Positions 1 to 64,000 of a stretch of 64,000 nt of DNA are shown here, in pieces. This DNA comes from an uncultured Methanosarcinales archaeon. Its GTDB lineage: Archaea > Nanobdellota > Nanobdellia > Woesearchaeales > CAXGTL01. The stretch's first letter is position 1, and every line of letters begins with the position of its first letter. The translations under genes and the position numbers were made by a program. The notes under the pieces were generated by a model. It made no database searches and was not told the origin of the DNA. It saw nothing but the letters and a program-made list of their open reading frames with translations. The stretch spans positions 16,749 to 80,748 of the forward strand of contig CAZYAB010000001.1 in the NCBI GenBank assembly GCA_964645705.1. The letters run 5' to 3'.

Positions 1-348
1 ATTACTCTAAAAATAGGTGAATTAACACCTGAAAACAGCATAATTCTTACTGTTGCAAAGAATTCATTTTATGTTCATTATTTTGCAAACAGAAAAACAA
101 TAAGCGACATTCATAATCCTAATGAGGATGAAAATGTTATATTTGGTTCGAGAGAATTTTTAACAGTTACTAATTTACTGGATAAAAATAAAGTAGATTA
201 TATCTACATTTCTCCTGATATGAGACAAGAACTTTGGACCTCTGATGAAGACGGACTATTATTCTTACTTCCTTTTGAAGAAAGATTTAGAATGAGATAT
301 AGACAAAAAGGTCACGAAATTTGGAAAGTAATTGACAATAAGAAATAA
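1..348 (+). CDS. 3'-terminal part of a hypothetical protein (5' end outside window)
   Basis: Frame 1 is open from base 1 to TAA at 346-348 (…RFRMRYRQKGHEIWKVIDNKK*). No start codon lies in the window, so the ORF track misses it. No recognisable domain. Confidence 0.35.
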   Translation: MTLKIGELTPENSIILTVAKNSFYVHYFANRKTISDIHNPNEDENVIFGSREFLTVTNLLDKNKVDYIYISPDMRQELWTSDEDGLLFLLPFEERFRMRYRQKGHEIWKVIDNKK

Positions 349-382
349 AAAACTAAAGACTATATATTATCAAAAAACTTAA

Positions 383-1285
383 TCATTTTATTTCTTCTAA
401 GAAATCACTCATAATCTTATTAACTTGTTTAGAATTTAATTTGATTATAAAATGTTCTGCATTTTTCACAATTTTAAGTTTAGAACCTTTAATATATTTG
501 TTCATTTTTATTGACCTTTTTTTTGAAACTAACCAGTCAAATCTCCCCGCAATTATTATTGTAGAAACTTTGATCTTGCTCAATACCTCGGTCCCATTAT
601 AATTAACAGCATATGGAAACATCCTAACAATAGTAAGCCAATGATTTCTAAACTCATAGCATTTTTTTAAAATTTTTGACATTTTATAAGGATTATATTT
701 TATTTCTCTTTTAAATATCCCTTTCAAAAGGTCAAGTAAAAATAATGTTGGTTTTCTTAAAAAATGAGTATTAATATTATACATACTTTTTAACACATGT
801 GCATAATCAGCAGAACAAAATATAAAAGCTTTCACTTTTTTAGAAAACATTTTATAGAATTCCAATGCAACAAGACTTCCATAACAATGTGTGACAAAAA
901 CAATTTGTTCAATTTTTTCCTTTTTTATTATTTCATTTATATCTTTTGCACATGCCACATAACTATAATCTTTTGGAAACCTTTCTGAAGAAAAATGTCC
1001 TCTTAAGTCAGGCGCAATTATCCCAAATCCTTCATCAACCATTTTAGGTATGATTTGATCCCATGAATTATAACTTCCAGTTAAACCATGAATAAACACT
1101 AAATATTTTTTTTTCTTCCTTTTTCCCCTTTTTCTTTTCTTTTGTTTTTCTCTTTTTTCCCAACCTATTTCTTTTCTTTCTTTTTCATTTGGTTTACTAA
1201 ATAAATAAGAAATCTTAGTATTATCAAAACTGATTATTTCTTTTTTACTTATTAAAGATCCCAAATCTATATTTGAATAAATCAT
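383..1285 (-). CDS. alpha/beta-fold hydrolase with Lys-rich N-terminal low-complexity segment
   Basis: YLVFIHGLTGS (HG oxyanion region), HCYGSLVA nucleophile-elbow-like motif, ~250 aa core. The N-terminus is K/R/E-rich and overlaps the 3' end of the neighbouring GT2 gene, so the true start may be internal. Confidence 0.5.
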   Translation of the reverse strand: MIYSNIDLGSLISKKEIISFDNTKISYLFSKPNEKERKEIGWEKREKQKKRKRGKRKKKKYLVFIHGLTGSYNSWDQIIPKMVDEGFGIIAPDLRGHFSSERFPKDYSYVACAKDINEIIKKEKIEQIVFVTHCYGSLVALEFYKMFSKKVKAFIFCSADYAHVLKSMYNINTHFLRKPTLFLLDLLKGIFKREIKYNPYKMSKILKKCYEFRNHWLTIVRMFPYAVNYNGTEVLSKIKVSTIIIAGRFDWLVSKKRSIKMNKYIKGSKLKIVKNAEHFIIKLNSKQVNKIMSDFLEEIK

Positions 1286-1955
1286 TTTTTATATCCCCAA
1301 CAAAGACTCTGTACAAACCCGCACACATTAATTTTAAAGGCAAAATCACTTTACCGTCATGATTAAATCTTCTAATGGAAGTTTTTACTTTAATGTTTGT
1401 TATTAATTTAAAATTAGATGCTTTTAATAATCTTTTAGTATATTCATAATCTTCTGCAAGTATAACTTTTTCATTAAAACCATTTATTTCTTCATGAACT
1501 TTCTTTTTGCTAAAAATAAAGCAGCCATTAACACCATCTAACCTATAAAATACAGTTGTAAATATTCTAAATATTGCATAATATAACTTATACAATGATT
1601 CATTGCTTAATGGATATGTGTGTGATGCACCAGATTCAATCCCTTTACCAAAAACCTGAGAAATCTTGAACAAAACATCTTTTTCAAGTGCAGAGTCAGC
1701 ATCAATAAAAACAATATTGTCATATGATGCCTTTTTCACGCCTAAATTTCTTTGATAAGAAACATTATTTTTTGACTTAAATATTTTTATTTTAAAAAAC
1801 TTAGAAAACTTCTTAAGTATATTTATTGTTTTGTTATTATCACTAGCATCAACTACTATAACTTCATATTTTTTAAAACTCTGATCTTTGATTGAGTTTA
1901 ATAAATTATGAATATATTTTTCTTCATTATATGTTGGCACTATTATTGAAATCAA
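1245..1955 (-). CDS. glycosyltransferase family 2
   Basis: ISIIVPTYNEE...VIVVDASDNNKT...FIDADS are GT2 motifs. The ORF track starts at 2000, but AGGAG sits 7 nt upstream of an in-frame TTG (MISIIVPTYN), so I trim the start to 1955. Confidence 0.7.
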   Translation of the reverse strand: MISIIVPTYNEEKYIHNLLNSIKDQSFKKYEVIVVDASDNNKTINILKKFSKFFKIKIFKSKNNVSYQRNLGVKKASYDNIVFIDADSALEKDVLFKISQVFGKGIESGASHTYPLSNESLYKLYYAIFRIFTTVFYRLDGVNGCFIFSKKKVHEEINGFNEKVILAEDYEYTKRLLKASNFKLITNIKVKTSIRRFNHDGKVILPLKLMCAGLYRVFVGDIKNDLFKYRFGIFNK

Positions 1956-2099
1956 AATGCAGCTCCTAAAATATATTTTCCAATATATATTTTCGCACAA
2001 CCTTTTTGTTTATTTTAATACACATAATAACAAAGTACTTATATAGATTTATGTAACAAACTTTATATATTAATTAAAATCCTTTTCACAAATATAAAA

Positions 2100-3341
2100 A
2101 TGGAAATCATAACTATAGTCTATTTATCTTTTATATTAGTATCTTTGTATTTATCATTTATTTTTCTAATTCTATTTTTTCAAAGAAAGAAAGATCTGTT
2201 CAGAGATCCAATTCCTAAGAAAGAATTACCAAAGATAAGCACATTAACAGCAGCTTATAATGAACAAGACACAATTATTGGAACTATAAAGAACATTCTT
2301 TCAAACAATTATCCTAAGAATAAATTAGAAATAATAGTTGTGGATGACGGATCAACAGATAAAACATTAGAACGAGTAAAAAAATTAAAAAAAGAATTAG
2401 GAATTAGAACATTAAAGATCATATCAAAAAAAAATTCAGGAAAAGCAGATTCATTGAATCAAGCAGCAAAAGTTGCAAAAGGTAAGATATTAGCAGTAAT
2501 AGACGCAGATTCATATATTGATAAAAATGCCTTCCAGAAAATGGCACCATATTTTGAAGATCCTACTGTTGCAGCTGTAACAGCTTCTGTATTGGTTAAA
2601 AATAGGGCAAAGATTTTAGAACAATTACAAGCAATTGAATATACACTTATAGCGTGGGGCAGAAAATTATTACAATTTCTAAGCAGTGTTTACGTAACTC
2701 CTGGCGCACTAAGCATGTACAGAAAAACTACTTTTTTAGCAGTAGGCGGTTTTGATAGAAATAATATAACAGAAGATATTGAATTGGCTTGGCGTCTTCT
2801 AAGACAAGGTTATAAAATCAAAATGTGTTTAAGTGCTTTATCATTTACAGTTGTTCCAAATACATTCAAAAAATGGTGGAAACAAAGAATAAGATGGGAC
2901 ATAGGCGGTTTACAAACAGCATACAAACATAGAGACTTAATATTAAAAAAGATTTATGGAATGATGGGGATGTTTGTTGCCCCATTTTTTATAGGTTCAT
3001 TGATTCTTAGCATATTAGGTTTATCATTAATTGTTTATCTGTTTTCAATGAAAATATTATCTATTTATTTTTTAACAAAGCATTCGATAATAACAAGTAA
3101 CAACCCATTCAATATAAACAAGCTGTACATATTACCAAACAGTTTTACTTTCTTTGCAATCGTATTCATAATAATCACAATTATTATTCTGTATAATGCA
3201 TTGAAAACAATGAAGATTCATACAAAGATTCCTGTAATAAGCTTAAGTTTTTTGATATACCTTTTTATATATGTGACTCTTTTCCCTATCTTATTAATAC
3301 ATTCAATTTATAAGATAATAATAAAAGACATAAAATGGTGA
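2100..3341 (+). CDS. membrane-embedded processive-type GT2 glycosyltransferase (QxxRW)
   Basis: N-terminal TM, then LTAAYNEQD, VVDDGSTD, IDADS and QRIRW (Q-x-x-R-W), then several C-terminal TM helices. This is the cellulose/chitin-synthase-like GT2 architecture. Confidence 0.75.
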   Translation: MEIITIVYLSFILVSLYLSFIFLILFFQRKKDLFRDPIPKKELPKISTLTAAYNEQDTIIGTIKNILSNNYPKNKLEIIVVDDGSTDKTLERVKKLKKELGIRTLKIISKKNSGKADSLNQAAKVAKGKILAVIDADSYIDKNAFQKMAPYFEDPTVAAVTASVLVKNRAKILEQLQAIEYTLIAWGRKLLQFLSSVYVTPGALSMYRKTTFLAVGGFDRNNITEDIELAWRLLRQGYKIKMCLSALSFTVVPNTFKKWWKQRIRWDIGGLQTAYKHRDLILKKIYGMMGMFVAPFFIGSLILSILGLSLIVYLFSMKILSIYFLTKHSIITSNNPFNINKLYILPNSFTFFAIVFIIITIIILYNALKTMKIHTKIPVISLSFLIYLFIYVTLFPILLIHSIYKIIIKDIKW

Positions 3342-3350
3342 TGATTTAAT

Positions 3351-4049
3351 ATGGACATAAATACAAATAATAAAAACAATAATAAAAAAAGTGTTTTTTT
3401 AAAAGCTGCAATTTATACCTTAATAATATTTATGTTAGGTGTTTTTCTAGGATATACTTTGGAAGAATACAGAACTTCTTCTATTGAGGAAAGGTACCAA
3501 GAAATAGAATTTCAATGGCAAGACGCAAGAATTCAAAGTATGTATTTTCAAAATTTAGGATCAGAAGAATGTGAAATTGCTATAAAAGAAAACCTTGCAT
3601 TCTCAGATGAAATTTATGAATTAGGAAAAAACATTGAGGAATACGAACAAGTCAATGCTTTAACAGGAGAATTATTATTAGAAAAAAAAAGATATGCCTT
3701 ATTTAAATCACAGTTTTGGCTCAATAACATGATCTTGAAAAACAGATGTTCCCCAGATTATGTTAATCTTGTTTATTTTTTCAAGAACAAACCAAATCTT
3801 GAAGAAAGACAAAAACAAAATACACAGTCAGACATATTAAAAAAAATAAAAAATGATTATGGTCATAATGTGATGTTGATACCATTACCAATTGATATGA
3901 ACATCTCCATGATTAATATATTTAGAGATCAGTTTCAAATAAATATTGTCCCGACTATTCTTATTAATGAGAAAATAAAATTAGAAGATATAAAAAGTTA
4001 TGAAGAAATAGATAAAATAATTAATTCAACTTCTTTCAATTCTGATTAA
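3351..4049 (+). CDS. hypothetical protein with N-terminal signal anchor
   Basis: One hydrophobic helix (FLKAAIYTLIIFMLGVFLGY) after an N/K-rich start. No recognisable domain. Confidence 0.4.
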   Translation: MDINTNNKNNNKKSVFLKAAIYTLIIFMLGVFLGYTLEEYRTSSIEERYQEIEFQWQDARIQSMYFQNLGSEECEIAIKENLAFSDEIYELGKNIEEYEQVNALTGELLLEKKRYALFKSQFWLNNMILKNRCSPDYVNLVYFFKNKPNLEERQKQNTQSDILKKIKNDYGHNVMLIPLPIDMNISMINIFRDQFQINIVPTILINEKIKLEDIKSYEEIDKIINSTSFNSD

Positions 4050-4063
4050 GAACAATTTTCGAA

Positions 4064-4549
4064 TTAACTCTTTTTTCTTACTTTAATCATATCGCCTATT
4101 GTCAATCCTTCTGAATTACCTTTTGCTTCAATTGCATGATGAATCTCTTCATGTTCTTGAATAAGATCTATTCTGAAGAATCTTTCAAGTTTTTCAGCAA
4201 GTTTGATTGATGGTTTGAATGTTCCTGACTCTATTTTATGAATCACTGATTCTTTTTCATTTATAAGTTTTGCAACTTCTTTTTGTTTTAATCCTTTTCT
4301 TTCCCTTGCATTCTTCACAATATTACTAAAATTAGGGATAATCATTTGAATTATTTCTTTTTCAGGTTTAAGTTTAACTTTAGCAACTGACTCAACGTTT
4401 TTCTTCTTTTCTTTTTTCATAACAGGCATCACTATTTCTTTTACTTTACCAAACAAACTGCACGCTTTACAAACCTTTAGGTCACTCCCTTCTAAAGAAA
4501 TAACATACATTTTTCCAACGTCTGAGCCACACATATTGCATGATGTCAT
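4064..4549 (-). CDS. mbf1: archaeal multiprotein bridging factor 1 (aMBF1): zinc ribbon + HTH XRE-type
   Basis: C-x2-C...C-x2-C zinc ribbon (CNMCGSD...CKAC) followed by a helix-turn-helix (LKQKEVAKLINEKESVIHKIESG). The ORF-track extension to 4621 has no homology and overlaps the tRNA-like element, so the start is taken at MTSCNMCG. Confidence 0.7.
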   Translation of the reverse strand: MTSCNMCGSDVGKMYVISLEGSDLKVCKACSLFGKVKEIVMPVMKKEKKKNVESVAKVKLKPEKEIIQMIIPNFSNIVKNARERKGLKQKEVAKLINEKESVIHKIESGTFKPSIKLAEKLERFFRIDLIQEHEEIHHAIEAKGNSEGLTIGDMIKVRKKS

Positions 4550-4585
4550 TATTTCACCTATCATAAATACAAATATGAATAAAAA

Positions 4586-4761
4586 TGGGGCGGCAACCGA
4601 GACTTTCAAGACATTATCCATTTGAACTCGGCCTAGGGGATATCAACCCACCCATTATAACATAAATATTTGTATAAGTGAATGATAATTTCTAGATGGT
4701 CCACAGTCCCCCGTGCTGTTACCCACCTGTTTGGCAAGTTCCAGGCTACACCATTGCCGCC
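4586..4761 (-). tRNA. candidate tRNA-His(GUG) gene interrupted by up to three introns (D-loop, canonical 37/38, T-loop), encoded CCA
   Basis: GC-rich island in AT-rich DNA. On the minus strand, G-1 (4761) and acceptor GCGGCAA (4760-4754) pair with UUGCCGC (4596-4590), C73 (4589) and CCA (4588-4586). The anticodon stem GGGGA (4711-4707) / UCCCC (4640-4636) is 5/5 bp, and the loop CUGUGG|A holds anticodon GUG (4704-4702). A 59-nt insert follows G37. T-arm CCGAG-UUCAAAU (4631-4620) is completed by CUCGG (4601-4597) after an 18-nt insert. D-stem GUGU (4751-4748) / GCAC (4716-4713) encloses 31 nt. Confidence 0.55.
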
Positions 4762-4809
4762 ATTATTGTAATTATTCTAATTTTTTTATTCTTTTTTTAT
4801 TTTTGTTGT

Positions 4810-5331
4810 TTACTTCCTTTTCTTCATACCAAATGTATAAGGCAACAAAAATACTACTGCATACAATAAACTTATCACTGTTGGACTATGTTGAATGTTC
4901 AGATTAAATAATGCGTCTAATTTGTTTGCAACAACTGTCATCAAAAATAAGTTTATGATTGTTATTAGTGGTATAAATGCAACTGCAAGTATGTGGTGGC
5001 GTCTTTCTATATCAATATCTCTTATTATCAAGTTAAATAATAATCCAAACACCAAAGCAATTGACACAACCAACAAATACATAGGCCATTGAGACAATAT
5101 CATTAAAAACGGCACTAAGAACATTGCAACTAACAAGTTACAGGTTGTGATCACGACAAGTCCAATCCAATAAGTAACTCTGTTTGCTTGTTGTTTATAA
5201 TGTTTAAGCGGTTTCTTTTTAAGCTTAACATTAAAATCACTTTTTACTTTGAACGACTTTCCCATCTTTACTACTTTGGTCTTCTTGCTTTTTTTTTTAT
5301 TTTTCCTCTTTTTTTTTTTATTTTTTTTCAT
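4810..5331 (-). CDS. hypothetical small polytopic membrane protein with poly-Lys N-terminus
   Basis: About 4 TM helices after a K-rich N-terminus. The start may be the internal MGKSF. Confidence 0.4.
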   Translation of the reverse strand: MKKNKKKKRKNKKKSKKTKVVKMGKSFKVKSDFNVKLKKKPLKHYKQQANRVTYWIGLVVITTCNLLVAMFLVPFLMILSQWPMYLLVVSIALVFGLLFNLIIRDIDIERRHHILAVAFIPLITIINLFLMTVVANKLDALFNLNIQHSPTVISLLYAVVFLLPYTFGMKKRK

Positions 5332-5800
5332 TTTTCATCATTTCAAAAGTTATCTGCATATATCTTTTTATTTTCTGGGTATAAATTTCTTGCATATTAT
5401 CAATATCTAGAAGAACTCCTTCTTCTTCTCCATCTTTATTTTTAACTTTTGTAACTAAACCCACATGTCTTTTACCTTCATTAATTTTTTCATACTTCGC
5501 TCTTAAAACTCTTCTTAACCAAAGATAAAAATTACCCATCTCAACAATTTCTTCATTATCAGAAAATGTTTTAATAAGTAATTCTGCCTTAATTGCATTA
5601 TTTTTTGGAATTTCATCTTCAATTAATTTATTTTCTTTAGCATATTTTAATTGTGCATTTATCAAAAAATCTATACAATCAATCATTCTTTTAACAATAT
5701 TTCTTATTACTTCTACAATTCTTGTATATTTTAAAGAAACAAAGATAAGATGGTCTATTCTTTTTAATTCTTCATTCGCATCTGAAAACGATTCAATCAT
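5318..5800 (-). CDS. hypothetical protein (tandem paralog of 5813..6301)
   Basis: 160 aa, soluble, helical. It shares colinear motifs with its neighbour: DHLIF/DHILF, LRRVLRAKY/LFRRKCLLHY, and a basic patch followed by VxxVKxKD. Confidence 0.4.
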   Translation of the reverse strand: MIESFSDANEELKRIDHLIFVSLKYTRIVEVIRNIVKRMIDCIDFLINAQLKYAKENKLIEDEIPKNNAIKAELLIKTFSDNEEIVEMGNFYLWLRRVLRAKYEKINEGKRHVGLVTKVKNKDGEEEGVLLDIDNMQEIYTQKIKRYMQITFEMMKNEKK

Positions 5801-5812
5801 TTTATTATTTCC

Positions 5813-6301
5813 TCATATTTTTATGGTTTGTTTCTCTTTTATTATTATATTTTCTATTCTACCATAAAAAGCTTTTGTTTTTTTTAAGTAATTTTTAACA
5901 TCATCAGCCGTTATTGACCTCATCTTATAATCATTCGAACATATTATGAATTTATCCTTTTTCACGAATTCAACAGGACTTTTCCTGTGTTTTATTATTA
6001 TGTCTTTAACATCTAAAATAAAATTAATATAATTCGCATCAAAATTATAATGAAGCAAACATTTTCTTCTGAATAAGTCTAATTTCGACTCAAAATTATC
6101 TTTAAACTCAGGAACCCTGTTATTCTTTTTTTCATAATACAATAATGCAGCCATAGTATTTGTAATTGCTAAGAACACATTATCCATTATTTTTAATAAT
6201 AATTTAGGATCATTTACTAATGGAAATGTTTTAAATAAAATATGATCTGCTGATTTAATATATCTTCTTGCTTCCTCTTTATATTGCAGATGTTTTTCCA
6301 T
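5813..6301 (-). CDS. hypothetical protein (tandem paralog of 5318..5800)
   Basis: 162 aa. Weak colinear similarity to the downstream ORF. No known domain recognised. Confidence 0.4.
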   Translation of the reverse strand: MEKHLQYKEEARRYIKSADHILFKTFPLVNDPKLLLKIMDNVFLAITNTMAALLYYEKKNNRVPEFKDNFESKLDLFRRKCLLHYNFDANYINFILDVKDIIIKHRKSPVEFVKKDKFIICSNDYKMRSITADDVKNYLKKTKAFYGRIENIIIKEKQTIKI

Positions 6302-6319
6302 TATTCTTTCAACAATTTT

Positions 6320-6664
6320 TTAATTCTTAAGATTCATAATAGCTTTTGCAAGGTCGCCTTCTGCTTCTCTAATTGCATTCATTGCTTCTTCTTCACTACA
6401 ACCACATTGTTCAACAACAACCTTAATATCGTCTTTACTAATTTCTGGTTCAGTATCAATAGATCTTTCTTCAAAACTTCCTGCAACCTGAAAAGTTTCT
6501 TGCCCCATAGCATTGACCTTGCTTACACTAGGGTTTTGAAAAACCAATTCTTTATCTTCTAATCTAATGATAACTTCTTTTGCATCAATTTCTTCTTGCT
6601 TCATACCCATTTTTTTCATAGCTTGCTTCATCATCTTTGGGTTAATATTCATTCCTGGAAACAT
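6320..6664 (-). CDS. nac: nascent polypeptide-associated complex protein (archaeal NAC alpha; NAC domain + C-terminal UBA)
   Basis: MKQAMKKMGMKQEEID...EVIIRLEDKELVF (NAC domain) followed by DIKVVVEQCGCSEEEAMNAIREAEGDLAKAIMNL (UBA-like). The length (~114 aa) fits. Confidence 0.8.
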   Translation of the reverse strand: MFPGMNINPKMMKQAMKKMGMKQEEIDAKEVIIRLEDKELVFQNPSVSKVNAMGQETFQVAGSFEERSIDTEPEISKDDIKVVVEQCGCSEEEAMNAIREAEGDLAKAIMNLKN

Positions 6665-6934
6665 ACAATCATCCCCTCCATATATCTTTGTTTATAATTT
6701 GTATTTCTTTATATATTTTATATAAATTCATATATAGTCATATATAACATAATATAGTAGTTGTATCTTATATTTATAAATTTGCCTATATCTAACCACC
6801 AACATACTTATCCTGCAGTAGTAAAAATAGAAATATTTATATACTATATAATTTTCCTACTTATTGCTATAAAAAATAGGTTGATTTCTGTTAAAAAAAG
6901 GTGTAGACTAATTAATTTGTATAATTAATGTTTT
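6665..6934. promoter_or_regulatory. divergent AT-rich promoter region with multiple TATA-like boxes
   Basis: Intergenic between minus-strand nac and the plus-strand surface-protein block. It contains several TATATA / TTTATA elements and a GGAGGGG SD 6 nt upstream of ATG 6950. Confidence 0.3.
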
Positions 6935-6949
6935 GTGGAGGGGAAATAT

Positions 6950-9103
6950 ATGGCAAAAAAAAAACAAGGATTAGTACGAAGAATAGCTAGTGCAACAGCT
7001 CATAAAGTTGTTTCTTTAGCAAATGAATATGATAGTAGTGCACCAGCTCAAGAAGAAAAACCAAAGGAACCAGAAGAAGAATATGTTTTAAAACCTGAAG
7101 ATGTTTATTTCAAGATTGGCGATTCAGTTTATGGAACAACAGCTGCAACAAGAGATGTAAAGATAGGTTATGGAATGTGTATCAAAGGATTAGTTTATAC
7201 TGACGAGAGTATTGAACATATTAATGAATTAGAAGGTTCTCAAATTCTTAATGATCTAAAATCAAGTGTTATGTATAATTTTGTAGAAAATATTCTAAGA
7301 CATAAATTTTCAGGAGATAAATTAGATCCAACAGGAAGAGTACGTGCATTTCAATTACTAACTTATGGTACAAAAGTGGAAACTCCTTGTAAAGACTCAA
7401 AATTAGTTGATTTTTACAAAAATCAATTAAAGAAGAAAAAAGATACAGGACTTGTAATCATAGACGAAAGAACTGTTTATATGGATTTACTTAGAAAAAC
7501 TTACAGAGACGGATATGTAGAATTAGCTAGAGATAGATTAACAGAGATGTTAAAGGATACAGATTTATTAGATAATGAAGCATCTGTTGACGAAGCAGTT
7601 GCAATGGTCTATTCAGGACTTGATGACTCTCAAAAACAAAAATTAGCTAAAGGATTTAAAGAATCAGGAAAAGGACAAATAACTGAAATTACGCACGCTA
7701 TTGCAAGATTATTTTACATAGATCCTACAAAAGAATCAAAACCAACAAAAGAAATTGAAAGTAGAATAAAATCTAATCTTGTTAATGAAATGATAAGATC
7801 TTCAGTACAACCAACATTTAATGTAAAAGACAGATTACTGGCTCTTGCAAGTCTTTTCAAACAAGAAGAAGATAAAGCAGAGATTGATGCAAAAACATTG
7901 AAGAGATTTACTTCTGAAAAAGAATATCATATATTCGGTAATGAGGAACACTTTGATGCACCAACTTTAGAAGAAATGAGTAATGAAATTAATACTCACG
8001 TAAATCTAAAGATGATGCCTGTTGCAAGACAGATTGCATTACAGCAACAAGAACTCAAACAAAAATTGTTGTCTTATAGTGGAAAATCTGATGAACAATT
8101 GGGTGATCAAGAAAGAAAAGAAAAGCAAAGACTTGATGACGAAGCAAAGAAACTTAATGAACAACTTGAATTTGAAAAGGAAGCATATATTAAAACTCAT
8201 TTGGCTAGACTACAAACATTCATCAATGCAGAAGAAACAGTTGAAGTTAAAGATAAAGTAGAAAAAGGAAGAGCAGAATCAGCAATGGGTTTTAAAGATA
8301 CAAAAAGTAAGCTTAGAAGATACTCAGGACGTGCTGGTTTAGTAACTACATTGATATTATTGGGAGCAAGTGCTTGGTATTCTAAAACAGGCTTAGAATT
8401 AAATGAAACAAAATATATGAAAGGTCTTGGTCGTGCATCACCAACAGAAATCGCGTGGGCAATGTTTAGTGATCCTGAATTACCAGATACAATCAACCAA
8501 TACCTGTTACTTCAAGTTTCAGGCGCAACAGAAGCAATTGCAAGTAAAGTAGATGGTGTTACAACCACAATTGGAGACAAGGTTGACGGCGCAACAATAA
8601 CAATCGGTGAAAAGGTTGAAGGTGTAACAACTACAATTGGCGAGAAAGTAGAGGGTGTTACAACAACAATCGGTGAAAAGGTTGAAGGCGTTACAACCAC
8701 AATTGGAGACAAGGTTGATGGAGTTACAACAACAATCGGTGAAAAAGTTGATGGTGTCACAACTACAATTGGAAGTAAAGTTGATACAGCTGTTTCAGGC
8801 GTAGCAACATCAATTGGTGAAAAAGTAGATGGCGCTGTTTCAGGCGTAGCAACAACAATTGGAGATAAAGTTGATGAATATGCTGGAAGTGTTGAATCAA
8901 TCCAAGATAACATAGAAGCTGAAATACAAGCACAAATGAAAACAGTTGTTGACAGAATATCTGCTCTTGAATCAAAAGCACAATTAACACCTGCTGAAAA
9001 GAGTGAACTAGAAATGCTAAAACAGAATGTTGGTGGTCTTGTAAACACTGTAAACTATCTTAGAGACAAATTAAGACAAGTGAGAAAAGCCAACAGCAGA
9101 TAA
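6950..9103 (+). CDS. membrane-anchored coiled-coil protein with 11-residue tandem repeats (hypothetical)
   Basis: ATG at 6950 is preceded by GGAGGGG. A ~460-aa N-terminal soluble part is followed by one TM (GLVTTLILLGASAWY), then ~10 tandem 11-aa repeats (TIGEKVEGVTT) and a C-terminal coiled coil. No signal peptide. Confidence 0.6.
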   Translation: MAKKKQGLVRRIASATAHKVVSLANEYDSSAPAQEEKPKEPEEEYVLKPEDVYFKIGDSVYGTTAATRDVKIGYGMCIKGLVYTDESIEHINELEGSQILNDLKSSVMYNFVENILRHKFSGDKLDPTGRVRAFQLLTYGTKVETPCKDSKLVDFYKNQLKKKKDTGLVIIDERTVYMDLLRKTYRDGYVELARDRLTEMLKDTDLLDNEASVDEAVAMVYSGLDDSQKQKLAKGFKESGKGQITEITHAIARLFYIDPTKESKPTKEIESRIKSNLVNEMIRSSVQPTFNVKDRLLALASLFKQEEDKAEIDAKTLKRFTSEKEYHIFGNEEHFDAPTLEEMSNEINTHVNLKMMPVARQIALQQQELKQKLLSYSGKSDEQLGDQERKEKQRLDDEAKKLNEQLEFEKEAYIKTHLARLQTFINAEETVEVKDKVEKGRAESAMGFKDTKSKLRRYSGRAGLVTTLILLGASAWYSKTGLELNETKYMKGLGRASPTEIAWAMFSDPELPDTINQYLLLQVSGATEAIASKVDGVTTTIGDKVDGATITIGEKVEGVTTTIGEKVEGVTTTIGEKVEGVTTTIGDKVDGVTTTIGEKVDGVTTTIGSKVDTAVSGVATSIGEKVDGAVSGVATTIGDKVDEYAGSVESIQDNIEAEIQAQMKTVVDRISALESKAQLTPAEKSELEMLKQNVGGLVNTVNYLRDKLRQVRKANSR
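8553..8880 (+). repeat. 33-nt tandem repeat array (about 10 units) inside CDS
   Basis: Near-identical 33-nt units (acaac[at]acaattgg[ac]ga[ag]aa[ag]gt[at]ga[ag]gg[tc]gt…) encode the TIG[ED]KV[ED]GVTT repeats. Confidence 0.85.
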
Positions 9104-9172
9104 AATATTTTTTATTTTTCACTTTTTTATCTTTTTAATTTAAAAAAATGAGATCACCAAAAAACAAAAAAA

Positions 9173-11515
9173 ATGGAACAACAACAAGAACCAAAATTAG
9201 GTAAATATTTGGTTAGTTTTTTAGGTGATTACAAAATAGGGAAAAGTCTTCTTATGGTTTTACTTCTTTCAAAACTAGCACTCAAATCAAAACATCAAAT
9301 AGCAAACATATGTGATGAACATTCTTATTTGGAAAGCTATTATTATAAAGGAAGAAAAAAAATAAAAGAGGGCGCTTTTAAGTTCATTGGATGCGAGATA
9401 GATACTTCTCCTAGTTTTGCAAGATTATTTGGTAATTTCTATGAAAGGGGTAAAACATCAGAAGTAAATATTGAAGGAGCAAAGATTTACATAAATAAAG
9501 GATTAGAACAAGTATTAGACGAAATTGAAAACGGCGTTGTAATTACTAGTTTCAGTGGCGGAACTGCTTATGCAAATTATTTGAAAAAACCAGTCAATAC
9601 TATCAACTATGTTTTTTTAGATAGGGACGGTAAATCAGATGATGCACTTTTAGAATTATTAAATTTTCATTATGATGGTTTTTTGAATAAGATCTCAGAC
9701 ATCAATTCTTACGAACAAGAAGATAAAAAGAGTTTTATAAAGACAACACAAAGACTGATTCATCAAAAGTATGATGACACTTCTAATATAGGTTTTACCC
9801 AAACATTCAATGAAAGATCAAAAACATTGATTCAAGCATTTTTTATTTCAGAGATAAAGAATCATATGAAAATAAATAATAATCATGAACCTTTATCACA
9901 CATTATCAGAGATTATTTAGTAAATATTGATTCTAAAAATCTGAGTGAGAGTTCTGTTTTAACTCTGGACCAACTTCTTTTAAGAAAAGGATATGTGTCT
10001 GATGAATTCTTACATAGAACTTTGTCATCAATAAAAGAAATAAGAAAAAAAATAAAATGTAATGATTCTGTTGTTATAAAAGCGTTATTTGAAATGTCAA
10101 TGTCTCATTCATTATTAGAACAACATTTCGAAAACATATACTCTCATGATTTTAATAGAGTTATAGCAAGAAATACAGTTAGGTGTAATGAAAAATTTCA
10201 AAGATATAATGTGGATAATAGAACTAGAGTAAGTAGTAATGCACACAATCTTGCATTTTTCCTATTAGAAAAATTTCTTCCAAACAGAATTTCAGATATA
10301 TTTGAAATCATGAAACAAAAACATTATCATGATCATATAAAAAAGAATAATTATAATTTTTTAGTAGATGTATCAGAAGCAAATCAGGATTTAAGATATA
10401 TTTTTTCAAACACAATTCCTTTTTTATTAATAAGAGGATATTCAAAGAAAAACATAAGAGATATTGCTATGAAACTAAACATTGGTTTTGCAGATAATGA
10501 AAATAATGGATTTATAGATAAAGTAGGCATCATTAAAAAAAGATTATTTGAGGACCATGATTTTAGAAATCAATTGATTAGAGATTATGAATCACTTAGC
10601 GAAATTATAATGTCACAAATAAAACCATTTGGTGAAAATCAGTCTGCATTAGACCCTAAGTATAAGAAAATAGCCATTGATCATAATTCTTATAGCCTGA
10701 TCCAAACATTAGAATCGCCTGAACTAGAAGGTGAATTAGTATCAAACATCATGCACTTAAGATCTGTATTTGATCCCCACATATTCTTTTTTGGCGGAAA
10801 ATTAGATTTGTCTAAAGGTTCAAAAATCATGGCAAGAGATCTTCTGATTAGTCAATATTCAGAGATAGTGGATAAATTTGATTGGAAACCTAATTACATA
10901 GGAGAATTTGAATTCAATGAGGAATTAGAACTATTAACAGATGGACAAATTCCTATTTTTGAATGGTCGCCTGAGGAAAAAGACAATTTAGTTAAGAAAA
11001 TAGAAAATTACATGAAAACAATAAAGCAACAAGGTCATGAAAACCAAAAACAAGCAAATTATTCAGAAGAACAAAAGAAAACAAAATTAGTTTCTTTTCT
11101 AAAATCTTTTACAAAAAGAAACAAAGAAAAATTAAAACAACTTTCTCCTAGACAAAGGGAAGAAATTCGTATGAGGGCAATTAATCATTATAAAAATAAA
11201 TTAAAATCTATGTGTGATGAATATAAAAAGATTTTTATAGAACTAAATGACCAATTTGAAGAGTTATCTTTTATTCCTAATGTTGAGAATATTTTAGAAA
11301 TATTGTGTGGCACAATATATGAAATACACAATAGAAAAAATAAAATACAAAACCCTGAACAATTTGATTTTGAAACTTTTATTAAAGATCATTTAATAAA
11401 ATACAAAGAATTAGAAATGAGAATAAAACAACACTCTTATTCAAGATCACAAGAACAAAGAACAAAAGGAGTGTTAGGATATTTTAGAAAGACTGCTTCA
11501 CAACAAGCTCCATAA
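9173..11515 (+). CDS. large cytoplasmic hypothetical protein with N-terminal P-loop (Walker A) motif
   Basis: 780 aa, no TM. GDYKIGKS (G-x4-GKS) lies at residues ~18-25, and VFLDRDG could be a Walker B / G3 DxxG. The rest is helical with no known domain. Confidence 0.5.
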   Translation: MEQQQEPKLGKYLVSFLGDYKIGKSLLMVLLLSKLALKSKHQIANICDEHSYLESYYYKGRKKIKEGAFKFIGCEIDTSPSFARLFGNFYERGKTSEVNIEGAKIYINKGLEQVLDEIENGVVITSFSGGTAYANYLKKPVNTINYVFLDRDGKSDDALLELLNFHYDGFLNKISDINSYEQEDKKSFIKTTQRLIHQKYDDTSNIGFTQTFNERSKTLIQAFFISEIKNHMKINNNHEPLSHIIRDYLVNIDSKNLSESSVLTLDQLLLRKGYVSDEFLHRTLSSIKEIRKKIKCNDSVVIKALFEMSMSHSLLEQHFENIYSHDFNRVIARNTVRCNEKFQRYNVDNRTRVSSNAHNLAFFLLEKFLPNRISDIFEIMKQKHYHDHIKKNNYNFLVDVSEANQDLRYIFSNTIPFLLIRGYSKKNIRDIAMKLNIGFADNENNGFIDKVGIIKKRLFEDHDFRNQLIRDYESLSEIIMSQIKPFGENQSALDPKYKKIAIDHNSYSLIQTLESPELEGELVSNIMHLRSVFDPHIFFFGGKLDLSKGSKIMARDLLISQYSEIVDKFDWKPNYIGEFEFNEELELLTDGQIPIFEWSPEEKDNLVKKIENYMKTIKQQGHENQKQANYSEEQKKTKLVSFLKSFTKRNKEKLKQLSPRQREEIRMRAINHYKNKLKSMCDEYKKIFIELNDQFEELSFIPNVENILEILCGTIYEIHNRKNKIQNPEQFDFETFIKDHLIKYKELEMRIKQHSYSRSQEQRTKGVLGYFRKTASQQAP

Positions 11516-11529
11516 TAAGGTGAAAACAA

Positions 11530-12453
11530 ATGCATAAAACAAAAAACACAGATCAAAACAGCAATCAAAATAATAATCAAAACAGCAATCAAAATAATAA
11601 CCAAAATAATAACCAAAACCCTAATCAAAACAATTATTTTCATAAAATGTTGTTGTTAGCAGCAGGTATTGTTGCCGCAGGTTACATGTTTTTATGTCCT
11701 GTAAAATCATCAGCAGAAACAACTGAATCAAAAAAAACAATTGATGATGTTGTCAGAAGATTCACTGTAAAACAATCCCAAAAACAACAACCAAAAAAAC
11801 CAAATTATATTATTTTACGTGAACAAAGATATATTGAACTTTGCAATCTTATTTACCAAAGTTGGGATAAGATTTCAGAAAGAATAAATAGATTAGATAG
11901 AGAAAATAAAACAGATAAAAGAAATGATTCCGCAGCAGTTGATGAGTTGTCACAAGCAGAAGAGTATATTTCATTTGTTTCTAAAGAATCTGAACCAAAT
12001 TTTGATGATTTTAATCAAAGGGAATTAGTAAGAAGATTATTATTATTAGAAAAGGTTTACAATGCAAGACCCAAGGAAAAGAATTATTTTAGAGACAATT
12101 TTAGATTAGGTTATGGTGTTAAATGGAGAGAGGACCAAAATAGATGCATGATTACTTGGGGAAATGATGAATACAAATTCAAGTGGTCTGACAGAGACGG
12201 CAGTTATTTTATGAAGTGGGACACAGATGGCAACCCTATTTTTAGATTTTATAAAAAACAAAAAATTCATAGAAAACCAAAAACAGGATCATCATCTTCA
12301 TCTCAACAATCACAACAACAAGATCCTCAAAATCAAACACAAACACCTGAACAAGAGCCACAGCCAGAACAAGATCAAGAATTTCCTTCAGAAAATGGAT
12401 CAGGAGAAGGAAGTTCTGATGATTACACTGATTATTCGAATTTTGGTTTTTAA
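11530..12453 (+). CDS. secreted or membrane-anchored hypothetical protein with N/Q-rich N-terminus and acidic C-terminal motif
   Basis: AGGTGA lies 6 nt upstream of ATG. The N-terminus has (NQN) repeats, then a hydrophobic segment MLLLAAGIVAAGYMFLCPV. It ends …DQEFPSENGSGEGSSDDYTDYSNFGF. Confidence 0.5.
   Translation: MHKTKNTDQNSNQNNNQNSNQNNNQNNNQNPNQNNYFHKMLLLAAGIVAAGYMFLCPVKSSAETTESKKTIDDVVRRFTVKQSQKQQPKKPNYIILREQRYIELCNLIYQSWDKISERINRLDRENKTDKRNDSAAVDELSQAEEYISFVSKESEPNFDDFNQRELVRRLLLLEKVYNARPKEKNYFRDNFRLGYGVKWREDQNRCMITWGNDEYKFKWSDRDGSYFMKWDTDGNPIFRFYKKQKIHRKPKTGSSSSSQQSQQQDPQNQTQTPEQEPQPEQDQEFPSENGSGEGSSDDYTDYSNFGF
11563..11640 (+). repeat. short tandem nucleotide repeat (aatcaaaa[ct]a[gat]caat…) encoding NQN low-complexity
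   Basis: Repeats of caaaacagcaatcaaaataataa/ccaaaataataac are directly visible. Confidence 0.6.
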
Positions 12454-12671
12454 TCATTGAACCGAAAATATCACAAAAACAACAAAAAATTTAATGACCA
12501 CTATATAATACTAACATTGCGAAAGATTTATATATAATAATAGATTTACACAGTAAAAGTTTACCATAGTATAATAAAAGAGGTTCTAAAAGAGGTTTCA
12601 CAAATTTAATGTTATTAGGGGTGTTTAGATTTAGGTGATAGTGTAGATAGTATCATGTGGAGGGATATAAT

Positions 12672-13778
12672 ATGGAAAATAAAAAAACTTTTAGAACAAT
12701 AGGTGCTCTGGTTTTATCAGGAACAATGCTTTTTAATTCTGCTTTTGGATATGTGTCAAGAGCATTAGGTGTAGAACCATCTGGTGAAACTACAAGAACA
12801 GAACAAACAACTGAATATAGATTAAAAGGAAATGATAATATTGAATCATTTGTTAAAAATACTATAATGATTGAAGAATATAAGGAAACAAAGGATTTAA
12901 GTGGAATTTCTGTTGATTCATACATGGGCGCAATTCTTAATCAAGGTTTACTACCTTATCTTGAAGAAGGAGATGTTTCAGAAATGTATCTTGATGAGAA
13001 CTTAGATGCAACTGGTAATGGCAGATTAATTTTTGTTTCAGAAAGTGGAGCTCCAATATCTCCTATGCCAGTTAGTCCTGTATATTTCCCTGCTATTAGG
13101 CAAGGAATAATAGAATATGCAAAAAAAGCATTAGCACAAAATCAGAAACTAGATCCAGATGAAGCTATTAAAGATCCTAAATTTGTTGCAAAAGTGGAAC
13201 AAGATCTATTAGATTCAGTAGAAGAAACTAGAACAAATGAATCTGTGAAAACAAGACAAGCATTACTTAAAGAATACAATGAAGCTCTTGCTAGAGCAGA
13301 ACCAGTTATGTATAAAGGCGGAACAGCAGAAGAACCTGGAAAAGGTTCAACAAAACACAGAATCCTTAAATTAGATGGGGAAGGAAAACTGTATACAGAT
13401 AAAGCAAAAACACAATTAAATACAGATTATAGACAAGATGTAATTTCATTAGAAGATCTAGCAGATGCTGAAAAATTGATTGCAACAAAACCCAATCCAA
13501 ATAACATGAGTGATGAAGTACTTCAAGAAAACATCATTTTATTGAATGGTTCTCATGATGCAAGTGATACTGTTAATAAAATTTCTGCAGGTGCAATTGG
13601 AGGAGTACTAGGCGGTCTTTACTTCTTAACAAGAGACGGCGGATCAACACCAGGAACACCTGTAGAACAAGTTGATGAACCTCAAGGAGAAGATGATCAA
13701 GAATTCCCTGACAATACAGGAGAAGGAATTTCAGATGACGAAGACAGAACAACACTTGAAGAAGAAATTGGTTTTTAA
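12672..13778 (+). CDS. secreted hypothetical protein sharing a C-terminal motif with the upstream gene
   Basis: ATG 12672 is preceded by GGAGGG. Signal peptide MENKKTFRTIGALVLSGTMLFNSAFG. It ends …DDQEFPDNTGEGISDDEDRTTLEEEIGF. Confidence 0.55.
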   Translation: MENKKTFRTIGALVLSGTMLFNSAFGYVSRALGVEPSGETTRTEQTTEYRLKGNDNIESFVKNTIMIEEYKETKDLSGISVDSYMGAILNQGLLPYLEEGDVSEMYLDENLDATGNGRLIFVSESGAPISPMPVSPVYFPAIRQGIIEYAKKALAQNQKLDPDEAIKDPKFVAKVEQDLLDSVEETRTNESVKTRQALLKEYNEALARAEPVMYKGGTAEEPGKGSTKHRILKLDGEGKLYTDKAKTQLNTDYRQDVISLEDLADAEKLIATKPNPNNMSDEVLQENIILLNGSHDASDTVNKISAGAIGGVLGGLYFLTRDGGSTPGTPVEQVDEPQGEDDQEFPDNTGEGISDDEDRTTLEEEIGF

Positions 13779-13899
13779 TTTTTTTATTTTTTCATATTAA
13801 TAATACTATTATTATAATATAAGAAAAGAAAAAAAGAGGGAAAAAGAGGAAAAGCAAATCAAAATAAAAAATAAAACAAAATTCAGAGGTTATAAAAAA

Positions 13900-16800
13900 A
13901 TGAAAACAAAAAATATTTTATTTTTCATGTTCATAATGATCATGTTAGCATTAACTGCTTCTGGAGTCTTTGCAGCAGAATCAAGATTCACTGTTAAGAC
14001 AGCAGCAGTTGATAGAGATACAAGAGATTATATTAACCCTTGTAATATTAATCTTGGTGGTGTTGAAAAGATAGGTACACCTAATGCTAATTATGAAATC
14101 AATTCCAATACAGTTTATGCTGTTACACATTCAGCAGACGGTTATGAAACAGACACAGATTATATATTTCTTGATGAAAATTTAGATTCATGTGAAGGAG
14201 AAAACACAGGCGATATGTGTTATTTAACATCTTATAGTTCTTCTGATTCAGAATTCAATACTGTTTGCGAATTCAGTGCAGAATATCAAAGCTGGCTATG
14301 CGATGTAACAAATAATGGTAGAACAGAATCATACATCTATGCACAAGAACAAGGAGCTGTTGCATATGTTATCAATACATTATCACCAGTTGACCAAGAA
14401 AATCAACCACCTGTTGTTGATGTTGAAGCAACACCTTTAGAAGGAGAAGCACCTCTAGAAGTAACATTTACAATCGATGTAACAGATGATGAATCAATCA
14501 GCAGAGTAATGGTATTTTTTGGTGACGATACATCAACACTTGCACAAGAACAAAGCATTGTTATACACACTTATGAAAAACCAGGTATATATGAAGCACA
14601 AATAGTTGCTCATGATAATCAAGGTCTTCCAACAGAAGAAATAGTTGAAATAACTGTTTCAGAACAACCAGGAGCAGACACTTTCTTAGTAAAAACAGCT
14701 GCTGTTGATAGAGAAACAGACGAATACATAAATCCTTGTAATATTAATCTTGGAGGTGTTGAAAAAATAGGAACACCAAATGCTAATTATGAAGTAAATT
14801 CAAACACAGTTTACACTGTTACACACTCAGCTTCTGGTTATGAAACAGACACTGATTCTATTTATTTAGATTCTCATTTGATCTTATGTGAAGGAGAAAA
14901 TACAGGTGATGTATGTGAATTATCAAGTTATAGTTCTTCTGATATTAAGTTTGACACTGTTTGTGAATATAGTGCAGAAAGCCAAGGATGGTTATGTGAT
15001 GTAACAGATACAAGTAAGGACAAAACACAGTCATATATTTATGATCCATTCCAAGAAGGCAATGTTGTTTATGTCATAAATACATTAGCACCAGTTGATC
15101 CTGAAAATCAACCACCTGTGGTTAATGCTCAAGTACTTCCTTTAGAAGGAGATGCACCATTAAATGTTGGATTTACAATCGATGTAACAGACGACGAATC
15201 AATTAACCAAGTAATTGTATTTTTCGGAGATGGTTCATCTCAAGAAACAGATCCACAAGACTTTATAATACACACTTATACTCAACCAGGAACATATACA
15301 GCAGAAATAGTTGCTCATGACAATCAAGGTTTACCAACAATAGTTGAATATGAAATAACTGTAAATAGGGTTCAAGCATATCCTATTATTGTCAAAGCAG
15401 AAGCAAATCCGGCTATTGGAACAGCACCATTAGAAGTTACATTTTCAAATGAAGTAACAGATGATGGTTTTTTCAAAAAAGTAGAATGGGATCTTGGTGA
15501 TGGAACAAAAGTTATTGTTGATGCTGTTGCTGAATTCACTTATACTTATGAAAATGATGGAGATTATGTTGCGACTTTAACTGCAACTGATAATGAAGAT
15601 TTAACTGTTCAATCTGATGGAATATTTATTGAAGTTTTAGAATGGAATCCTCAAGCAAATGTTTATCCTTCTGTAACAATCCATTCACCACAACAAGGAG
15701 ATGTTGTGATTGGTGATCTTGATGTTAATGTGCAAATGTTAGATCCAGACGGAACAATTGATGAATATGCAATTGAATTATTAGATGAAAACGATGATTT
15801 TGTTAATTTATTATCTCATGGTCATCCTTATGAACAAGGTGTAATTTATTTTAATTCATTTGATTCAACAATTTTTGCAGATGGAAATTATAAAATAAAA
15901 GTTCATGCATGGGATAATGAAGGTGCACATACATCTGTTACATCAGGGTTGTTTGAGATAGACAATATAGCACCAAGTGAAAACACACCACCAGTACCTA
16001 AAATCTATGAACCTGATGAAGGTGAAGTATTTTCAGGAGATGAATCAATTGTTTTTGAAGTTTATGATGAACAAGGTGGAGACATAGAAATAGCATTAGT
16101 ATTAGAATATGAACCATCAGGTGAAAAAGATACATTATTACAAACAGTTGTAGAACTAGATCCTTATGAAGTTTTTGAATTTGATGAAGTATTCCAAACA
16201 GAATATTATCCAGATGGAATGTATACATTAAGATTATTTGCAACTGATGAAGATTATGAAAGAGAAGATCATGTTTTGTTTGAAATAGACAATTTCGAAG
16301 CAGAAGTTCATGTTGAATTCATACAACCACAAGATGGAGATGTAATCGATGGCATCTATGAAATACAATGGGATGCTTATGAGTATGAAGGAGCAGAACC
16401 AGTTGATGATGAACCTGCAAAAGAAGAAGATGAAGAAATAGATGAAGACGAAGTAGAAGAATTCTTAGAAGAATTAGCAGATGAATTAGAAGATGAATTA
16501 GATGATGAGTTTGGATTATTATTAACAGATGATTTCATAGAAGAAGTTGCAGAATATGTAGTAAATATTATGGAAGAAGTATTATATGATATAGATGATA
16601 TTGATGATCTAGAAGAAGTCTTAGAAGAATTTGCAGAAGAATTCTATGATGATCTAGAAGATGAGTTAGGAGATTTATTACCAGAAGAAACAATAGAAGA
16701 CATGACTAATTTAGTTATGGATGTGATTATTGATACACTTGATGATTATGAAGATATGTTTGATTATTTAGGAACATTTAATTCACCATCAACATATGCA

Positions 16801-17727
16801 ACTTCATCAGGAAGTGGATCAGGAGGATCATCTGGTGGAGGCGGATCAGGTGGTTCAACAATTGATAATTTAAAGATTAGCATATTTTATGTTAACATAG
16901 ACAAAGGACAATGGGGAATGCTTGCTACTGAACTTGATAACACAGGATCATATATCTTTGATACAAATGATTTAATAGATGGTCGTTATATTTTTGAGAT
17001 CTATGCAGAAAGCCCAGAAACTCTTGAGTGGGATTATGATTCAGTTGGTTTAATATATATAGATAATTATGAAAATGAACCAATTGCACATGCTGGTTAT
17101 GATACAGCAGCAGTTGTAGGCGAAACAGTTATTTTAGATGGTTCAAGATCATATGATGTTGACCCATATGATGATCTTAATTTTTATTGGCAACAAATAA
17201 CAGGACCAGTTCCATCTGCAATTATGAACCAATATAGTAGGTTTGCATCATTTGTACCAGCAGCACCAGGAACTTATTTGTTTAATTTATGTGTTGATGA
17301 TGGATATTATGGAGATTGTGATGAAGTTATAATAACAGTAACAGGCGAACCAATGCCTCAAGCATTAAAAATAATGAAACCACAAGAAGAAGAAAAAGAA
17401 CCATTAGTAAGAGACATATTTGTTAGCAGTGTAGAAGCAGATGACAACAAGGTTTATTATGAACCTGGTGAAAGAATGCATCTTAGTGTTTCATTTGCAA
17501 ATGAATTAGAAGAAGACATTGAACAAGCAACTGTTCAAATAATTGCACCAAAACTAAGATTATTAAGAGAATTTGGTCCATTTGAACTAGAAGAAGAAGA
17601 GATGGTTACTAAAGAAGTAGTATTCACAATACCCGAAGATGCAAAACCAGGAACTTATGAAGTAAGGGTAATAATCACAACACCAGAAGATCAAAGAGTA
17701 AAAATAAGAAAGATCAAGATATTATAA
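13900..17727 (+). CDS. large secreted cell-surface protein with PKD-like domains, internal ~230-aa duplication, acidic and Gly/Ser linkers
   Basis: Signal peptide MKTKNILFFMFIMIMLALTASGVFA. Two PKD-like signatures (APLEVTF…DDxxI…HTY, WDLGDGT) and a third Ig-like module near the C-terminus. Also a D/E-rich stretch and an SSGSGSGGSSGGGGSGGS linker. Confidence 0.7.
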   Translation: MKTKNILFFMFIMIMLALTASGVFAAESRFTVKTAAVDRDTRDYINPCNINLGGVEKIGTPNANYEINSNTVYAVTHSADGYETDTDYIFLDENLDSCEGENTGDMCYLTSYSSSDSEFNTVCEFSAEYQSWLCDVTNNGRTESYIYAQEQGAVAYVINTLSPVDQENQPPVVDVEATPLEGEAPLEVTFTIDVTDDESISRVMVFFGDDTSTLAQEQSIVIHTYEKPGIYEAQIVAHDNQGLPTEEIVEITVSEQPGADTFLVKTAAVDRETDEYINPCNINLGGVEKIGTPNANYEVNSNTVYTVTHSASGYETDTDSIYLDSHLILCEGENTGDVCELSSYSSSDIKFDTVCEYSAESQGWLCDVTDTSKDKTQSYIYDPFQEGNVVYVINTLAPVDPENQPPVVNAQVLPLEGDAPLNVGFTIDVTDDESINQVIVFFGDGSSQETDPQDFIIHTYTQPGTYTAEIVAHDNQGLPTIVEYEITVNRVQAYPIIVKAEANPAIGTAPLEVTFSNEVTDDGFFKKVEWDLGDGTKVIVDAVAEFTYTYENDGDYVATLTATDNEDLTVQSDGIFIEVLEWNPQANVYPSVTIHSPQQGDVVIGDLDVNVQMLDPDGTIDEYAIELLDENDDFVNLLSHGHPYEQGVIYFNSFDSTIFADGNYKIKVHAWDNEGAHTSVTSGLFEIDNIAPSENTPPVPKIYEPDEGEVFSGDESIVFEVYDEQGGDIEIALVLEYEPSGEKDTLLQTVVELDPYEVFEFDEVFQTEYYPDGMYTLRLFATDEDYEREDHVLFEIDNFEAEVHVEFIQPQDGDVIDGIYEIQWDAYEYEGAEPVDDEPAKEEDEEIDEDEVEEFLEELADELEDELDDEFGLLLTDDFIEEVAEYVVNIMEEVLYDIDDIDDLEEVLEEFAEEFYDDLEDELGDLLPEETIEDMTNLVMDVIIDTLDDYEDMFDYLGTFNSPSTYATSSGSGSGGSSGGGGSGGSTIDNLKISIFYVNIDKGQWGMLATELDNTGSYIFDTNDLIDGRYIFEIYAESPETLEWDYDSVGLIYIDNYENEPIAHAGYDTAAVVGETVILDGSRSYDVDPYDDLNFYWQQITGPVPSAIMNQYSRFASFVPAAPGTYLFNLCVDDGYYGDCDEVIITVTGEPMPQALKIMKPQEEEKEPLVRDIFVSSVEADDNKVYYEPGERMHLSVSFANELEEDIEQATVQIIAPKLRLLREFGPFELEEEEMVTKEVVFTIPEDAKPGTYEVRVIITTPEDQRVKIRKIKIL
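13978..15364 (+). repeat. intragenic tandem duplication (two ~690-nt copies)
   Basis: Protein segments FTVKTAAVDRDTRDYINPCNINLGGVEKIGTPNANYE… and FLVKTAAVDRETDEYINPCNINLGGVEKIGTPNANYE… are ~70% identical over ~230 aa. Confidence 0.7.
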
Positions 17728-18050
17728 TAATGTCATGATCTTATTTTTTTATTATTTTTACGATAAGATTATCCTAACATTTAAAAAATAATGCTCATTA
17801 TTCATGGAAAACATTAAAAAAAGAGGCAAAATGTGACAAAAATGTCGCACGTGTGTCGTATATAGCCAGGGAGTGATTTATTGACCCTTATAGATAGTAA
17901 AATTTATATATCAATTGTGACTCCCAAATGGTTATTAAAAGTAGTCACTCCAAAATAGAAAACTTTAAATATTGGAACAGATTACTTTGATCATATATGG
18001 CTCGTAAGAGAACCTAAAAATCTTAAAACAATGTAGGAGGGATATTAAAA

Positions 18051-19553
18051 ATGGTTATGAAAAAATTTTTAGGATTAACACTATTAGTTGTACTGATGTT
18101 TAGTGCTTTTGTATCAGCATCTGCATTAGACGAACTAAGATGGGAACAAGAGTATATGCATGAGAGAGGAAGAAAGGTTTTAGTTGTTGACAGAATCGAA
18201 GTAGAAGGCACAGATGTTCTAGAATTTCATCCTGAAAACAGACCTGTTATCGACCTTAATAGAGGAGAAGAATTAGAAGTTGAAGTAACTCTAATGAATA
18301 AGATGACAGATGTTGAAGATGAAGAAGTTTGGGACCCTATCGAAGGATGGGAAACTCAATATGTAGACATCGATGTTGAAGACGCAACAATGTATGTTTC
18401 TTTTTGGTATGAAGATGCAGAAGAAGAAGGTACAATGGATAGAGTAGAAGTTGATCTTGATGCTGGAGCATCAGATTCATATACTGCTAAACTAAAGCTA
18501 CCAAAAGATATGCCACAAGAAGAAGCACAACTATACATAGAAGTAAGAGACAAGTCAGGACAAGTATGGTTAATGTCACACGTATTTGATCCAATGTATG
18601 AAGAACCTGATGATGATTGGTATGAATATGGTGAATGGGTTTATCTGAATGACTTCTTTGATGGTGGAATTCCTCTAACAATAAGAGCTCAAAGTGAACA
18701 CTTAATAGACATTAAGGATATCATGCTACACCCAGAATCTAGAGTTACAGCTGGTGATTTATTAACAGCTCAAGTAAGGCTAGAAAATATTGGTGAAGTG
18801 GATATTGAAGAAGATGATGTTAAGGTTACAGCAAGAGTGCTAGGATTAGACGATGCAATGGATTCAACATATCTATTAAAAGAATTAGAATATGAAGATG
18901 AAGCATCAACAGAACCACTTAGCTTTTACATACCGCTTTGTGCAAAACCAGGAGAATATACTTTAGAAGTTACTGTTGAATATGATGATGGCGACGAAAA
19001 GCAAACTGCAGAAAGAAAAATAACTGTTGTTGGGTCTGGTTCAGACATGTGTGCTGAAAAAGCTCAATCAGGAGAAACATCAGTTAACATAATTAGTGGA
19101 ATGCAAGTTTTAAGTGAAAGTCAAAAAATGGCAACATTCCCAGTTGTAATAACAAACAATGCAGACACATCAAAAGCATTTGTTGTTAGTGCTGACGCAC
19201 TAGGCGATTGGGCATCTGAAGTAAAAGTTCAAGAAACTTCAGTAGTTATTGACGCAGGAAAACAAAAAACAGTTTTAGTACTTGCAACTGCTAAAGATGA
19301 CGCACAAGCTGGTAAACAATTAGTTTCAATAAAAGTTAAAGACTCAGAAGGAAACACAGTTCAAGAAGAAGCAGCTGAACTAAGCATTGCTGGTTCAACA
19401 GGCGGATTTGGAAAGATGTCCTTTAGAAGAGTTTTAGAAGTTGGACTGATTGTATTAGTAATATTGTTAGTGCTTTTAGGCTTAATCATAGGTTTTAACA
19501 AATTAAAAGAAGATGAAGAAGACCTAGAAGAAGAAGACAAAAGCTATTACTAA
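18051..19553 (+). CDS. secreted acidic protein with C-terminal TM anchor (hypothetical)
   Basis: TAGGAGGG SD. Signal peptide MVMKKFLGLTLLVVLMFSAFVSASA. A C-terminal hydrophobic helix VGLIVLVILLVLLGLIIGF is followed by an acidic tail. Confidence 0.55.
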   Translation: MVMKKFLGLTLLVVLMFSAFVSASALDELRWEQEYMHERGRKVLVVDRIEVEGTDVLEFHPENRPVIDLNRGEELEVEVTLMNKMTDVEDEEVWDPIEGWETQYVDIDVEDATMYVSFWYEDAEEEGTMDRVEVDLDAGASDSYTAKLKLPKDMPQEEAQLYIEVRDKSGQVWLMSHVFDPMYEEPDDDWYEYGEWVYLNDFFDGGIPLTIRAQSEHLIDIKDIMLHPESRVTAGDLLTAQVRLENIGEVDIEEDDVKVTARVLGLDDAMDSTYLLKELEYEDEASTEPLSFYIPLCAKPGEYTLEVTVEYDDGDEKQTAERKITVVGSGSDMCAEKAQSGETSVNIISGMQVLSESQKMATFPVVITNNADTSKAFVVSADALGDWASEVKVQETSVVIDAGKQKTVLVLATAKDDAQAGKQLVSIKVKDSEGNTVQEEAAELSIAGSTGGFGKMSFRRVLEVGLIVLVILLVLLGLIIGFNKLKEDEEDLEEEDKSYY

Positions 19554-19661
19554 ACCTTTTTTAATTTAATTTTTTTTCTTTATTTTTTTAACAACAAACA
19601 TAGCAAAAATTAATCAATGAATAAAAAGGGGGATAACAAAAAATAGAAGGTATTGTAAAAA

Positions 19662-22613
19662 ATGCATATAAAGGTTGATAGATCTGAAAAAAAATCAATT
19701 TATGTTTCTCATGTTTCTATAATTTTATTTTTTACGTTCCTATTTATTGTTCTATTGTCATCAAATGTTTTATCAGTAGAGGATTTCACAGCTTACACAG
19801 CAAATCCAGATGATATTTCATTTGATCTTTGTCAATGTTCGCCAAGAATATTAGAATTTAAGATAAAAAACATAGGTTATTTAGATCATTCTTATAATAT
19901 TCATTTTGAAAACACAGCAAAGAACTTTGTCCAACCAAGCAAATCTTCAATATCAGTTGGATCTGGACAAGAAAAAGTATTTTATGCTTTAGTAGGTGCT
20001 CCTTGCAATGAAAAAGGAACATATGTCTTAGACACAATGATAATAGATGATCAGGGCCTTGCAAAAAAGATAACTCATACAATGAACATAAAAAGATGCA
20101 TTAATATTGATGTAGTACCTATTAATCAGAACCAAACAACTTCATCATGTAAAGCATTGGTTTATGAATATAAAATAAAAAATACAGGTGATTTTCAAGA
20201 AACATATGATATAAAAATTAAGCCAGAGTCAAGAAAAATCAAGAAATTTATATCAACTAACAAAAAATCTTTTGTATTAAAGCCAAAAACAGAAGAATCT
20301 TTACTTGTTTATTTTACTCCTGATTGTAATTATTTTGGTCATACTATGAATAAATTGATTATTTATACTGATAATACAGATCTAAAAGCTACTACTTATT
20401 TTGAGATCAATGTTTTGCCTAAATTCGACTTCTTAGCAAATATAGACGAAGAATTCAACCTTTGTGAACAAAAAGATTATATTAAAAACATTTACATAAA
20501 AAATCAAGAAGATAAAGCACAAAAATTTTTATTATCAATTCAGGAACCAAGCTTCGCAGATCTTTCAGCTAAATCAATTACATTAGGCCCTGATACAGAA
20601 TACGACTTGAATTTCACTTTATCTCCTGGAAAAGATTCTAAAGGAGACTATCCTTTATTATTAAAAATTAAGCTAGAAGATGGGCCAGCATTAAAAACAC
20701 TTAGTTCAAATATTACTGTAAATGAATGTTATGATTTTGATATAACTTTGCCTGATAGTCCTAAAGCATGCAATAAGGAACAGTCAAAAATACCAATTAC
20801 TATTATTAATAATGCCGAAACAGATGAAGAATTTGAATTAGAATTTGAATCAGATGATGAAAAGTACAATTCAACTAAATTTGAACAAGAAACAATAACA
20901 GTAACAAAAGATTCTGAAAACAACGCATTTTTATTGATAACTCCTGATGATGATATATTTGTAAGGGGAACTATCATTGCAAGACCAAAATCAAATCCTG
21001 ATTTAGAAATAGAAAAAACAATATTAATAAGAACTGTTTCAGAAGACAAATGTTATGAGATTATAACTTTAGAAGATGAGTTTGTTTTGCCAAAGAATGA
21101 TTCCAGGAAATCTATTGAATTAACATTAAAAAACACAGGCGTCTTAAAAACAGATTATGATCTTGCAATAGAGGACACAGAACAATTATTTTCATTAGAT
21201 ATAGATAAATTAACACTAGAACCAGGTGAAGAATCATCAATTAACTTAAATTATGATATTCCTGAAAATATAAGTAAAATTAGATTTGAAGCACTTTTAT
21301 TAGCTAGCGTCAGTACAGAAAATTACACCTATTCTTCAAAACTAATTCTAAGAAAACAAACCACATTCTCAGATTTATTTAAATATAATAACTTACGTAT
21401 TTTAGGTATATTAATAATATTTATACTTTTAGTTATTATTGCATTTATAATTTACATTCAGAAAACAGAAGGCGCATTTAAATCTAAGAAAAAGAAAGAT
21501 AAAAAAACAAAAGAAAAGGTTAAAAAGAAAGGAGTTAAACACAAAGCAGAGAAAAAAGTAAAAAAAAAGAAAAAGAAAAAGAAGAAAAAACCAAAGAAAT
21601 TCTTTGATGTTGATCTTAAGTTTTCAGATAAACATCTTGAAAAAGGCTATGTGTTTGATTTTGATAGAAAACCTAAAAAAACAACTTCGTTTTGGAAATA
21701 TTTCTGGATAATAATTTGCATTTTAGTGATTATTTTGTTAATAATAGGTGCTTATTATTATATGCCGACTATTAAAACAAAAGTCTCTACAAGTTTTAAT
21801 ATTACATTAGGCGATAAATTGAATAATAAGTTACTTAGTGCTTTTAATTTTTCGTCACTTATTCAGCCAATAGATATAATAACTGATCAACAAGAACCAG
21901 ACCAAACAGATACGCAGGATTTTGTAGAGGAAATAGATGAAGAAGAAAAAATAAAGGATGATGAAGTGGAAGAGGATAAAGATGATGAAGAAGAAATGGA
22001 TGAAGACGAAGAAGAGCCAGAAAAAGTAGAAGAAGAACACACAGATATTGGTAAAGAAATAATGCAAGAATTTGAAAGAAAAAGACAAGAATTAGATAAA
22101 CCAAATAAAACAATTGAACCTAAATTTGATCCGTTATTAATAAAGAGCACAATTCTAAGCTATGGTTCATCTTATTTATATTATTTTTACTATCTTATTT
22201 TTGCTATATTAATATTATTCATTTTAATATTAGTGATAAATCGTTTAAAAAAGGGGGGAGAGAACAAAAAGCCAGAAAAAAAAGCAAAAAAACACAAAGT
22301 AAAAGTAAAAACAAAAAAAGTAAAAGCATCCAAAACCATAAGAAAAGCAAAAAGCAAAAAAACAAGACCCAAATCTAAAAAAGATAAGAAAGTCTCACAA
22401 GAGAGCAAAACAAAGTTTTGGAAAATTCTTTTATGGATTTTATTGATTATGGTGATTGCTTTCCTAATAGTTTATTACATAAACATGATAAGAGAATATC
22501 TTTACTATGTTTTAATAGGAGTAATTATTTTGATAATATTGATAATAATTGATAAAAAAAGGCAAAAACAAGATAACAACACCAATAAAAAGAGTACTAA
22601 TAAAAAGAAATGA
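19662..22613 (+). CDS. large multi-pass membrane protein with alternating poly-Lys and poly-Asp/Glu linkers (hypothetical)
   Basis: N-terminal TM, a ~520-aa Cys-containing ectodomain, then 5 further TM helices. These are separated by K-rich (KKKKDKKTKEKVKKKG…) and D/E-rich (EEIDEEEKIKDDEVEEDKDDEEE…) segments. Confidence 0.5.
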   Translation: MHIKVDRSEKKSIYVSHVSIILFFTFLFIVLLSSNVLSVEDFTAYTANPDDISFDLCQCSPRILEFKIKNIGYLDHSYNIHFENTAKNFVQPSKSSISVGSGQEKVFYALVGAPCNEKGTYVLDTMIIDDQGLAKKITHTMNIKRCINIDVVPINQNQTTSSCKALVYEYKIKNTGDFQETYDIKIKPESRKIKKFISTNKKSFVLKPKTEESLLVYFTPDCNYFGHTMNKLIIYTDNTDLKATTYFEINVLPKFDFLANIDEEFNLCEQKDYIKNIYIKNQEDKAQKFLLSIQEPSFADLSAKSITLGPDTEYDLNFTLSPGKDSKGDYPLLLKIKLEDGPALKTLSSNITVNECYDFDITLPDSPKACNKEQSKIPITIINNAETDEEFELEFESDDEKYNSTKFEQETITVTKDSENNAFLLITPDDDIFVRGTIIARPKSNPDLEIEKTILIRTVSEDKCYEIITLEDEFVLPKNDSRKSIELTLKNTGVLKTDYDLAIEDTEQLFSLDIDKLTLEPGEESSINLNYDIPENISKIRFEALLLASVSTENYTYSSKLILRKQTTFSDLFKYNNLRILGILIIFILLVIIAFIIYIQKTEGAFKSKKKKDKKTKEKVKKKGVKHKAEKKVKKKKKKKKKKPKKFFDVDLKFSDKHLEKGYVFDFDRKPKKTTSFWKYFWIIICILVIILLIIGAYYYMPTIKTKVSTSFNITLGDKLNNKLLSAFNFSSLIQPIDIITDQQEPDQTDTQDFVEEIDEEEKIKDDEVEEDKDDEEEMDEDEEEPEKVEEEHTDIGKEIMQEFERKRQELDKPNKTIEPKFDPLLIKSTILSYGSSYLYYFYYLIFAILILFILILVINRLKKGGENKKPEKKAKKHKVKVKTKKVKASKTIRKAKSKKTRPKSKKDKKVSQESKTKFWKILLWILLIMVIAFLIVYYINMIREYLYYVLIGVIILIILIIIDKKRQKQDNNTNKKSTNKKK

Positions 22614-22642
22614 TTATATACTTTTTCTTTATCCCTTATATT

Positions 22643-23809
22643 ATGCATAAAAATAAAACCAAAAACAAGAAAAACAAGAACATTGCAATAATCGGAGCAG
22701 GACCTGCGGGTTTGTATTCTGCGTACTTATTAGCAAAAAATGATAATAATCTTAACATCATAGTTTTTGAAGAGCATAATAAAATAGGAATTCCTGTAAA
22801 ATGTACTGGCTTAGTGACGAATTCTATCCAAAAAATAATGAAAATTCCAAAAAACATAATTAAAAATAAGATTGAATTTGCAAACATAATTTCACCAAAC
22901 AACCAAACCATTACAATTAAATTAAAAGATCCGAATTTGGTGCTAGATCGTGCTAAATTTGATCAATTCTTAGAGAGAAAAGCCAAAGATTCTGGTGTAA
23001 AAATACAAACAAATCACATATTTTACCGTCTTAAAAATAACAATTCTAATACAATCATTCTAAAGAATAAAAACAAAAATATAGAATATAGAACCCACTT
23101 TCTTATTGGTGCTGATGGACCACAAAGTATGGTCAATAAGTTGATCAATCCAAATACGAGGAATAAATTCTTAGTAGGAATACAAACACGCATTAAAGTA
23201 AAAATAAAGAACAAAAATATATTAGAGTTCTATCCAGTAAAACAAGGTTTTTGCTGGTTTGTTCCTGAATCAGACACAATTGCAAGAATAGGAATAGCTT
23301 GTTACAAAGATCAAAAAAAAACATTCAATGATTTCATAAAAAGAATTGAATCCGCACACAAGATTAAAGTAAGTAAAAAAAACAAGATAGATTATCAAGC
23401 AGGCCTTATTCCAATATATAATTCTAAGATAAAGACATATAAGAAAATCAATAATTTGCCGATTTATATAGTCGGTGATGCAGCAACGCAAGTCAAAGCA
23501 ACAACTGCAGGCGGAATAATACAATCATTATTAGCAGCACAGGCATTATACAGATCAATCAAATATAATGAAAATTATAAAAAACACTTAAGACAAATAT
23601 TAAATAAAGATCTTTTTATTCATTTTCTGATAAGAAAAATACTTGATAATTTTACAAATAAAGATCATGATTACTTATTTAAACTAACAAATCAGAAGAA
23701 AATTAAGAAATTTTTATCAAAAATAGACAGAGACAACATATTGAGATTATCATTTAAAATGCTACTAAATGAGCCAAGATATTTATATTTCATTAAAAGA
23801 ATACTCTAA
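22643..23809 (+). CDS. FAD-dependent geranylgeranyl reductase family oxidoreductase
   Basis: IAIIGAGPAGLYSAYLLA (dinucleotide-binding GxGxxG) and GADGPQSMV. Size ~390 aa. Start taken at MHKNK, inside the longer ORF-track call. Confidence 0.65.
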   Translation: MHKNKTKNKKNKNIAIIGAGPAGLYSAYLLAKNDNNLNIIVFEEHNKIGIPVKCTGLVTNSIQKIMKIPKNIIKNKIEFANIISPNNQTITIKLKDPNLVLDRAKFDQFLERKAKDSGVKIQTNHIFYRLKNNNSNTIILKNKNKNIEYRTHFLIGADGPQSMVNKLINPNTRNKFLVGIQTRIKVKIKNKNILEFYPVKQGFCWFVPESDTIARIGIACYKDQKKTFNDFIKRIESAHKIKVSKKNKIDYQAGLIPIYNSKIKTYKKINNLPIYIVGDAATQVKATTAGGIIQSLLAAQALYRSIKYNENYKKHLRQILNKDLFIHFLIRKILDNFTNKDHDYLFKLTNQKKIKKFLSKIDRDNILRLSFKMLLNEPRYLYFIKRIL

Positions 23810-23866
23810 AAAGCAAACTTTATAAATAAACATCACTTTCATCAGGATAATTTTGGGGGAAAAAAT

Positions 23867-24436
23867 TTGGGAAAAAAAAGATTGATTTTAAGAAAAGAAA
23901 ATGTTGCATTATTTATTCTAATTATAATGGTGTTTAGTGTATTTGGTATGTGGAAAGCTTCTCAAGCAAATACAGTTGAATACAATGGTTTCGAGTTTAT
24001 TTTGACACAAAATGGGTGGCTTACTACAATAAACGATAAACAATATTTTTTCAATTTTCTTCCTAATGAACTTGAACAAATTAATTCAACACCAATTGAT
24101 TTGAATGGACCCAAAGTATACATTGCTTATGATTCTAAGGATAAGGGACTAGAAAAAACAAATACAATTAATTATTTGGGTTCTATTATATTTCAAAAAG
24201 GAATAAGGGTTGTTTTATCTTGTACAGATGAGGAAAATTGTCCTGATGATGAATGGCCCATTGTTAAATGCGATGACGCTTCTGCTGATGTAATTCTACT
24301 TAAAGCTAATCACGAAGATAATGAATCAAAGATATTTAAACAAGATAAATGTTATGTAATTCAAGCAGGCAATAATTTCGATCTTAGTTTATTAAGAGAG
24401 AAATTTGCTTATAGTCTTTTAAAAATAATAGAATAA
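23867..24436 (+). CDS. hypothetical membrane-anchored protein
   Basis: Single N-terminal TM (VALFILIIMVFSVFGMW), then ~160 aa with several Cys. No domain recognised. Confidence 0.4.
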   Translation: MGKKRLILRKENVALFILIIMVFSVFGMWKASQANTVEYNGFEFILTQNGWLTTINDKQYFFNFLPNELEQINSTPIDLNGPKVYIAYDSKDKGLEKTNTINYLGSIIFQKGIRVVLSCTDEENCPDDEWPIVKCDDASADVILLKANHEDNESKIFKQDKCYVIQAGNNFDLSLLREKFAYSLLKIIE

Positions 24437-24451
24437 ATAAAATAATATGAA

Positions 24452-24487
24452 TAATAAATATATAAATATATAAATATATAAATATAT
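24452..24487 (+). promoter_or_regulatory. (TAAATATA)x4 tandem TATA-like repeat upstream of aglB
   Basis: ataaatatataaatatataaatatataaatatat ends 15 nt before the aglB ATG. Confidence 0.3.
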
Positions 24488-24501
24488 GGTGAAAAGATAA
24501 A

Positions 24502-27500
24502 ATGCAAGAACAATCAAATTCAAATGAAAAGATTCAAACGAATCAAATTAAAACAGAACAGACAAAACAGACAGAACAGGTAATACAGCAAACTAATAAA
24601 GAGATTAATAAAGAAACTGATGAACAAAAAATAGATAAGAAAAGAAAAAAAATAATTGAAACATTGAAGAACTTCTTTACACAAGAAGTAGAAGAGGAAA
24701 AACAGAAAACAGAAGATAAAACAAAAACAAGTAAGAAAATAGAAGAGAATAAAATAATAGGCGAAAAAAAAGAAGAGCAGAAAGAAAAATCAGAAGAACA
24801 AATCGAAATAGATATGCAAAGAAAAAGACAAGAATTTATTAATTTTATTAAAAAAAAACCAATTAATTTGCTTTACATTTTATTCATCTTATTAATACCT
24901 ATAGGTTATCTTATGTATAAATCAGGAACAAGCAGTTTCTTTCTTTTAGACATTTTTATACCATTCCCAATTAATAAATATGGGTTTGTTTCATTTTTTT
25001 TAATACTGCCCATAGTTTCATGCACATTATTATATTATAAAAAACAAGCATATATTGCTCTATTGTATATTATTAATTCAGGTTTTGCAATTAGACTACA
25101 AAATTTACCATTATTAAAAGATATTACAACTGGAAAATATGTGCCTCTTGCCTTAGACCCGCATGTTTTTTTAAGATATGCGAAGTATCTTTTAGAGCAT
25201 GGAAAATTTTATGCCATAGATTCTTTGAGGTATCAACCATTTGGAGCTAATATGGAGGGTTATAATTCAACAACGTTTTTGTCAAGATTTATTGTTTTCT
25301 TGCACAAAATATTTAGAATTTTCAACTCAAATCAAACTATTGAATTTACAGATGTAATCTATCCTCCTGTTTGTTTTGCTATTAGTCTAATATTTTTCTT
25401 TTTAATTGTTAAAAATTTATTTAATAAAAAAATAGCAATCATTTCAACTTTTATCCTATGTGTTGTTCCTACTTATTTATATAGAACAATGGCTGGTTTT
25501 TCAGATAAAGAATCATTAGGTCTTATGTTCATGTTTATTACTTTTTATTTTTTTATTTTGAGTTGGAAATCAGAAAAGATTAGAGAGGTAATTTTATTTG
25601 GGTTAATCTCAGGAATAGCGACAGGTTTAATGGGTTTAACTTGGGGTGGTGTAACTTTTGTTTTATTAATATTTGGAATTTTTACATTTACTGAAATACT
25701 TTTAAAGAAATTCAGAAAAACAGACTATTTTTTCTACATTTCTTGGATTATGCCAATGACTTATATTATGGCTTTCACTACAAACCAATTTGGCGGAATA
25801 ATTCCTTTATTAAAATCATTTACCTCTGGGATAGCTTATCTTGCTTTTTTAGTTGCTACGTTTGATTTTTTATTTTTTAAATTAAAGATTTTTAAGTTTA
25901 GGGACAATCTTAGTAAAAAATTACCATTAGGAATTACTAGTACTCTTCTCTCATTATTTTTTGCTTTTATTGGTATATCAATATTCTTTGGTCCATCTTT
26001 TATTCTTAAAAAGATCTCTAGTGTTTTTTCAGATATGATAAATCCTTTTGGAAAAACAAGATGGGCATTAACAGTGGCAGAATCTCACCAACCTTATTTT
26101 ACTAATTGGATTAGTGATTTTCAATGGTCATTTATTATTTTCTTTTTTATAGGTTCAATAATTTTATTTTATTATGCATTAAGGCCTTTATCCAAGAAAG
26201 AGTCATTTTCAACTAATTTAGGAATTTATTCTGCAATTTTTGCATTATTTTTAATATTTTTTTCAATGAGTAGATACAGCAGAGGTAATGCTGTTTGGAA
26301 TGGAGAGACAATCTTATCAAAAACAATTTATATTGGATCTTTTATTTTTTTCCTTTTGGTAATGTTTTTATCATACTTATATCTATTTTATTTTGATAAA
26401 AATACTTTTAGAAAAATTGAATCAATAGAAAAAAAATATATTTTTATCTTGATTTGGTTTATTATTATGCTTGTTGCAGCAAGAAGTGCTTTAAGATTGA
26501 TTTTAATGCTTGCACCAATAACAAGTATACTTACAAGTTATTTTATTGTTTTTTCAATCAAAAAGACACAGAAATTTAGTTTAGTAATGAAAGATAAAGT
26601 ATATAAATATTCTTTGATAGTTTTGATGGTTTTTATCTTAATCATCGCATTCTGGCCTTTTGCATCATTAGTTAATGCAACTCCTTTAATAAATAAAGTA
26701 CCTTTTATTAATAGAAATGGTTTTATCATTAACTATGCTGCTTTAAGTATGAGCCAAGCAAAATATACTGGACCTAGTTATGATCAACAATGGCAATTAG
26801 CAGGTAAATGGATTCGTGAAAATACTTCAGAAGATGCTGTATTTGGTCATTGGTGGGATTATGGTTATTGGGTTCAAACAGGTGGTGAAAGAGCAACAGT
26901 TGGTGATGGTGGTAATTGGATAGGTTATTGGAATCATTTAATGGGCAGACATGCTTTGATGGGTGAAAATCAAACAGAAGCTTTAGAATTTTTAAATATG
27001 CATAATGTAACTCATTTTCTAATTATTGCAGATGAGATTGGAAAAATAGGTGCTTATTCTTCTATTGGTTCTGATGAGAATTATGATAGATATACTTTTA
27101 TTCCAACATTTTCATTAAACAATCAATTAACAAAAGAAACAAGAGAAGGCATGATCCTTATTTATGAAGGCGTAACCCCTGTTGATGAGGATTTTGAATT
27201 TAATGGTGTTAAATATTATGCAAGACAAGCAGCTGTTAAAGATGTTTATATTCCAATTAAGAAAATAACAATAAATATAGGAGAAAATAAAACAAGACAA
27301 GACATGCAAATCATGCAACCATATACTTTGCTTTTCCAACAAAATCAACAACCACTTGAAGTTCCTCTTAAATGTTTATATTACCAAGATCAATTCATTG
27401 AATTTGATAAACCGGGGTTAAACAATTGTTTTATGGTTATTCCAACCATAAATAATCAAGGCTTTGATCCTAACGGAGCAGGTTTATATCTTGGTAATGA

Positions 27501-27783
27501 TGCTATAAATTCTGTGTGGGTTAATTTATTCTTATTTGAACAAAAAAATACAAATTATAAAACAAACAATTTTAAATTGGCCTTAAGTCAACAACATCCT
27601 ATTTTAGATGATGTAGGTAAACAAATAGGTTTTAACATAAACAACGTTGCTTTATACAATGGAAGATTATTTGGTCCTTTGAAAGTATGGGAAGTTAATT
27701 ATCCTGAGAATTTAACATTGTATCCAGAATATCTTCATAAGAGTTATCAAGAGGCAAATATGAGCCATGTTACTGTGATTTGA
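24502..27783 (+). CDS. aglB: archaeal oligosaccharyltransferase AglB (STT3 family) with ~130-aa K/E/Q-rich N-terminal extension
   Basis: WWDYGYW catalytic-site motif (GHWWDYGYWVQTGGERATVGDGGNW). About 13 TM helices precede a large C-terminal soluble domain. Total length 1093 aa. Confidence 0.85.
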   Translation: MQEQSNSNEKIQTNQIKTEQTKQTEQVIQQTNKEINKETDEQKIDKKRKKIIETLKNFFTQEVEEEKQKTEDKTKTSKKIEENKIIGEKKEEQKEKSEEQIEIDMQRKRQEFINFIKKKPINLLYILFILLIPIGYLMYKSGTSSFFLLDIFIPFPINKYGFVSFFLILPIVSCTLLYYKKQAYIALLYIINSGFAIRLQNLPLLKDITTGKYVPLALDPHVFLRYAKYLLEHGKFYAIDSLRYQPFGANMEGYNSTTFLSRFIVFLHKIFRIFNSNQTIEFTDVIYPPVCFAISLIFFFLIVKNLFNKKIAIISTFILCVVPTYLYRTMAGFSDKESLGLMFMFITFYFFILSWKSEKIREVILFGLISGIATGLMGLTWGGVTFVLLIFGIFTFTEILLKKFRKTDYFFYISWIMPMTYIMAFTTNQFGGIIPLLKSFTSGIAYLAFLVATFDFLFFKLKIFKFRDNLSKKLPLGITSTLLSLFFAFIGISIFFGPSFILKKISSVFSDMINPFGKTRWALTVAESHQPYFTNWISDFQWSFIIFFFIGSIILFYYALRPLSKKESFSTNLGIYSAIFALFLIFFSMSRYSRGNAVWNGETILSKTIYIGSFIFFLLVMFLSYLYLFYFDKNTFRKIESIEKKYIFILIWFIIMLVAARSALRLILMLAPITSILTSYFIVFSIKKTQKFSLVMKDKVYKYSLIVLMVFILIIAFWPFASLVNATPLINKVPFINRNGFIINYAALSMSQAKYTGPSYDQQWQLAGKWIRENTSEDAVFGHWWDYGYWVQTGGERATVGDGGNWIGYWNHLMGRHALMGENQTEALEFLNMHNVTHFLIIADEIGKIGAYSSIGSDENYDRYTFIPTFSLNNQLTKETREGMILIYEGVTPVDEDFEFNGVKYYARQAAVKDVYIPIKKITINIGENKTRQDMQIMQPYTLLFQQNQQPLEVPLKCLYYQDQFIEFDKPGLNNCFMVIPTINNQGFDPNGAGLYLGNDAINSVWVNLFLFEQKNTNYKTNNFKLALSQQHPILDDVGKQIGFNINNVALYNGRLFGPLKVWEVNYPENLTLYPEYLHKSYQEANMSHVTVI

Positions 27784-27834
27784 ATAAACATCGTTTTATT
27801 AATAGTAGATATTATTAAATAATAGGTATAAAAA

Positions 27835-28782
27835 ATGCCACATATATCAATTGTAATTCCAGTATATGATGAAGAAAAGAATATATCTCTTTTGTATTCT
27901 TCATTAAAAGACATACTTAAAAAGATAAAAAGGACACATGAAATAATCTTTGTAGATGATGGAAGTAGAGATCAAACATTAGGGAATTTGATAGAAATTA
28001 AAAAAAAAGATAAAAATGTTAAAATTATTAAATTTAGAAGAAACTTTGGTCAATCAGCTGCAATGGATGCTGGATTTAAGCTTGCAAGAGGAAGTATAAT
28101 AATCGCAATGGACGCAGATTTACAGAATGATCCTAATGATATCCCAAGACTAATTACAAAAATAGATCAAGGTTATGATGTTGTGAGTGGTTGGAGATAT
28201 AATAGAAAGGATTCTTTTTCAAAAAGAATGTTTTCAAAATTTGCTAACAAATTATATCGAAAATTGACAGGAATAAGAATACATGATAGTGGTTGTTCAT
28301 TAAAAGCATATAAAAAACAGGCAATAGGAACAATCAATTTGTATGGTGAAATGCACAGACATATTCCTGCATTATTATGTGCACAAGGTTTTAAGATTGG
28401 AGAAATAAAAGTAAAACATAAAAAAAGAAAATTTGGAAAAACAAAATATGGTTATTCGAGATTGTTGAAAGGATTTCTTGATTTACTTTATGTATATTTC
28501 TGGATTAGATATTCGCATAAACCATTGCATTTTTTTGGAAAATGGGGCATTGTACAAATAATCATGGGTGGAGTTATTGGGATATTTAAAGCAATTAATC
28601 TATTTATTAAAATACTTATACAAGATCAGGTTGTATTTGTTGGCCCTCTTTTATTACTTGCTGTATTATTAATAATAAGTGGGACATTATTTATTTTATT
28701 TGGTTTTCTTGCCGAAATGAAAATAAGATTATTTTTCACACAATCAAAAAAAACTTATTATAATATTGAAAAAATAATCTAA
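27835..28782 (+). CDS. dolichyl-phosphate sugar synthase-like GT2 (DPM1/AglD/AglJ-like) with C-terminal TM helices
   Basis: ISIVIPVYDEEKNI, FVDDGSRDQT, AMDADLQNDP, then two C-terminal TM helices. Confidence 0.75.
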   Translation: MPHISIVIPVYDEEKNISLLYSSLKDILKKIKRTHEIIFVDDGSRDQTLGNLIEIKKKDKNVKIIKFRRNFGQSAAMDAGFKLARGSIIIAMDADLQNDPNDIPRLITKIDQGYDVVSGWRYNRKDSFSKRMFSKFANKLYRKLTGIRIHDSGCSLKAYKKQAIGTINLYGEMHRHIPALLCAQGFKIGEIKVKHKKRKFGKTKYGYSRLLKGFLDLLYVYFWIRYSHKPLHFFGKWGIVQIIMGGVIGIFKAINLFIKILIQDQVVFVGPLLLLAVLLIISGTLFILFGFLAEMKIRLFFTQSKKTYYNIEKII

Positions 28783-28814
28783 AAAAAGAGGATTAATTAT
28801 TAATTATTTATTAT

Positions 28815-30140
28815 TTGGGTTTTATTATGTTAAAAAATAGAGTAGTAATACTAGGAGGAGGAATTTGTGGTTTAGCCTTAGCTCATCAATTAAATAAATT
28901 TAATATCAAAAATGTAATTATTGAGAAGAATAAAGAAATAGGCGGTATTGCTGGAAGCTATTTAATAAATGATTTTTATATAGAAAAATGTTATCATCAT
29001 TTGTTTGCAACTGATAAGACATTCTTAAGATTGACAAAAGAGTTAGAGATATATAATAATATAAAATGGTATAAAAGTAGTAACTCATTTTATCACAAAA
29101 ATAAATTTTATAAATTTTCATCACCTATAGATCTTTTATTATTTAAACCACTAAAATTTATAGATAGAATTAGACTTGGTTTTAGTTTACTTAGCATAAA
29201 AAAAACAAAAAATTGGATCATGCTTGATAAAATAGATGCAAAAAGTTGGTTAATAAAAAATTTAGGTAAGAATGCATTTAAAATAATATTTAAGCCATTG
29301 CTTGAAACAAAATTTGGAGTAAATATTAATAAAGCAAGTGCAGCTTTTGTTTTTGGTAGATTAAGTGCGAGGGTTCAATCCAGAACAGGAAATAATACTA
29401 GTGAGAAATTAGGATATTATGATCATGGTTTCCATTATTTTATAAAAACATGGTTCAATAATATTAAACAAAATGGATCTATTATAAAAACAAGTTCTAA
29501 TATAATAAATATCAGAAGATCAAAAAATAAGAAATATATAGTAGAATATAAAGAAAATGGTAAGATAAAATCTATTGAATCAAAATATGTGATAAGCACA
29601 ATTCCTTTAGAATTGTTATCTCAAATTTGTAAGTTTAATTTAAATAGAAAGGTAAAAAATATAAAATATGCATCTGCAATCTGTACTGTGTTTGGGATTA
29701 AGAGAAAATTATCCGATTTTTACTGGACTAATATAATAAATAAGAACAAAATATTTGGAGCATTAATTGAACACACTAATTTAGTGCCTAAAAAATATTA
29801 TAATAATAATCATATTATTTATCTAATTAATTATCTGGATACAAAACATGCTTATTGGAAATTAATGGATAAAAGATTACTTGAGATTTATGTTTCAGAG
29901 TTAAAAAAAATGTTTAAATATTTTAATTACAACGACATAATCTGGTATAAAATTTACAAAGAGCAGTTTGCAACACCTATTTTCTCAATTAATTATAATG
30001 ATAACATCCCTCCATTAGAATGTGCAAAGAATTTCTTTGTTTGCGGAAGTTTTCAAATATACCCTTATAGCAGAAATATGAATAATATTATTAAAATAGG
30101 ACTTAATGTGGCAAAAACATTACAAAATAGGTTAAAATAA
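28815..30140 (+). CDS. FAD/NAD(P)-binding oxidoreductase, UDP-galactopyranose mutase / amine-oxidase-like
   Basis: VVILGGGICGLALA Rossmann motif at the N-terminus. C-terminal CGSFQIYPYSRNMNNII resembles the GRxGxYxYxNMD box of UGM-like flavoenzymes. Confidence 0.45.
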   Translation: MGFIMLKNRVVILGGGICGLALAHQLNKFNIKNVIIEKNKEIGGIAGSYLINDFYIEKCYHHLFATDKTFLRLTKELEIYNNIKWYKSSNSFYHKNKFYKFSSPIDLLLFKPLKFIDRIRLGFSLLSIKKTKNWIMLDKIDAKSWLIKNLGKNAFKIIFKPLLETKFGVNINKASAAFVFGRLSARVQSRTGNNTSEKLGYYDHGFHYFIKTWFNNIKQNGSIIKTSSNIINIRRSKNKKYIVEYKENGKIKSIESKYVISTIPLELLSQICKFNLNRKVKNIKYASAICTVFGIKRKLSDFYWTNIINKNKIFGALIEHTNLVPKKYYNNNHIIYLINYLDTKHAYWKLMDKRLLEIYVSELKKMFKYFNYNDIIWYKIYKEQFATPIFSINYNDNIPPLECAKNFFVCGSFQIYPYSRNMNNIIKIGLNVAKTLQNRLK

Positions 30141-30171
30141 TAAGAAATAGGAAAAAAATAAAAATTTAAAA

Positions 30172-32484
30172 ATGGAAAACATAAAAATAAAAGGAACAAA
30201 AAAAAGAAAAAAAAGAAAAAAAGGAAACAGAACATTACAGTTTATTTTTTTATTATTACTTTTAAGTTTAATCTTCTTTTATAAAATCCCTTTTAATTAT
30301 GATGAAATTTTATATAGTGACCATTCTGATCTTATTGGACAATATTCATACTGGAAATATTTTATTAAATCTTCATTTGAACAATATAAGGAAATTCCTT
30401 TGTGGAATCCTTACAGTTTTTCAGGGCAACCTTTTTTAGGTAATTTACATTATCAGGTTTTTTATCCTCCATTCACATTATTTTTATTAATTAATCCTGA
30501 TTTATTATTTGGATATATGTTTATTTTTCATTGTTTTTTAGCAGGCACCTTTATGTTTTTTCTATTGAGAGAATTCAAACTGAATAATTTTAGTTCATTT
30601 ATAGGTGCTATAACTTATATGATTTCATTTAGATTTATCATGCATGTTTATAGTGGTCATTTAAGTATTCTTCCAACTGTAGTTTGTTTGCCTTTGGCAT
30701 TTTTCTTTACAGAAAAGGCAATTAAAAACAAGAGAATTTATTGGGCATCATTATCCGGATTAACATTAGGAATACAATTTTTAGGTGCACACACACAATA
30801 TTTTTTTTATACTTGTTTTTTTATTTCATGTTATATAATTTTTTCATCACTAACAAGACTTAAAATTAAAAAAATAATTCTATTACTATTAACAACATTT
30901 ATTATAACCACCCTCATAGCTTCTATACAATTAATACCATCATATGAATTTTCAAGATATAGTACAAGGAGCAGTGGTCTTGATACAGAATCAAGTATAA
31001 AATTTTCTCTACCTCCGTATGAGATAATATCTTTTATAATACCCAAATTCTTTGGTGATCCAAGAAATAATACTTATTTTGGTAGGTGGAATATAACCGA
31101 AACTGCGGCATATATTGGCGTCCTTCCTTTTATATTTGCATTGGTTACTATTTTTATTATCAATAGAAAAAATCATTATCAATATAAGGATTATAGAATT
31201 TATAAATATTTCTTCACGTTTTCTACAATTTTTTCATTATTATTTGCATTTGGTAAGTATACTCCATTATTTTGGTTTTTCTATAAATTTATTCCAGGAT
31301 TTAATTTCTTTAGAGGGCCATCTAAGATGTTGTTTTTTTATGTCTTTTTTATGATAATTCTTGCATCAATAGGTTTTGATTGGTTCTTGAAACATAGAAA
31401 TAGTAATCAAATTAAAAGAATAAAAAAGGTTTTAGCAACTATCCTTATTATATCATTATTATGCATTACTGTTTCATTTATATTAAGAGATAGAATAATA
31501 AATTTGGGTGAGGAGCTTGTTTCAAATCTTTATCTAAATAATCCTCAAAGTAACAGAATAGTTGGGGAAAATCTAGATTTTTTTATTAGTAAAGTTCCTC
31601 AAATTTATTACCATATTCTTGTTCAGTTAATTCTTTTTACAATATTACTAATTTTATCGTTTTTAGTTTTTTATAATGCTCTAAAAAATAAGAAGATCTT
31701 TTTTTTGCTTATTTTATTTGTAATTTTATTCGATTTAACATTATTTAGTGCAACATTTATACAAACAAAACCAATAATAGATGTTTTTAAATCAAATGGA
31801 CATTTAAATACAATAAAAATTGATATGGTGGACAATGGTCAAATATTCAGGATATTGGATTTATCTGGTTTATTACCACAGCACATCACCATTAGACATA
31901 ATATACAAAAGACACTTGGCTATGACCCGATGATATTAAATGATTATTATAATTATATTCATGAATTGGGAAATGGTCCTAATAGAAATTTAGAAGTGAT
32001 AAATATAAATAAAGTGAGCAATCATACAATGTTGAATTGGCTTAATGTTAAATATATTATAGATAAAGATAGTAAATTAGTTATGAACAAAGGTTATTTG
32101 CCAAGAGCATTTTTTTCAGAGGATGGATCTAAAGCTGAAATAGAATTTTATTCACCAAATAAAATAATAGTCAATACAAGTGGTAGAATAGGTGAATTAA
32201 TATTGTGCGAAAACTATTTCCCTGGTTGGAAAGCTTATATTAATAATGAATCAGAAAAGAATAATAAAATAAATGTATATAAAGTAAATAGAATTTTTAG
32301 AGCAGTAAACGTAAACAAACCAACTAATAAAGTAATATTTGTTTATGATCCTTTAAGTTATAAAATTGGGAAAATTCTTTCTTTAATAGGAATTATTATT
32401 GTTCTCTTCATCTTTTTTTTAGATAGAAAAAAAATTAAAGAAGCAAATTCAAATGAAATTAAAAAGAAAAATCAAGAAAAGTAG
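30172..32484 (+). CDS. YfhO-like polytopic membrane protein (putative GT-C glycosyltransferase)
   Basis: About 12 N-terminal TM helices, a ~200-aa extracytoplasmic C-domain, a final TM and a K-rich tail. This topology is typical of the YfhO family. Confidence 0.45.
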   Translation: MENIKIKGTKKRKKRKKGNRTLQFIFLLLLLSLIFFYKIPFNYDEILYSDHSDLIGQYSYWKYFIKSSFEQYKEIPLWNPYSFSGQPFLGNLHYQVFYPPFTLFLLINPDLLFGYMFIFHCFLAGTFMFFLLREFKLNNFSSFIGAITYMISFRFIMHVYSGHLSILPTVVCLPLAFFFTEKAIKNKRIYWASLSGLTLGIQFLGAHTQYFFYTCFFISCYIIFSSLTRLKIKKIILLLLTTFIITTLIASIQLIPSYEFSRYSTRSSGLDTESSIKFSLPPYEIISFIIPKFFGDPRNNTYFGRWNITETAAYIGVLPFIFALVTIFIINRKNHYQYKDYRIYKYFFTFSTIFSLLFAFGKYTPLFWFFYKFIPGFNFFRGPSKMLFFYVFFMIILASIGFDWFLKHRNSNQIKRIKKVLATILIISLLCITVSFILRDRIINLGEELVSNLYLNNPQSNRIVGENLDFFISKVPQIYYHILVQLILFTILLILSFLVFYNALKNKKIFFLLILFVILFDLTLFSATFIQTKPIIDVFKSNGHLNTIKIDMVDNGQIFRILDLSGLLPQHITIRHNIQKTLGYDPMILNDYYNYIHELGNGPNRNLEVININKVSNHTMLNWLNVKYIIDKDSKLVMNKGYLPRAFFSEDGSKAEIEFYSPNKIIVNTSGRIGELILCENYFPGWKAYINNESEKNNKINVYKVNRIFRAVNVNKPTNKVIFVYDPLSYKIGKILSLIGIIIVLFIFFLDRKKIKEANSNEIKKKNQEK

Positions 32485-34237
32485 AATTTTAATAGTGTTA
32501 ATTTTATTATCTTTTTTGTTAGGTATATTATTAATCCCCAATTCCCCTACAGAAGGGGATTCTATTGGTTATGCTAATGAACTTAGGTCATTTGTTGAAG
32601 GAAATTATCTTCTTTCAAGTTTCTCATATCATAAACCTCTTTTTATGTTTTTTAATTATATCTCATACAAATTTCTAAACGCTTTTAATAATGTTTCATT
32701 TTTATTTGCCATTGCGTTTACGTCTGTCGTTTTTGGTAGTCTTTCTATTCTTTTGGTGTTTAATTTTGTTAAACATTTAACAAAAAGAGATGATGTTGCA
32801 TTAGTTTCTGTATTTTTATTCTCATTTTCACCTTTTGTTTTGTGGTTTAAGTCTTTTCCACTTAGTGAAATAACTTCACTTTTTTTTGTTCTGTTAAGTT
32901 TTGTTTTGCTCTTCTTTTATGAAGATAATTCCAAAATGATTTATTTAGTTTTATCTTTATTTGTTTGTGGACTTAGCCTTCTTGTAAGATTTTCAAATAT
33001 CTTTTTTATTCCTATGTATTCATTATATTTCTTTTATATTCTCTATATAAAAAAGAAATTAAAACTCTTTCCTTTAATTATTTGTTTTTTATTGCCTATT
33101 GGAATTTACGTGTTTGTAATTAGTACATTTATACGGCCAGATTTTCAAATTATTAATTTTTTTTCAGTCTCTTCCCAGCACATCTCTGGTTTAAAAAATA
33201 TGTTTAATTTTGAAATTTGGATAGCACATTTATTCCAAATTATTAATGGTTTTACATTAACATCTTTTGTATTGGTTTTTGGGGGATTTTTTATTTTATT
33301 AAAAAATGCATTTTACAAAAACACACAAAAAGGAATGCTAACAAAGGAGGATTCTTTAAAGTTAATTTTCTTCTCTTTATTTTGGTGTTTTCCTTCTTTA
33401 TTTTATTATGCTGCTATTATGAATCCTCTCTTAAGATATGAAATTAACCTATTACCAATTTTAATTTTGCTAGCTTCATTATCTATTTTTCATTTTAGAC
33501 AGTTTAATCGTATTTATCTTTATATTCTCTTTTCTTTGTCTATATTATTTGATTTATTAATTAATTACTTACCAATTTCTGAGTATTATTATGGTGGCAG
33601 CACATTACATTCTATATTCTCTTTTTTTGTTTATTTTGATTTAGTTTATGTCATTTTCTCCCTTATTATTATTTTTGTAGTGTATACATATGTTAAAAAG
33701 AAAGTAAAGAAAATAAAAAAGTTATCTTTTATAGTAATTATAATTATTATAATGATTCTTCATGCTTTGCCTGTGTCAATGTTACTAATTAAACAAACAC
33801 ATTATATGCATTCAATAGCTTCATGGTATGGAGAAAATGTGCCATCAGATTCAACCATAATTGCTGGTAAAGAAGCTTCTTTTGACTATTTTTTTATGCC
33901 ATCATCTAATATTATTGAATACAGGGGACTTTTTTATAAATATAGCAGTTCATCTGAAACAGATTTAGAGAAATCTATTGTAATTCAAAATATCTCTTCA
34001 AGTTTAGATTCTAATAAATCAGTTTACATTTCAACAGATGTCTATCTTAAAGATTTAGTTGAGTACCTTAAAAGTAAAAATAATTTTAATTTAAATTTAA
34101 AAAAGATCATTCCTTCTGAGAAAATCAGAAGCCAATACGATCCAGCCGGAGTTTTTATGAATTATGCTAGCTTAATTAAATCAGAAGATATATACATCTA
34201 TGAAATAAATAAAAATGTTAATATAGAAAATATTTGA
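32453..34237 (+). CDS. GT-C fold glycosyltransferase (ArnT/PMT-like) polytopic membrane protein
   Basis: An acidic motif in the first loop (EGDSIGYAN) and HKPLFMF (cf. the (H/K)PPL box of GT39/GT83), with more than 10 TM helices. Overlaps the upstream gene by 32 nt, suggesting an operon. Confidence 0.5.
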   Translation: MKLKRKIKKSRILIVLILLSFLLGILLIPNSPTEGDSIGYANELRSFVEGNYLLSSFSYHKPLFMFFNYISYKFLNAFNNVSFLFAIAFTSVVFGSLSILLVFNFVKHLTKRDDVALVSVFLFSFSPFVLWFKSFPLSEITSLFFVLLSFVLLFFYEDNSKMIYLVLSLFVCGLSLLVRFSNIFFIPMYSLYFFYILYIKKKLKLFPLIICFLLPIGIYVFVISTFIRPDFQIINFFSVSSQHISGLKNMFNFEIWIAHLFQIINGFTLTSFVLVFGGFFILLKNAFYKNTQKGMLTKEDSLKLIFFSLFWCFPSLFYYAAIMNPLLRYEINLLPILILLASLSIFHFRQFNRIYLYILFSLSILFDLLINYLPISEYYYGGSTLHSIFSFFVYFDLVYVIFSLIIIFVVYTYVKKKVKKIKKLSFIVIIIIIMILHALPVSMLLIKQTHYMHSIASWYGENVPSDSTIIAGKEASFDYFFMPSSNIIEYRGLFYKYSSSSETDLEKSIVIQNISSSLDSNKSVYISTDVYLKDLVEYLKSKNNFNLNLKKIIPSEKIRSQYDPAGVFMNYASLIKSEDIYIYEINKNVNIENI

Positions 34238-34259
34238 TTTGTTTTTTTTTAAATTATCT

Positions 34260-34811
34260 TTATTTGTAAGCGATGGTTAAAGTGTTAAATCCTAATTGGA
34301 AGTGTTTTATTTTTATATTTCTAAACTTTGCTTTTTTCAATATTCTATGGAGATGTTTTTTTGAGAAATAGTTTTGATGATCAAAAACAAAATTAGGATC
34401 TACTAATCCTAAAAACGCTAATGTTTCTAAGATAGGTTTTGCTTGTTTTGATGGGGTGGTTATAATTACTTTCCCCTCCTTTTTTAATATTCTATATAGT
34501 TCATTAATTACTTCTTGTGGATAAAACATGTGCTCTAAAACTGCCAACAATATAAAAACTTCAACAGAATTAGATTTTAGAGGAATCTTTTTCTTTATTT
34601 TTTTATTAATTAAAATTAATTTATTATCTTTGTAATTCTCAACTTCTTGATCAATACCAATTCCCTTTTTAATTATATTTTTAAGTTTCTTGAGATATCT
34701 TGCATGGAACCCACAACCTATGTCACATAATATGCAATTTTTAGGGATTTCATTCTTTATAGTTCTTTCCCTTAGTTCTTCAAATAGTCTAACTAAAAAA
34801 GTTTCCTCCAT
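34260..34811 (-). CDS. class I SAM-dependent methyltransferase
   Basis: ILCDIGCGFHARYL (motif I) and a VIITTP motif II-like segment. Confidence 0.6.
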   Translation of the reverse strand: MEETFLVRLFEELRERTIKNEIPKNCILCDIGCGFHARYLKKLKNIIKKGIGIDQEVENYKDNKLILINKKIKKKIPLKSNSVEVFILLAVLEHMFYPQEVINELYRILKKEGKVIITTPSKQAKPILETLAFLGLVDPNFVFDHQNYFSKKHLHRILKKAKFRNIKIKHFQLGFNTLTIAYK

Positions 34812-34829
34812 ATAAGGGGGTATTTATTA

Positions 34830-35486
34830 TTACTTTATAAATCTCTCTTTTATTATTCTAGATAGAATTAGAAATCCATCACTAATTTTAATTTTTGATT
34901 TTCCACCATGCCTTTCCATAAAATTTATTGGCACTTCTTTTATCTTATAATCTTTTTTTAATGCTCTTATTGATATTTGTGCCTCTAAATCAAAGCCTTC
35001 TGCATCAAGCAATCCATAGAATTTATTAACTTTAAGCAATCTCATACCTGAATTAATATCTTTTAATCTTCCATTGAAAATCAAATTTGTTAAGAACGTA
35101 AGAATTTTATTTGGAAATCTATGCAAAGATCTGACTTTTTTGATGCTTCTTTTTCCAGAAATTACATCGTATTCAGGAATGTATTTTAGAAGTTTAGGGA
35201 TTTCTTCAGGAGGGTATGAACCATCACAATCAACTCTAATAACATATTCATATCCTAAATCTTTTGCTATATTAATTGCAGTAATAACTCCTACACCAAA
35301 ACCTTTTCCTTCTCTTTGATAAACAGGAATATTAAGATTTTTTGCTATCTCAGCAGTTCTATCTTCAGATTCTTCATCCACAACAAATATATTACTAAGA
35401 CTAACTTTTCTTAGTTTTGTGATCATGTACTCTACATTTGCCTCTTCATTTTTTGCAACTAATGCAACACATATTTTTTTGTACAT
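34830..35486 (-). CDS. small GT2 glycosyltransferase (dolichyl-phosphate sugar synthase-like)
   Basis: ICVALVAKNEEANV…VVDEESEDRT…VDCDGSY. Confidence 0.65.
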   Translation of the reverse strand: MYKKICVALVAKNEEANVEYMITKLRKVSLSNIFVVDEESEDRTAEIAKNLNIPVYQREGKGFGVGVITAINIAKDLGYEYVIRVDCDGSYPPEEIPKLLKYIPEYDVISGKRSIKKVRSLHRFPNKILTFLTNLIFNGRLKDINSGMRLLKVNKFYGLLDAEGFDLEAQISIRALKKDYKIKEVPINFMERHGGKSKIKISDGFLILSRIIKERFIK

Positions 35487-35527
35487 TTTTTATTTATTTT
35501 TTGCTTATTCTATTCATTATCTATTTT

Positions 35528-36472
35528 TTATTTCCTATTCCTATATACTTCAATTGTTTTTATCAAACCTTTTTCTAGTGAAGTTTTTGTTCTCCATTTT
35601 AATAATTTAAATGCTTTTTTTGTATCTGCTTGATATTCCATTAATTCATTTTTTCTATATGGTAAGGATGTAATTATTTTAGATTTACTTTTAGTTAATT
35701 TAATCACGTTTTCAGCAACATCTATAAGTTTGTGCTGTTTTCCACTACCAATATTTATTATTTCAAAATTGCTTTTTTTATTTTTCAATGTTTTTATAAT
35801 GGCATCAACAGCATCATTTACATAAGTAAATTCTCTTTTTTGTTCGCCTTTTGTCATTATAATATCTTTATTTTTTAGGGCATTGTTTATTATGGCGTGT
35901 ATAAATGTATTTGTATTTTGATTTGGTCCATAAATTAAGAAGAATCTTAATGTTGTTATTGGTTTGTTATATGTTCTTGAGAATAAATTGCAATAAGTTT
36001 CACTACATATTTTAGAAGCTGAATAAGGTGAAACGGGATTTGGTTTCATACCCTCTTTAAAAGGAACCTTATGGCTTGAATATACTTCTGCCGTACTTAT
36101 ATTTATGAATTTATCATAGTTTATATCTTTTGAAGCCACGAGTAAATTTAACGTACCAATAACATTGTTTTCAAAAGTTTCTTCTAAATTTTTAATATCT
36201 CTAGAAGGATCAGCCAAAGCAGCGAGATGGATAATATACTTTGGTTTTATTCTTCTTAATGCTCTAGATAATCTTTTAAAATTTGTAATATCTATTTTTA
36301 GAATTCTCTTAGAATCTAATAATTTTATGTATTTTTTTATTTTTTTTATTTCTTTTCTATTTTTCACAATCCCATAAATTATATAGTCTTCTTTTAGAAG
36401 TTTTTTTATTAGATTTTTACCTATGAACCCCGAGATTCCAGTTATAAGAATTTTTTTACTTGATTTCTCCAT
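35528..36472 (-). CDS. NAD-dependent epimerase/dehydratase (extended SDR)
   Basis: KILITGISGFIGKNL (GxxGxxG) and YSASKICSETYC (YxxxK). Confidence 0.7.
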   Translation of the reverse strand: MEKSSKKILITGISGFIGKNLIKKLLKEDYIIYGIVKNRKEIKKIKKYIKLLDSKRILKIDITNFKRLSRALRRIKPKYIIHLAALADPSRDIKNLEETFENNVIGTLNLLVASKDINYDKFINISTAEVYSSHKVPFKEGMKPNPVSPYSASKICSETYCNLFSRTYNKPITTLRFFLIYGPNQNTNTFIHAIINNALKNKDIIMTKGEQKREFTYVNDAVDAIIKTLKNKKSNFEIINIGSGKQHKLIDVAENVIKLTKSKSKIITSLPYRKNELMEYQADTKKAFKLLKWRTKTSLEKGLIKTIEVYRNRK

Positions 36473-36497
36473 TTGACACTAAACCCCTTATATAATT

Positions 36498-37577
36498 TTA
36501 TTGATTAATATTCTCATAATCTTCTATCTGTTCTATGCATAAATTATAAACTTCTTCATTTTCACTTCTCTTGTACCACTCTGCTGTTTTTTTCATTGTT
36601 TGTTCTATGTTAAATTTATTATACCAATTTAATAGGTTCTTTGATTTTGTATTATCTAGAGAGAGTAATTTTGTTTCTTTCATTTTTTCATTAGGATCAC
36701 TTTTGTCTATCCATTGTCCACTTCCCCAATATTGTATTGCAAAATCTGCTATTTTGTTTACTTGTACGATTGCTTCTTTATCAGGCCCAAAATTCCAAGC
36801 TTCTGCAAATTTATTTTTATTTTGTAATAATTTCACCCCTAATAATAAATATCCATAATTACATTCTAATACGTGTTGCCATGGTCTTACTGCGGAAGGA
36901 TTTCTAATTTCAATAGGGTTATTTTGTTTTAAACGTCTTATACAATCAGGGATCAACCTATCTTTTGACCAATCTCCACCGCCAATAACATTTCCAGCTC
37001 TTGCTGAAGCAACAAGTTTGTTTGAATGATTAAAGAATGATTTCCTGTATGAGTTAATTATTATTTCAGCACAAGCTTTGCTTGCACTATATGGGTCAGA
37101 TCCCCCTAATTCATCAGTTTCTTTGTACCCTTGTTCTTGTTCTTTATTTTTATAACATTTATCAGTTGTAATTATGACTCCTGCTTTAACAAAATCAAAT
37201 ATTTTAATGCATTCAAGAATATTTACTGTTCCAATTATGTTTGTTTTTAATGTATTGACAGGGTCTACAAACGACGTCCTCACTATTGGCTGAGCAGCTA
37301 AATGAAAAACAATCTCTGGTCTATGCTCTTCAAATACTTTTTTTAATTTATTTAGGTCAGTAATATCCCCTCTTATATCAATTACTGAATTCAGTCTAGA
37401 TTTAGAATTTTTAAATATATAATCATTATCCCATTCTGGAAGAGAATAACCAATAACATTTGCACCAAGTTTATCTAACCATATTAAAAGCCAACTACCT
37501 TTAAATCCTGTGTGGCCTGTTATTAAAACTTTTTTTCCCTTGTAAACATCATTTAGTTGGCTATTCATATTAATCAC
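36498..37577 (-). CDS. rfbG: CDP-glucose 4,6-dehydratase
   Basis: KVLITGHTGFKGSWLLIWLDKLGANVIGYSL is the RfbG N-terminal signature. YSASKACAE provides the YxxxK. Length 359 aa. Confidence 0.8.
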   Translation of the reverse strand: MINMNSQLNDVYKGKKVLITGHTGFKGSWLLIWLDKLGANVIGYSLPEWDNDYIFKNSKSRLNSVIDIRGDITDLNKLKKVFEEHRPEIVFHLAAQPIVRTSFVDPVNTLKTNIIGTVNILECIKIFDFVKAGVIITTDKCYKNKEQEQGYKETDELGGSDPYSASKACAEIIINSYRKSFFNHSNKLVASARAGNVIGGGDWSKDRLIPDCIRRLKQNNPIEIRNPSAVRPWQHVLECNYGYLLLGVKLLQNKNKFAEAWNFGPDKEAIVQVNKIADFAIQYWGSGQWIDKSDPNEKMKETKLLSLDNTKSKNLLNWYNKFNIEQTMKKTAEWYKRSENEEVYNLCIEQIEDYENINQ

Positions 37578-37601
37578 ACATATTGTATATTAATCCTAAA
37601 C

Positions 37602-38381
37602 TTAATCCCACATTTTCCACGGCGCGTTTTTTGATTTATAAAGTTCATTTAATAAATTAACTTGACGAATAGTGTCCATACATTGCCAGAAACCATCGTG
37701 TTTATATGCTGTAAATTGTCCGTCTTTTGATAATTTTTTTAATGGTTCTGCTTCAAGCTCACACTTTTCATCAAAACTTAAATAATCAAAAAAATCTTTT
37801 TTAAATGTAAAAAATCCCCCATCAATTCTTCCATTATGAACCAAGTTTTTTTTAGTAAAATCAGTAATCTGATGTCCTTTTTTTTCTATATCTAATAAAC
37901 CAAACCTTGCCACAGGCCTTACAGCAGTAACTGTTCCTATTTTATGGTGCGCTTTGTGAAAGTCTAATAGACTTTTTATGTTAATGTCACTTACCCCATC
38001 CCCATAAGTTAAAAAGAAATTATCTTCATTTACATATTTTTCAATTCTTTTAATTCTGCTTCCTGTAAGTGTATTAAGCCCTGTTTCTGCAAAAATTATA
38101 TTCCAATCTTCAACATTTGAATTATGAATTGTAATTTGTTTTCTTTTTAAATTAAGTGTAAAATCACTACTTTTTTGTTCATAGTTTAAAAAGAAATCCT
38201 TAATCATGTCTCCTTTATAACCTAAACACAAAACAAAATCATTGAATCCATAATGTGAGTATATCTTCATTATATGCCATAAAATAGGCATGCCACCAAC
38301 TCTAACTAAAGGTTTAGGAATAAATTCAGTATGTTCTCTTAACCTTGTTCCGCGTCCACCGCATAAAATTACAGTTTTCAT
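37602..38381 (-). CDS. rfbF: glucose-1-phosphate cytidylyltransferase
   Basis: MKTVILCGGRGTRLREHTEFIPKPLVRVGGMPILWHIMKIYSHYGFNDFVLCLGYKG closely matches the RfbF consensus. Length 259 aa. Confidence 0.85.
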   Translation of the reverse strand: MKTVILCGGRGTRLREHTEFIPKPLVRVGGMPILWHIMKIYSHYGFNDFVLCLGYKGDMIKDFFLNYEQKSSDFTLNLKRKQITIHNSNVEDWNIIFAETGLNTLTGSRIKRIEKYVNEDNFFLTYGDGVSDINIKSLLDFHKAHHKIGTVTAVRPVARFGLLDIEKKGHQITDFTKKNLVHNGRIDGGFFTFKKDFFDYLSFDEKCELEAEPLKKLSKDGQFTAYKHDGFWQCMDTIRQVNLLNELYKSKNAPWKMWD

Positions 38382-38630
38382 TTTTACACCTACGCTCTTA
38401 TTTTTTTAAATCTTTTGAATTTATTTTTTTCTAAGTATTATTTTTTGAAGTACTAATTTATTTATAAATGTTTGCAGATTTTCTGAATTAGTTTTTTATC
38501 AAAAGTTATTTCTATTATGGGACTAAAATTCCATTATTCAATAATAATATTAAATAAATCTAAAATATGGAAAATGGACTAATATTTATAAAGATAAATA
38601 TTTATAAAGAAATAAGTTTTTCTTAAGATT

Positions 38631-40163
38631 ATGAAAGATATTAAAGAAGAGAATAAAGCAGCTGAAGTAATTGTAAAAGGAGCAGGTTATGTGTTTGTGG
38701 GTATGATTGTTTCTAAGTTGTTAACATATATTTATCGGATAATTATTGCAAGAATTGGAACTGAGGAATATGGCATTTTATCTTTAGGCTTAGCTATTTT
38801 AGGAATTATTAGTATTTTCCCTATTTTTGGTCTTGATAGTGGTGTTTTGAGATTTGTATCGGATTGCGTAACTAAAGACAATAAGAACAAAGCAAAACAA
38901 ATTATAATAAATTGTTTAGCAATCATTATACCAATAAGTCTTTTGATTAGTATTTTTTTATTTTTATTTTCTGAAAATATCTCTTACTTTTTTAATGAAC
39001 CAAGGTTAATTAATGTAATAAAATTATTAGCTATTTGTTTACCATTTATAGGGATAGGAAATATCTTTTTGTCAACAATTAGTTCATTTAAAAATACAAA
39101 ACATTTTGTTTTAATAAAAAATATATTAGAAAATATTATTAAAATCTTAGTTACAGCATTTCTTGTTTTTTTGGGATTGAATTATATTGGCGCAACAATA
39201 GGTTATGTTATTTCAATAGTATCTACAGGGATAATAGCATTCTTATTTGTTAATAAAAATATGTTAAGATTTACTTTTTCAAATATTAAAGTACATTTGA
39301 TTGATAAGGCAATTCTAGTTTATTCTGTACCTTTAATGTTTAATATGTTAATCTCACAAGTAATTGGTTGGACAGACGTAATTATGATTGGATTCTTTAG
39401 AACAGGTTCAGAAGTAGGAATTTATAATGCTGCTTTACCAACATCAACACTTATTTATATTATTCCTTCTGGTTTAATTGCTCTTTTTATTCCTGTGATG
39501 AGTAGTTTGTTTCTAAATAAAAATTTTGAACAATTTAGAAGCACTAGCAAAGATATAACAAAGTGGATTTTTTATATTAATTTACCAGTTACTTTATTAA
39601 TTATTGTATTCTCTAAACACATCTTAAAATTCCTTTTTGGAACAGATTATGTTGTAGGTTATTCCTCTTTAATCATATTGGTAGTAGGTTTTTTTATTTA
39701 TCATCTCTTTTTAACTTCATCCAGAACATTAAATATAATTAAAAAATCAGAAATAATAATGTCAAATATGATGATTGCAGCGATATTGAATATAATAATT
39801 AATTTCATATTAATTCCCAAAATAGGAATTCTTGGAGGGGCAATAGCAACAGCATTAAGTATGATAGTGCATGGTTTACTTAATGGTATATATTCTTTTT
39901 ATTATACTAAAATAATTCCTTTTAGTCTAAGCTATTTTAAAGCATTTTTTGCAGCTATTATTTCACTTTTTATTATGGTCTTTATTATTAAAATCTTTTA
40001 TATAGAATCAATTTATTTTCTTTTAGTTTTGGCTTTATTATTTCTTGTCGTATACACAATTTTGATTATTATCTTTAAGTGTTTAAATGATAGGGATTAT
40101 CATTTAATCAATTTAATGAGATTAAAAGCATTTAATAATGTTAGTAAATATTTTAGAAAATAA
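38631..40163 (+). CDS. oligosaccharide flippase, MOP/Wzx (AglR-like) polysaccharide biosynthesis protein
   Basis: 510 aa with ~14 TM helices, typical Wzx size and topology. It sits divergent from the rfb operon. Confidence 0.65.
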   Translation: MKDIKEENKAAEVIVKGAGYVFVGMIVSKLLTYIYRIIIARIGTEEYGILSLGLAILGIISIFPIFGLDSGVLRFVSDCVTKDNKNKAKQIIINCLAIIIPISLLISIFLFLFSENISYFFNEPRLINVIKLLAICLPFIGIGNIFLSTISSFKNTKHFVLIKNILENIIKILVTAFLVFLGLNYIGATIGYVISIVSTGIIAFLFVNKNMLRFTFSNIKVHLIDKAILVYSVPLMFNMLISQVIGWTDVIMIGFFRTGSEVGIYNAALPTSTLIYIIPSGLIALFIPVMSSLFLNKNFEQFRSTSKDITKWIFYINLPVTLLIIVFSKHILKFLFGTDYVVGYSSLIILVVGFFIYHLFLTSSRTLNIIKKSEIIMSNMMIAAILNIIINFILIPKIGILGGAIATALSMIVHGLLNGIYSFYYTKIIPFSLSYFKAFFAAIISLFIMVFIIKIFYIESIYFLLVLALLFLVVYTILIIIFKCLNDRDYHLINLMRLKAFNNVSKYFRK

Positions 40164-40226
40164 ACATTTTGAATGTAAAATGTGAACAAATACTGTTAAT
40201 GTACTACTTATTTAAATAAGTTTAAT

Positions 40227-41039
40227 TTAGTAATAATGTTCTTTACTTATTATTCTTGCTGCTTCTTTTTCTTGATAATCCATAAATCTTTCAAGTCCCC
40301 CATAATATATATTAATTAAACTAAATACAAATATGCTAGGAAACAAAATTCCATACAAATAAAGAATAATGTCCAATCTATTAATAATGGCAAATACACA
40401 AATAACATTCATCATTGCTGGGGTTTTAGTTATGATAAATATTTTCCTTAATATTTGCATCAATTTATCAGATAAAATCCCTTTTGTTTTTTCTTTACCA
40501 GTCTCTTTAGTTTTCTTTTTTTGTTTAATAGTATAATTCATTTTTCTTTTAATGACTCTGTAATCTGTGAAAGATGCATATTTAGTATACATTGTTACTA
40601 AATTTAAACCTTGGAATGCAATAGCAGATAACCCAAAATATAATAGTGTTTTATCTCCTGTGGAATTAAATACGCCAATGGTTAATCCAACAAATACAAG
40701 TACACTCATTGTAAAGTTATTCATGTTGTCAATATAACTCCCTCTTGGAGATGATTGTTTTTTAAATCTTGCAATATTCCCATCTACCGAGTCAAAAATA
40801 TGCCAAAGTTGATAAAATACTACGGCTAATAGAGAATAATAATAGTTCCCTAATGAGAACAAAAATATATAGATCACTCCTATTATCATAGCAAAGAGGG
40901 TTGCTTGTGTTGCCGTAATTGAGGTGTGTAATAATAACCATGCAATTCTTATTGCAATTCTTCTAGTAACTAAATAAGAATAATAAGGTCTTTTGTTCTT
41001 TTTAACACTTATTTCTTTAAGTTCTTTGAATTTGATCAT
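40227..41039 (-). CDS. CDP-alcohol phosphatidyltransferase family protein
   Basis: DSVDGNIARFKKQSSPRGSYIDNMNNF matches D-x2-DG-x2-AR…G…D. About 6 TM helices. Confidence 0.65.
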   Translation of the reverse strand: MIKFKELKEISVKKNKRPYYSYLVTRRIAIRIAWLLLHTSITATQATLFAMIIGVIYIFLFSLGNYYYSLLAVVFYQLWHIFDSVDGNIARFKKQSSPRGSYIDNMNNFTMSVLVFVGLTIGVFNSTGDKTLLYFGLSAIAFQGLNLVTMYTKYASFTDYRVIKRKMNYTIKQKKKTKETGKEKTKGILSDKLMQILRKIFIITKTPAMMNVICVFAIINRLDIILYLYGILFPSIFVFSLINIYYGGLERFMDYQEKEAARIISKEHYY

Positions 41040-41041
41040 TT

Positions 41042-41875
41042 TTACATTCTTATACTATGCATAGCATTATTATTATAATTATTATTTTTACTATTGTTAT
41101 TTGGAGTATCATTTTCCTCTTTCTCAATCATTTTTATTTTAACTTGTGCATCCCTGTAGTCCCCCAAATCATCTACTTCACACCACAACATAGTTGAAGA
41201 AACAACTTTATAATCATGATCTTTTATCATTCTTTGCAATGCTTTTAAATAAAATACATTTATGACATTATCATCAACTAATTTCTTAATTTCACTAAAG
41301 AATCTTTGTGAACCTAGTTTACCAAATTTGTATATTCCTATTGCATCACCGTGTGTTTGTTCATCTTCGATTGTCTTTCCTATATCTATTATTTTATCAT
41401 TGCTAATACTTACTCTCATTGCATCTCCTCTATCTTTAGTTGTTTTATCAATTATTGCTGCGTCTTCATGAGGTGATATAATCAAGTTATGCAATATTTT
41501 ATAATTAAATATATCATCACCATTAATTAAAATAAATTCATTACCATCTAAATGCTCTTTAGCAAGCCATACAGAATATATATTATTTGTGGAGTTATAT
41601 ACAGGACTATGCACATAAGTTATTTGTAGACCTTTATAGTTATTACCTATTAACTGTCTTACTGCACCGGCAGCATGACCTGTAACAAGCACAGCTTCAT
41701 TTATAATTTGATTATGTACATTACATCTTATGATTCTATCAAGTATGTGTTCTATTATACTTTTTCCACCTACAGTCAAGAGTCCTTTAGGTATATTCTC
41801 AGTTAATGGGTGTAATCTTTTTCCCTGTCCTGCTAATAATATTAATGCTTTCATTGATTTTCCCTCAATAGGCAA
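41042..41875 (-). CDS. sugar/alcohol-phosphate nucleotidyl(cytidylyl)transferase (LicC/IPCT-like)
   Basis: MKALILLAGQGKRLHPLTENIPKGLLTVGGKSII is an NTP-transferase G-rich loop. It lies 3 nt upstream of the CDP-alcohol PT gene. The C-terminus is N-rich low complexity. Confidence 0.65.
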   Translation of the reverse strand: MPIEGKSMKALILLAGQGKRLHPLTENIPKGLLTVGGKSIIEHILDRIIRCNVHNQIINEAVLVTGHAAGAVRQLIGNNYKGLQITYVHSPVYNSTNNIYSVWLAKEHLDGNEFILINGDDIFNYKILHNLIISPHEDAAIIDKTTKDRGDAMRVSISNDKIIDIGKTIEDEQTHGDAIGIYKFGKLGSQRFFSEIKKLVDDNVINVFYLKALQRMIKDHDYKVVSSTMLWCEVDDLGDYRDAQVKIKMIEKEENDTPNNNSKNNNYNNNAMHSIRM

Positions 41876-41895
41876 AAGAGTTGGATAACTATTTA

Positions 41896-43767
41896 TTAAT
41901 TTTTCGTTTTATCTATAAATATTCTAAACCAAAGCTCTAAATTTATCAATCTCCAGACATATTCTGTTTTTGAATAAGGTGATTCTATAAGTTTGATTAT
42001 TTCATTTTTATTAAAATATCCTCTATTAAGACATTTTTTACTTAATAAAATCTTCCTTGCATAATCTTTTAAAGGCCCTTCAATCCATTTTTCTATGGGT
42101 GTTCTAAAACCTACTTTTTTTCTATTTATTATTTTCTTTGGGATAATACCTTTTAAAGATTCTTTTAAAAGATATTTATTTGTCCTGTATCTCTTTTTAT
42201 AATTATAGGGCATTTGTGTTATAAATTCAAAAACTTCATGATCAAGAAAAGGGACTCTTCCTTCTACAGAGGCGGCCATCGTCATTTTATCAATTCTCAT
42301 AAGAAGAGATACAAGATGATTTTTCGCATCATAATAAAGCAGTCTATCAATTACTTTCATTTGATTTAGCTTTTTGAAGGAATTAAGAAAATCTTTTTTG
42401 ATAGGGGATTCTTTTATGATATGTTTCATTTTATTTGTCAATAATCTTAAAGTAATATCATCATTGAAATATAAATGATAAAAAAATTCACTTGATTTGT
42501 TATTTAGTAGGTTTTCAATTACTCTTGAAAAAGTATGTCCTCTTCCAGTTTTTTTTGATATTAATTTTATAGATCTGAGAACTATCTTATTAGGTAAAAA
42601 TCTAAGTAATTTATTTAGAATGTAATATAATTTATATCTATCATATTTAGGATATCCTGCAAATAGTTCATCAGCCCCTTCTCCAGATAAAACAACAGTA
42701 AAATATTTTTTTAATTCTTTTGACATAAAATAAATAGCAATTTCATTAGGAACTTCTAAAGGTCCATCTCTATGCCAAATGAGTTTTTTTATTGTGTTTG
42801 TATAATCTTTTATATTTAAAATAGATTCATGATGATCTGTTTTAAATTTCTTTACGATTAAGTTAGCATATTTTCGTTCGTCATATTTATTTCCTTCTGA
42901 AAATGCAATGGTGAATGTTTTTACTTTCTTGTTATATTTACTTAAAAAAGCAACAATAGCACTAGAATCAAGTCCGCCACTTAAAAAAGCACCAATTGCA
43001 ACATCTGAAATCATTCTTTTTTTAATTGAACTATCAAGTATAAAATTAAACTTTTTTTTTGCACTTGAAAAAGAAATTCTTTTCTTTTGTGTAGACAAAC
43101 TCCAATATCTCTTTTTAATTATCTTTTTTTCAGAGATAATCATATATGTTCCTGGCAATATCTTTTTTACATTTGATAAGAGAGTTTTTTCACTAAGAGT
43201 ATACCTTAAAGAAATGTATTCATATACTGCAATTTTTTCTATTGATTTATCTATTTTTGGGTATTCTAATATAGATTTTATTTCAGATGCAAAGACTAAT
43301 TTTTTTTTATCTAAATAATAATAAAGTGGTTTTATACCTAATCTATCTCTTGCTAAAAATAATCTTTTTTTATTCGAATCATAAACACAAAAAGCAAACA
43401 TACCATTAAATAGTTTCAAACATTTTTCTCCAAACTCTTCATAAGCATGGATTATAACCTCAGAATCAGTATTGGATCTGAATTTATGTCCTTTAAATTC
43501 TAGTTGTTTTTTAATATCTTTATAATTATATATTTCTCCATTATAAGTAATCCATATTGTTTTATCTTCATTACACATTGGTTGTTTTGCTTTTTTACTT
43601 AGATCAATAATACTTAATCTTCTATGACCCAGTCCCACATTCTTATCGATAAAAATACCTCTATCATCTGGACCTCTATGTTTCATTATGTCAGTTATTT
43701 TATTGAGGATTTTTCTATTAATTTTTTTATTTTTATCAAATTTATATATCCCACAGATTCCACACAT
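41896..43767 (-). CDS. asnB: asparagine synthetase (glutamine-hydrolysing), AsnB family amidotransferase
   Basis: MCGICGIY (Ntn Cys2), SGGLDSS PP-loop. Length 623 aa. Confidence 0.85.
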   Translation of the reverse strand: MCGICGIYKFDKNKKINRKILNKITDIMKHRGPDDRGIFIDKNVGLGHRRLSIIDLSKKAKQPMCNEDKTIWITYNGEIYNYKDIKKQLEFKGHKFRSNTDSEVIIHAYEEFGEKCLKLFNGMFAFCVYDSNKKRLFLARDRLGIKPLYYYLDKKKLVFASEIKSILEYPKIDKSIEKIAVYEYISLRYTLSEKTLLSNVKKILPGTYMIISEKKIIKKRYWSLSTQKKRISFSSAKKKFNFILDSSIKKRMISDVAIGAFLSGGLDSSAIVAFLSKYNKKVKTFTIAFSEGNKYDERKYANLIVKKFKTDHHESILNIKDYTNTIKKLIWHRDGPLEVPNEIAIYFMSKELKKYFTVVLSGEGADELFAGYPKYDRYKLYYILNKLLRFLPNKIVLRSIKLISKKTGRGHTFSRVIENLLNNKSSEFFYHLYFNDDITLRLLTNKMKHIIKESPIKKDFLNSFKKLNQMKVIDRLLYYDAKNHLVSLLMRIDKMTMAASVEGRVPFLDHEVFEFITQMPYNYKKRYRTNKYLLKESLKGIIPKKIINRKKVGFRTPIEKWIEGPLKDYARKILLSKKCLNRGYFNKNEIIKLIESPYSKTEYVWRLINLELWFRIFIDKTKN

Positions 43768-43792
43768 TTTATCTTTTCCCTTTTATGTTTTC

Positions 43793-44407
43793 TTATATTT
43801 TATCTTCGTTTAATTTATAACAATGATAAATTAATCTACCATTTCTATTTTTTAAATTCTTAATTTTTTTCTCATTTAAATCTGCATAATGCCATGGTTT
43901 TTCAATTAAGTCTTTAGGAAATGTTTTAGGGTAAGAAAGAACCCCTTTCTTAAGATTTTTTAACCAGTTACGTATGTAAATTAATTTATTCCATTTTTTC
44001 AATTGCTTCTCTTGAATTGATGAGTCGAATAATCCATATTTTACTAATATTTTTAATTGATTATTTCTAAAACTTAAACCAGGAAATCTCCAACCAACAA
44101 TCTTTATTCTATGTTTGTTGAATACATCTATTGTTTTTTTTATTATTTTTTTGGCTTTTCTATAATTCAGTTTTGCAAAATCCTCATGATAATAACCATG
44201 CCCCCCAATAATATGTCCTAATTTTTCAATTTGTTTAACCTTTTCAGGATATTTCTCAACTAAATAACCACAAATATAGAACTCACCAATCACTTGTTTC
44301 TTAATTAATAACTTTGCGAATTTAACACCATTATCAATACGTTTTTCAACATCCATTGTAAAGATCTTTTCATTTTTGTTTGTAATTTTATTTTTCATCT
44401 TAATCAT
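43793..44407 (-). CDS. polysaccharide deacetylase (CE4)-like protein
   Basis: TMDVE (cf. TFDDG), HGYYHED (HxxxH) and WRFPG (RxPY-like), in the order expected for CE4. The match is weak. Confidence 0.4.
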   Translation of the reverse strand: MIKMKNKITNKNEKIFTMDVEKRIDNGVKFAKLLIKKQVIGEFYICGYLVEKYPEKVKQIEKLGHIIGGHGYYHEDFAKLNYRKAKKIIKKTIDVFNKHRIKIVGWRFPGLSFRNNQLKILVKYGLFDSSIQEKQLKKWNKLIYIRNWLKNLKKGVLSYPKTFPKDLIEKPWHYADLNEKKIKNLKNRNGRLIYHCYKLNEDKI

Positions 44408-44505
44408 CTTATTTAAAATATATTTTCCATCACTTGCTTATTTAAATCAATCATCATCAAATTTAGTAATATTTTTAAAGATATTGGTGTTTCTTAACAA
44501 CCTAG

Positions 44506-45177
44506 GTGGAAAAAATGTCTAAATTCAAAAAGCATTATGAAGGATTTTATAGTGAGTTTACAGATATAGATAAAAAAGAATTTAAAAGAATGTTTAAAAA
44601 TGGGATTCTTAAGAACAGATTGATTAAAAATATATTAAGAATTTTTAAAGAAAGGAACATAAAGACAATCTGTGATATTGGTTGTGGTTATGGATATATT
44701 ACTTCATTTTTTAGTAAAAAAGGTTTTAATGTAGATGGTTTAGATATTTGCGAAGTTAGAATTAAAAGAGCTAAAAAATTGAACCCAGGCCCTAATTATT
44801 ATTTACACGATGCTGAAAATAAGAAACTTAAGAAAAAATACGATGCAATATATGCTTTTAATTTGATAGAACATATATATGAATACGATGAGTTTTTAAA
44901 AAATATATATAAACATCTTAATAAAAATGGTTTAGTTATAATTTCAACACCCAATGCTTTAGCACCAAGAATAAGATTTAGAGTTCTTTTTGGTATTGAG
45001 AAATGTTTTGTCTCTAAAACTCACATCCATTTCTTTACAATTAAGAATTTAAAGGAAATATTTCATAATAATGGATTTAAAATATATCGAATTTTTGGTT
45101 ATGGGAAGCTAGCATTTCTAAGTAAAAATTTATCTGGTAATTTATGCATGATTGGAATAAAGAATAAGTTAGATTAA
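44506..45177 (+). CDS. class I SAM-dependent methyltransferase
   Basis: ICDIGCGYGYITSFF (motif I), IYAFNLIEHI, LVIISTPN. Confidence 0.65.
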   Translation: MEKMSKFKKHYEGFYSEFTDIDKKEFKRMFKNGILKNRLIKNILRIFKERNIKTICDIGCGYGYITSFFSKKGFNVDGLDICEVRIKRAKKLNPGPNYYLHDAENKKLKKKYDAIYAFNLIEHIYEYDEFLKNIYKHLNKNGLVIISTPNALAPRIRFRVLFGIEKCFVSKTHIHFFTIKNLKEIFHNNGFKIYRIFGYGKLAFLSKNLSGNLCMIGIKNKLD

Positions 45178-46059
45178 TCAAAGTTTATGTTCTATTTTTT
45201 TGTTTTCCAAATATTTTTCCAATACCTTCAAATATTTTTTAGATTGTTCTTCCCAAGTTCCTGAATTTTTTTTATACCATTTATAACAATCATTTGCAAC
45301 TTTATCTGCTATTTTTTTATTTTTCAACAAAAACCTAATTCCTTTTCCTAAATCTTTGGAATAATAAGCAGGATAACCAATATCTTGTGAGTAATTTGGT
45401 TTGATTGCAACAACTGGTTTTTTCATTGCTGCATAATCATACATTTTTATGCTTGAATCCCATGAAATAGGATAAACACATAATTTTGATTTAGCAATCA
45501 TCTCTGGTAATTGTTCAACACGTAATCCAGACATAATTTTTAATTTGATATTATCTCTTTTACATTCCTTAACAAGTTTTGGAAGATTATATATGGGGTG
45601 AACTTGCCCGATATAACAAACATCATATTCAAATTCATTATTCCCAACTTTAATCGGTAGAAAGTTGCTTCCATTGCAAATATAATCATCACAACCATAC
45701 TTTCTAAAATTACAATAACTAGATGAAGTCATATAATCGTGATTATTTCTAAAGAACCAAATTATCCTTTCTAATTTATACAAAGCAAAATGATCAGTTA
45801 AATCATGCACAAAAATACATTTGCCAGAATAGACTATGTGGTGCAAACTAGTTATAATACCAGCAATTTTTCCTATAGAAATAATAATGTCGGGTTTAAA
45901 TTTTGCAAATATATACAAATATTTCCACCAATCTTGTTTATAGATATATTTAACATTGTGGCCTAATGTTTTAAATAAATAAGGTAACCTAGTCCACCTA
46001 TGTTTAGATTTATGTAAATGATAAGGTACAGAATCATGACTTATAATTAATATTTTCAT
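45178..46059 (-). CDS. putative GT-B fold glycosyltransferase (divergent)
   Basis: MKILIISHDS start and a C-terminal region typical of GT4-like enzymes (KLCVYPIS…KPVVA), but no clean E-x7-E. Confidence 0.35.
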   Translation of the reverse strand: MKILIISHDSVPYHLHKSKHRWTRLPYLFKTLGHNVKYIYKQDWWKYLYIFAKFKPDIIISIGKIAGIITSLHHIVYSGKCIFVHDLTDHFALYKLERIIWFFRNNHDYMTSSSYCNFRKYGCDDYICNGSNFLPIKVGNNEFEYDVCYIGQVHPIYNLPKLVKECKRDNIKLKIMSGLRVEQLPEMIAKSKLCVYPISWDSSIKMYDYAAMKKPVVAIKPNYSQDIGYPAYYSKDLGKGIRFLLKNKKIADKVANDCYKWYKKNSGTWEEQSKKYLKVLEKYLENKKIEHKL

Positions 46060-46251
46060 TTTGGATTCAACGATTTCAAATTAGTTTCAAAATGGAAACT
46101 ACAAACAATAGTGAGCATGTTTTCATTTTGCCCCCTATAAACTATAGTTTTTATTATCTCTTTTTAAAAATACAATTATCAAAATTATTATACTGGAACA
46201 AAGCAATATTTTTAAACATATTGGTATTCCTTTATATAGGTGTGATTAACA

Positions 46252-47388
46252 ATGAACAATAATAAAGAAATGAAAAGAAATATACAAAATACAAAAAAAC
46301 CAAGAATCTTGATTATCACACGTTTTTTTCCACAAGATTATAAAGGTGGGGGGGAATATGTTATTTACAATATTTGGAAAAATGCTAGCTTATATTACGA
46401 TGTAAAGCTTGTTTCTGGTTGGGTCAATGATCTTAAATTACTTCCACCAGGAACTCATGCTGTTGACCTAAGATCAAAAAATAGGTTTATTAGGTACTTA
46501 AAACTATATTTTGCAGTAAAGAGATATGCAAATAAGATTAAACCAGACCTAATACACAGCAATGCAATAGAAGTTCCTAAATTAAGATATCCTATGATTG
46601 TTACATCACATCATCTAGGTCATTTGCTAGGTAGATTAAAAGAAAATCCACTCAATCGAATTAGAGCAAAAATACAAAAGATTTTATTAAAAAGAAGATA
46701 TAAACAATTTAAAAAAATACTTGCAGTTAGTAATTCAACAAAAAATGATCTTATAGAGCTTGGTATTAATCCAAAGAAGATAAAAGTAATATACAATGGA
46801 ATTGAAACAAACAAATTCACAACAAAATCAAAAAAAACAAAACAAGAAAAAAACAAGTTTATAATTCTTTATCAATCAAGAATAAGCAAAGAAAAAGGTC
46901 AACATATTGCAATAAAAGCTTTGGCCCACTTACCTAAAGAAATGCTAGATAAAATAAAATTATACTTAGTTGGGTTTATGTCTGATAAAAAATATTTTAA
47001 TTATTTAAAGAATATATCAAAAGGTCTTCCTGTCGAATTTCATATTAATGTTCCAAATAAAGAAGAATATTTTCATAGATGTGATTTATTTGTATTCCCA
47101 ACACTTATGACAGAAGGTTTTGGTTTAGTATCAGCAGAAGCTTTTTGTTGTAATGTACCAGTTATTGCATCAGATTTTCCAGCAATAAGAGAAGTTGTAA
47201 GAGATAATGGAATACTTATTCCGTCGAATAATGCAAAATTATTAGCAGATGCAATAATAAAGCTTTACAAAAATCCAAAATTAAGAAAAAAAATGGGAAT
47301 AAATGGTAGAAAGTTTGTTCTAAATAATTTTACATGGGAAATTGCTTTTAAGAAGTATAAAGAAGTTTATGATTGCATTCTTAAATAA
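46252..47388 (+). CDS. glycosyltransferase family 4
   Basis: EGFGLVSAEAFCCNVPVIASD (E-x7-E GT4 motif). Confidence 0.8.
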   Translation: MNNNKEMKRNIQNTKKPRILIITRFFPQDYKGGGEYVIYNIWKNASLYYDVKLVSGWVNDLKLLPPGTHAVDLRSKNRFIRYLKLYFAVKRYANKIKPDLIHSNAIEVPKLRYPMIVTSHHLGHLLGRLKENPLNRIRAKIQKILLKRRYKQFKKILAVSNSTKNDLIELGINPKKIKVIYNGIETNKFTTKSKKTKQEKNKFIILYQSRISKEKGQHIAIKALAHLPKEMLDKIKLYLVGFMSDKKYFNYLKNISKGLPVEFHINVPNKEEYFHRCDLFVFPTLMTEGFGLVSAEAFCCNVPVIASDFPAIREVVRDNGILIPSNNAKLLADAIIKLYKNPKLRKKMGINGRKFVLNNFTWEIAFKKYKEVYDCILK

Positions 47389-47419
47389 TAATTAAAAAAT
47401 AATTAATGAGTAATAAACT

Positions 47420-48457
47420 TTAAAAAAGTCTGTCTTTCCAAGTTCTAGGAGTTTGATCATTTATGATTTCCAAAGCTAAGTGATATCTAAATGGTCTTAC
47501 TCCTCTATTCCTTATATACCCTATTATTTGCTTTAGACCATCTGTCAAAGAAATTTGAGTGTTGTATCCTAATAATTTCCTTGCCCTATTTGCAGAGCAT
47601 GTTGCGAGTTTTACTTCTTTAGGTCTATCTGCCATGTGAATAGGTTTAACATTGAAATTAAGAATATCACCAATTTTATAAGCAAGCTCATTGATAGTTA
47701 TGAATTCTTCATCAGGACCCACGTTTATAACTTTTCCAACGACATTATCTCTGAACGCTAGTTTTTCCATTGGATTTAGGACATCTTGTACAAATGAAAA
47801 ACATCTTTTCTGTTCACCATCACCATATATTACTGGTTGTCTTTTTTGCATCATTAGATTAGCAAATATGCTCGCAACATTTCTATATGGGTCATCATAT
47901 TTTTGTCTTGGTCCTACTATATTGTGTGGCACAGCTATAACAAACTCCATTCCGTGAGCTTCTGCTAAACATTTTAATAATTGTTCACCGCATACTTTAC
48001 CAATGCCATATGGGTCTTCTGGTTTGGGTTTCATATCTTCTGTAAAAGGCACTTCTTGTGCACCATATCTTGCCATGCTTGAACAGTATACAAATCTTTT
48101 TACGCCTGCATCAATTGCAGCAGTTATAGTAGAGACTGATGCTTGCACAATATTTTCAGTTACAAGATGTGGTGAAAACACAGACAAACCTTCATATGCA
48201 GTTGCAGCACAATGATAAACAATATCGTGCCCTGCAATTTGTTTTTTCATAGTATTTAAAAATTTACAATCTGTTTGAATAAAATCTACTCTATGATTAA
48301 TATTATCTTCATAACCACCAATCATGTTGTCACAACCACTAACCTTATGTCCTTTATCTAGAAATCTATCTGCTAAATGACTACCTAAAAAACCGGCAGC
48401 ACCAGTAATATATATTTTTTTTTTATCTTTAGATCCATCATCAATTTTCATTTTCAA
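47420..48457 (-). CDS. NAD-dependent sugar-nucleotide epimerase/dehydratase (extended SDR)
   Basis: KIYITGAAGFLGSHLADRFL (GxxGxxG) and YGIGKVCGEQ (YxxxK). Confidence 0.7.
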   Translation of the reverse strand: MKMKIDDGSKDKKKIYITGAAGFLGSHLADRFLDKGHKVSGCDNMIGGYEDNINHRVDFIQTDCKFLNTMKKQIAGHDIVYHCAATAYEGLSVFSPHLVTENIVQASVSTITAAIDAGVKRFVYCSSMARYGAQEVPFTEDMKPKPEDPYGIGKVCGEQLLKCLAEAHGMEFVIAVPHNIVGPRQKYDDPYRNVASIFANLMMQKRQPVIYGDGEQKRCFSFVQDVLNPMEKLAFRDNVVGKVINVGPDEEFITINELAYKIGDILNFNVKPIHMADRPKEVKLATCSANRARKLLGYNTQISLTDGLKQIIGYIRNRGVRPFRYHLALEIINDQTPRTWKDRLF

Positions 48458-48630
48458 TCACCTTTCTTTTTTTGATATCAACCCAGGCCTATTTATAAAA
48501 CTTTCTATGTTGTAAAGTATGCCTTTTTGTTATATAATGCTAATTGATCATTATTAATTATTATAAATCAATAATTATATTAGAGTTTAGTTAATTATAT
48601 AAAAGTAATAAAAATCTTAAATTTAAAATC

Positions 48631-49800
48631 TTGTTAATGAATATGAAAAAGCTAAAAATCATTCAAATGACACCATTCTTTTTTCCAGTCCAAGGGGGAA
48701 TGGAGATTCATGTATTTGAAACATCTAAGATGTTGAAAAAATTAGGATATGGTGTAGAAGTATTTTCATCAAATAAATTAAGAAAAGGAAAAATAAAAAA
48801 CAAAACAGATATGTATGATGGAATTCCTGTAAGACGTTTTAATTCATTATTTCATGTAACTAAATTAGCACCAATATGGCCCGGAGTATTGTTCAGAATA
48901 ATGTTTGAGAAATTTGATATCTTGCACATGCATTCATACAGACACCAACATAATCTGTGCGGGCTAATTGCAAAATTAAGAAGAAAAAAAGTAATCCTTA
49001 CACCACATTGGCCAGAATATCCTATGGAATTAAGAAATAAAATTGTGAGGAACATAATACCTCTATTTGATAAAGTGCTTGGCAAACTAATCTTTGCATC
49101 ATGCGACATGATATTTGCAGATACTGGTTCAGAAAAAAAATGGCTAATAAAAAGATTCAATATTAACTCAAATAAAATAAAAGTTATTACACCAGGAATA
49201 TCAAAAACTGAATTTAGAAAAGTAAATTCTGAAAGTTTTAAAAAAAAATATAAAATAGGAAAAAATAAATTAGTGGTATCAGTTGGAAGATTACATAGAA
49301 GCAAAGGGCATGAACAAATAGTAAAAATAGCTAACAAGTTTCCAAACACTAAGTTCGTGTTTGTGGGCAATGACGGCGGTGAAAAAAAGTATTTAGTAAA
49401 ATTAATAAAAAAATTAAATGCAAAAAATGTCATAATAGCAGAAAATGTGCCTGATTCAGAAAGACCAAAAGCATTAAAAGCAGCAGACGTGTTTTGTTCA
49501 GGAACCCAGTATGAGGGTTTTGGTATAATGTTTGCAGAAGCAATGGCACAAGGCACGCCAGTAGTAGCCACTGATGTTGCAGCAGTATCATGGGTAATAA
49601 AAGGCTGCGGTTATACATTTAAGAATCATGATTCAAAAGATTTAGAAAATAAGCTAAGAAATATATTAAACAATCCAAAACTTAAAAAAGAATTAGGAAA
49701 CAATGCTTTAAAAAGAGCAAAACTTTTTACTTTTGACAATATAATAAAAGAATTGAAAAAATCATATAAAGAATTATTGAGGGGCAATAAGCGAGAATGA
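48631..49800 (+). CDS. glycosyltransferase family 4
   Basis: EGFGIMFAEAMAQGTPVVATD (E-x7-E). Confidence 0.8.
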   Translation: MLMNMKKLKIIQMTPFFFPVQGGMEIHVFETSKMLKKLGYGVEVFSSNKLRKGKIKNKTDMYDGIPVRRFNSLFHVTKLAPIWPGVLFRIMFEKFDILHMHSYRHQHNLCGLIAKLRRKKVILTPHWPEYPMELRNKIVRNIIPLFDKVLGKLIFASCDMIFADTGSEKKWLIKRFNINSNKIKVITPGISKTEFRKVNSESFKKKYKIGKNKLVVSVGRLHRSKGHEQIVKIANKFPNTKFVFVGNDGGEKKYLVKLIKKLNAKNVIIAENVPDSERPKALKAADVFCSGTQYEGFGIMFAEAMAQGTPVVATDVAAVSWVIKGCGYTFKNHDSKDLENKLRNILNNPKLKKELGNNALKRAKLFTFDNIIKELKKSYKELLRGNKRE

Positions 49801-50432
49801 AAAAAGGCGTTTATGAAGGAAGAATAAGTGCTGTTGAAGATATGCTTAGAAAAACCAAGCCCGGTTTTGTGCTAGATGTTGGTTGCAGAGCAGGTTTACA
49901 AGATAAATTGTATAAATATATTAAAAAAGTTATAGGATTGGATGTTGATTTAGAAACACTAAAAAAAGCAAAAACCAATTCAACTATTCTTTACAAAGTT
50001 GGTGGCGATGGTTGTAGATTATGTTTTAAAAAAAATAGATTTGATGCAATAATAAACACAGAAGTAATTGAACATGTTCAAGATCCTGTTGCTATGTTAA
50101 AAGAATTTAGTTTTGTTTTGAAAAAGGGTGGTTATCTTATGTTAACAACACCTAATAGGAATAGAATAGCGAATTATATAAGAAAGACAATTGGAAAAGA
50201 ATTTAAATTTCCTTATTATATTCATTCAGGTCCTGGTGGATATCATTTACGAGAATACACAAGGCAAGAATTAACAGATGATTTGAAAAAAGCAGGATTC
50301 AATGTTATAAAATTTTATCCTACTTATTTAGGAATAAGTTTTCATGATAAATTGCCTATAGGCACAAACACATATGCAAAATTGTTTCCTAAGTATCAAG
50401 TTAGTCTAGCTGTATTAGCACAAAAAATATGA
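49797..50432 (+). CDS. class I SAM-dependent methyltransferase
   Basis: VLDVGCRAG (motif I), INTEVIEHVQDP, YLMLTTPN. The start overlaps the upstream GT4 stop (ATGA). Confidence 0.65.
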   Translation: MKKGVYEGRISAVEDMLRKTKPGFVLDVGCRAGLQDKLYKYIKKVIGLDVDLETLKKAKTNSTILYKVGGDGCRLCFKKNRFDAIINTEVIEHVQDPVAMLKEFSFVLKKGGYLMLTTPNRNRIANYIRKTIGKEFKFPYYIHSGPGGYHLREYTRQELTDDLKKAGFNVIKFYPTYLGISFHDKLPIGTNTYAKLFPKYQVSLAVLAQKI

Positions 50433-50447
50433 TTAGGTGAAAAATAT

Positions 50448-51857
50448 ATGACAAAGATACTTTTAATCTATCCAAACATTGTAGAATCCCCTAAAGATAT
50501 ATCATTAGGTTTAGCCACAATATCAGCACTGCTTAAAAAACATAAACATGATGTGCAGCTTCTTGACTCAACGTTCTCGCCAATAACAAAAAATCAAATA
50601 AAACAAAAACTATATTCATTCAGACCAGATTTAGTAGGAATAACAGCTGCAACTAATGATTTTCATTATGCAATACACATTTGTAAACAAATAAAGCACA
50701 TAAATCCTAAAATATCAATCATATGCGGCGGATATCATGCAACTATTGCGCCTGATGATATTATTAAACAGGACTGTTTTGACATGTGTTGTATTGGTGA
50801 AGGTGAATATCCTTTTCTTGAATTAGCTAATAGTATTAGTAGGGGAAAAGTGAATAAAAATATTAAGAATATTTGGTTTAAAGTTGGTAATAGAATAAAA
50901 AAAAATAAACTACGTCCACTAGTAAAAGATCTAGACAAATTACCTTTTCCAGATAGAGTATTATTTGATTTCAGCACATATCTTGATTATAATAAAGGAA
51001 TTGCAACATTTATGGCTTCAAAAGGATGTCCTTTTGCATGTGCACATTGTATTAATAATTTTTTGATTAAAAAGTATAAAGGTTTAGGAAAATATTTAAG
51101 GTTTAGAACAGCTGATTCAATAATTAAAGAGATCAAACAAGTGCTTCAAAAATTTGGTGGAATTATAAAAGAAATAGAATTTTATGATGATACTTTTACT
51201 CTGAATAAACGACTTGTAAAAGAATTTAGTAAAAAATATAAAAATGAAATTGGAATTCCATTTAATATTAATATTAGGGCAGGAAGTGTTACAAAAAAAG
51301 ACCTTATCCATCTAAAGCAAGCTGGTTGTGTTCGCGTTTCTATTGGTTTGGAATCCGGTGACGGATTCATAAGAAATAAAATATTAAAAAGATACCAAAC
51401 AGAAAATCAAATAATAGATACATTTAAATGGGCACGTGAATCCGGATTACAAACATATTCTTTTAATATGGTTGGTATTCCTTATGAAACAAAAGAAACA
51501 ATAAAAAGAACAATAGAGTTGAATAAAAAATGCAAACCCGATTTTGTTGGTGTTTCAATATTCAATGCATATAAAGGAACAGAACTTTATGATTTGTGTG
51601 AAAAGAATGGTTGGTTAATAAAAGACATTGCTGCAAAGTCTTATTTCCAATCAACAAATGTAAAACTGCCAACAGTTTCTATAAAGCAATTAAAAAAAAT
51701 AAGAGATAAATTTGGATTTTTAGTATACAAAGATTCAAGACCACTCAGAGCATATTTAGATTTATTTGACAAAACCTTTATAAAAATACCAGGATATCTG
51801 AAATCAAGATCCTTCATAACAAAATTAGGCATGAAAAAATTATTAAAAAAATTATAA
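50448..51857 (+). CDS. B12-binding domain radical SAM protein (class B radical SAM)
   Basis: N-terminal B12-binding domain (ILLIYPN…VGITAATND…CGGYHAT) and CPFACAHC (CxxxCxxC). Confidence 0.8.
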   Translation: MTKILLIYPNIVESPKDISLGLATISALLKKHKHDVQLLDSTFSPITKNQIKQKLYSFRPDLVGITAATNDFHYAIHICKQIKHINPKISIICGGYHATIAPDDIIKQDCFDMCCIGEGEYPFLELANSISRGKVNKNIKNIWFKVGNRIKKNKLRPLVKDLDKLPFPDRVLFDFSTYLDYNKGIATFMASKGCPFACAHCINNFLIKKYKGLGKYLRFRTADSIIKEIKQVLQKFGGIIKEIEFYDDTFTLNKRLVKEFSKKYKNEIGIPFNINIRAGSVTKKDLIHLKQAGCVRVSIGLESGDGFIRNKILKRYQTENQIIDTFKWARESGLQTYSFNMVGIPYETKETIKRTIELNKKCKPDFVGVSIFNAYKGTELYDLCEKNGWLIKDIAAKSYFQSTNVKLPTVSIKQLKKIRDKFGFLVYKDSRPLRAYLDLFDKTFIKIPGYLKSRSFITKLGMKKLLKKL

Positions 51858-51858
51858 G

Positions 51859-54252
51859 GTGGTAAAAATTCAAGAAAATAATGGAAATATCCAAGAAGAT
51901 AAAAATATAGATACTCAAAAGGAACCAGGTGAGTCTATTGATAAATCTAAAGAATTTGAAAATAAAGTAAAAAAAGAAGAAATAGAACAAAAAATTGAAA
52001 CAACAGACTCAAAACAAAAAAAACTAAAATTTAATTTAAATTCATTTAAAAGAGTAACTATAGCTTGGTTTAAAAATCCTTGGAATTTAGCTTTTTTATT
52101 TTTGCTTATTGTTGTGTTTTTTATTTATTGGAATAATTTATTTGTTGATAGTATTTGGTTAGATGAAACTGCTTATGATTGGGATGCTCAGTTGCTTAAA
52201 CATGATTTATCACATTTTTCAAATATAAAAAATTGGGGCTCTATATTCCCAGTTACTGTTATTTCATTCTTTAATATTTTTACAACAAGCTTTAATGCAG
52301 GAAGGTTAATGGCTTTATTTTTTGGTCTTTTAGGCATAGTATTTACATATTTTGTTGGAAAAGAGATAAAAAATGAATTTGTTGGTTTATCTGCAGCATT
52401 TTTATTAGGGATACATCATTGGTATCGGTTTTTATCAATGAAAGCTTTATTAGATGTCCCATTAGCAACCATGACTATTATTTCTGCCTTTTTTTTAATT
52501 AAATGTTTTAATGATTTTAATTTTAAATGGTTAATCTTATTATTAATTTCAGCAACATTAGCAACTCTTACAAAGTTATCAGGATTTATTATTTGGTTAA
52601 TGATTTTTATTTGTTTAGTGGTATTTTTAATAGTACATAAACTCTCATTAATAAAAAAATATTCAAAAACTAAATATTTGGTTCCTGGTTTAATATTATT
52701 AATCATTTTGACATTTTTAATAATAAAAAGCCCTATAGGGGAATTTGTAATCTTTTCATTTTTAACAAGAGTAACTTTTCAATATGTTATTGCGACATAT
52801 AAAACAATGGGCGGTTTTTTAAGTGGGATTATTGTTTTATTAATGATTATTGGTTCTTTACTAACTTTTTTTTATAATAAGATAGAATATTATGTTTTAT
52901 TTATTATGAGTCATTTATATTTATTTTTATCAGCAATTTCAGGACAAAGTTTGGGTGTTCCTGAATTGAGATATTTGCTCCCTGTTTTGCCTTTCTTTTA
53001 TATTCTTTCAGTTGTATCTCTGGAAGAAATAAAACATTTTATTTTAATTTTTTTTAAAGATAGAAAAATGATAAAAATTTCATTAGTTGTGTTACAAATA
53101 ATAATTTTACTTTTTGTTGCAAACACATATTACAAGACTGGTAGTATGATTCTAGACCAAAAGAATGTTGCATATTCTGGTTATGTTGAAGCTATGGATT
53201 GGGTCAATGAAAATATACCTCCCGGTAATAATAATATCACTGGTTATCATGCTAAGGATTATTCATATGATCCAGATAATTATGTGGATGATCTTTATAT
53301 TAAGAATTATTTTTCATGCTGTAGTTATAATGTTGGTTTAAATAATGATGATATAAGAAGAGTAACAAGTTTTAATAAATTTAAAACAATAGACAATTTT
53401 ACAGACCATATATCTTCTAATAATTTTTCTGTAGTATTTCTTAATCCAGATATGTGGGAACCTGGTCAACCAAAATGGGTTAATATGGGTACATGGCCTT
53501 TTTTGATATTGTTTGACCCAAACACACAGCAAGCAATACAACAAATAGATTATAAACAATTTCCTCAATATAAAGCAATCATTGATTTAGGATTTGAAGA
53601 AGTAAGAGTAATAAAGAGAAAAGCACTTCTTCCTGTTATAGACATAACAAATAATAATTTCCTTGGTCAACAATATATGGATGATGTTCCTGTTAATATC
53701 CTTTTTAAGATGGAAATAGAAAAACAAGAACAAGGTAAAAACATGAAAGAAGAATTAAAAGATGAAATAAAAGAAGAAAATAAAGTAACCAATAAATTAT
53801 CTATAATTGAAACGAACTTAGGAAATATAACAATTGAACTAGCACAAGATAAAGCACCAATAACAACAAAGAATTTTATAAATTTAATAGAAAAAGATTT
53901 TTACAATAATTTAACATTTCATAGAGTTATCAAAGATTTTATGATACAAGGTGGCGATCCTAATGGCGACGGAACTGGTGGTCCTGGTTATACAATAGAA
54001 GATGAATTTCATCCAGATCTTAAGCATGATAAAGGCGTTATATCAATGGCAAATTCAGGGCCAAATACTGGTGGAAGTCAATTTTTTATCACTGTTGTTG
54101 AAACACCTTGGTTAGATAATAAGCACAGTGTATTTGGGAAAGTTGTTGAAGGAATTGGTGTTGTAGAGAATATATCAAAAATTGAAACTGGTGCAAATGA
54201 TAAACCTATTGAAGATGTTGTAATTAAATCAATAAAAATATTAGATAAGTAA
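51859..54252 (+). CDS. fusion protein: GT-C (PMT/ArnT-like) polytopic membrane glycosyltransferase + C-terminal cyclophilin-type peptidyl-prolyl isomerase
   Basis: N-terminal ~550 aa with more than 10 TM helices and SIWLDETAYDWD (first-loop DE motif). C-terminal ~165 aa: FHRVIKDFMIQGGDP…GGPGYTIEDEF…ISMANSGPNTGGSQFFIT…HSVFGKV is a cyclophilin signature. Confidence 0.75.
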   Translation: MVKIQENNGNIQEDKNIDTQKEPGESIDKSKEFENKVKKEEIEQKIETTDSKQKKLKFNLNSFKRVTIAWFKNPWNLAFLFLLIVVFFIYWNNLFVDSIWLDETAYDWDAQLLKHDLSHFSNIKNWGSIFPVTVISFFNIFTTSFNAGRLMALFFGLLGIVFTYFVGKEIKNEFVGLSAAFLLGIHHWYRFLSMKALLDVPLATMTIISAFFLIKCFNDFNFKWLILLLISATLATLTKLSGFIIWLMIFICLVVFLIVHKLSLIKKYSKTKYLVPGLILLIILTFLIIKSPIGEFVIFSFLTRVTFQYVIATYKTMGGFLSGIIVLLMIIGSLLTFFYNKIEYYVLFIMSHLYLFLSAISGQSLGVPELRYLLPVLPFFYILSVVSLEEIKHFILIFFKDRKMIKISLVVLQIIILLFVANTYYKTGSMILDQKNVAYSGYVEAMDWVNENIPPGNNNITGYHAKDYSYDPDNYVDDLYIKNYFSCCSYNVGLNNDDIRRVTSFNKFKTIDNFTDHISSNNFSVVFLNPDMWEPGQPKWVNMGTWPFLILFDPNTQQAIQQIDYKQFPQYKAIIDLGFEEVRVIKRKALLPVIDITNNNFLGQQYMDDVPVNILFKMEIEKQEQGKNMKEELKDEIKEENKVTNKLSIIETNLGNITIELAQDKAPITTKNFINLIEKDFYNNLTFHRVIKDFMIQGGDPNGDGTGGPGYTIEDEFHPDLKHDKGVISMANSGPNTGGSQFFITVVETPWLDNKHSVFGKVVEGIGVVENISKIETGANDKPIEDVVIKSIKILDK

Positions 54253-54264
54253 TTATTAGGTAGA

Positions 54265-55170
54265 ATGGATATGAAAAATAAAATATCAATTTTAATAGCA
54301 GCATACAGAGAACCTAAAACAATTGGAAAAGCTATAGAATCATTTCTTTCTCAGTTAACTAATTTAAAATGGGAAATGTTATTGATTGCGCCTGATAAAG
54401 AAACATTGGAAGTGATGAAATCGTATTCGAAAAAAGACAGGAACATAAAAGTATTCAAAGACCCAAGAAAAGGAAAACCTGTTGCTCTTAATATTCTTTT
54501 TAAAAAAGCAAAAGGGGATATTTTTATTTTAAGTGATGGTGACGTTTATGTTAGTAAAAATGCCATATTTGAATTATTAAAAAAATTAGAAAATCCTAAA
54601 ATAGGGGCAGTCACAGGAAGACCTGTTTCTATTTCACAAAAAAACAAGATGCTTGGTTATTGGTCACATCTTTTGACAGATGTTGGCGCACATAAAACTA
54701 GATTAATAAGAACAAAGCAAGGCAAGTTCATACTTGTATCTGGTTATTTATTTGCAATGCGAAAACTATTCACAAAAATCCCCGAAGATGCACTTAGTGA
54801 TGATGCTGTTATGGCTCATATGGTGTGGCAGAGAGGATACAAAATCGACTATGCACCAAAAGCAAAGGTTTTTGTCAAATATCCAACAACATTTGATGAT
54901 TGGATATTACAAAAAAGGAGATCAACTGGTGGTTACGTACAAATAGAACACTATTTTAAGGATCCTCCAAGAATGAGAACATTTTTCAGGGAATTATTAT
55001 ATGGTAGCATGTGGGTTTGGTTTTATCCAAATAGTATAAGAGAAATATGGTATACATTGATGTTGTTTCCTGCAAAACTTTATCTCTGGTATAAGATCAA
55101 AAAAGAGGTAAAAAAAGATCAAACAAAGACATTGTTAGAAATCTGGAAACCTATTGAGAGCACTAAGTAA
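54265..55170 (+). CDS. glycosyltransferase family 2
   Basis: ISILIAAYREPKTI…LIAPDKE…LSDGDVYV. A QKRRSTGG region sits where QxxRW is expected. Confidence 0.7.
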   Translation: MDMKNKISILIAAYREPKTIGKAIESFLSQLTNLKWEMLLIAPDKETLEVMKSYSKKDRNIKVFKDPRKGKPVALNILFKKAKGDIFILSDGDVYVSKNAIFELLKKLENPKIGAVTGRPVSISQKNKMLGYWSHLLTDVGAHKTRLIRTKQGKFILVSGYLFAMRKLFTKIPEDALSDDAVMAHMVWQRGYKIDYAPKAKVFVKYPTTFDDWILQKRRSTGGYVQIEHYFKDPPRMRTFFRELLYGSMWVWFYPNSIREIWYTLMLFPAKLYLWYKIKKEVKKDQTKTLLEIWKPIESTK

Positions 55171-56673
55171 ATTTTTTGATCCTTTTTAAAGATTGTGAAG
55201 TTAATAATAATAATCTAGTTGTTAGTTTGTTATCAAAGGTTGTTAGAAACAAATCACAACTTAAAATTTTAAATATAATTAAAACAATTTGTTTTGGTAA
55301 TTTTTTATTTAAATTATAAATAAAATATAAAAGGAATGTTGCATAATTATTTTCAACCCATCTATTACTTGACCAGGTTTTCAAATAAACATCTTTGATA
55401 TCATTTCTTATTAAACCATTGTTTTTTCCACGTTCATATAATTTTGTTCCTGGATATAATACTAGAGGGAAATAAATTATTTGAAAAGGTTTTGGCAATT
55501 TAAGTATGAGGTCTATTGTTTCAATAATATTTTTATTTTTTTCAAAGGGATTATTAACAATAATATGATATATTGGAGGTATTTGAAGATATTTTGTGAA
55601 TGAATTAATAATCTCGGCTGCTTCTAATATTTTTTTATTACTTGTGTATCTTTCATAAATTTTAAAATTAGTAGATTCACTTCCACTTTGAATTCCCATA
55701 CTTACTTCAATAAGACCCGTTTCTATTAATATTTTGAGCTTTTCTTTGTTTATAATTAGAGGACTTATAGATGCTTTGAATGGCAATCCTATTTTCTTTT
55801 TATATTCACTGCTAAATTTCTTAAGATCGTCTATACTACGTATTAAGAATTCCTCATCAGTAAAACGTATTAATCTTATAAAATCATATTGTTTAGTAAT
55901 GTTAACTAATTCATCAATAATGTGCTTTATACTTCTTTTTCTTATATATGTCCCCTTGTTTTTGTATAATTGTCTTAGTTTAAAATTACAACAAAAAGTG
56001 CATTTATAAGGACAACCTCTTGTTGTATGGATGTAATATTCGTATATTCTTTTTCCATTAGAATCAACTCTATAGGGCATTATCTTTTTTAATATTTTGG
56101 GAGTTACTTTTACTATTCTTCCTTCATCAATAACATAATGTGTTTTTATATCATAATCTTGCGTCGGATACTTATCAAGATTACTTGTTAAGTTTTTTAT
56201 AGGGTTTATGATAATTTTGTTATTTTTCTTAAAACCTAAATTATTAATTTTATGTAACCTTTCCTTTTTTTCTAATTTATTTATAAAATCAAGAAGAGAC
56301 TCCTCACATTCACCGATCATAATATAATCAGCATATTTTAAACACTCTTCTGGCCTCATTGTCGGATGACTCCCCCCCACATGATTGGGATCTTTAAATG
56401 ATGTTTTAAATACTGGGTGATCTGTACACTCTTCATGAAATAGTTAGTCATAAGAGAAATACCAATTAATTTTGAATCTTTACATATTTGCATTAGATCT
56501 TTAAGAATATTTTTATTATATTTTTCATCATAGTTTTGTTTATATGTACCAGGAGACAAAAATACTAAGTTAACTTTGTGCCCTTTTGATTTTAAATAAG
56601 AAGATAATTTTCTTAATCCATATGCTACGTTTAAATCATATGGAGATATTAGAGTTATTTTTATTTTAAACAC
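55163..56673 (-). pseudogene. B12-binding radical SAM gene split by a frameshift in a C7/G7 homopolymer (56372-56378)
   Basis: Upstream ORF (56356..56673) encodes the B12-binding N-domain ending …IPIMWGGVIRQ*. Downstream ORF (55163..56380) starts (GTG)GGSHPTM… and contains CPYKCTFC (CxxxCxxC). One extra G would give a continuous …IMWGGGSHPTMRPEE with the GGxHxT box. Confidence 0.65.
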
Positions 56674-56814
56674 CTTTTTTATTTATTATCTTTTTAAATA
56701 GGAAATTCACATTTTATAAGCTTTTGTATACTTAAAGATAATAGTTTTATTAATAGGTAATAATTAACTATAATATAATAATATTTATATAATGATGTTT
56801 ATTCCCAGATACTC

Positions 56815-57771
56815 ATGGCTAAAAATAGAGTTAAGGAAAAACAAAATAAAAGTGAGAAAAAAAAGAATAAAAGTAGATCATTTATAGTAAAGTTTATTAT
56901 AACAATTCTTATCTTCACATTTATCTTTATGAAGATAGATTTTCACAAAATTTTAAGTATTATAAAAAATATAAATTTGTTTATTTTATTTCTCTCTGCG
57001 CCATTTTTATTTCTTTTTTATGGAATTAAAACCACAAAATGGAATTTATTACTTAGAGCATTAGATGAGAAAACAGATTTTATTAAAAATTATGTAATTA
57101 TAATAATTTCAACTTTTTATTGTTTAGTAACTCCTGGTAAAGCTGGTGAATTAACAAGAGCTTTGTACTTGAAAGCAGATAAAGCAAAGATTGTTTCAAC
57201 TGTTATTTGGGATAAAATAATTGATGTATTTGTATTAATTGTACTATCAGATATATTGGTTTTTACACTTTTTAGAAATATAATCTTACAATTCTTAATG
57301 CTTATAATTTCTTTTGGATTTATTGTATTTGTTTTTATACTGTTTAATGAAAAAATAACACATTTTGTATTAAAATTAATAAAAATAAAAGAGGATACAA
57401 TATCTAATTATATCATTAATTTGAACAAAATTAAAAAAAATAAGAAAATTGTTATTAAGAATACAATTTATACTTTTCTCTTCTACACTGTTGGGTTTAT
57501 TATCACCTATTTTGTGTTAATTTCATTGCAAAAAAACGCAAGTTATATTTTCTCTTTAAGTTATCCATTATTTGCACTCTTAGGGAACATTCCTATAACT
57601 TTGTCAGGGTTAGGAACAAGGGAATATGTAAACATGGTTTGTTTTGAAACATTGGGATCTAGTCCAGATTTAGGTTTCACAGTTTCATTTGTCTTTTTTA
57701 TAATATCTGTATTAATTCCAGGAATTTTGGGAGGGATTTTAAGTCTTAAGGCTAAAATAAGAATAAAATAA
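56815..57771 (+). CDS. polytopic membrane protein, UPF0104/LPG-synthase-TM-like (putative flippase partner of GT2)
   Basis: About 8 TM helices, a K-rich N-terminus, and a GKAGELTRAL loop. Immediately upstream of a DPM-like GT2. Confidence 0.4.
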   Translation: MAKNRVKEKQNKSEKKKNKSRSFIVKFIITILIFTFIFMKIDFHKILSIIKNINLFILFLSAPFLFLFYGIKTTKWNLLLRALDEKTDFIKNYVIIIISTFYCLVTPGKAGELTRALYLKADKAKIVSTVIWDKIIDVFVLIVLSDILVFTLFRNIILQFLMLIISFGFIVFVFILFNEKITHFVLKLIKIKEDTISNYIINLNKIKKNKKIVIKNTIYTFLFYTVGFIITYFVLISLQKNASYIFSLSYPLFALLGNIPITLSGLGTREYVNMVCFETLGSSPDLGFTVSFVFFIISVLIPGILGGILSLKAKIRIK

Positions 57772-57778
57772 AAATAAA

Positions 57779-58639
57779 ATGAATAAAGTATCAGTATTAA
57801 TACCAGCATATAATGAAGAAAAATCAATAGTAGATACTATTAAAAGGATAAAAAAAGTATTTCTTGAAATTAAAGAAAGTTATGAAATCATTGTAATAAA
57901 TGATGGAAGCAAAGACAATACTAATTATTTATTGAGTAAGATTAAAGGAATCAAAGTAATAAATAATCCTTATAATTTAGGATATGGAGCTTCATTAAAA
58001 AGAGGTTTAATTGAATCAAATGGGGAATTTATATTAATTACTGATGCAGATGGGACTTATCCTATAGATGATATACCAAGATTATTGAAACACATAAATA
58101 ATTATGATATGGTTATTGGTGCAAGAATAGGGAAAAATACATATATTCCTTTATTAAGAAGACCTGCGAAGAAAATATTAGGTATTTTTGCAAACCTTTT
58201 GACTAAGAGAAAAATTTATGATTTAAATTCAGGGTTAAGAGTCTTTAGAAAAGATATGGCGATGAAATTCTATAGACTATATCCTTCTGGGTTTTCTTTT
58301 ACAACAACAATTACTTTAGCAGCATTAACTAATGATTATACTGTTAAGCATATTTCCATTAATTATTTTAAAAGAAAAGGTAAATCAACTATTCACCCTA
58401 TAAAGGATTTTATTGGATTCAATGCATTAATACTCAGGATTGTTTTATATTTTAAACCACTTAAATTTTTTTTAACACCAGGGATAATCTTAATCTTATC
58501 TGGTTTTATTTTCGGTTTGTATCAGATTATGTCAACTGGGATGGGTTTAGGTCAACTTCCAATAATATTAATTTTAGGAGGAATTCAAATTTGTTTTATT
58601 GGTTTATTAGCTGAAGTTATTATACATAAGGATAAATAA
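57779..58639 (+). CDS. dolichyl-phosphate sugar synthase-like GT2 with C-terminal TM helices
   Basis: VSVLIPAYNEEKSI, VINDGSKDNT, ITDADGTY, plus two C-terminal TM helices. Confidence 0.75.
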   Translation: MNKVSVLIPAYNEEKSIVDTIKRIKKVFLEIKESYEIIVINDGSKDNTNYLLSKIKGIKVINNPYNLGYGASLKRGLIESNGEFILITDADGTYPIDDIPRLLKHINNYDMVIGARIGKNTYIPLLRRPAKKILGIFANLLTKRKIYDLNSGLRVFRKDMAMKFYRLYPSGFSFTTTITLAALTNDYTVKHISINYFKRKGKSTIHPIKDFIGFNALILRIVLYFKPLKFFLTPGIILILSGFIFGLYQIMSTGMGLGQLPIILILGGIQICFIGLLAEVIIHKDK

Positions 58640-58697
58640 AAAAACAAGTAAATAAAAAATAAAAAGTAAAAAATAAAAAATTTATATAAATAAAAAT

Positions 58698-59342
58698 ATG
58701 GATTTAGATAAAGCTATAAAAGGAAGAAGAAGTATAAGAAAATTTTCTGATAAAAAAGTAGATGAAAAAACAATAAAATTGATTATTGAAGCAGGAATTT
58801 GGGCACCAAGCGCATGTAATTTTCAGGATTGGAAATTTATTGTGTTGGACAATAAAAAGTTAATTAACAAAATTATAGATTTAGGAGGATCAGTTGTGAT
58901 TGGTAATGCTCCTGTAGGAATCTTGGTTCTTTACAATAACCAAACTGATAATTTAGAGTATTTAGACTATATACAGAGTGCTTCTGCATGTATCCAAAAT
59001 ATGTTACTTAAAATTTATTCATTAAGATTAGGTGGTTGTTGGTTGTGTCATTTACCTGATAAAAAAGATCTTAGGAAATTATTAAAAATTCCTAATCATT
59101 ATGATCCTATTGCTTATATCGCTTTAGGTTATCCTCTGGTCCAACCTAAACCAAATAAAAGAAAGGCCCCTTTACAGGAATTAATCTTTTATAATAGGTT
59201 TAATTTTATAACAAAAAAAAAGGATAATTTAAGATTAATATTTAGAAGAATGTTGCGCAGATTATATTTCAAAATACCTTTATCAATAAAAAAAATTTTA
59301 AGATCATATATTGAGAAAAAACATGTAAAAAAATTTAATTAA
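58698..59342 (+). CDS. nitroreductase family protein
   Basis: RRSIRKFSDKKVDEKTIKLIIEAGIWAPSACNFQDWKFIV is the canonical nitroreductase N-terminal signature. Confidence 0.75.
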   Translation: MDLDKAIKGRRSIRKFSDKKVDEKTIKLIIEAGIWAPSACNFQDWKFIVLDNKKLINKIIDLGGSVVIGNAPVGILVLYNNQTDNLEYLDYIQSASACIQNMLLKIYSLRLGGCWLCHLPDKKDLRKLLKIPNHYDPIAYIALGYPLVQPKPNKRKAPLQELIFYNRFNFITKKKDNLRLIFRRMLRRLYFKIPLSIKKILRSYIEKKHVKKFN

Positions 59343-59344
59343 AA

Positions 59345-60136
59345 ATGTCGGCAACTTTATTTAGAAAATTTAAAAAGGAAATTAATTATGTAACTAGAAA
59401 GGATTGGAATTTTGAAGATGTGGGGAAATTTTGGAATACTGTTAAAGATTATGATGAGATAGATGATGAAACATATGCATACAAAAGGAGATTTTATGAT
59501 AGTATGAGGATGTTTGATAGTATAAGAATGTCAAATCTTCCTAAAAAAGGTAGGTGTTTAGATATAGATTGTAGAACTGGAAATGGGACTGTTTTTTATA
59601 GTAAAAACAAAAAAATAAACAAAGCAGTTTGTATTACTCCTTCTTCAGATTTTCTTAATGTTTGCAAAAAGAGATTAAAGAAATATAATATTAAAGCAAA
59701 AGTAATGCTTTTAAGAGAACTTCCTTTAAAATTAAAATCAAATTATTTTGATCTTATACTTTGTTTAGAAACAATTGAACACATTTCACCTAAAAGGCGT
59801 TTAGATTTTTTAAAAGAATTAAATAGATTAATAAAAGATAGAGGAAAAATGGTTCTAAGTATGCCTAATATTTTATGGGAACCAGTTCATTGGGGTGTTG
59901 CAATTTTTGGAATCCACCATAGCGAGGGACCACATAAGTTTTTATCAAGAAGAGAGATAAAAAGATTATTTGAACAATCAAATTTCAAGATAATCAAACA
60001 GGAAACAACAGTTTTAATTCCTGTTGGATCTAAATGGTTAACATCGTTTGGTGAAATTCTAGAAAAGTCTTTTAAAAACACATTGATGCCTTTGATTGGA
60101 TTAAGAAGGATATATATTTGTGAAAAAATTAAGTAA
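59345..60136 (+). CDS. putative SAM-dependent methyltransferase
   Basis: GRCLDIDCRTGNG is a degenerate motif I. DLILCLETIEHI and MVLSMPN motifs follow. Confidence 0.5.
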   Translation: MSATLFRKFKKEINYVTRKDWNFEDVGKFWNTVKDYDEIDDETYAYKRRFYDSMRMFDSIRMSNLPKKGRCLDIDCRTGNGTVFYSKNKKINKAVCITPSSDFLNVCKKRLKKYNIKAKVMLLRELPLKLKSNYFDLILCLETIEHISPKRRLDFLKELNRLIKDRGKMVLSMPNILWEPVHWGVAIFGIHHSEGPHKFLSRREIKRLFEQSNFKIIKQETTVLIPVGSKWLTSFGEILEKSFKNTLMPLIGLRRIYICEKIK

Positions 60137-60195
60137 GTTCATTTTCTTTTTTAGTTAAGACACTTATTATTGATTCTTATTTTAATTAACAATTT

Positions 60196-61677
60196 TTATT
60201 CTAATTTATATATCCTTAGGAGATAAGGTTCATTTGCTTCGTATAATATAGAATGTTTATATTTATTTAGTATTTTATTTTCAAATTCAGAAAAATCTTT
60301 ACTAACATATGAATCATCTGGTTTGTGATTAGCAAATAGTCCATAGTCTGGTTTTCCTGCTAATTCAAGATAATCAATCCATGTAGGCTCATTATAATTA
60401 ATAAATTTTTTATTCCCTAAGTATTCATTAAAATAAATAAGATTAAAACCATCACCTATAACTATGGTATCTTCTTCTATTCTTTTGTGTATATTGCTTG
60501 CAACTCCATATAAATTATTAGTATAATCATTTTGGATTTTTGATAAACAAATAGTAGAAAAACAGAGAATTATTATTATAATCAACATTAGTACCTTATA
60601 ATTTAATTTGAATCTTTTTATTATTTTTTCAATCAACGAGGAATAAGGAATTATTAAAAATGGAACTAAGGGAAACAAATATCTTGCTCCTATTAATAAA
60701 TTTCTTATAAAATCATAATGGAATATTTTTGGGTTAAGATAACTAAAAGCAGGAAACAAAAGAGCTACCAATATTATTATTTCTAATTTTAATTTCTTTT
60801 TATATGTTATTGGGGAAATTAGCAATCCAGGATAGACAATAAGAAATATTATTATGTAATAAATAAATGTTTTACTAATTTGAACAATTCCTCTATTTAA
60901 ATTAATCATATTTCCATAACCAGTACTAAATAAATTACCATATATGAAAAAATTAAGTAGAAAGATGATTATTGCTATAGGAACAAAACCTAATATTAAA
61001 TTATAAAATCTTTTTCTATTTTTAAAAAGAGAAACAATTAAAAAGGGGCCAAAAAATAAAACATTTGTATATCTTATCATGCAAGAAATACTAAAAAAAA
61101 TCCCAGAATAAATACTATTCTTTTCTATTCCAATAATATTCTTTTTTTCATATCCTTGTTTATTTTTGTTCTCATTTGCTAAAATATAGTAATATAATCC
61201 TAATAAAATAAAAGTAATTGATGATACTTCAGTCATTATAGTCCTACTGTAAAATACTAATCCAGGATAAAATAAGTAAAGTATTGAATAGATGGGTTTA
61301 ATTTTTAGTTTAACCAATACTTTTGCAATTACTAGAACATTAATTAAGTGGAAAACTAAACCAAATAAAAAAATAGATTTCAAACCTAAAAAAATAAATG
61401 GGAATAATAAAAGATTTTGTCCAATTGGATAATATGGTGCAAAATTTTCATCTATTTTAACATATTTATAAGACATCAATGGATCATCTATAAATAATTT
61501 ACCTTTAGATAAAAGATAGGTAGTTCTAAAATATTCATTTTCATCAGAATATGTGAAATATTTTGGATAAAAAATTAAATAAAGTATTATAAAGAATATA
61601 ACACTAATTAATATTATATTTATATTGAATTTCGCAATATTCTTCTTAATTTTTCTACTTTTGATATTGTTTTTCAT
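60196..61677 (-). CDS. polytopic membrane protein, probable GT-C glycosyltransferase
   Basis: More than 11 TM helices. First loop has YSDENEY and YYPIGQ (DE and PPL-like). Confidence 0.45.
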   Translation of the reverse strand: MKNNIKSRKIKKNIAKFNINIILISVIFFIILYLIFYPKYFTYSDENEYFRTTYLLSKGKLFIDDPLMSYKYVKIDENFAPYYPIGQNLLLFPFIFLGLKSIFLFGLVFHLINVLVIAKVLVKLKIKPIYSILYLFYPGLVFYSRTIMTEVSSITFILLGLYYYILANENKNKQGYEKKNIIGIEKNSIYSGIFFSISCMIRYTNVLFFGPFLIVSLFKNRKRFYNLILGFVPIAIIIFLLNFFIYGNLFSTGYGNMINLNRGIVQISKTFIYYIIIFLIVYPGLLISPITYKKKLKLEIIILVALLFPAFSYLNPKIFHYDFIRNLLIGARYLFPLVPFLIIPYSSLIEKIIKRFKLNYKVLMLIIIIILCFSTICLSKIQNDYTNNLYGVASNIHKRIEEDTIVIGDGFNLIYFNEYLGNKKFINYNEPTWIDYLELAGKPDYGLFANHKPDDSYVSKDFSEFENKILNKYKHSILYEANEPYLLRIYKLE

Positions 61678-61822
61678 ATTAACTTCTTAATTATGTAGTT
61701 TACATAATATAATTTGAATAATATATTTTATATAAAGGGTCTCTAAATATTTTAACTCAAATTAATATTTTTTTACTGGTTAAACAGTTAACTATTTAAA
61801 TTATTTGTATTTTTACATTTAA

Positions 61823-63541
61823 ATGAAATTTATTAATAAGAAAAAAGATTTAATAGTATTGTTTTTATTCTTATTTGTAATTGTAACTAGATTTATTCCA
61901 ATAAATAATCTATATAGTGAGGATGAAATGAACATACCATTGATTCTTGAAAGTAATCCTGATTATTTTGTAAATACTAAGTTACACGCACATCCACCGT
62001 TAGGAGAAATAATCTTTTATTTTCATTCATACATCTTTGGTACATCTTTGGTGTTTATAAGACTTTTACCAATTTTATTTTCTATTTTTAATATATTTTT
62101 TCTATATTACATAACGAAGAAGTTTTATGGTGAAAAAGTTGCATTCTTTTCATTATTATTGTCCTCAATTTCATTTCATTGGTTAGTTACATCTGCCATA
62201 GTTTCTATAGATCAATTCGCAGTAACAATTTTCTTACTTTTTTTATATCTAATATTAAATAAAGAAAACATAAAAGAGAGATTTTCTATTTATATGGGAA
62301 TATTGTTGGGTATATCTATTTTATTAAAATACCAGTTTATTATTTTATACTTGATCTTATTCATATATTTGTTAATAACTTCATATAGATTAAAATATAC
62401 ACTTATTTCCTTTTTTAAATCTTGTATTGTTTCTTTAATACTTTTTTCTTTTTATCCTGTTTTTTCATATTTCACTGATTTTAATTTATTTTTAGATACA
62501 TTAAGATTCATAATGGATTATGCAAGCACTGTTAATGGTGTTAATTTGCCATTCGGGACAATATTTACCATCTTAGCATTGTATAGTACACCATTACTGA
62601 TAGGATTAGCTTTTTTAAGATTAATAAGTTTTATGAAACTAAAAAAACAAAAACAGAATTTTAGACAAAAAGAGGTTGTAGGACAAGATATTATTCACAT
62701 TATAATTATAATAATAAATCTCTTATTTTTCTTATTTGTAGTAAAACGTGGGGACTATAGCAGGTATTTAATGATAATATTGCCTTCTTTAACTATTCTT
62801 TCATCTCAATATCTTTCTAAAATAAAATTTAATAAAGCTTTATTATTTTTAACTTCTTTCTTTGCTCTCATTGTCTTTTCATTTAGTCATGTTTTTTCTT
62901 ATATTAAACTCTCCGAGGATATTTTTGTTTTACAAAATGTTAATTTTTATATGCAATCTATAAAAAATCTAAATTTCAATTTCTTTTTTCCATTTCATAT
63001 AGATCATGGCCACTGGGTTGGAGCTAATTTTCTATTAATCTTTTTAATTTATTTGTTTTCTTTGGTAATCTTCATTTCTTTATTTTTAATTAAAAATAAA
63101 AAATTACAATTGTTAGTTATTGTTTTATTTATTGGTTTTGGTTTTGGTTATAATTCTTATCTTAGTTCAGAGCATTTGTTTCATCTATCTCAACCTGACC
63201 CAAACCCTGTTATAAATGAAATGATTGATTTTTTTAATGATAATAATTTGGATAGGCCTATTTATGTAACAGACAAGGCTTTCTTATATAAACTGAATAC
63301 TTTTGATATTCCTCATGGGAAAAATGAGAAATTAATTATAAGGGATGAGTCATTTAGAATAGATGATATTGATTTTCTTAAAAAAAAGATTTCTCAAAAT
63401 GGTGGCACAATAATTTTCTTAAACTTTGGACCACACGTTGAAAAGGATAAAATAATTAGCCTGGAAAATTGTAATTTGATCAAACGTTTCAGTTCAAAAG
63501 AGATAGAAATGGGCTATATTTTAACTTGTGAATCAGATTAA
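61823..63541 (+). CDS. GT-C glycosyltransferase (PMT/ArnT-like, GT39/GT83-type)
   Basis: First loop has YSEDEMN and HAHPPLGE (DE and HPPL boxes). About 12 TM helices, then a ~150-aa C-terminal soluble domain. Confidence 0.55.
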   Translation: MKFINKKKDLIVLFLFLFVIVTRFIPINNLYSEDEMNIPLILESNPDYFVNTKLHAHPPLGEIIFYFHSYIFGTSLVFIRLLPILFSIFNIFFLYYITKKFYGEKVAFFSLLLSSISFHWLVTSAIVSIDQFAVTIFLLFLYLILNKENIKERFSIYMGILLGISILLKYQFIILYLILFIYLLITSYRLKYTLISFFKSCIVSLILFSFYPVFSYFTDFNLFLDTLRFIMDYASTVNGVNLPFGTIFTILALYSTPLLIGLAFLRLISFMKLKKQKQNFRQKEVVGQDIIHIIIIIINLLFFLFVVKRGDYSRYLMIILPSLTILSSQYLSKIKFNKALLFLTSFFALIVFSFSHVFSYIKLSEDIFVLQNVNFYMQSIKNLNFNFFFPFHIDHGHWVGANFLLIFLIYLFSLVIFISLFLIKNKKLQLLVIVLFIGFGFGYNSYLSSEHLFHLSQPDPNPVINEMIDFFNDNNLDRPIYVTDKAFLYKLNTFDIPHGKNEKLIIRDESFRIDDIDFLKKKISQNGGTIIFLNFGPHVEKDKIISLENCNLIKRFSSKEIEMGYILTCESD

Positions 63542-63579
63542 AGTAATTGTTTAATCCAAATTAATTTTTTAATCCATAT

Positions 63580-63984
63580 TCAATCCACTATTCTATACTC
63601 ATTGAATTTATTCTTTACTTTCTTCCATTCATTCATAGAGCCTTTATTTAAGAAGTGTTTTGCAAATAATTTCCCCATATCCATACAATGATCTATATTA
63701 TTGTAATTGAATAATCCAAACCGCCCTAAGGTTATAATTCCTTTATTTTCTATAAAGTTGATAATTTGATTTAAATTTGCTTTATAATCTAGATCATATA
63801 TTGGGTAAATTCCTTTTAATTTAATAAAATGCTTTTTTATGATTAAATTTGCATCAGTTTTAGAGATTATTTTTGCTTTAATAAGATCTTTTATTGCGAT
63901 TTCGATTATATCATGTTCATTTAATCCATTAATTTTAGGATTAGTTATTTCAAGACAAAGTACTGTTTTATTTTTAGGGATCAT
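63580..63984 (-). CDS. short ORF resembling the C-terminal region of UGM-like FAD oxidoreductases (possible gene remnant)
   Basis: GRFGLFNYNNIDHCMDMG matches the GRxGxYxYxNMD box. Only 134 aa, with in-frame stops (TAA, TAG) immediately upstream of the ATG. The full-length paralog is at 28815..30140. Confidence 0.4.
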   Translation of the reverse strand: MIPKNKTVLCLEITNPKINGLNEHDIIEIAIKDLIKAKIISKTDANLIIKKHFIKLKGIYPIYDLDYKANLNQIINFIENKGIITLGRFGLFNYNNIDHCMDMGKLFAKHFLNKGSMNEWKKVKNKFNEYRIVD

Positions 63985-64000
63985 ATATTTACTAAAACCT

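Follow-up and report, generated by a model that had tools for sequence, protein, structure and literature searches.

The 64,000-nt stretch of DNA analyzed here (the window) carries, at 22610-64000 (~41 kb), what is probably the main cell-surface glycosylation locus of its host, in which AglB-dependent N-glycosylation would be combined with several three-component, dolichol-linked routes on the outer face of the membrane. Besides AglB, five further membrane proteins of the GT-C superfamily are encoded there. The host is a tiny, uncultured DPANN (Woesearchaeota-type) archaeon, neither a methanogen nor a haloarchaeon; the Haloferax and Methanococcus comparators of the original prediction assume a euryarchaeon and do not fit it. 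Gene calling recovered all genes named in that prediction at their predicted coordinates, and its overall interpretation was partly supported: the AglB-centred glycosylation island and the GT-C nature of five extra polytopic proteins stood, whereas the comparators, O-mannosyl-type glycosylation and, in part, the unusual density did not. The locus is of a large but recognizable surface-glycosylation kind, with one unusual component, a fusion of a transferase to a protein-folding enzyme predicted to face outward. The six GT-C genes are as follows:

24502-27783, +, AglB oligosaccharyltransferase (STT3 family), 1093 aa
30172..32484, +, YfhO-family GT-C membrane glycosyltransferase, 770 aa (homologues, conserved residues, hhalign)
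32453-34237, +, PMT_2-type GT-C, 594 aa, weakly Agl23-like (Pfam PMT_2 2.5e-7; PMT 5.4e-6)
51859-54252, +, GT-C-cyclophilin fusion, 797 aa (Pfam PMT_2 and cyclophilin, AF2, Foldseek, topology)
60196..61677, -, probable GT-C, 493 aa, with distant similarity to a family of putative glycosyltransferases, LA_3751/LA_3752 (NF047440, GT22, hhalign)
61823..63541, +, PMT_2-type GT-C, 572 aa; TM1 followed by an EDE box; HPPLGE motif (Pfam PMT_2 4.6e-16)

The five GT-Cs predicted in addition to AglB were confirmed by family evidence: three passed the Pfam PMT_2 cut-offs, one was assigned to the YfhO family via homologues, and one was assigned by profile comparison alone. When the fusion was used to seed a local iterative search, all six GT-Cs were recovered and no other membrane protein of the window. 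Pairwise blastp among the six gave E>=1e-4; they are mutually divergent and therefore distinct enzymes rather than duplicates. Curated cut-offs were exceeded by AglB, the three PMT_2 proteins, Wzx, the flippase-like domain, the glucose-1-phosphate cytidylyltransferase, the CDP-glucose dehydratase and AsnB. AglB was identified by Pfam STT3 (E=1.7e-18), archaeo_STT3 (2.6e-30), 80 homologous loci and the expected WWDYGYW motif, which lies at aa 784-790 and starts at nt 26851; the protein has a K/E-rich N-terminal extension of ~120 aa. The following genes accompany it:

13900-17727, +, PKD-repeat surface protein with signal peptide (Pfam PKD match; signal-peptide prediction)
18051-19553, +, Ig-like surface protein with signal peptide and C-terminal anchor (Pfam Ig-like match)
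19662-22613, +, Ig-like multi-TM surface protein (Pfam Ig-like match)
22610..23809, +, geranylgeranyl-reductase-family FAD enzyme (NCBIfam TIGR02032, E=9e-44)
23867..24436, +, orf189, 189 aa, a single TM helix at the N terminus plus a soluble domain containing Cys (no family match)
28815..30140, +, FAD amine-oxidase/phytoene-desaturase-like oxidoreductase (PRK07233 family, function unknown; Pfam Amino_oxidase 5e-20; NCBIfam NF005560)

Tight same-strand packing, with overlaps or gaps <70 nt, joins the reductase, orf189, AglB, the 27835 GT2, the FAD oxidoreductase, the YfhO-family and the 32453 PMT_2 genes, and also a flippase-GT2 pair. The 22610 enzyme scored 150.3 bits in TIGR02032 (cut-off 158.8), occurs upstream of AglB also in the relatives L004, L005 and L051, and is a candidate reductase of the polyprenol (dolichol) carrier, a role we infer. 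No Pfam or NCBIfam match was found for orf189; in 11 of 80 relatives, a homologue directly precedes AglB, and orf189 is a candidate AglB accessory protein. The 28815 oxidoreductase scored 413 bits against an NF005560 cut-off of 252. The island is immediately preceded by three genes for surface proteins (13900..22613), which are kept together with AglB in the closest relative (L004) and encode candidate glycosylation substrates; the PKD protein, the largest neighbouring secreted protein, contains zero N-X-S/T sequons and therefore would not be an AglB substrate by the standard rule.

Three DPM1-like Dol-P-sugar synthases and a Wzx flippase had been predicted, and both predictions held. These genes, with a second flippase type and a further GT2, are:

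27835..28782, +, GtrB/ArnC-type polyprenyl-phosphate glycosyltransferase, GT2 domain and two C-terminal TM helices (PDB matches; TM prediction)
34830-35486, -, DPM1-like GT2, catalytic domain only (sole PDB match Dol-P-Man synthase, PfDPMS, 8.8e-10)
38631..40163, +, Wzx/Polysacc_synt-type flippase for lipid-linked oligosaccharide (Pfam Polysacc_synt 1.4e-32; MatE 2e-20)
54265..55170, +, GT2 glycosyltransferase (Glyco_tranf_2_3/GT21-like), no TM helices (Pfam; weak PgaC-like match)
56815-57771, +, MprF-type flippase-like membrane protein (PF03706 5.7e-33; TIGR00374)
57779-58639, +, GtrB/ArnC-type GT2, two C-terminal TM helices (ArnC 1.6e-17; PfDPMS 3.5e-15)

The PDB matches of 27835 were full-length (ArnC 9.3e-49, GtrB 4.5e-36, PfDPMS 1.1e-19), as was the similarity of 57779 to the ArnC/GtrB type, and a 27835 homologue lies near AglB in 41 of the 80 loci. 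The 57779 gene begins 8 nt after that of the MprF-type protein, which scored 94.3 bits in TIGR00374 (cut-off 43.2). A Wzx homologue (44% identical) adjoins AglB in L004, and 47-55% homologues of the 54265 GT2 lie near AglB in L030, L021 and L053.

The GT4 and nucleotide-sugar enzymes of the original prediction were also found by Pfam and NCBIfam, the island including a CDP-6-deoxyhexose pathway, AsnB, methyltransferases and B12-radical-SAM genes (Pfam unless stated):

34260-34811, -, SAM methyltransferase
35528-36472, -, SDR epimerase/reductase
36498-37577, -, CDP-glucose 4,6-dehydratase (TIGR02622, 470 bits, cut-off 278)
37602-38381, -, glucose-1-phosphate cytidylyltransferase (TIGR02623, 329 bits, cut-off 300)
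40227-41039, -, CDP-alcohol phosphotransferase (weak IPCT/DIPPS-like match)
41042-41875, -, sugar/alcohol-phosphate nucleotidyltransferase (weak IPCT/DIPPS-like match)
41896-43767, -, AsnB-type glutamine amidotransferase (NCBIfam asn_synth_AEB, 517 bits, cut-off 267)
43793-44407, -, polysaccharide deacetylase
44506-45177, +, methyltransferase
45178-46059, -, weak GT-B-like ORF
46252-47388, +, GT4
47420-48457, -, SDR epimerase
48631-49800, +, GT4
49797-50432, +, methyltransferase
50448..51857, +, B12-binding radical-SAM enzyme, class B (B12-binding 2e-23; Radical_SAM 3e-25)
55163..56673, -, B12-binding radical-SAM gene, frameshift-split (matches on both halves)
58698-59342, +, nitroreductase-family protein
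59345-60136, +, SAM methyltransferase

The 50448 enzyme, homologues of which lie near AglB in 31 of 80 relatives, is probably a methyltransferase. The 55163..56673 gene is split at a G7 tract (C7 on the + strand) at 56372, where the frames read ...IMWGG and SHPTMRPEE; the tract has equal length in scaffold L084, and the counterpart is a single ORF in L062 and L048. A G7 tract was also seen at 46348, within the GT4 gene 46252-47388.

In the proposed N-glycan route, cytoplasmic enzymes would produce activated sugars (CDP-glucose to CDP-6-deoxyhexose, with other SDR epimerases and the AsnB-type amidotransferase), and soluble GT4 and GT2 enzymes would assemble an oligosaccharide on a dolichol phosphate carrier, with tailoring by methyltransferases, the deacetylase, B12-radical-SAM enzymes and the CDP-alcohol phosphotransferase; Wzx would flip the glycan outward, and AglB would transfer it to Asn of secreted proteins. 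No initiating phosphoglycosyltransferase (PF00953 or PF02397) was found in the window by Pfam, so initiation would depend on a DPM1-like GT2, in the manner of AglJ, or on a gene located elsewhere. In the three-component routes, GtrB/ArnC/DPM1-type GT2s (27835, 57779 and perhaps 34830) would put single sugars on dolichol phosphate, the MprF-type protein (56815) or Wzx would export the loaded carrier, and the five mutually unrelated GT-Cs, each with its putative donor and GT2 partner, would transfer the sugar to acceptors of their own. Several lipid-linked routes, as originally predicted, are implied by three polyprenyl-phosphate-sugar synthases, two flippase kinds and six divergent GT-Cs together. 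Precedents for such a route, with its GT2, flippase and GT-C components, are AglD/AglR/AglS of Haloferax (PMC3871713) and bacterial CsbB/GtcA/YfhO (PMC5836110, PMC8035078). By analogy with these systems, most acceptors are probably glycans already on surface proteins, or other envelope glycoconjugates. The O-mannosyl-type glycosylation suggested originally was not supported. The MIR domains of true GT39 PMTs are absent from all the proteins, and for most of the extra GT-Cs, an AglS-like role, in which an N-glycan already in place would be extended with further sugars, is no less likely.

Alternatively, the extra GT-Cs may not act on proteins, and the locus may mainly make or decorate an envelope polymer or glycolipid (lipoglycan, capsule-like polysaccharide or glycosylated membrane lipid), AglB being merely co-located; we regard this as possible though doubtful. 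The closest characterized family members (YfhO, ArnT, ArnC and GtrB) act on lipids or polymers, ArnT on lipid A and YfhO on lipoteichoic acid; the CDP-alcohol phosphotransferase-nucleotidyltransferase pair, the deacetylase and the EPS-type AsnB are typical polymer-locus genes, and the big PKD surface protein nearby lacks sequons. However, Pfam found no Wzy polymerase or chain-length regulator in the window, where the initiating phosphoglycosyltransferase is likewise missing; two GT-Cs share a tight operon with AglB, and the archaeal precedent, AglS, acts on protein-bound glycans (PMC3871713). The cyclophilin domain, moreover, acts on polypeptides, arguing for a protein acceptor of at least the fusion.

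The fusion is the new element of the locus. As originally read, it joins a GT-C enzyme to a cyclophilin: an N-terminal cytoplasmic tail, an 11-TM GT-C core (~nt 52078-53130; PMT_2 32.1 bits, cut-off 26.1), a predicted extracytoplasmic middle domain, a K/E-rich linker and a cyclophilin PPIase domain (nt 53806-54237, aa 650-793; Pfam E=3.4e-54). In the AF2 model, the TM core reached pLDDT 80-95 and the C-terminal half 25-60. The suggestion that the candidates might turn out to be transporters was examined on the fusion alone: the best 29 Foldseek matches in the PDB were all GT-C, including ArnT, AglB, STT3, PglB, ALG9/12 and Pmt1/2/4, and transporters appeared only at E>0.07 with probability ~0.1. 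The GT-C fold of the N-terminal part was thereby confirmed at the level of the model. The fusion keeps the family-invariant D102 and R371 and the near-invariant D199, K239 and Y372; canonical active-site residues of human CypA are conserved 10/10, and the PPIase site, judged by these residues, is intact.

Across 66 family members, K+R density was 0.23-0.31 in every predicted inside loop versus 0.06-0.16 in every outside loop. These loop charges fit an 11-TM, N-in/C-out topology that would place the cyclophilin outside the cell. Since the model has low confidence over its C-terminal half, the placement depends on the positive-inside signal together with analogy of fold. ArnT, AglB, PglB and STT3, solved GT-C enzymes that carry a soluble domain at the C terminus, have that domain on the extracytoplasmic side. 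The same architecture was found in one other sequence, P0001, which is 54% identical with both parts intact, and none of the 150 best-matching relatives of the GT-C part exceeds 661 aa, so these all lack a cyclophilin. The GT4-B12rSAM-GT2 cassette that surrounds the fusion gene is unbroken in L030, where the fusion gene is missing; little can therefore be learned from these neighbours about what the fusion does. The cyclophilin part points to a polypeptide acceptor, and the fusion would most likely act directly on polypeptides emerging from the membrane: a prolyl isomerase predicted outside the cell and tethered to the transferase could hold proline-containing stretches of secreted proteins, or isomerise them, during glycosylation.

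It is unlikely that the fusion lacks functional coupling, with the cyclophilin cytoplasmic (even TM number) or recently and accidentally merged in one narrow lineage and the GT-C part an ordinary ArnT/AglS-like enzyme. Although the architecture was found in two sequences and in none of the best 150 GT-C-part relatives, the soluble half of the model is low-confidence, the positive-inside count on the fusion sequence alone barely separates 11-TM from 12-TM models and the gene resembles an insertion into a conserved cassette, both parts have been kept intact across 46% sequence divergence, the catalytic residues of both domains are all conserved, loop charges across the family alternate perfectly as expected of the C-out model, and the soluble C-terminal domain is extracytoplasmic in the best fold matches.

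Among the other extra GT-Cs, the predicted YfhO-like protein (30172) has itself no Pfam, NCBIfam or PDB match, but 481 homologues were found (lowest E=3e-182), and among the top 120 nearly every one carries PF09586 or the name 'YfhO family protein'. It retains the family-invariant D53, P174, R266, G401, R560 and W686, and hhalign of its family profile to a PMT_2-like GT-C family gave 95.6% probability. For 60196, direct matches were sub-threshold only (GT22 1.3e-3; NF047440 9.4e-15, near full length) and the structure model was poor (pLDDT 43.7; no Foldseek match below E=0.99), but hhalign to the same family reached 98.5% (E=2.9e-15) with the RYxxP motif aligned; both hhalign alignments covered about 290 columns. 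The 32453 protein scored 31.5 bits in PMT_2 and 61823 scored 59.9 (cut-off 26.1), and 32453 also passed the Pfam PMT cut-off; its match to TIGR03663 Agl23 (4.8e-7), a label that in NCBIfam means 'flippase activity-associated' rather than proven transferase, was under the cut-off. A DE or ED box after TM1 occurs in 30172, 51859, 60196 and 61823. DE and (H/K)PPL boxes had been predicted in 32453, 61823 and 60196; the acidic box stood in the last two, HPPL was found only in 61823, and 32453 has EGD and HKPL instead. That at least one of 30172, 60196 and 32453 is not a glycosyltransferase but another polytopic protein, such as a flippase helper like Agl23, a polymerase- or ligase-like protein or a transporter, is quite unlikely, since the missing direct matches of 30172, the sub-threshold matches and unusable model of 60196 and the weak Agl23 match of 32453 are weighed against the hundreds of YfhO-family proteins to which 30172 is strongly homologous, both hhalign results, the acidic boxes of 30172 and 60196 and the two Pfam cut-offs passed by 32453.

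One or more further GT-Cs lie within +-10 kb in 32 of the 80 related AglB loci, and two or more in 9. The GT-C density, originally called unusual, is therefore not unique but belongs to a pattern seen across the lineage, of which it marks the upper end. Part of the neighbourhood had also been predicted for archaea already, as a conserved grouping of MprF-like flippase, PMT/STT3-like protein and AglD-like GT2 (PMC5898192). The range 22610-64000 given for the island holds the genes assigned to it, but glycosylation genes also lie beyond it, with GT2s at 1245-3341 and one gene at the right end:

63580..64000, -, 3' part of a 473-aa NAD_binding_8/amine-oxidase-like gene (gene call on ENA scaffold L084)

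This gene runs past the end of the window, and the island therefore continues beyond its right edge.

The window has a uniform G+C content of approximately 27% (range 0.22–0.30), and the island at 22610–64000 holds about 35 tightly packed ORFs, almost all of which were assigned to a glycosylation-related family. The main genes, named below by their start coordinates, are as follows.

22610–23809, geranylgeranyl-reductase-family enzyme
23867–24436, + strand, orf189, 189-aa protein
24502–27783, + strand, AglB
27835, GT2
28815–30140, PRK07233/phytoene-desaturase-like FAD oxidoreductase
30172–32484, + strand, GT-C protein, 770 aa
32453, GT-C protein
34830, GT2
38631, Wzx-type flippase
46252–47388, GT4
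50448–51857, B12-binding radical-SAM protein
51859–54252, + strand, fusion of a GT-C core with a C-terminal cyclophilin, 797 aa
55163–56673, B12-binding radical-SAM gene, split
56815, flippase-like protein
57779, GT2
60196, GT-C protein, 493 aa
61823, GT-C protein

As a whole, this island is an agl-type locus with three-component GT-C modules in an under-studied lineage; its host is uncultured, and the functions discussed here are predictions from sequence. The NAC gene upstream confirmed that the source is an archaeon, and the best genomic relatives of AglB were all Woesearchaeota, Nanoarchaeota or Pacearchaeota MAGs (the closest 62% identical, the rest 34–45%). Three metagenome assemblies and an NCBI contig of 275 kb carry the same sequence. 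An attached life on other cells is presumed for DPANN archaea, whose genomes are very small, so the surface is central to their lifestyle. More than 41 kb of this contig is given to six lipid-linked membrane transferases plus their supply lines, suggesting that surface glycans are a major investment. A mobile or horizontally acquired island was rejected, as the G+C content is uniform and no tRNA or other Rfam match was found in the window.

AglB has an STT3-type multi-spanning N-terminal domain (Pfam PF02516, E = 1.7e-18, 67.8 bits against a cut-off of 24.5) and the catalytic WWDYGYW motif at residues 784–790, in the C-terminal external domain; its match to TIGR04154 (2.6e-30) was under the cut-off of that subfamily. 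A DK or MI motif is expected downstream of WWDYG in AglB/STT3 (GT66) proteins. Approximately 60 aa downstream of WWDYG, AglB has ADEIGKIGAYSSIG, conserved as DEIGK in relatives, with a spacing unlike that of DxxK. Flanking AglB in its operon are two FAD oxidoreductases, the geranylgeranyl-reductase-family enzyme and the PRK07233-type protein, which may saturate the polyprenol carrier to dolichol. This lineage is generally thought to depend on its host for lipids, which would make carrier-saturating enzymes notable.

At 1093 aa, AglB is longer than its relatives, which are typically 850–905 aa. K/E-rich low-complexity N-terminal cytoplasmic extensions were seen in AglB (approximately 120 aa, 24502–24860) and in the fusion (approximately 75 aa, 51859–52080), and most homologues are without them. 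Orf189, which matches no family, has a single TM helix at the N terminus and a soluble domain containing Cys. In this window, as in 11 of 80 related genomes, it lies immediately upstream of AglB, and it may serve the oligosaccharyltransferase as an accessory subunit.

The original prediction, that five additional GT-C membrane proteins accompany AglB, was borne out by Pfam, by homologues, and by profile–profile comparison. Three of the five passed the PMT_2 (PF13231) gathering score of 26.1, namely 32453 (31.5 bits), 51859 (32.1 bits), and 61823 (59.9 bits). Protein 30172 itself had no Pfam or NCBIfam match (E ≤ 0.01/0.1), and a direct PDB sequence search with 30172 and 60196 returned nothing meaningful. 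Protein 30172 does have 481 homologues (down to E = 3e-182), and nearly all of the top 120 were already annotated with PF09586 or named YfhO; the top homologues (E = 3e-182 to 1e-38) covered 88–98%. The six positions without variation in an alignment of 41 family members (D53, P174, R266, G401, R560, and W686) are all retained in 30172, and the YfhO family matched the PMT_2-like profile of the fusion at 95.6% probability in profile–profile comparison. For 60196, the direct matches were sub-threshold (GT22, 1.3e-3; the NCBIfam LA_3751/LA_3752 putative glycosyltransferase, 9.4e-15, near full length), and its small family matched the PMT_2-like family of the fusion at 98.5% probability by hhalign (E = 2.9e-15, 285 columns), with the RYxxP motif aligned. 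The structure model of 60196, built from a four-sequence alignment, was poor (pLDDT 43.7; best fold-search E not below 0.99) and is evidence neither way.

A local iterative search seeded with the GT-C part of the fusion recovered exactly six window ORFs, AglB plus the five. All other membrane proteins of the window (Wzx, the Ig-like proteins, the CDP-alcohol transferase, and the flippase-like protein) stayed outside its result. In BLASTP comparisons of the six with one another, no pair fell under E = 1e-4, indicating that they are separate families and not recent duplicates. Five archaeal GT-C families yet to be characterised are thus brought together compactly in one natural locus, each near genes for candidate donor synthases and flippases.

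After the first TM helix, an acidic DE/ED box was found in 30172 (D44-E45), 51859 (D102-E103), 60196 (D45-E46), and 61823 (E32-D33-E34), and only E35/D37 in 32453. With the GT39 enzymes (eukaryotic PMT/POMT and actinobacterial Pmt), the window proteins share the GT-C fold, Pfam PMT and PMT_2 signatures, the DE-type acidic box in the first outer loop, the HPPL motif (in 61823), and the 11-TM N-in/C-out topology (in the fusion). However, their Pfam PMT scores are marginal (25–27 bits), and the fold match of the fusion to Pmt1/2/4 is partial (214–260 columns, E = 3e-3 to 2e-2) and weaker than that to ArnT or AglB. No MIR domain appeared in any Pfam scan of the GT-C proteins (E ≤ 0.01), and therefore no true GT39 protein O-mannosyltransferase is present among them. 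The reading of the region as a lipid-linked-glycosylation island was supported; its proposed O-mannosyl-type component was not.

The supply lines of the island include three GT2 proteins. Two C-terminal TM helices are typical of polyprenyl-phosphate glycosyltransferases. GT2 27835 aligned over its full length to ArnC (9e-49, residues 3–314) and to GtrB (4.5e-36) and has C-terminal TM helices at 233–257 and 272–290; 57779 aligned to ArnC (1.6e-17, residues 2–251) and to the Pyrococcus Dol-P-Man synthase (3.5e-15), with helices at 221–248 and 260–278. GT2 34830 comprises the catalytic domain only, without TM helices, and Dol-P-Man synthase (PfDPMS, 8.8e-10) was its sole PDB match. By this combination of a GT2 domain with two C-terminal helices, 27835 and 57779 qualify as GtrB/ArnC/DPM1-type proteins, and 34830 does so partly. 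Eight nucleotides upstream of 57779 lies 56815, a predicted MprF-type flippase (PF03706, 115 bits against 33.4; TIGR00374, 94.3 against 43.2). Equivalog-level matches identified a glucose-1-phosphate cytidylyltransferase and a CDP-glucose 4,6-dehydratase, which together with an adjoining SDR enzyme indicate a CDP-6-deoxyhexose pathway. The island also contains two GT4 genes, another GT2, an AsnB-type amidotransferase, a polysaccharide deacetylase, a CDP-alcohol phosphotransferase with a nucleotidyltransferase, five SAM methyltransferases, and two B12-radical-SAM genes. The marks of a Wzy-dependent polysaccharide locus, a Wzy polymerase and an initiating phosphoglycosyltransferase, were not found: Pfam scans of the window gave no PF00953 or PF02397, and the only PF04932 match was faint (E = 0.0026, 18 bits against 31.7) and fell in the Ig-like protein at 19662–22613.

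Two more GT2 genes lie at 1245–3341, 20 kb upstream of the island, one of them with four TM helices (Glyco_tranf_2_3, synthase-like), so glycosylation capacity reaches beyond the island itself. In 31 of the 80 Woesearchaeota-type genomes, a homologue of the B12-binding radical-SAM protein 50448–51857 (up to 59% identity) lies no more than 10 kb from AglB. This recurrent pairing suggests that the glycan or its lipid carrier may undergo methylation or some other modification by radical chemistry.

For the whole locus, a two-tier model is the most likely reading. In the first tier, cytoplasmic enzymes would assemble an oligosaccharide on dolichol phosphate, Wzx would flip it, and AglB would transfer it to Asn. 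In the second tier, the GtrB/ArnC/DPM1-type GT2 enzymes would load single sugars on dolichol phosphate; after flipping, these would be transferred outside the cell by the five GT-C proteins. For the four GT-C proteins besides the fusion, the candidate acceptors are an N-glycan to be finished, Ser/Thr, and a lipid or polymer to be decorated.

The second tier has experimental precedents. In Haloferax, AglD makes Dol-P-mannose, AglR helps to flip it, and the multi-spanning transferase AglS, likened here by description, adds it outside the cell to the protein-bound N-glycan (PMC3871713). The window resembles the Haloferax volcanii agl cluster in that AglB is clustered with glycosyltransferases, a Wzx-type flippase, sugar-nucleotide enzymes, and methyltransferases, and in that the glycan-specific part varies between close relatives. 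It differs in its DPANN host, in its five extra GT-C proteins of five families instead of one, in its three candidate Dol-P-sugar synthases, and in that the MprF-type flippase-like gene is separate, whereas its Haloferax counterpart is fused to AglD.

In Bacillus and Listeria, CsbB/GtcA/YfhO follow the same logic for lipoteichoic acid, as established experimentally (PMC5836110, PMC8035078). With these and the GtrA/GtrB/GtrC and ArnC/ArnEF/ArnT systems, the window shares both the logic and the protein families: a flippase, a GT2 of the GtrB/ArnC type whose C-terminal part holds two TM helices, and GT-C proteins, among them a true YfhO-family member (30172) and one with an ArnT-like fold (the fusion). 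The carrier, undecaprenyl phosphate in the bacterial systems, is presumably dolichol phosphate here, and the flippase is of the MprF or Wzx type rather than GtrA/GtcA. To our knowledge, the archaeal acceptors, unlike the bacterial ones, cannot be lipoteichoic acid, O-antigen, or lipid A. A neighbourhood of an MprF-like flippase (arCOG00899), a PMT/STT3-like protein (arCOG00563), and an AglD-like GT2 (arCOG00897) was predicted in 2015 to be an archaeal glycosylation module (Makarova, Galperin and Koonin 2015; PMC5898192). Window 56815–63541 is alike in composition, with a flippase-like protein, an adjoining GT2, and PMT_2-like GT-C genes, but a nitroreductase and a methyltransferase lie between its GT-C genes and the flippase–GT2 pair, and one GT-C gene is on the opposite strand.

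The GT-C–cyclophilin fusion is the new element of the island; steps beyond its family membership are ones that we infer. The cyclophilin occupies residues 650–793 of 797 (PF00160, E = 3.4e-54), with PPIL1/CYP71 as its best PDB relatives (approximately 1e-46). All ten canonical active-site residues (CypA R55, F60, M61, Q63, A101, N102, F113, W121, L122, and H126) were invariant in an alignment of the fusion, the one other such fusion found (P0001), and human CypA. In the AlphaFold model, the membrane core was well predicted (pLDDT 80–95) and the soluble half poorly. The best 29 Foldseek matches in the PDB were all GT-C proteins (ArnT, AglB, STT3, PglB, ALG9/12, and Pmt1/2/4; E = 9e-7 to 2e-2, probability 1.00), and transporters appeared only at E > 0.07 and a probability of approximately 0.1. 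The possibility that the candidates are transporters, carried to a result on the fusion alone of the five, was thereby decided for it in favour of a GT-C fold.

Among 41 homologues of the fusion, only D102 (first outer loop) and R371 were invariant, and W100, D199, K239, Y372, and P375 were nearly so, a pattern that would fit the active site and lipid-phosphate binding site expected of a GT-C enzyme. The positive-inside count from the fusion sequence by itself was indecisive (14 vs 8 for one model and 13 vs 9 for the other). Over 66 family members, however, K+R density was 0.23–0.31 in every predicted inside loop and 0.06–0.16 in every outside loop, which resolves the topology as 11-TM N-in/C-out. 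The C-terminal domains of ArnT, AglB, and PglB are extracytoplasmic, and judging by the charge distribution, the middle domain and cyclophilin of the fusion are most likely so as well.

Such fusions are rare. A word search of 5.8 billion proteins found one other (P0001, 838 aa, 54% identical) and otherwise GT-C proteins of approximately 500 aa. HMMER with the GT-C part against 1.84 billion representatives gave 413 matches, and none of the best 150 exceeded 661 aa, which is too short for a cyclophilin. A scan of metagenome contigs for more copies returned no relatives. Literature searches, of incomplete coverage and hence a weak negative, yielded no description of a GT-C–cyclophilin fusion. In a related locus (L030), the GT4, B12-radical-SAM, and GT2 genes that adjoin the fusion here follow one another with no GT-C between them, so the fusion gene looks like a lineage-specific insertion. 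Stand-alone cyclophilin-like genes (151–175 aa) head a cyclophilin-(GT2)-Wzx-AglB operon in two related Woesearchaeota genomes (L060 7947–8474 and L021 239–694), which looks like a second and independent tie between AglB loci and the cyclophilin fold. They were discarded as support for the fusion, because 2 of 80 loci is near chance, they probably represent one lineage, and their active sites are degenerate and signal peptides are missing.

A peptide-directed isomerase argues for a polypeptide acceptor of the fusion. A specific reading, which we consider rather unlikely, casts the fusion as a protein O- (or C-) glycosyltransferase of archaea that carries its own extracellular foldase. Surface proteins leaving the membrane would be caught by their proline-containing segments, and these segments would be glycosylated with a Dol-P-sugar as donor. 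We know of no enzyme assigned to archaeal O-glycosylation. If this reading is true, the fusion would be the first enzyme-level handle on that pathway, which is still termed elusive (PMC8241124), and it would be a covalent prokaryotic counterpart of the folding factors found with OST and PMT enzymes in eukaryotes. It is in any case a concrete candidate to test for archaeal O-glycosylation, with domain-level evidence for a protein acceptor. In eukaryotes, the Ost3/Ost6-Tusc3 oxidoreductases and FKBP11 beside OST-A likewise put a folding-type domain beside a GT-C enzyme, on the membrane face at which secreted proteins come out unfolded (PDB 9n9j; PMC12804085). These are separate subunits rather than fusions and belong to other families (thioredoxin-like and FKBP), so the likeness is an analogy only, and FKBP11 has been argued not to act as an isomerase beside OST-A (PMC12804085).

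The closest relative, L004, shares the left flank of the window (PKD surface protein, two Ig-like membrane proteins, reductase, orf189, and AglB). Downstream of AglB it differs, with a methyltransferase, Wzx, radical-SAM/SPASM, a different PMT_2 protein, UDP-GlcNAc 2-epimerase, GT2, an oxidoreductase, and an acetyltransferase. A stable AglB anchor plus a variable glycan-specific region is a familiar pattern (PMC11407970). L004 keeps AglB and the surface-protein genes and swaps the glycan genes, suggesting that the investment in surface glycans is probably variable. Within ±10 kb of AglB, 48 of 80 relatives have no extra GT-C, 23–25 have one, 6–8 have two, and one has three; the window has two in that range and five over 41 kb. 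It therefore stands at the high end of a lineage-wide tendency and is not an outlier of a new kind, so that the density first thought unusual is not unique. Near AglB in the 80 loci, homologues of the GtrB-type GT2 were found in 41–43, of the B12-radical-SAM protein in 31, and of the flippase-like protein in 11.

GT2 27835 and PMT_2 protein 61823 appear split in other assemblies of the same population. Strain variation was rejected as the cause, as the differences consist of scaffold N-runs and one 23-bp deletion, and the rest is 99.8–100% identical. The deletion (window 28473–28495) breaks the GtrB-type GT2 ORF in L001 and L002, with an N-run also there in L001, and L084 has an N-run within 61823. 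These are most likely assembly or scaffolding artefacts, although the deletion of 23 bp might be genuine.

Only two 7-nt G/C homopolymers occur in this 27%-GC window (approximately 0.1 expected), both inside island genes. The tract at 56372 (C7 on the + strand, G7 on the − strand) lies exactly at the frameshift that splits the B12-binding radical-SAM gene 55163–56673 into ORFs of 105 and 405 aa; the frames read ...IMWGG and SHPTMRPEE, and the gene is a single ORF in two related loci (L062 and L048). The G7 at 46348 is in frame near the start of the GT4 gene. Tract lengths were identical in the one other assembly available, with no variation seen. One possibility is that glycan genes undergo phase variation by strand slippage at these tracts; a pseudogene is another.

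The three surface proteins encoded beside AglB differ in N-X-S/T sequons. The secreted PKD protein (13900–17727, 1275 aa) has none, against 7.6 ± 2.7 expected from composition, and the secreted Ig-like protein (18051–19553, 500 aa) also has none, whereas the Ig-like membrane protein (19662–22613, 983 aa) has 11 against 6.9 expected. Their homologues in L004 (1312–7957) show the same pattern (0, 0, and 12), and these counts suggest selection on sequon content.

Follow-up and report, generated by a model that had tools for sequence, protein, structure and literature searches.

CDP-alcohol phosphotransferases (CDP-APs) have the signature D1xxD2G1xxAR...G2xxxD3xxxD4, which is described as eight absolutely conserved residues; the last aspartate (D4) is the proposed catalytic base. 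In the PIP synthase of M. tuberculosis, D93N, the change equivalent to D4, nearly abolishes activity (PMC4634129). In CHPT1 and CEPT1 of the Kennedy pathway, four aspartates are kept as the ligands of two Mg2+ ions, and a histidine next to D3, rather than D4, was proposed to be the proton acceptor (PMC10182977). This implies that the catalytic base is not fixed in the superfamily. CHPT1 and CEPT1 have a lipid acceptor (diacylglycerol) and TM helices beyond the six-TM core. AF2299 from Archaeoglobus fulgidus (PDB 4o6m, 4o6n, and 4q7c) has a small polar donor pocket that is suited to soluble CDP-alcohols, and both AF2299 and DIPPS are described as preferring soluble donors, CDP-glycerol and CDP-inositol (PMC4634129).

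In bifunctional IPCT/DIPPS (inositol-1-phosphate cytidylyltransferase and DIP-phosphate synthase; PDB 4mnd; model NF041135), a cytidylyltransferase domain is followed by a CDP-AP domain in a single protein. Two other nucleotidyltransferases, the CTP:phosphocholine cytidylyltransferase LicC and the phosphonate-specific cytidylyltransferase PntC, activate small head groups for decoration of the cell surface. LicC acts with a choline kinase (LicA) and the phosphotransferase LicD, not with a CDP-AP. Both LicC and PntC contact the amine of their substrates with two acidic residues (D105 and D192 in LicC, E104 and E196 in PntC; PMC6697681). In bacteria, gene clusters that contain a Ppm-PntC fusion, a second PntC, and CDP-OH_P_transf genes ("Burkholderiales_CDP-OH") are known bioinformatically and are annotated as "Group 1 phosphonolipid" (PMC8942020, PMC5987646); the phosphonolipids predicted for these clusters were never characterised (PMC8942020). 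In the phosphonate literature, the step by which phosphonates activated with CMP, and similar head groups, are placed on molecules of the cell surface is still called enigmatic.

Here we analyse a nucleotidyltransferase and a CDP-AP that are encoded next to each other in a 64-kb stretch of DNA (the window) from an uncultured, probably DPANN, archaeon. What is new, as read from alignments, is that the CDP-AP belongs to a subfamily that replaces the fourth aspartate of the signature, the proposed catalytic base, mostly with histidine.

The gene pair and its neighbourhood

The nucleotidyltransferase (41042-41854) and the CDP-AP (40227-41039) are both encoded on the minus strand, and each is 270 amino acids long. 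Both open reading frames were verified. PF00483 (NTP_transferase) matches the open reading frame at 41042-41875 with 53.3 bits (cutoff 21.2; E = 3.8e-14), and PF01066 (CDP-OH_P_transf) matches the CDP-AP with 35.2 bits (cutoff 22; E = 2e-08). This confirms the adjacent pair that was reported in an earlier note on this DNA. The spacer was given there as 3 nt and is actually 2 nt: the nucleotidyltransferase ends with a TAA at 41042-41044, the CDP-AP starts with an ATG at 41039, and the spacer occupies 41040-41041 on the minus strand (TAA-AA-ATG). So short a spacer suggests that the two genes are co-transcribed and translationally coupled.

The mechanically called reading frame of the nucleotidyltransferase runs to a TTG at 41875. 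The true start is likely the ATG at 41854 (MKALILLAGQGKRL), because a GAGGGA motif lies ~8 nt upstream of it and because all of the homologues start there. The protein ends in an asparagine-rich disordered tail.

An AsnB-type glutamine-dependent amidotransferase (41896-43767, minus strand; PF00733, 307 bits; TIGR01536, 517.6 bits) is encoded 41 nt upstream of the start of the nucleotidyltransferase. It has the same orientation as the pair and probably belongs to one operon with it. The first gene of this same-strand run encodes a polysaccharide deacetylase or DUF2334-like protein (43793-44407, minus strand; PF01522, 47.9 bits). Beyond the CDP-AP, and convergent with it, is a Wzx/MOP flippase (38631-40163, plus strand; PF01943, 113.7 bits). 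The pair had been placed between a flippase and AsnB in a glycan cluster, and the surrounding genes agree with this: the cluster includes AglB/STT3 (24502-27783, ~12 kb from the pair) as well as GT2, GT4, PMT_2-like, methyltransferase, and radical-SAM genes. It also includes a CDP-glucose pathway, with a glucose-1-phosphate cytidylyltransferase (37602-38381; 329 bits, equivalog cutoff 300) that is 1.8 kb from the CDP-AP and has dehydratase and epimerase genes beside it.

Scans of the window for tRNAs and for Rfam families found nothing. A scan for promoters and terminators gave hits at the level of shuffled sequence; its models are of bacterial type, and the host is archaeal and AT-rich. The window is ~26% GC and encodes a NAC domain. 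The NAC domain and AglB point to an archaeal host, and the GC content together with the nearest homologues makes it a probable member of DPANN.

The nucleotidyltransferase is related to LicC and PntC

Among solved structures, LicC and PntC are nearest to the nucleotidyltransferase, both by profile and by fold. A profile of its subfamily scored 120.6 bits against LicC (1jyk) and 114 bits against PntC (6pd1), versus 75, 73, and 72.6 bits against the IPCT structures 2xme, 4jd0, and 4mnd. An AF2 model (pLDDT 89.7) had its best Foldseek matches to PntC (6pd2; TMq 0.81) and LicC (TMq 0.74). Also, the motif NN(I/F)YS is common to LicC and the nucleotidyltransferase. By these comparisons, the protein groups with LicC and PntC rather than with IPCT. 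It preserves the catalytic motifs (G-x-G-x-R-L, PK, GDD, and E-x-D).

The amine-binding acids of LicC and PntC are missing from the nucleotidyltransferase, and so is most of the aromatic box that binds choline. In our sequence alignment, in which we adjusted one LicC column manually to fit its published equivalence to E104 of PntC (PMC6697681), D105 and D192 of LicC correspond to Asn and Leu, and the aromatic box (Y85, W136, and Y190) corresponds to Thr, Met, and Phe. By alignment, a cassette from Woesearchaeota that has a predicted amine head group keeps Glu or Asp at both acid positions. Given the loss of the acids and of most of the box, phosphocholine and aminoethylphosphonate are disfavoured as substrates. 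NCBI assigns a homologue to the "phosphocholine cytidylyltransferase family"; given the pocket residues, we did not adopt phosphocholine as the substrate assignment.

The earlier note had likened the pair to LicC-type systems, had listed phosphocholine among the possible decorations, and had suggested comparing the substrate pocket with that of LicC. The likeness holds at the level of the family, as the nucleotidyltransferase scores nearest to LicC. It does not extend to the pocket, whose residues argue against a phosphocholine decoration, or to the transferase, as LicC systems use LicD instead of a CDP-AP. A search for an inositol-1-phosphate synthase or a choline kinase had been suggested as well, and it came up empty: among the Pfam-scanned open reading frames of the 64-kb window, there was no match to the choline-kinase or LicD families and no inositol-phosphate synthase. 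PEP mutase and phosphonopyruvate decarboxylase (Ppd) are both absent from the window, which has no gene for the synthesis of a head group.

We also compared the pair to the bifunctional IPCT/DIPPS model, NF041135. The nucleotidyltransferase aligns to positions 1-216 of the model and the CDP-AP aligns to positions 217-413, so the genes follow the order of the domains, although they are separate. In this respect, the description of the pair as arranged like a split IPCT/DIPPS was apt. However, the scores are just 65 bits and 44.6 bits against a cutoff of 580, and together with the affinity of the nucleotidyltransferase for LicC and PntC, this rules out that the proteins are IPCT/DIPPS. The pair also differs from IPCT/DIPPS in that D4 is gone from the CDP-AP and in that it lies in a glycan cluster instead of an osmolyte setting.

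The CDP-AP belongs to an AF2299-like subfamily

AF2299 is the best match to the CDP-AP by sequence, by profile, and by fold. It was the top hit among sequences from the PDB (E = 5.9e-12). A profile of the CDP-AP's family scored 119.5 bits against AF2299, 64 bits against DIPPS, and 49 bits against PIPS, and it matched CHPT1 and CEPT1 weakly (28-40 bits). The AF2 model (pLDDT 92) was most similar to AF2299 (Foldseek E = 5e-6; TMq 0.57-0.59), and the top matches were AF2299, PgsA1, DIPPS, and PIPS. The model has helices at residues 43-62, 66-93, 98-127, 130-171, 188-218, and 222-269, plus N-terminal helices. This gives a predicted six-TM core with a juxtamembrane helix, and the signature lies on TM2 and TM3. 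AF2299 and the CDP-AP share the six-TM core and the signature as far as D3 (D1xxD2GxxAR...GxxxD3), with ~20% identity over the fold, but AF2299 also has an N-terminal cytosolic domain and the canonical fourth aspartate, and the CDP-AP has neither.

The CDP-AP is not a core archaeal lipid synthase: it scored 42.2 bits against the model for archaetidylinositol-phosphate synthase (NF040950; cutoff 180) and 18.6 bits against the model for archaetidylserine synthase (pssA; cutoff 107), and both scores are far under the equivalog cutoffs. The earlier note would have given up its reading if the transferase clustered with the core-lipid synthases; this did not occur, and the nearest solved relative is AF2299. 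Across 93 members of the family, the best E-values were ~1e-22 for both the archaetidylinositol-phosphate synthase and the DIPPS models, so the family is about equidistant from the two.

We defined the subfamily as AF2299-like, stand-alone CDP-APs of ~240-300 amino acids that lack a cytosolic domain. With the CDP-AP as query, a word-indexed search gave 3 proteins. By searching exhaustively through a library of representatives (clustered at 50% identity), we found 708 members at E <= 1e-10, and the top matches were 26-36% identical over nearly their full length. The window's CDP-AP scored 254 bits against the subfamily's HMM, whose alignment includes it. Fusions of a nucleotidyltransferase to the CDP-AP were absent from the best 150 matches. 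The reading frame of the window's CDP-AP is intact, and the protein is 99.6-100% identical in independent samples.

Replacement of the fourth aspartate

The translated signature of the CDP-AP (40716-40793, minus strand) is D83-S-V-D86-G87-N-I-A90-R91-(x8)-G100-(x3)-D104-(x3)-N108. Seven of the eight signature residues are kept (D1, D2, G, A, R, G, and D3), and Asn108 (codon 40716-40718) takes the place of D4. Profile alignments place Asn108 in the same column as D4 of AF2299, DIPPS, and PgsA1. The missing aspartate was passed over in the earlier note.

Aspartate is rare at this position throughout the subfamily: of 147 representatives, 91 have His in the D4 column and just 12 have Asp. In alignment A1, His has a frequency of 65% in this column, and Asn has a frequency of 86% in the (D/N)xx(T/S) motif of TM1. 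Among the CDP-APs of the related loci (see below), 55 of those with the motif found have His at D4. The column also varies (G, N, T, E, or S), and Gly (loci L044 and L012) and Glu (L003) occur within intact cassettes. There was no obvious correlation across the loci between the residue at D4 and the type of cassette.

The window's CDP-AP departs even from the consensus of its own subfamily, with Asn108 instead of His and Thr44 instead of Asn; the latter change lies in the cytosine-contacting motif. It also has Asn instead of Glu88 and Ala instead of Thr33. Because the fourth aspartate is His in most members of the family and Asn in the window's CDP-AP, catalysis must, judging from these residues, differ in detail from that of the canonical CDP-APs. 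A large subfamily without D4, in which some members have residues that are unable to act as a base, is relevant to the superfamily's mechanism, which is not yet settled.

Gene neighbourhoods of the subfamily

To collect related loci, we scanned contigs by means of a 13-sequence alignment. The pattern VDGE[IV]AR[YF][RK] leaves out DGN variants such as the window's CDP-AP, so the 77 loci, which are from DPANN, ANME, and Asgard archaea and from many bacteria, are biased towards DGE members. In 37 of the 77 loci, a LicC/PntC-like nucleotidyltransferase is encoded within 5 kb of the CDP-AP. In 17 loci, the two genes are within 100 nt and on the same strand, with the nucleotidyltransferase upstream in 16 of these. 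The pairing is above chance. At about half of the loci of the family, we did not see a LicC-like nucleotidyltransferase within the DNA that was covered, nor did we find one, with the same scope, at P0004 or P0006, which encode the closest homologues of the CDP-AP. At P0004, the closest of all, the CDP-AP has five GT4 genes on one side and a Wzx on the other, and this Wzx is convergent with it, as in the window.

The other neighbours are often glycan genes: GT4 was found in 33 loci, Wzx in 21 (within 5 kb), and GT2 in 21. AsnB was found near the CDP-AP in 5 loci, including the window, and in L004, a deacetylase follows the orthologous nucleotidyltransferase as well. In two loci with 51%-identical nucleotidyltransferases, a CDP-AP of the family is 1-3 genes away, within a glycan cluster. 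L009 and L055 resemble the window in having a glucose-1-phosphate-cytidylyltransferase-like gene, one or more epimerases, Wzx, and the CDP-AP together; L009 encodes two CDP-APs, and we saw a LicC-like nucleotidyltransferase near neither of them.

Some of the loci also encode ways to make a head group. PEP mutase is present in 12 of the related loci and Ppd in 9, and fusions of PEP mutase to the nucleotidyltransferase occur along with Ppd. In some loci, a SerK-like kinase is fused to the nucleotidyltransferase, alongside a CobD-like decarboxylase. Others encode a methyl-phosphoramidate-like set, which resembles the MeOPN pathway of C. jejuni (PMC11800397): a PRK05849-type protein and a GATase that matched gamma-glutamyl-CDP-amidate hydrolase best. 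The presence of head-group pathways with glycosyltransferases and Wzx supports the activation and transfer of a phospho-head-group.

Cassettes that are similar to the Group 1 phosphonolipid clusters contain the window CDP-AP's own subfamily (L044, L027, L037, L078, L031, and L012). These clusters and the window have the same module of a LicC/PntC-like nucleotidyltransferase and a CDP-AP, but the window lacks the phosphonate genes, and its module is in an archaeal cluster of AglB, Wzx, and other glycan genes.

Proposed function and alternatives

We propose that the two genes form a cassette by which a phospho-head-group is first activated and then transferred, and we give this proposal about an even chance of being right. 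Given its family membership, the LicC/PntC-type nucleotidyltransferase would join CTP and a small compound X-P to form CDP-X, where X-P would be phosphorylated or, less likely, phosphonylated. The six-TM CDP-AP would hold CDP and Mg2+ via D83, D86, D104, and the G, A, and R residues of the signature, and it would move P-X to a hydroxyl group on the cytoplasmic side of the membrane, with release of CMP. As in CHPT1 and CEPT1, a small head group would be moved from a soluble CDP-alcohol. Judging from the context, the acceptor would most likely be a lipid-linked oligosaccharide, which would then be flipped by the adjacent Wzx, and the surface glycan would gain a phosphodiester-linked substituent. 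Since the acids that bind the amine in LicC and PntC are missing from the pocket, and since the cluster contains no dedicated gene for the synthesis of X-P, choline, ethanolamine, aminoethylphosphonate, and inositol are less likely as X than a common metabolite that is neutral or anionic, for example one of the glycerol-phosphate type. Several observations weigh against the proposal: the lack of a gene for head-group synthesis in the 64-kb window; Asn at D4 and the other departures from the subfamily consensus, which may mean that activity was lost; the half or so of the family's loci at which we saw no LicC-like nucleotidyltransferase in the DNA covered; and, for the acceptor, the ~12 kb between the pair and AglB, in a cluster that might act on several glycoconjugates.

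The earlier suggestion of a phospho-alcohol decoration, as opposed to an osmolyte, is the better fit to the glycosyltransferases, Wzx, and head-group pathways across the family, though the N-glycan in particular is only a candidate site of attachment. We know of no phosphodiester decoration of archaeal N-glycans.

The most serious alternative to a glycan decoration is that P-X is transferred to archaeol or to a diacylglycerol-like lipid, in Kennedy-type synthesis of a polar lipid with an unusual head group. CDP-choline and CDP-ethanolamine phosphotransferases carry out exactly this type of transfer (PMC10182977), the CDP-AP is predicted to be embedded in the membrane, and the bacterial clusters with Ppm-PntC and CDP-OH genes are labelled as phosphonolipid clusters (PMC8942020, PMC5987646). 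But those phosphonolipids are only predicted (PMC8942020), and the family's neighbours are mostly glycosyltransferases and Wzx flippases, not lipid genes. Also, CHPT1 and CEPT1, which act on lipids, have extra TM helices, while enzymes built on six TM helices are linked to polar acceptors (PMC4634129). We consider lipid synthesis to be unlikely. Synthesis of a compatible solute such as di-myo-inositol phosphate or diglycerol phosphate, from CDP-X and a soluble phospho-alcohol, would account for the collinearity with the bifunctional IPCT/DIPPS model and for the soluble substrates of the nearest solved transferases, AF2299 and DIPPS. It is very improbable: the scores (65 and 45 bits) fall far short of the cutoff of 580, the nucleotidyltransferase is closer to LicC and PntC than to IPCT, and there is no inositol-phosphate synthase among the scanned open reading frames of the 64-kb window; furthermore, the pair shares a same-strand run with AsnB and the deacetylase among glycan genes, and across the family the association is with glycosyltransferases and Wzx.

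The donor might instead be a CDP-hexose from the adjacent CDP-glucose pathway, with the CDP-AP moving a (deoxy)hexose-1-phosphate and the LicC-like nucleotidyltransferase not being its sole or main source of substrate. The glucose-1-phosphate cytidylyltransferase (329 bits versus 300) is 1.8 kb away with a dehydratase and an epimerase alongside, a similar set of genes recurs in L009 and L055, and the CDP-APs of L009 have no LicC-like partner nearby. However, the window's CDP-AP is coupled at 2 nt to a LicC/PntC-like gene, which is the partner across the family, and the arrangement with CDP-glucose genes, which is common to three DPANN genomes, may be inherited synteny. Furthermore, we know of no CDP-AP that uses a CDP-sugar. 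This makes a CDP-hexose donor improbable. We assign a similarly low probability to the idea that the CDP-AP is a pseudo-enzyme, catalytically dead or decaying. In its favour, D93N at the same position nearly abolishes the activity of PIP synthase (PMC4634129), and the protein is off the consensus at four positions (N44T, E88N, H108N, and T33A). On the other hand, the gene is intact, tightly coupled, and 99.6-100% identical in independent samples; every metal-binding and CDP-binding residue of the signature is kept; the AF2 model is confident (pLDDT 92); and the D4 column varies across the family (G, N, T, E, or S), with Gly (L044 and L012) or Glu (L003) in cassettes that are intact.

Tentatively, and with more doubt than confidence, we suggest that the stand-alone AF2299-like CDP-APs without D4 are the missing transferases of "phosphoryl/phosphonyl tailoring", which would accept any CMP- or CDP-activated head group from the neighbouring LicC/PntC-type enzyme and load it onto lipid-linked glycans before Wzx flips them, and would do so without the canonical aspartate base. 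The head groups could include aminoethylphosphonate, hydroxyethylphosphonate, phosphoramidate, and phosphoethanolamine, and in the window, the group could be one without an amine. The subfamily is a concrete and testable candidate for the transfer step that is called enigmatic. For archaeal glycobiology, the cassette predicts that a surface glycan of this uncultured and probably DPANN archaeon carries a phosphodiester substituent. If the tailoring suggestion were true, then a probable DPANN archaeon would have a surface glycan or an N-linked glycan decorated with phosphodiesters.

Gene pair and surroundings

Both genes that the earlier note had described lie on the minus strand, and their coordinates are exactly those it gave. 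The CDP-alcohol phosphotransferase (CDP-AP; 40227-41039, 270 amino acids) matches CDP-OH_P_transf in Pfam (35.2 bits; cutoff 22). The nucleotidyltransferase, whose ORF extends mechanically over 41042-41875, matches NTP_transferase (53.3 bits; cutoff 21.2). The TTG at 41875 is the mechanical start; the ATG at 41854 is preceded by a GAGGGA motif and gives an N-terminus (MKALILLAGQGKRL) that is common to all homologs. The two genes are coupled, with a spacer of 2 nt (...ATG TAA AA ATG...) rather than 3 nt as first reported. Both proteins are identical in two further public assemblies that contain the same contig. The C-terminal tail of the nucleotidyltransferase (residues about 250-270; 41042-41104, minus strand) is an Asn-rich, low-complexity stretch (NDTPNNNSKNNNYNNN...), which no homolog has and whose low pLDDT (below 50) predicts disorder.

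The setting is a glycan cluster, as had been proposed: Wzx, AsnB, AglB/STT3, and glycosyltransferases are all encoded in the window. The Wzx flippase gene is convergent with the pair, the genes for AsnB and a polysaccharide deacetylase are directly upstream on the same (minus) strand, and AglB/STT3 is at 24502-27783. The cluster also includes several GT2, GT4, and PMT_2-type genes, methyltransferases, radical-SAM enzymes, and a CDP-glucose pathway (35528-38381, minus strand). This pathway comprises a glucose-1-phosphate cytidylyltransferase (329 bits, above the equivalog cutoff of 300), a 4,6-dehydratase-like gene, and an epimerase/reductase, which implies a CDP-activated (deoxy)hexose in the predicted glycan. 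A NAC-domain gene in the window, together with AglB, points to an archaeon, and the GC content of about 26% and the nearest homologs make a member of DPANN likely.

Classification of the two proteins

The best sequence relative of the CDP-AP with a solved structure is AF2299 (E = 5.9e-12), followed by IPCT/DIPPS (the bifunctional inositol-1-phosphate cytidylyltransferase / DIP-phosphate synthase). Its AF2 model (pLDDT 92) is an all-helical membrane protein, and the best structural matches are AF2299, PgsA1, DIPPS, and PIPS. Searched exhaustively, this family yielded 4246 representatives at E<=1e-3, of which 708 reach E<=1e-10. The nearest one outside the query's own cluster is 36% identical, and the top matches are, almost without exception, stand-alone proteins of about 240-300 amino acids. 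A profile of 93 members of this family gave 119.5 bits for AF2299, 64 bits for DIPPS, and about 49 bits for PIP synthases. Against NCBIfam, the family's best E-values (about 1e-22) are alike for the archaetidylinositol-phosphate synthase and DIPPS models; the window's protein reaches 42 bits for the former (cutoff 180) and 45 bits for the latter (cutoff 580). Given these scores and profile matches, the transferase does not cluster with the synthases of core lipid metabolism, which is the grouping that the earlier note had named as contradicting its reading.

The catalytic motifs of the nucleotidyltransferase are intact. A profile of its 14 closest relatives matched LicC (120.6 bits) and the phosphonate-specific PntC (114 bits), and then a sugar-1-phosphate enzyme (83 bits) and three IPCT structures (73-75 bits). 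The closest structures to its AF2 model (pLDDT 89.7) in superposition are PntC (TMq 0.81, rmsd 2.1) and LicC (0.74). These scores and this superposition place the predicted enzyme in the LicC/PntC clade and outside IPCT. The pair is predicted to work like a split IPCT/DIPPS, to whose gene order the earlier note had likened it, but it is not a member, given this clade and the 45 bits of the CDP-AP against a cutoff of 580. It could equally be compared to a phosphate version of the Ppm-PntC/CDP-OH cassettes, yet it is no member of those. By membership tests, the pair belongs to none of IPCT/DIPPS, LicC, or PntC.

The specificity determinants of these enzymes are acids that contact the amine (D105 and D192 in LicC, E104 and E196 in Tde-PntC) and the aromatic box of LicC (PMC6697681). 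In our alignment, Asn and Leu stand in for the acids in the window's nucleotidyltransferase and in two relatives with 51% identity, and Thr/Met/Phe replace Y85/W136/Y190 of LicC. (For the first acid, where MAFFT had displaced LicC by one column, the PntC column was used.) In contrast, both acids are retained, as Glu and Asp, in the nucleotidyltransferases from Woesearchaeota, for whose cassettes an amino-alcohol phosphate is predicted. The alignment thus makes choline, ethanolamine, or AEP a less likely substrate of the window's enzyme.

Conserved cassettes with three kinds of head-group pathway

We fetched 80 loci from species-representative genomes (including Nanoarchaeota, Woesearchaeota, Aenigmatarchaeota, Methanosarcinales/ANME, Asgard archaea, Patescibacteria, Omnitrophota, Dehalococcoidia, Scalindua, and other groups), called ORFs, searched them with HMMs of both proteins, and clustered the neighbors. 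A LicC/PntC-like nucleotidyltransferase (at least 100 bits) lies within 5 kb of the family CDP-AP in at least 37 of 77 loci. It is adjacent and on the same strand in at least 17 of these 77, and upstream in 16 of the 17. These counts are lower bounds because many contigs are short. Other recurrent neighbors are GT4 (33 loci), Wzx (21), GT2 (21), SAM methyltransferases (19), epimerases (17), B12-radical-SAM enzymes within 5 kb (11), DegT (8), and AsnB (5). At the two loci with the 51%-identical nucleotidyltransferases, a family CDP-AP is retained 1-3 genes downstream, and the genes around it encode glycosyltransferases, radical-SAM enzymes, deacetylases, and Wzx. The closest homolog of the CDP-AP (P0004; 36% identity) is preceded by five GT4 genes and a methyltransferase and, like the CDP-AP of the window, is convergent with Wzx; a nucleotidyltransferase was looked for within 6 kb on either side and not found.

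The head-group pathways that accompany this cassette are of three kinds. In the first, fusions of PEP mutase and nucleotidyltransferase accompany phosphonopyruvate decarboxylase and a family CDP-AP (L044 3268-8783, from ANME-1, as well as L027, L037, L078, L031, and L012). Several of these loci encode an Fe-alcohol dehydrogenase, a second nucleotidyltransferase, or both. Altogether, 12 fetched loci, with Asgard archaea among them, encode PEP mutase, and the one in L044 passes its equivalog cutoff (324.8 versus 319.6 bits). The possible link between this CDP-AP subfamily and the transfer step of phosphonyl tailoring is of interest. Clusters of CDP-OH_P_transf with PntC and PEP mutase were previously noted bioinformatically as "Group 1 phosphonolipid" clusters with uncharacterized products (PMC8942020, PMC5987646), and a preprint on Borgs reports that PntC-like and flippase-like genes adjoin a domain-less CDP-AP.

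In the second kind (L020 2857-8828, L028, L051, and L055; from Scalindua, Omnitrophota, and one Woesearchaeon), a PRK05849-type PEP-utilizing protein (815 bits; cutoff 501) and a GATase precede the nucleotidyltransferase and CDP-AP. The best match of the GATase is gamma-glutamyl-CDP-amidate hydrolase (92 bits, below the cutoff of 250). This arrangement resembles the Cj1416-Cj1418 part of the methyl-phosphoramidate pathway of C. jejuni (PMC11800397), but it ends in a family CDP-AP, while the C. jejuni pathway uses Campylobacter transferases.

In the third kind, a CobD-like PLP decarboxylase (TIGR01140, 133.6 bits) adjoins the CDP-AP in four loci from Woesearchaeota or Nanoarchaeota (L026 4690-6992, L059 about 4570-6890, L043, and L072). 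Three of the four have a LicC-like nucleotidyltransferase, and both full-length ones carry a C-terminal extension; the one scanned, in L026, matches part of a SerK-like kinase (NF053625; 47 bits over residues 252-338). This gene content suggests a self-contained route from serine or threonine via a phospho-amino acid and an amino-alcohol phosphate to CDP-X, where X is the head group. Cj1436 is a precedent for decarboxylation of serine phosphate (PMC11800397).

Replacement of a proposed catalytic aspartate

The signature of the window's CDP-AP is D83xxD86G87xxA90R91-x8-G100xxxD104xxxN108, with Asn108 in place of the fourth Asp (D4), so one defining feature of the signature is absent. D4 has been counted among eight residues said to be absolutely conserved and is regarded as the probable catalytic base; the corresponding D93N substitution in PIP synthase from M. 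tuberculosis nearly abolished activity (PMC4634129). In profile alignments, the family's consensus His aligns exactly with D4 of AF2299, DIPPS, and PgsA1. Among 147 representatives with a recognizable motif, this position is His in 91, Asp in 12, Asn in 9, Tyr in 7, Gly in 6, and various others. Among ORFs from the fetched loci in which the motif was found, 55 have His, and others have Gly, Thr, Asn, Glu, or Ser; variants within intact cassettes include Gly (L044, L012) and Glu (L003). From these counts and alignments, the subfamily as a whole has given up the canonical D4. This subfamily-wide loss of an "invariant" catalytic Asp is of interest. A partial precedent is eukaryotic CHPT1, in which a His adjoining D3 is the proposed proton acceptor and D4 is a metal ligand (PMC10182977).

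Proposed reaction and alternatives

The gene pair as such is an unsurprising kind of glycan-tailoring module; the phosphodiester decoration that we predict for a DPANN-type archaeon is of interest. We propose that the nucleotidyltransferase would form CDP-X from CTP and a small X-phosphate, and that the CDP-AP would transfer P-X to a hydroxyl group of an acceptor at the cytoplasmic face of the membrane, releasing CMP, before flipping by Wzx. The sequences show what both proteins are, that their core motifs are intact and their genes coupled, and that the cassette and its glycan-type surroundings are conserved; the use of CTP, the nature of X, the acceptor, and the timing relative to flipping are inferred. 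A lipid-linked oligosaccharide is the most plausible acceptor, because a six-TM architecture goes with polar acceptors (PMC4634129) and the context is dominated by glycosyltransferases and Wzx. We consider it unlikely that the pair instead performs Kennedy-type synthesis of lipid head groups, and very improbable that it makes an osmolyte.

X is probably a common metabolite, because the window and two other loci (L003 and L004) have the same unusual pocket and share no head-group synthesis gene. Our leading guess, with low confidence, is a glycerol-phosphate-type compound; a weak hint comes from an Aenigmatarchaeote, in which a more distant homolog and an Fe-ADH_2-type dehydrogenase are three genes apart. 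Could the donor be a CDP-hexose from the adjacent CDP-glucose pathway? L009 and L055 also combine a similar CDP-glucose gene set with Wzx and a family CDP-AP, and L009 has no LicC-like gene nearby; we still think such a donor quite unlikely. The CDP-AP could also be a dead enzyme. It is an outlier within its own family (Asn108 for His, Asn88 for Glu, Ala33 for Thr), and Thr44 takes the place of Asn in the (D/N)xx(T/S) motif, which contacts cytosine. Its metal- and CDP-binding residues are all retained. A pseudo-enzyme seems rather improbable, and the protein is probably active.

Other genes of the glycan cluster

Three ORFs in the cluster, of 293, 770, and 493 amino acids (45178-46059, minus; 30172-32484, plus; 60196-61677, minus), have no match in Pfam, and the 293-residue one has none in NCBIfam either. 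A B12-binding radical-SAM enzyme (50448-51857, plus) has no NCBIfam match above cutoff; its best ones are HpnJ (174 bits) and PhpK-family P-methyltransferases (120 bits). B12-radical-SAM enzymes near CDP-APs recall the Fom3-type methylation of CMP-activated phosphonates. The next gene (51859-54252, plus; 797 amino acids) encodes a PMT_2/GT-C-type membrane glycosyltransferase domain to which a cyclophilin peptidyl-prolyl isomerase (PF00160, 183.8 bits) is joined at the C-terminal end, an unusual fusion hinting that glycosylation may be coupled to protein folding. A second membrane-associated pair (56815-58639, plus) consists of an LPG_synthase_TM-family protein (115 bits) followed directly by a GT2 glycosyltransferase. 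Just upstream of the glycosylation cluster are two large, probable surface proteins with PKD/Ig-like repeats (13900-17727 and 19662-22613, plus), which are candidate glycoprotein substrates.

What the first reader, a model, noticed from the sequence alone, without database searches (positions are those of the whole stretch)
51859..54252. Unusual fusion of a GT-C (PMT/ArnT-like) membrane glycosyltransferase to a cyclophilin peptidyl-prolyl isomerase
One 797-aa ORF has more than 10 TM helices with a first-loop WLDETAY (DE) motif, then a C-terminal cyclophilin domain with the diagnostic FHRVIKDFMIQGGD…SMANSGPNTGGSQFFIT signature. A transferase physically coupled to a prolyl isomerase suggests glycosylation coupled to folding or proline isomerisation of the acceptor. 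The Pro-rich segments of the neighbouring surface proteins are candidate acceptors. I am not aware of this architecture being described.
Basis: seen in the sequence. Interest (0 to 1): 0.68.

Follow-up and report, generated by a model that had tools for sequence, protein, structure and literature searches.

The report
Membrane glycosyltransferase fused to external cyclophilin
An uncultured, probably archaeal microbe encodes a membrane sugar-transferring enzyme permanently tethered to a protein-folding enzyme (a cyclophilin) on the outside of the cell; this rare but conserved combination hints that the enzyme works on freshly exported proteins.

Summary

It is not an assembly artefact. Two other contigs carry the identical ORF. 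Two other organisms (L001, L003) carry the same architecture at 55-63% (GT-C) and 73-78% (CyP) identity, in the same operon.

The fusion is very rare. I found three organisms among about 15 billion proteins. About ten closer relatives of roughly 500 aa lack the CyP.

The predicted topology is N-in, C-out, which puts the CyP outside the membrane.

The gene lies in a ~60-kb glycosylation island holding AglB, a Dol-P-hexose-synthase-like GT2 and a flippase-like protein.

Best reading: a lipid-phosphate-sugar-dependent external glycosyltransferase acting on exported proteins, with the CyP as a flexibly tethered proline-directed capture/foldase module. Coupling, donor and acceptor are inferred, not shown. 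The "Pro-rich neighbouring acceptors" idea is unsupported.

All three linkers also contain a conserved internal ATG with a Shine-Dalgarno-like motif.

Verdict: a new variant of a known kind, of moderate interest.

The parts
51859..54252 (+). Whole fusion gene (797 aa plus stop), GTG start one base after the stop of the upstream B12-radical SAM gene
51859..52077 (+). N-terminal K/E-rich low-complexity tail (aa 1-73), predicted cytoplasmic. It is present only in the CyP-bearing subclade (window, L001, L003, P0003)
52078..53157 (+). GT-C membrane core, 11 predicted TM helices (aa 74-433); AF2 pLDDT about 87-98
52156..52176 (+). First external loop motif W100-L-D-E-T-A-Y106, with invariant W100, D102 and E103 (the GT-C 'DE' catalytic motif)
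52927..52929 (+). Codon Leu357 (TTA). In scaffold L004 from another sample it reads TAA (T52928A), a nonsense variant or sequencing error inside TM9
53158..53712 (+). Family-specific soluble C-domain (aa 434-618), predicted external. It is shared with the CyP-less relatives and has a conserved CC-x-Y-N and DDIRRV motif and a conserved sequon N459-I-T. It is poorly modelled (pLDDT 30-64)
53713..53802 (+). Charged low-complexity linker (aa 619-648). It is 25-30% identical between the fusions, with lengths of 30, 51 and 64 aa
53733..53745 (+). Shine-Dalgarno-like AGGT (53733-53736) followed by an in-frame ATG (codon 629, 53743-53745), 16 codons before the CyP core. The same arrangement occurs in L001 and L003
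53803..54249 (+). Cyclophilin-type PPIase domain (aa 649-797) with all CypA catalytic residues; AF2 pLDDT about 83-97
50448..51857 (+). B12-binding radical SAM enzyme. It is 80% identical in L001 and L003, and 53-54% identical near the CyP-less relatives
49797..50432 (+). SAM-dependent methyltransferase of the conserved operon (79% identical in L003)
48631..49800 (+). GT4 glycosyltransferase (Agl16-like) of the conserved operon (66% identical in L003)
46252..47388 (+). Second GT4 glycosyltransferase of the conserved operon (74% identical in L003)
54265..55170 (+). GT2 (PgaC/HpnI/GT21-like, 301 aa). It is the conserved neighbour of this GT-C family: 84% identical in L003, and 48-51% identical and adjacent in the CyP-less loci L006, L007 and L009
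56815..57771 (+). MprF-type 'flippase-like domain' membrane protein (PF03706; TIGR00374 94 bits against a 43 cut-off); candidate lipid-linked sugar flippase
57779..58639 (+). AglJ / dolichyl-phosphate-hexose-transferase / ArnC-like GT2 with two C-terminal TM helices; candidate synthase of the lipid-phosphate-sugar donor
24502..27783 (+). AglB/STT3 oligosaccharyltransferase (archaeo_STT3-like) in the same glycosylation island; marks the organism as archaeal

Best explanation
The gene encodes one polypeptide with five parts. They are a cytoplasmic charged tail, an 11-TM GT-C glycosyltransferase core of the PMT/ArnT/STT3 structural class, a family-specific external soluble domain, a flexible charged tether, and a catalytically competent cyclophilin on the outer face of the membrane.

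The gene sits in a conserved operon: GT4, GT4, methyltransferase, B12-radical SAM, fusion, GT2. That operon lies inside a ~60-kb archaeal protein-glycosylation island with AglB.

Most likely mechanism. A neighbouring GT2 loads a sugar onto dolichyl/polyprenyl phosphate on the cytoplasmic face. The sugar may be modified by the radical SAM enzyme and the methyltransferase. The MprF-type flippase-like protein moves it outward. The GT-C, using the D102-E103 loop, transfers it to a protein-borne acceptor, either Ser/Thr or an already attached N-glycan as AglS does, on newly exported and still unfolded surface proteins. The tethered cyclophilin acts in cis as a proline-directed capture and foldase module. 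It binds or isomerises X-Pro segments and so holds clients near the active site, or completes their folding afterwards. This would parallel the MIR domain of PMTs, the TPR domain of TMTCs and the thioredoxin-like subunit of OST.

Shown: ORF continuity, domain identities, folds, catalytic residues, conservation in three organisms, monophyly of the fused CyPs, and synteny. Inferred: topology (strong inference), the lipid-phosphate donor (moderate), and the protein acceptor and functional coupling (weak to moderate).
For: ORF and domains.

CyP integrity: PDB best hits are CYP71/PPIL1-type at E 5e-48. All 12 CypA binding and catalytic residues are retained in all three fusions. The CyP is the best-conserved module, at 73-78% identity.

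Genuine and conserved fusion: the identical ORF is on two further contigs. The same architecture occurs in L001 (Logan) and L003 (GTDB MAG). The fused CyPs form a clade, with bootstrap 143/200. The operon is conserved at 66-84% identity.

Topology: K+R makes up 8/25 residues in loops assigned inside, plus a K/R-rich N-tail, against 6/95 in loops assigned outside, and this holds across nine family members. All six N-x-S/T sequons are in the predicted external part, and one is conserved in all three fusions. Many of the nearest free CyPs carry lipoprotein signal peptides or signal anchors followed by low-complexity tethers.

Donor logic: an AglJ/Dol-P-hexose-transferase/ArnC-like GT2 with two C-terminal TM helices and a flippase-like protein lie 2.6-4.4 kb downstream. 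The same trio (arCOG00899, a PMT/STT3-like GT-C and an AglD-like GT2) is a known conserved archaeal neighbourhood (PMC5898192). The AglD/AglR/AglS precedent is in PMC5744192.

Accessory protein-binding modules on related GT-Cs: PMT_2+TPR fusions appear among distant relatives, and TMTC/PMT are covered in PMC7801869.
Against: The linker is unconserved and varies in length. AF2 gives no confident placement of the CyP relative to the GT-C. There is therefore no evidence for a defined interface.

About ten family members lack the CyP and have no CyP gene nearby.

The fused CyP active site is indistinguishable from free CyPs. The only clade-specific changes (I657, A662) do not coincide with any of the CypA active-site positions checked.

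The best NCBIfam similarities of the operon partners are to HpnJ, HpnI and HpnL, which are lipid head-group enzymes. These are far below the cut-offs, but they would fit a glycolipid pathway.

Topology is predicted, not measured.

The conserved internal ATG with an SD-like motif raises the possibility that part of the CyP is made as a separate cytoplasmic protein.
Confidence: 0.5

Rival explanations
1. Anchoring only. The cyclophilin is a general extracytoplasmic foldase, like the lipoprotein- or TM-anchored cyclophilins of related organisms. In one lineage its membrane anchor was replaced by fusion to an abundant membrane enzyme. The GT-C may act on a glycolipid, polysaccharide or lipid-linked glycan, and the two activities share location but not substrates.
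For: Many of the closest free CyPs are membrane-tethered through a lipobox or signal anchor plus a low-complexity spacer, which is the same design as the fusion's linker. The linker is unconserved and variable. The CyP active site is generic. Most family members need no CyP. The operon partners have their best, though weak, similarity to HpnI/HpnJ/HpnL-type lipid head-group enzymes.
Against: The fusion has been kept in three lineages that have diverged to about 55% identity, with the CyP as the most conserved module and in a conserved operon. The gene lies in an island dominated by protein-glycosylation genes, including AglB. Related GT-Cs repeatedly carry protein-binding accessory domains such as TPR.
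Confidence: 0.3
2. Two products from one gene. The fusion arose by loss of the stop codon between a GT-C gene and a downstream cyclophilin gene. The old ribosome-binding site and ATG are still used, so cells make a free CyP of about 169 aa without a signal peptide (cytoplasmic) in addition to, or mainly instead of, the full-length protein.
For: An in-frame ATG lies 12-16 codons before the CyP core in all three otherwise unconserved linkers. Each is preceded at -7 to -12 by AGGT, GGTGA or GAGGA. Such motifs precede only 6.5% of internal ATGs but 28% of annotated starts in this window. In the window gene this ATG is the only one of 17 internal ATGs that has the motif. Many of the nearest free CyPs are cytoplasmic-type proteins of about 154 aa.
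Against: The motif set was chosen after seeing the data. No relative with a separate CyP gene downstream of the GT-C was found. The reading frame through the linker has stayed open in three lineages despite length changes, which implies selection on the full-length product. An internal start does not exclude a functional fusion.
Confidence: 0.13
3. Inverted topology. The C-terminal domain and the cyclophilin are cytoplasmic, so the CyP is a cytoplasmic chaperone fused to a membrane enzyme.
For: Free cytoplasmic-type CyPs are as similar (about 70%) as secreted ones. The linker-to-CyP segment has no hydrophobic stretch. Topology was not measured.
Against: There are eleven TM helices with an N-in orientation. 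The K/R-rich loops at 260-273 and 398-401 are inside, and the last TM helix (402-433) runs from inside to outside. In the GT-C enzymes that match best (ArnT, PglB/AglB/STT3, PMT) the C-terminal part is periplasmic or luminal (established knowledge). Sequons occur only in the C-terminal part.
Confidence: 0.05
4. Artefact. An assembly chimera or a sequencing error removed a stop codon or frameshift between two separate genes.
For: The data are metagenome-assembled. One scaffold (L004) does show the gene broken into two called ORFs.
Against: The break in L004 is a single-base nonsense change inside the GT-C membrane domain (codon 357), and the domain junction is identical. The same uninterrupted ORF is on two other contigs. 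Two other organisms from unrelated datasets have the same continuous architecture.
Confidence: 0.02

Closest known systems
Protein O-mannosyltransferases of the GT-C/PMT clan (PMT1-7/POMT, TMTC1-4, TMEM260; bacterial Pmt)
   Different: The accessory module here is an enzyme (cyclophilin) on a flexible C-terminal tether, not MIR or TPR. No MIR domain was detected. Sequence similarity to PMTs is marginal (PDB profile E 0.06). The organism is archaeal. The sugar, donor and acceptor are unknown.
Haloferax volcanii AglD / AglR / AglS (Dol-P-mannose synthase, flippase, GT-C that adds the last sugar to the protein-bound N-glycan)
   Same: Both are archaeal and share the three-component logic: a GT2 loads Dol-P, a flippase moves it, and a PMT-like GT-C acts outside on a glycoprotein (PMC5744192). 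The window has an AglJ/AglD-like GT2, a flippase-like protein and AglB near the fusion. The arCOG00899 + PMT/STT3-like + AglD-like neighbourhood is described in PMC5898192.
   Different: AglS has no cyclophilin. The candidate flippase here is MprF-type rather than AglR/Wzx-type.
ArnT / ArnC / ArnD / ArnEF (lipid A aminoarabinose system)
   Different: ArnT modifies a lipid, not a protein, and has no foldase domain. No NCBIfam ArnT match was found.
Folding catalysts associated non-covalently with protein-modifying enzymes: Ost3/Ost6 (thioredoxin-like) in OST, FKBP11 at the OST-A translocon, cyclophilin B in the P3H1/CRTAP/PPIB collagen-processing complex
   Same: The concept is shared: a folding catalyst or PPIase held next to an enzyme that must act on unfolded, newly translocated chains. 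FKBP11 binds beside STT3A (PDB 9n9j; PMC12804085). PPIB is part of a prolyl-hydroxylase complex (PDB 8k0f, listed).
   Different: Those are separate subunits, whereas here there is a covalent fusion. In the FKBP11 case the authors argue against a prolyl-isomerase role because the catalytic site is buried (PMC12804085). That is a caution for the present case.
Membrane-tethered extracytoplasmic PPIases (lipoprotein or signal-anchored cyclophilins; by analogy PrsA and PpiD parvulins)
   Same: Several near free relatives of the CyP domain (P0026, P0022, P0038, P0043, P0024; 60-70% identical) have a lipobox signal peptide or an N-terminal anchor followed by a low-complexity spacer and then the CyP. 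That is the same 'anchor, tether, CyP' design.
   Different: The anchor here is an 11-TM enzyme plus a ~185-aa domain, and the CyP is C-terminal to it. PrsA and PpiD are parvulins, not cyclophilins (own knowledge).

Membership tests
GT-C fold glycosyltransferases, PMT/ArnT-like (Pfam PMT_2 PF13231 / PMT PF02366) | Sequence match to the family model above the curated threshold | tested here: met
   PMT_2 scores 32.1 bits against a 26.1 cut-off, and PMT 27.1 against 22.7. The margins are modest.
GT-C fold glycosyltransferases, PMT/ArnT-like (Pfam PMT_2 PF13231 / PMT PF02366) | Multi-span membrane module with the GT-C fold | tested here: met
GT-C fold glycosyltransferases, PMT/ArnT-like (Pfam PMT_2 PF13231 / PMT PF02366) | Conserved acidic (Asp-Glu) motif in the first extracytoplasmic loop | tested here: met
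   W100-x-D102-E103 is invariant in alignments of 5-9 family members.
GT-C fold glycosyltransferases, PMT/ArnT-like (Pfam PMT_2 PF13231 / PMT PF02366) | Uses a polyprenyl/dolichyl-phosphate-linked sugar donor on the extracytoplasmic face | not testable with these tools
   Context only: an AglJ/Dol-P-hexose-transferase-like GT2 with two C-terminal TM helices and a flippase-like protein lie nearby.
Bona fide GT39 protein O-mannosyltransferase (PMT/POMT) | MIR domains in the large luminal loop between TM7 and TM8 | tested here: not met
   There is no MIR hit in Pfam at E <= 0.01. The corresponding loop (aa 291-322) is only about 32 residues.
Bona fide GT39 protein O-mannosyltransferase (PMT/POMT) | Transfers mannose from Dol-P-Man to Ser/Thr of proteins | not testable with these tools
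   No biochemical data exist, and no acceptor could be identified.
ArnT (GT83) lipid A aminoarabinose transferase | Match to curated ArnT models, and an Arn operon context (ArnA/B/D) | tested here: not met
   There is no NCBIfam GT-C or ArnT hit for the protein. No ArnA/B/D-like genes are in the operon. The host is an archaeon with AglB.
Cyclophilin-type peptidyl-prolyl isomerase (PF00160) | Sequence match to the family model | tested here: met
   Pro_isomerase E 3.4e-54, 183.8 bits against a 21.7 cut-off. The best PDB hits are CYP71/PPIL1 at E about 5e-48.
Cyclophilin-type peptidyl-prolyl isomerase (PF00160) | Catalytic and substrate-binding residues (CypA H54, R55, F60, M61, Q63, A101, N102, Q111, F113, W121, L122, H126) | tested here: met
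   All are identical in the window, L001 and L003. A103 is Ser in two of them. The CypA reference sequence was supplied from memory.
Cyclophilin-type peptidyl-prolyl isomerase (PF00160) | Cyclophilin beta-barrel fold | tested here: met
Cyclophilin-type peptidyl-prolyl isomerase (PF00160) | Measured PPIase activity and cyclosporin sensitivity | not testable with these tools
   This needs the recombinant domain.
Three-component extracytoplasmic glycosylation module (polyprenyl-P GT2 synthase + flippase + GT-C; Gtr/Arn/AglD-R-S type) | All three gene types co-located | tested here: met
   The GT-C is at 51859-54252. The flippase-like protein is at 56815-57771 (TIGR00374, 94 bits against a 43 cut-off). 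The AglJ/DPH-transferase-like GT2 is at 57779-58639 (E 9e-34, below the equivalog cut-off). The neighbourhood type is described in PMC5898192.
Three-component extracytoplasmic glycosylation module (polyprenyl-P GT2 synthase + flippase + GT-C; Gtr/Arn/AglD-R-S type) | The three genes are conserved together with this particular GT-C family | tested here: inconclusive
   L003 lacks the flippase-like and AglJ-like genes within 8 kb. In L002, L008 and L010 an AglJ-like GT2 is adjacent to the CyP-less GT-C. The consistently conserved neighbour is the other GT2 (54265-type). The window's AglJ-like GT2 could equally serve the paralogous GT-C at 61823-63541.

The most novel reading that the evidence does not exclude
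This clade is an archaeal protein O-glycosyltransferase, or a protein-directed glycan-finishing transferase, with built-in substrate selection. The tethered cyclophilin recognises X-Pro segments of unfolded, newly exported surface proteins and delivers them to the GT-C active site. Prolyl isomerisation and glycosylation would then be kinetically coupled in one polypeptide. That would give the first molecular handle on archaeal O-glycosylation, whose enzymes were still unknown in the 2014 review I read (PMC4245038). It would also be the first covalent glycosyltransferase-PPIase machine. A further twist that the data do not exclude is that the same gene also yields a free cytoplasmic cyclophilin from the conserved internal start.
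Probability: 0.22. Interest if true: 0.8.

Novelty: new variant of a known kind. Interest (0 to 1): 0.55.

Why it matters
GT-C enzymes that act on proteins must catch their substrates before they fold. Known solutions are accessory domains or subunits: MIR, TPR, the thioredoxin-like Ost3/6, and translocon docking. A covalently tethered, catalytically intact cyclophilin would be a new solution.

It also gives a rare sequence-level clue that an otherwise anonymous archaeal PMT-like family works on proteins. This matters because the enzymes of archaeal O-glycosylation were still unidentified in the 2014 review I read (PMC4245038).

The protein is compact and modular, so it can be tested by heterologous expression: topology, PPIase activity, and CyP-dependent glycosylation.

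If instead the CyP is only anchored there, the case still shows how genome-reduced archaea place a foldase on the cell surface. The conserved internal start would be an example of one gene serving two compartments.

Tried and rejected
1. Assembly or frameshift artefact: rejected. Identical ORFs are on two further contigs, and the same architecture occurs in two other organisms. The only broken copy (L004) has a nonsense SNP at codon 357 inside the GT-C, not at the junction.

2. Search for other GT-C-CyP fusions. The full-length phmmer against 1.84 billion representatives found only CyP-only or GT-C-only relatives. Long C-terminal-CyP hits proved to be tandem cyclophilins or LVIVD/Ig fusions. 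The profile search of the GT-C part and the CyP-only search found no further fusion. The metagenome scan gave six more family loci: four whose GT-C gene is complete at its 3' end lack a CyP, and the other two (L009, L011) are cut off by a contig end inside the gene.

3. Pro-rich neighbouring acceptors: the surface-protein genes are more than 34 kb away and only weakly Pro-enriched. Not supported.

4. The first AF2 run with a 6-sequence MSA modelled the CyP and C-domain poorly. A composite 40-sequence MSA rescued the CyP but not the C-domain or any inter-domain geometry, so no docking inference was possible.

5. The afdb50 fold library was unavailable.

6. A 9-sequence alignment was too divergent for the locus scan and was replaced by a 5-sequence one.

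The GTDB relative is labelled 'Methanosarcinales archaeon'. That label sits oddly with 27-30% GC, with Woesearchaeota- and Aenigmatarchaeota-like nearest CyPs, and with a Tara 0.1-0.22 um relative. Lineage is unresolved (DPANN-like is my guess).

8. CyP specialisation: only two clade-specific substitutions were found, and neither is at an active-site position checked.

9. The sequence profile against PDB for the GT-C part gave only a marginal Pmt2 hit (E 0.06). Fold comparison was needed.
Full report
OBSERVATION. Window 51859-54252 (+) is a single open reading frame of 797 codons with a GTG start and no stop or frameshift. The start lies one base after the stop of the upstream gene. Pfam places PMT_2 (aa 137-288, 32.1 bits, cut-off 26.1) and PMT (27.1, cut-off 22.7) in the N-terminal half. 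It places a full-length cyclophilin domain (aa 650-793, E 3.4e-54) at the C-terminus. The motif WLDETAY is at aa 100-106.

ANATOMY. Hydropathy, the AF2 helices and family alignments divide the protein into five parts.
- aa 1-73: a K/E-rich low-complexity tail.
- aa 74-433: eleven transmembrane helices. The first external loop carries the invariant W100-x-D102-E103. Further invariant residues include R149, K195, D199, K239 and R371.
- aa 434-618: a soluble domain, conserved at 59-63% among the fusions and also present in relatives without a cyclophilin. It has a conserved CC-x-Y-N...DDIRRV stretch.
- aa 619-648: a charged low-complexity linker.
- aa 649-797: the cyclophilin.

The second AF2 model used a composite 40-sequence MSA. 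It is confident for the membrane core (pLDDT 87-98) and the cyclophilin (83-97). It is poor for the soluble domain (30-64) and the linker. No inter-domain geometry can therefore be claimed.

IS THE FUSION REAL? Yes. The identical 797-aa protein is encoded on two other contigs. One is a 75-kb ENA scaffold that matches the window 100% over 8.4 kb. The other is a 275-kb contig. A 2.7-kb scaffold from a different sample (L004) matches the window over 2,673 bp with one mismatch. That mismatch is T52928A, which converts Leu357 (TTA) to TAA inside the ninth TM helix. This is why a gene caller split that copy into a 356-aa and a 433-aa product. The C-domain-linker-CyP junction is identical there. The stated refutation condition, a stop between the two domains, is therefore not met.

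More importantly, two other organisms carry the same architecture. L001 is a Logan contig with 39% GC, encoding an 838-aa protein. L003 is a 183-kb contig of a GTDB species-representative MAG with 30% GC. The three proteins are about equidistant. Identities are 55-56% in the membrane core, 59-63% in the soluble domain and 73-78% in the cyclophilin. The linker is only 25-30% identical, with lengths of 30, 51 and 64 residues. In a neighbour-joining tree with 126 free cyclophilins the three fused domains form a clade, with bootstrap 143/200. This gives moderate support for a single ancestral fusion that has since been maintained by selection.

HOW COMMON IS IT? Very rare. A full-length phmmer search of 1.84 billion cluster representatives found relatives of the GT-C part only in P0003 (an N-terminal Tara fragment) and in P0009 and P0017 (about 517 aa, no CyP). 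All other hits matched through the cyclophilin alone. Long proteins with a C-terminal CyP turned out to be tandem cyclophilins or LVIVD/Ig fusions. Word-indexed searches of 5.8 billion clusters, using the GT-C part, a family profile and the CyP alone, added only CyP-less relatives (P0004-6, P0156) and single-domain cyclophilins. A scan of JGI metagenomes gave six more family loci. Four have a GT-C gene that is complete at its 3' end and lacks a CyP; L009 and L011 are cut off by a contig end inside the gene. No locus has a CyP gene in the sequence held. The CyP is thus a late accessory in one subclade. That same subclade also acquired the N-terminal charged tail. Three literature searches found no description of a GT-C-cyclophilin fusion.

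TOPOLOGY (inferred). With the AF2 helices as TM segments, loops assigned to the cytoplasm hold 8 K+R in 25 residues, in addition to a tail with 16 K+R. Loops assigned to the outside hold 6 in 95. The pattern holds across nine family members. This N-in, 11-TM, C-out arrangement puts the D102-E103 loop, the soluble domain and the cyclophilin on the outer face. The C-terminal domains of ArnT, PglB/AglB/STT3 and PMTs lie on that side too (established knowledge). All six N-x-S/T sequons of the protein lie in the predicted external part. None lies among the 20 Asn of the tail and membrane core. N459-I-T is conserved in all three fusions. Many of the nearest free cyclophilins carry lipoprotein signal peptides (..AGC..SGC) or a signal anchor, followed by a low-complexity spacer. 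Externally tethered cyclophilins are therefore common in this sequence neighbourhood. Cytoplasmic-type forms of about 154 aa are equally similar.

GENOMIC CONTEXT. The window is essentially a ~60-kb glycosylation and envelope island. It holds the following.
- An archaeal AglB/STT3 (24502-27783).
- At least two further PMT_2-type GT-Cs (32453-34237 and 61823-63541).
- A Wzx-like flippase.
- Many GT2 and GT4 enzymes, sugar-nucleotide enzymes, methyltransferases and radical SAM enzymes.

The immediate operon is GT4, (epimerase on the other strand), GT4, methyltransferase, B12-radical SAM, fusion, GT2. L003 conserves it gene by gene at 66-84% identity, and the fusion gene is its fastest-evolving member. 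L001 keeps the B12-radical SAM gene at 80% identity. In the CyP-less relatives L006, L007 and L009, the homologue of the 54265-type GT2 (48-51%) is adjacent to the GT-C. The B12-radical SAM gene (53-54%) is close by in L006 and L009. B12-rSAM + GT2 + GT-C is therefore the family's core module.

Downstream of the fusion, 2.6-4.4 kb away, lie two further genes. One is an MprF-type 'flippase-like domain' protein (TIGR00374 above cut-off). The other is a GT2 that matches AglJ, dolichyl-phosphate hexose transferase, PpgS and ArnC models, and it has the two C-terminal TM helices typical of polyprenyl-phosphate glycosyltransferases. Exactly this neighbourhood has been described as conserved in archaea and implicated in glycosylation: arCOG00899, a PMT/STT3-like GT-C and an AglD-like GT2 (PMC5898192). 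Haloferax AglD/AglR/AglS is the experimental precedent for such a trio acting on a glycoprotein outside the membrane (PMC5744192). All NCBIfam matches of the partners are far below equivalog cut-offs, so only family-level functions can be inferred. The best similarities of the B12-rSAM (HpnJ), the 54265 GT2 (HpnI, weak) and the flippase-like protein (HpnL, weak) leave a glycolipid head-group pathway open.

MECHANISM. My best-supported reading is a lipid-phosphate-sugar-dependent GT-C that works on the outer face of the membrane on protein-borne acceptors. Those acceptors would be Ser/Thr or an attached N-glycan of newly exported surface proteins. The cyclophilin would be a flexibly tethered, proline-directed capture and foldase module acting on the same clients. 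This is functionally analogous to the MIR domains of PMTs and the TPR domains of TMTCs (PMC7801869; PMT_2+TPR relatives). It is also analogous to the thioredoxin-like OST subunits, and conceptually to PPIases that sit beside modifying enzymes. Examples are FKBP11 at the OST-A translocon (PDB 9n9j; PMC12804085) and cyclophilin B in the P3H1/CRTAP complex (PDB 8k0f).

What is shown: one polypeptide, two intact catalytic modules, long-term conservation, and operon context. What is inferred: topology (strongly), donor (moderately), and protein acceptor and coupling (weakly). The variable linker and the generic CyP active site argue for proximity rather than a rigid bifunctional active centre. Only I657 and A662 are clade-specific. 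The FKBP11 paper is a reminder that a PPIase fold at a glycosylation site need not act as an isomerase. I give this reading a confidence of 0.5.

RIVALS.
- Anchoring only (0.3). A general external foldase swapped its lipid or TM anchor for a membrane enzyme, and the GT-C may act on non-protein acceptors.
- Two products from one gene (0.13). See the next section.
- Inverted topology (0.05).
- Artefact (0.02).

AN UNEXPECTED DETAIL. In all three otherwise unconserved linkers there is an in-frame ATG 12-16 codons before the CyP core. It is preceded at -7 to -12 by a Shine-Dalgarno-like motif. The window has AAGGTAAAAAC|ATG (ATG at 53743), L001 has AAGGTGATGAAAAC|ATG, and L003 has AGAGGATGATACT|ATG. 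In this window such motifs precede 28% of annotated starts but only 6.5% of internal in-frame ATGs. Within the window's fusion gene this is the only one of 17 internal ATGs that has the motif. This looks like the preserved start of a once-separate cyclophilin gene. It may still function as an internal start, giving a free, signal-less and therefore cytoplasmic CyP of about 169 aa. I chose the motif set after seeing the data, so this is a lead and not a result.

The secreted or surface proteins in the window (6935-22613) lie more than 34 kb upstream. Their most Pro-rich 40-residue windows hold 6-7 Pro. Nothing links them specifically to this gene.

ORGANISM AND HABITAT. The window has no rRNA or tRNA. 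AglB and Agl-like genes indicate an archaeon. GC is 27%. Related sequences come from a Tara mesopelagic 0.1-0.22 um fraction (P0003), Rifle groundwater (L002) and a MAG labelled Methanosarcinales (L003). The nearest free CyPs include Woesearchaeota and Aenigmatarchaeota. A neighbouring BioSample number from the same dataset is described as a marine water-column sample (PMC12220078). I suspect a DPANN-like lineage, but this is unresolved.

VERDICT. It is a new variant of a known kind, namely a PMT/ArnT-like GT-C with an accessory protein-handling module that in this case is an enzyme. Interest is moderate (0.55). The case is rare, conserved and testable, and it is potentially a handle on archaeal protein O-glycosylation. 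The function is inferred, and the organisms are uncultured.

Noticed in passing
window 52927-52929 (position 52928); L004 position 1308: A 2.7-kb scaffold from a second sample of the same project is identical to the window except for T->A at 52928. The change turns Leu357 (TTA) into a stop inside the GT-C membrane domain. It could be a null allele segregating in the population or a low-coverage error. It explains why the database holds a '433-aa cyclophilin protein' (P0002) that begins in the middle of the GT-C.
   Followed up: yes
window 53733-53745; L001 2549-2565; L003 9869-9884: A conserved in-frame ATG with a Shine-Dalgarno-like motif lies in the otherwise unconserved linker of all three fusions, 12-16 codons before the cyclophilin core. 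It is either a relic of a separate CyP gene or a live internal start giving a free cytoplasmic CyP.
   Followed up: partly
L003 7606-8139: In the GTDB MAG the fusion ORF is open from 7737, and its N-terminus aligns with the window protein. It has no ATG, GTG or TTG in frame until codon 135, after the catalytic loop. The start is probably a non-canonical ATT at 7743, or there is an assembly error. A 130-bp GC-richer spacer, absent from the window, separates it from the radical SAM gene.
   Followed up: partly
window 13900-17727 and 18051-19553 (also the GC profile of 8000-20000): Two secreted, very acidic surface proteins have no N-x-S/T sequon at all. One is 1275 aa with PKD domains; the other is 500 aa with a C-terminal anchor. 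About 8 sequons would be expected in the larger one, and an AglB gene lies 5-7 kb downstream. The block at 8-20 kb is GC-richer (0.31-0.33) than the rest of the window (about 0.25). This may reflect sequon avoidance or foreign origin.
   Followed up: no
window 11530-12453 and 12657-13778: Two adjacent proteins of unknown family both end in acidic, P/Q/E-rich tails that terminate in '...GF' (DYSNFGF and LEEEIGF). This may be a shared C-terminal sorting or processing signal.
   Followed up: no
window 51859-52077; L001 541-760; L003 7737-8000; P0003 aa 1-90: The CyP-bearing subclade also has a 65-95-aa K/E-rich cytoplasmic N-terminal tail that the CyP-less relatives lack. The two extensions were gained together or in the same lineage. 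The function of the tail is unknown.
   Followed up: partly
window aa ~545-600 of the fusion (about 53490-53660); alignment A1 columns 630-700: The soluble C-domain of the fused proteins has three short insertions of about 11, 11 and 12-14 aa (e.g. NMGTWPFLILF, AIQQIDYKQFP, ALLPVIDITNNNF). These are absent from the CyP-less relatives P0004 and P0005. They could form a docking surface for the CyP or for clients.
   Followed up: no
L006 946-7518; L009 3260-6700; L007 225-2776; window 50448-55170: The 54265-type GT2 (PgaC/HpnI/GT21-like) and the B12-radical SAM enzyme travel with this GT-C family even in the CyP-less members, but in a different gene order (GT2 upstream of the GT-C). They define a conserved three-gene module of unknown product.
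   Followed up: partly
window 1-64000; L002: The whole window is a glycosylation and envelope island: AglB, at least three PMT_2-type GT-Cs, a Wzx-like flippase, more than 10 GT2/GT4 enzymes and several radical SAM enzymes. The Rifle groundwater contig L002 shares its logic, with AglB next to an FAD oxidoreductase-like gene and GT-C genes each followed by an AglJ-like GT2.
   Followed up: partly
window aa 657 and 662 of the fusion (53827-53829, 53842-53844): Only two residues distinguish the fused cyclophilins from about 126 free ones. Both are Phe -> smaller residues (I657, A662) in the first beta-strands, and neither coincides with an active-site position checked. They might form a pocket on the back face.
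   Followed up: no
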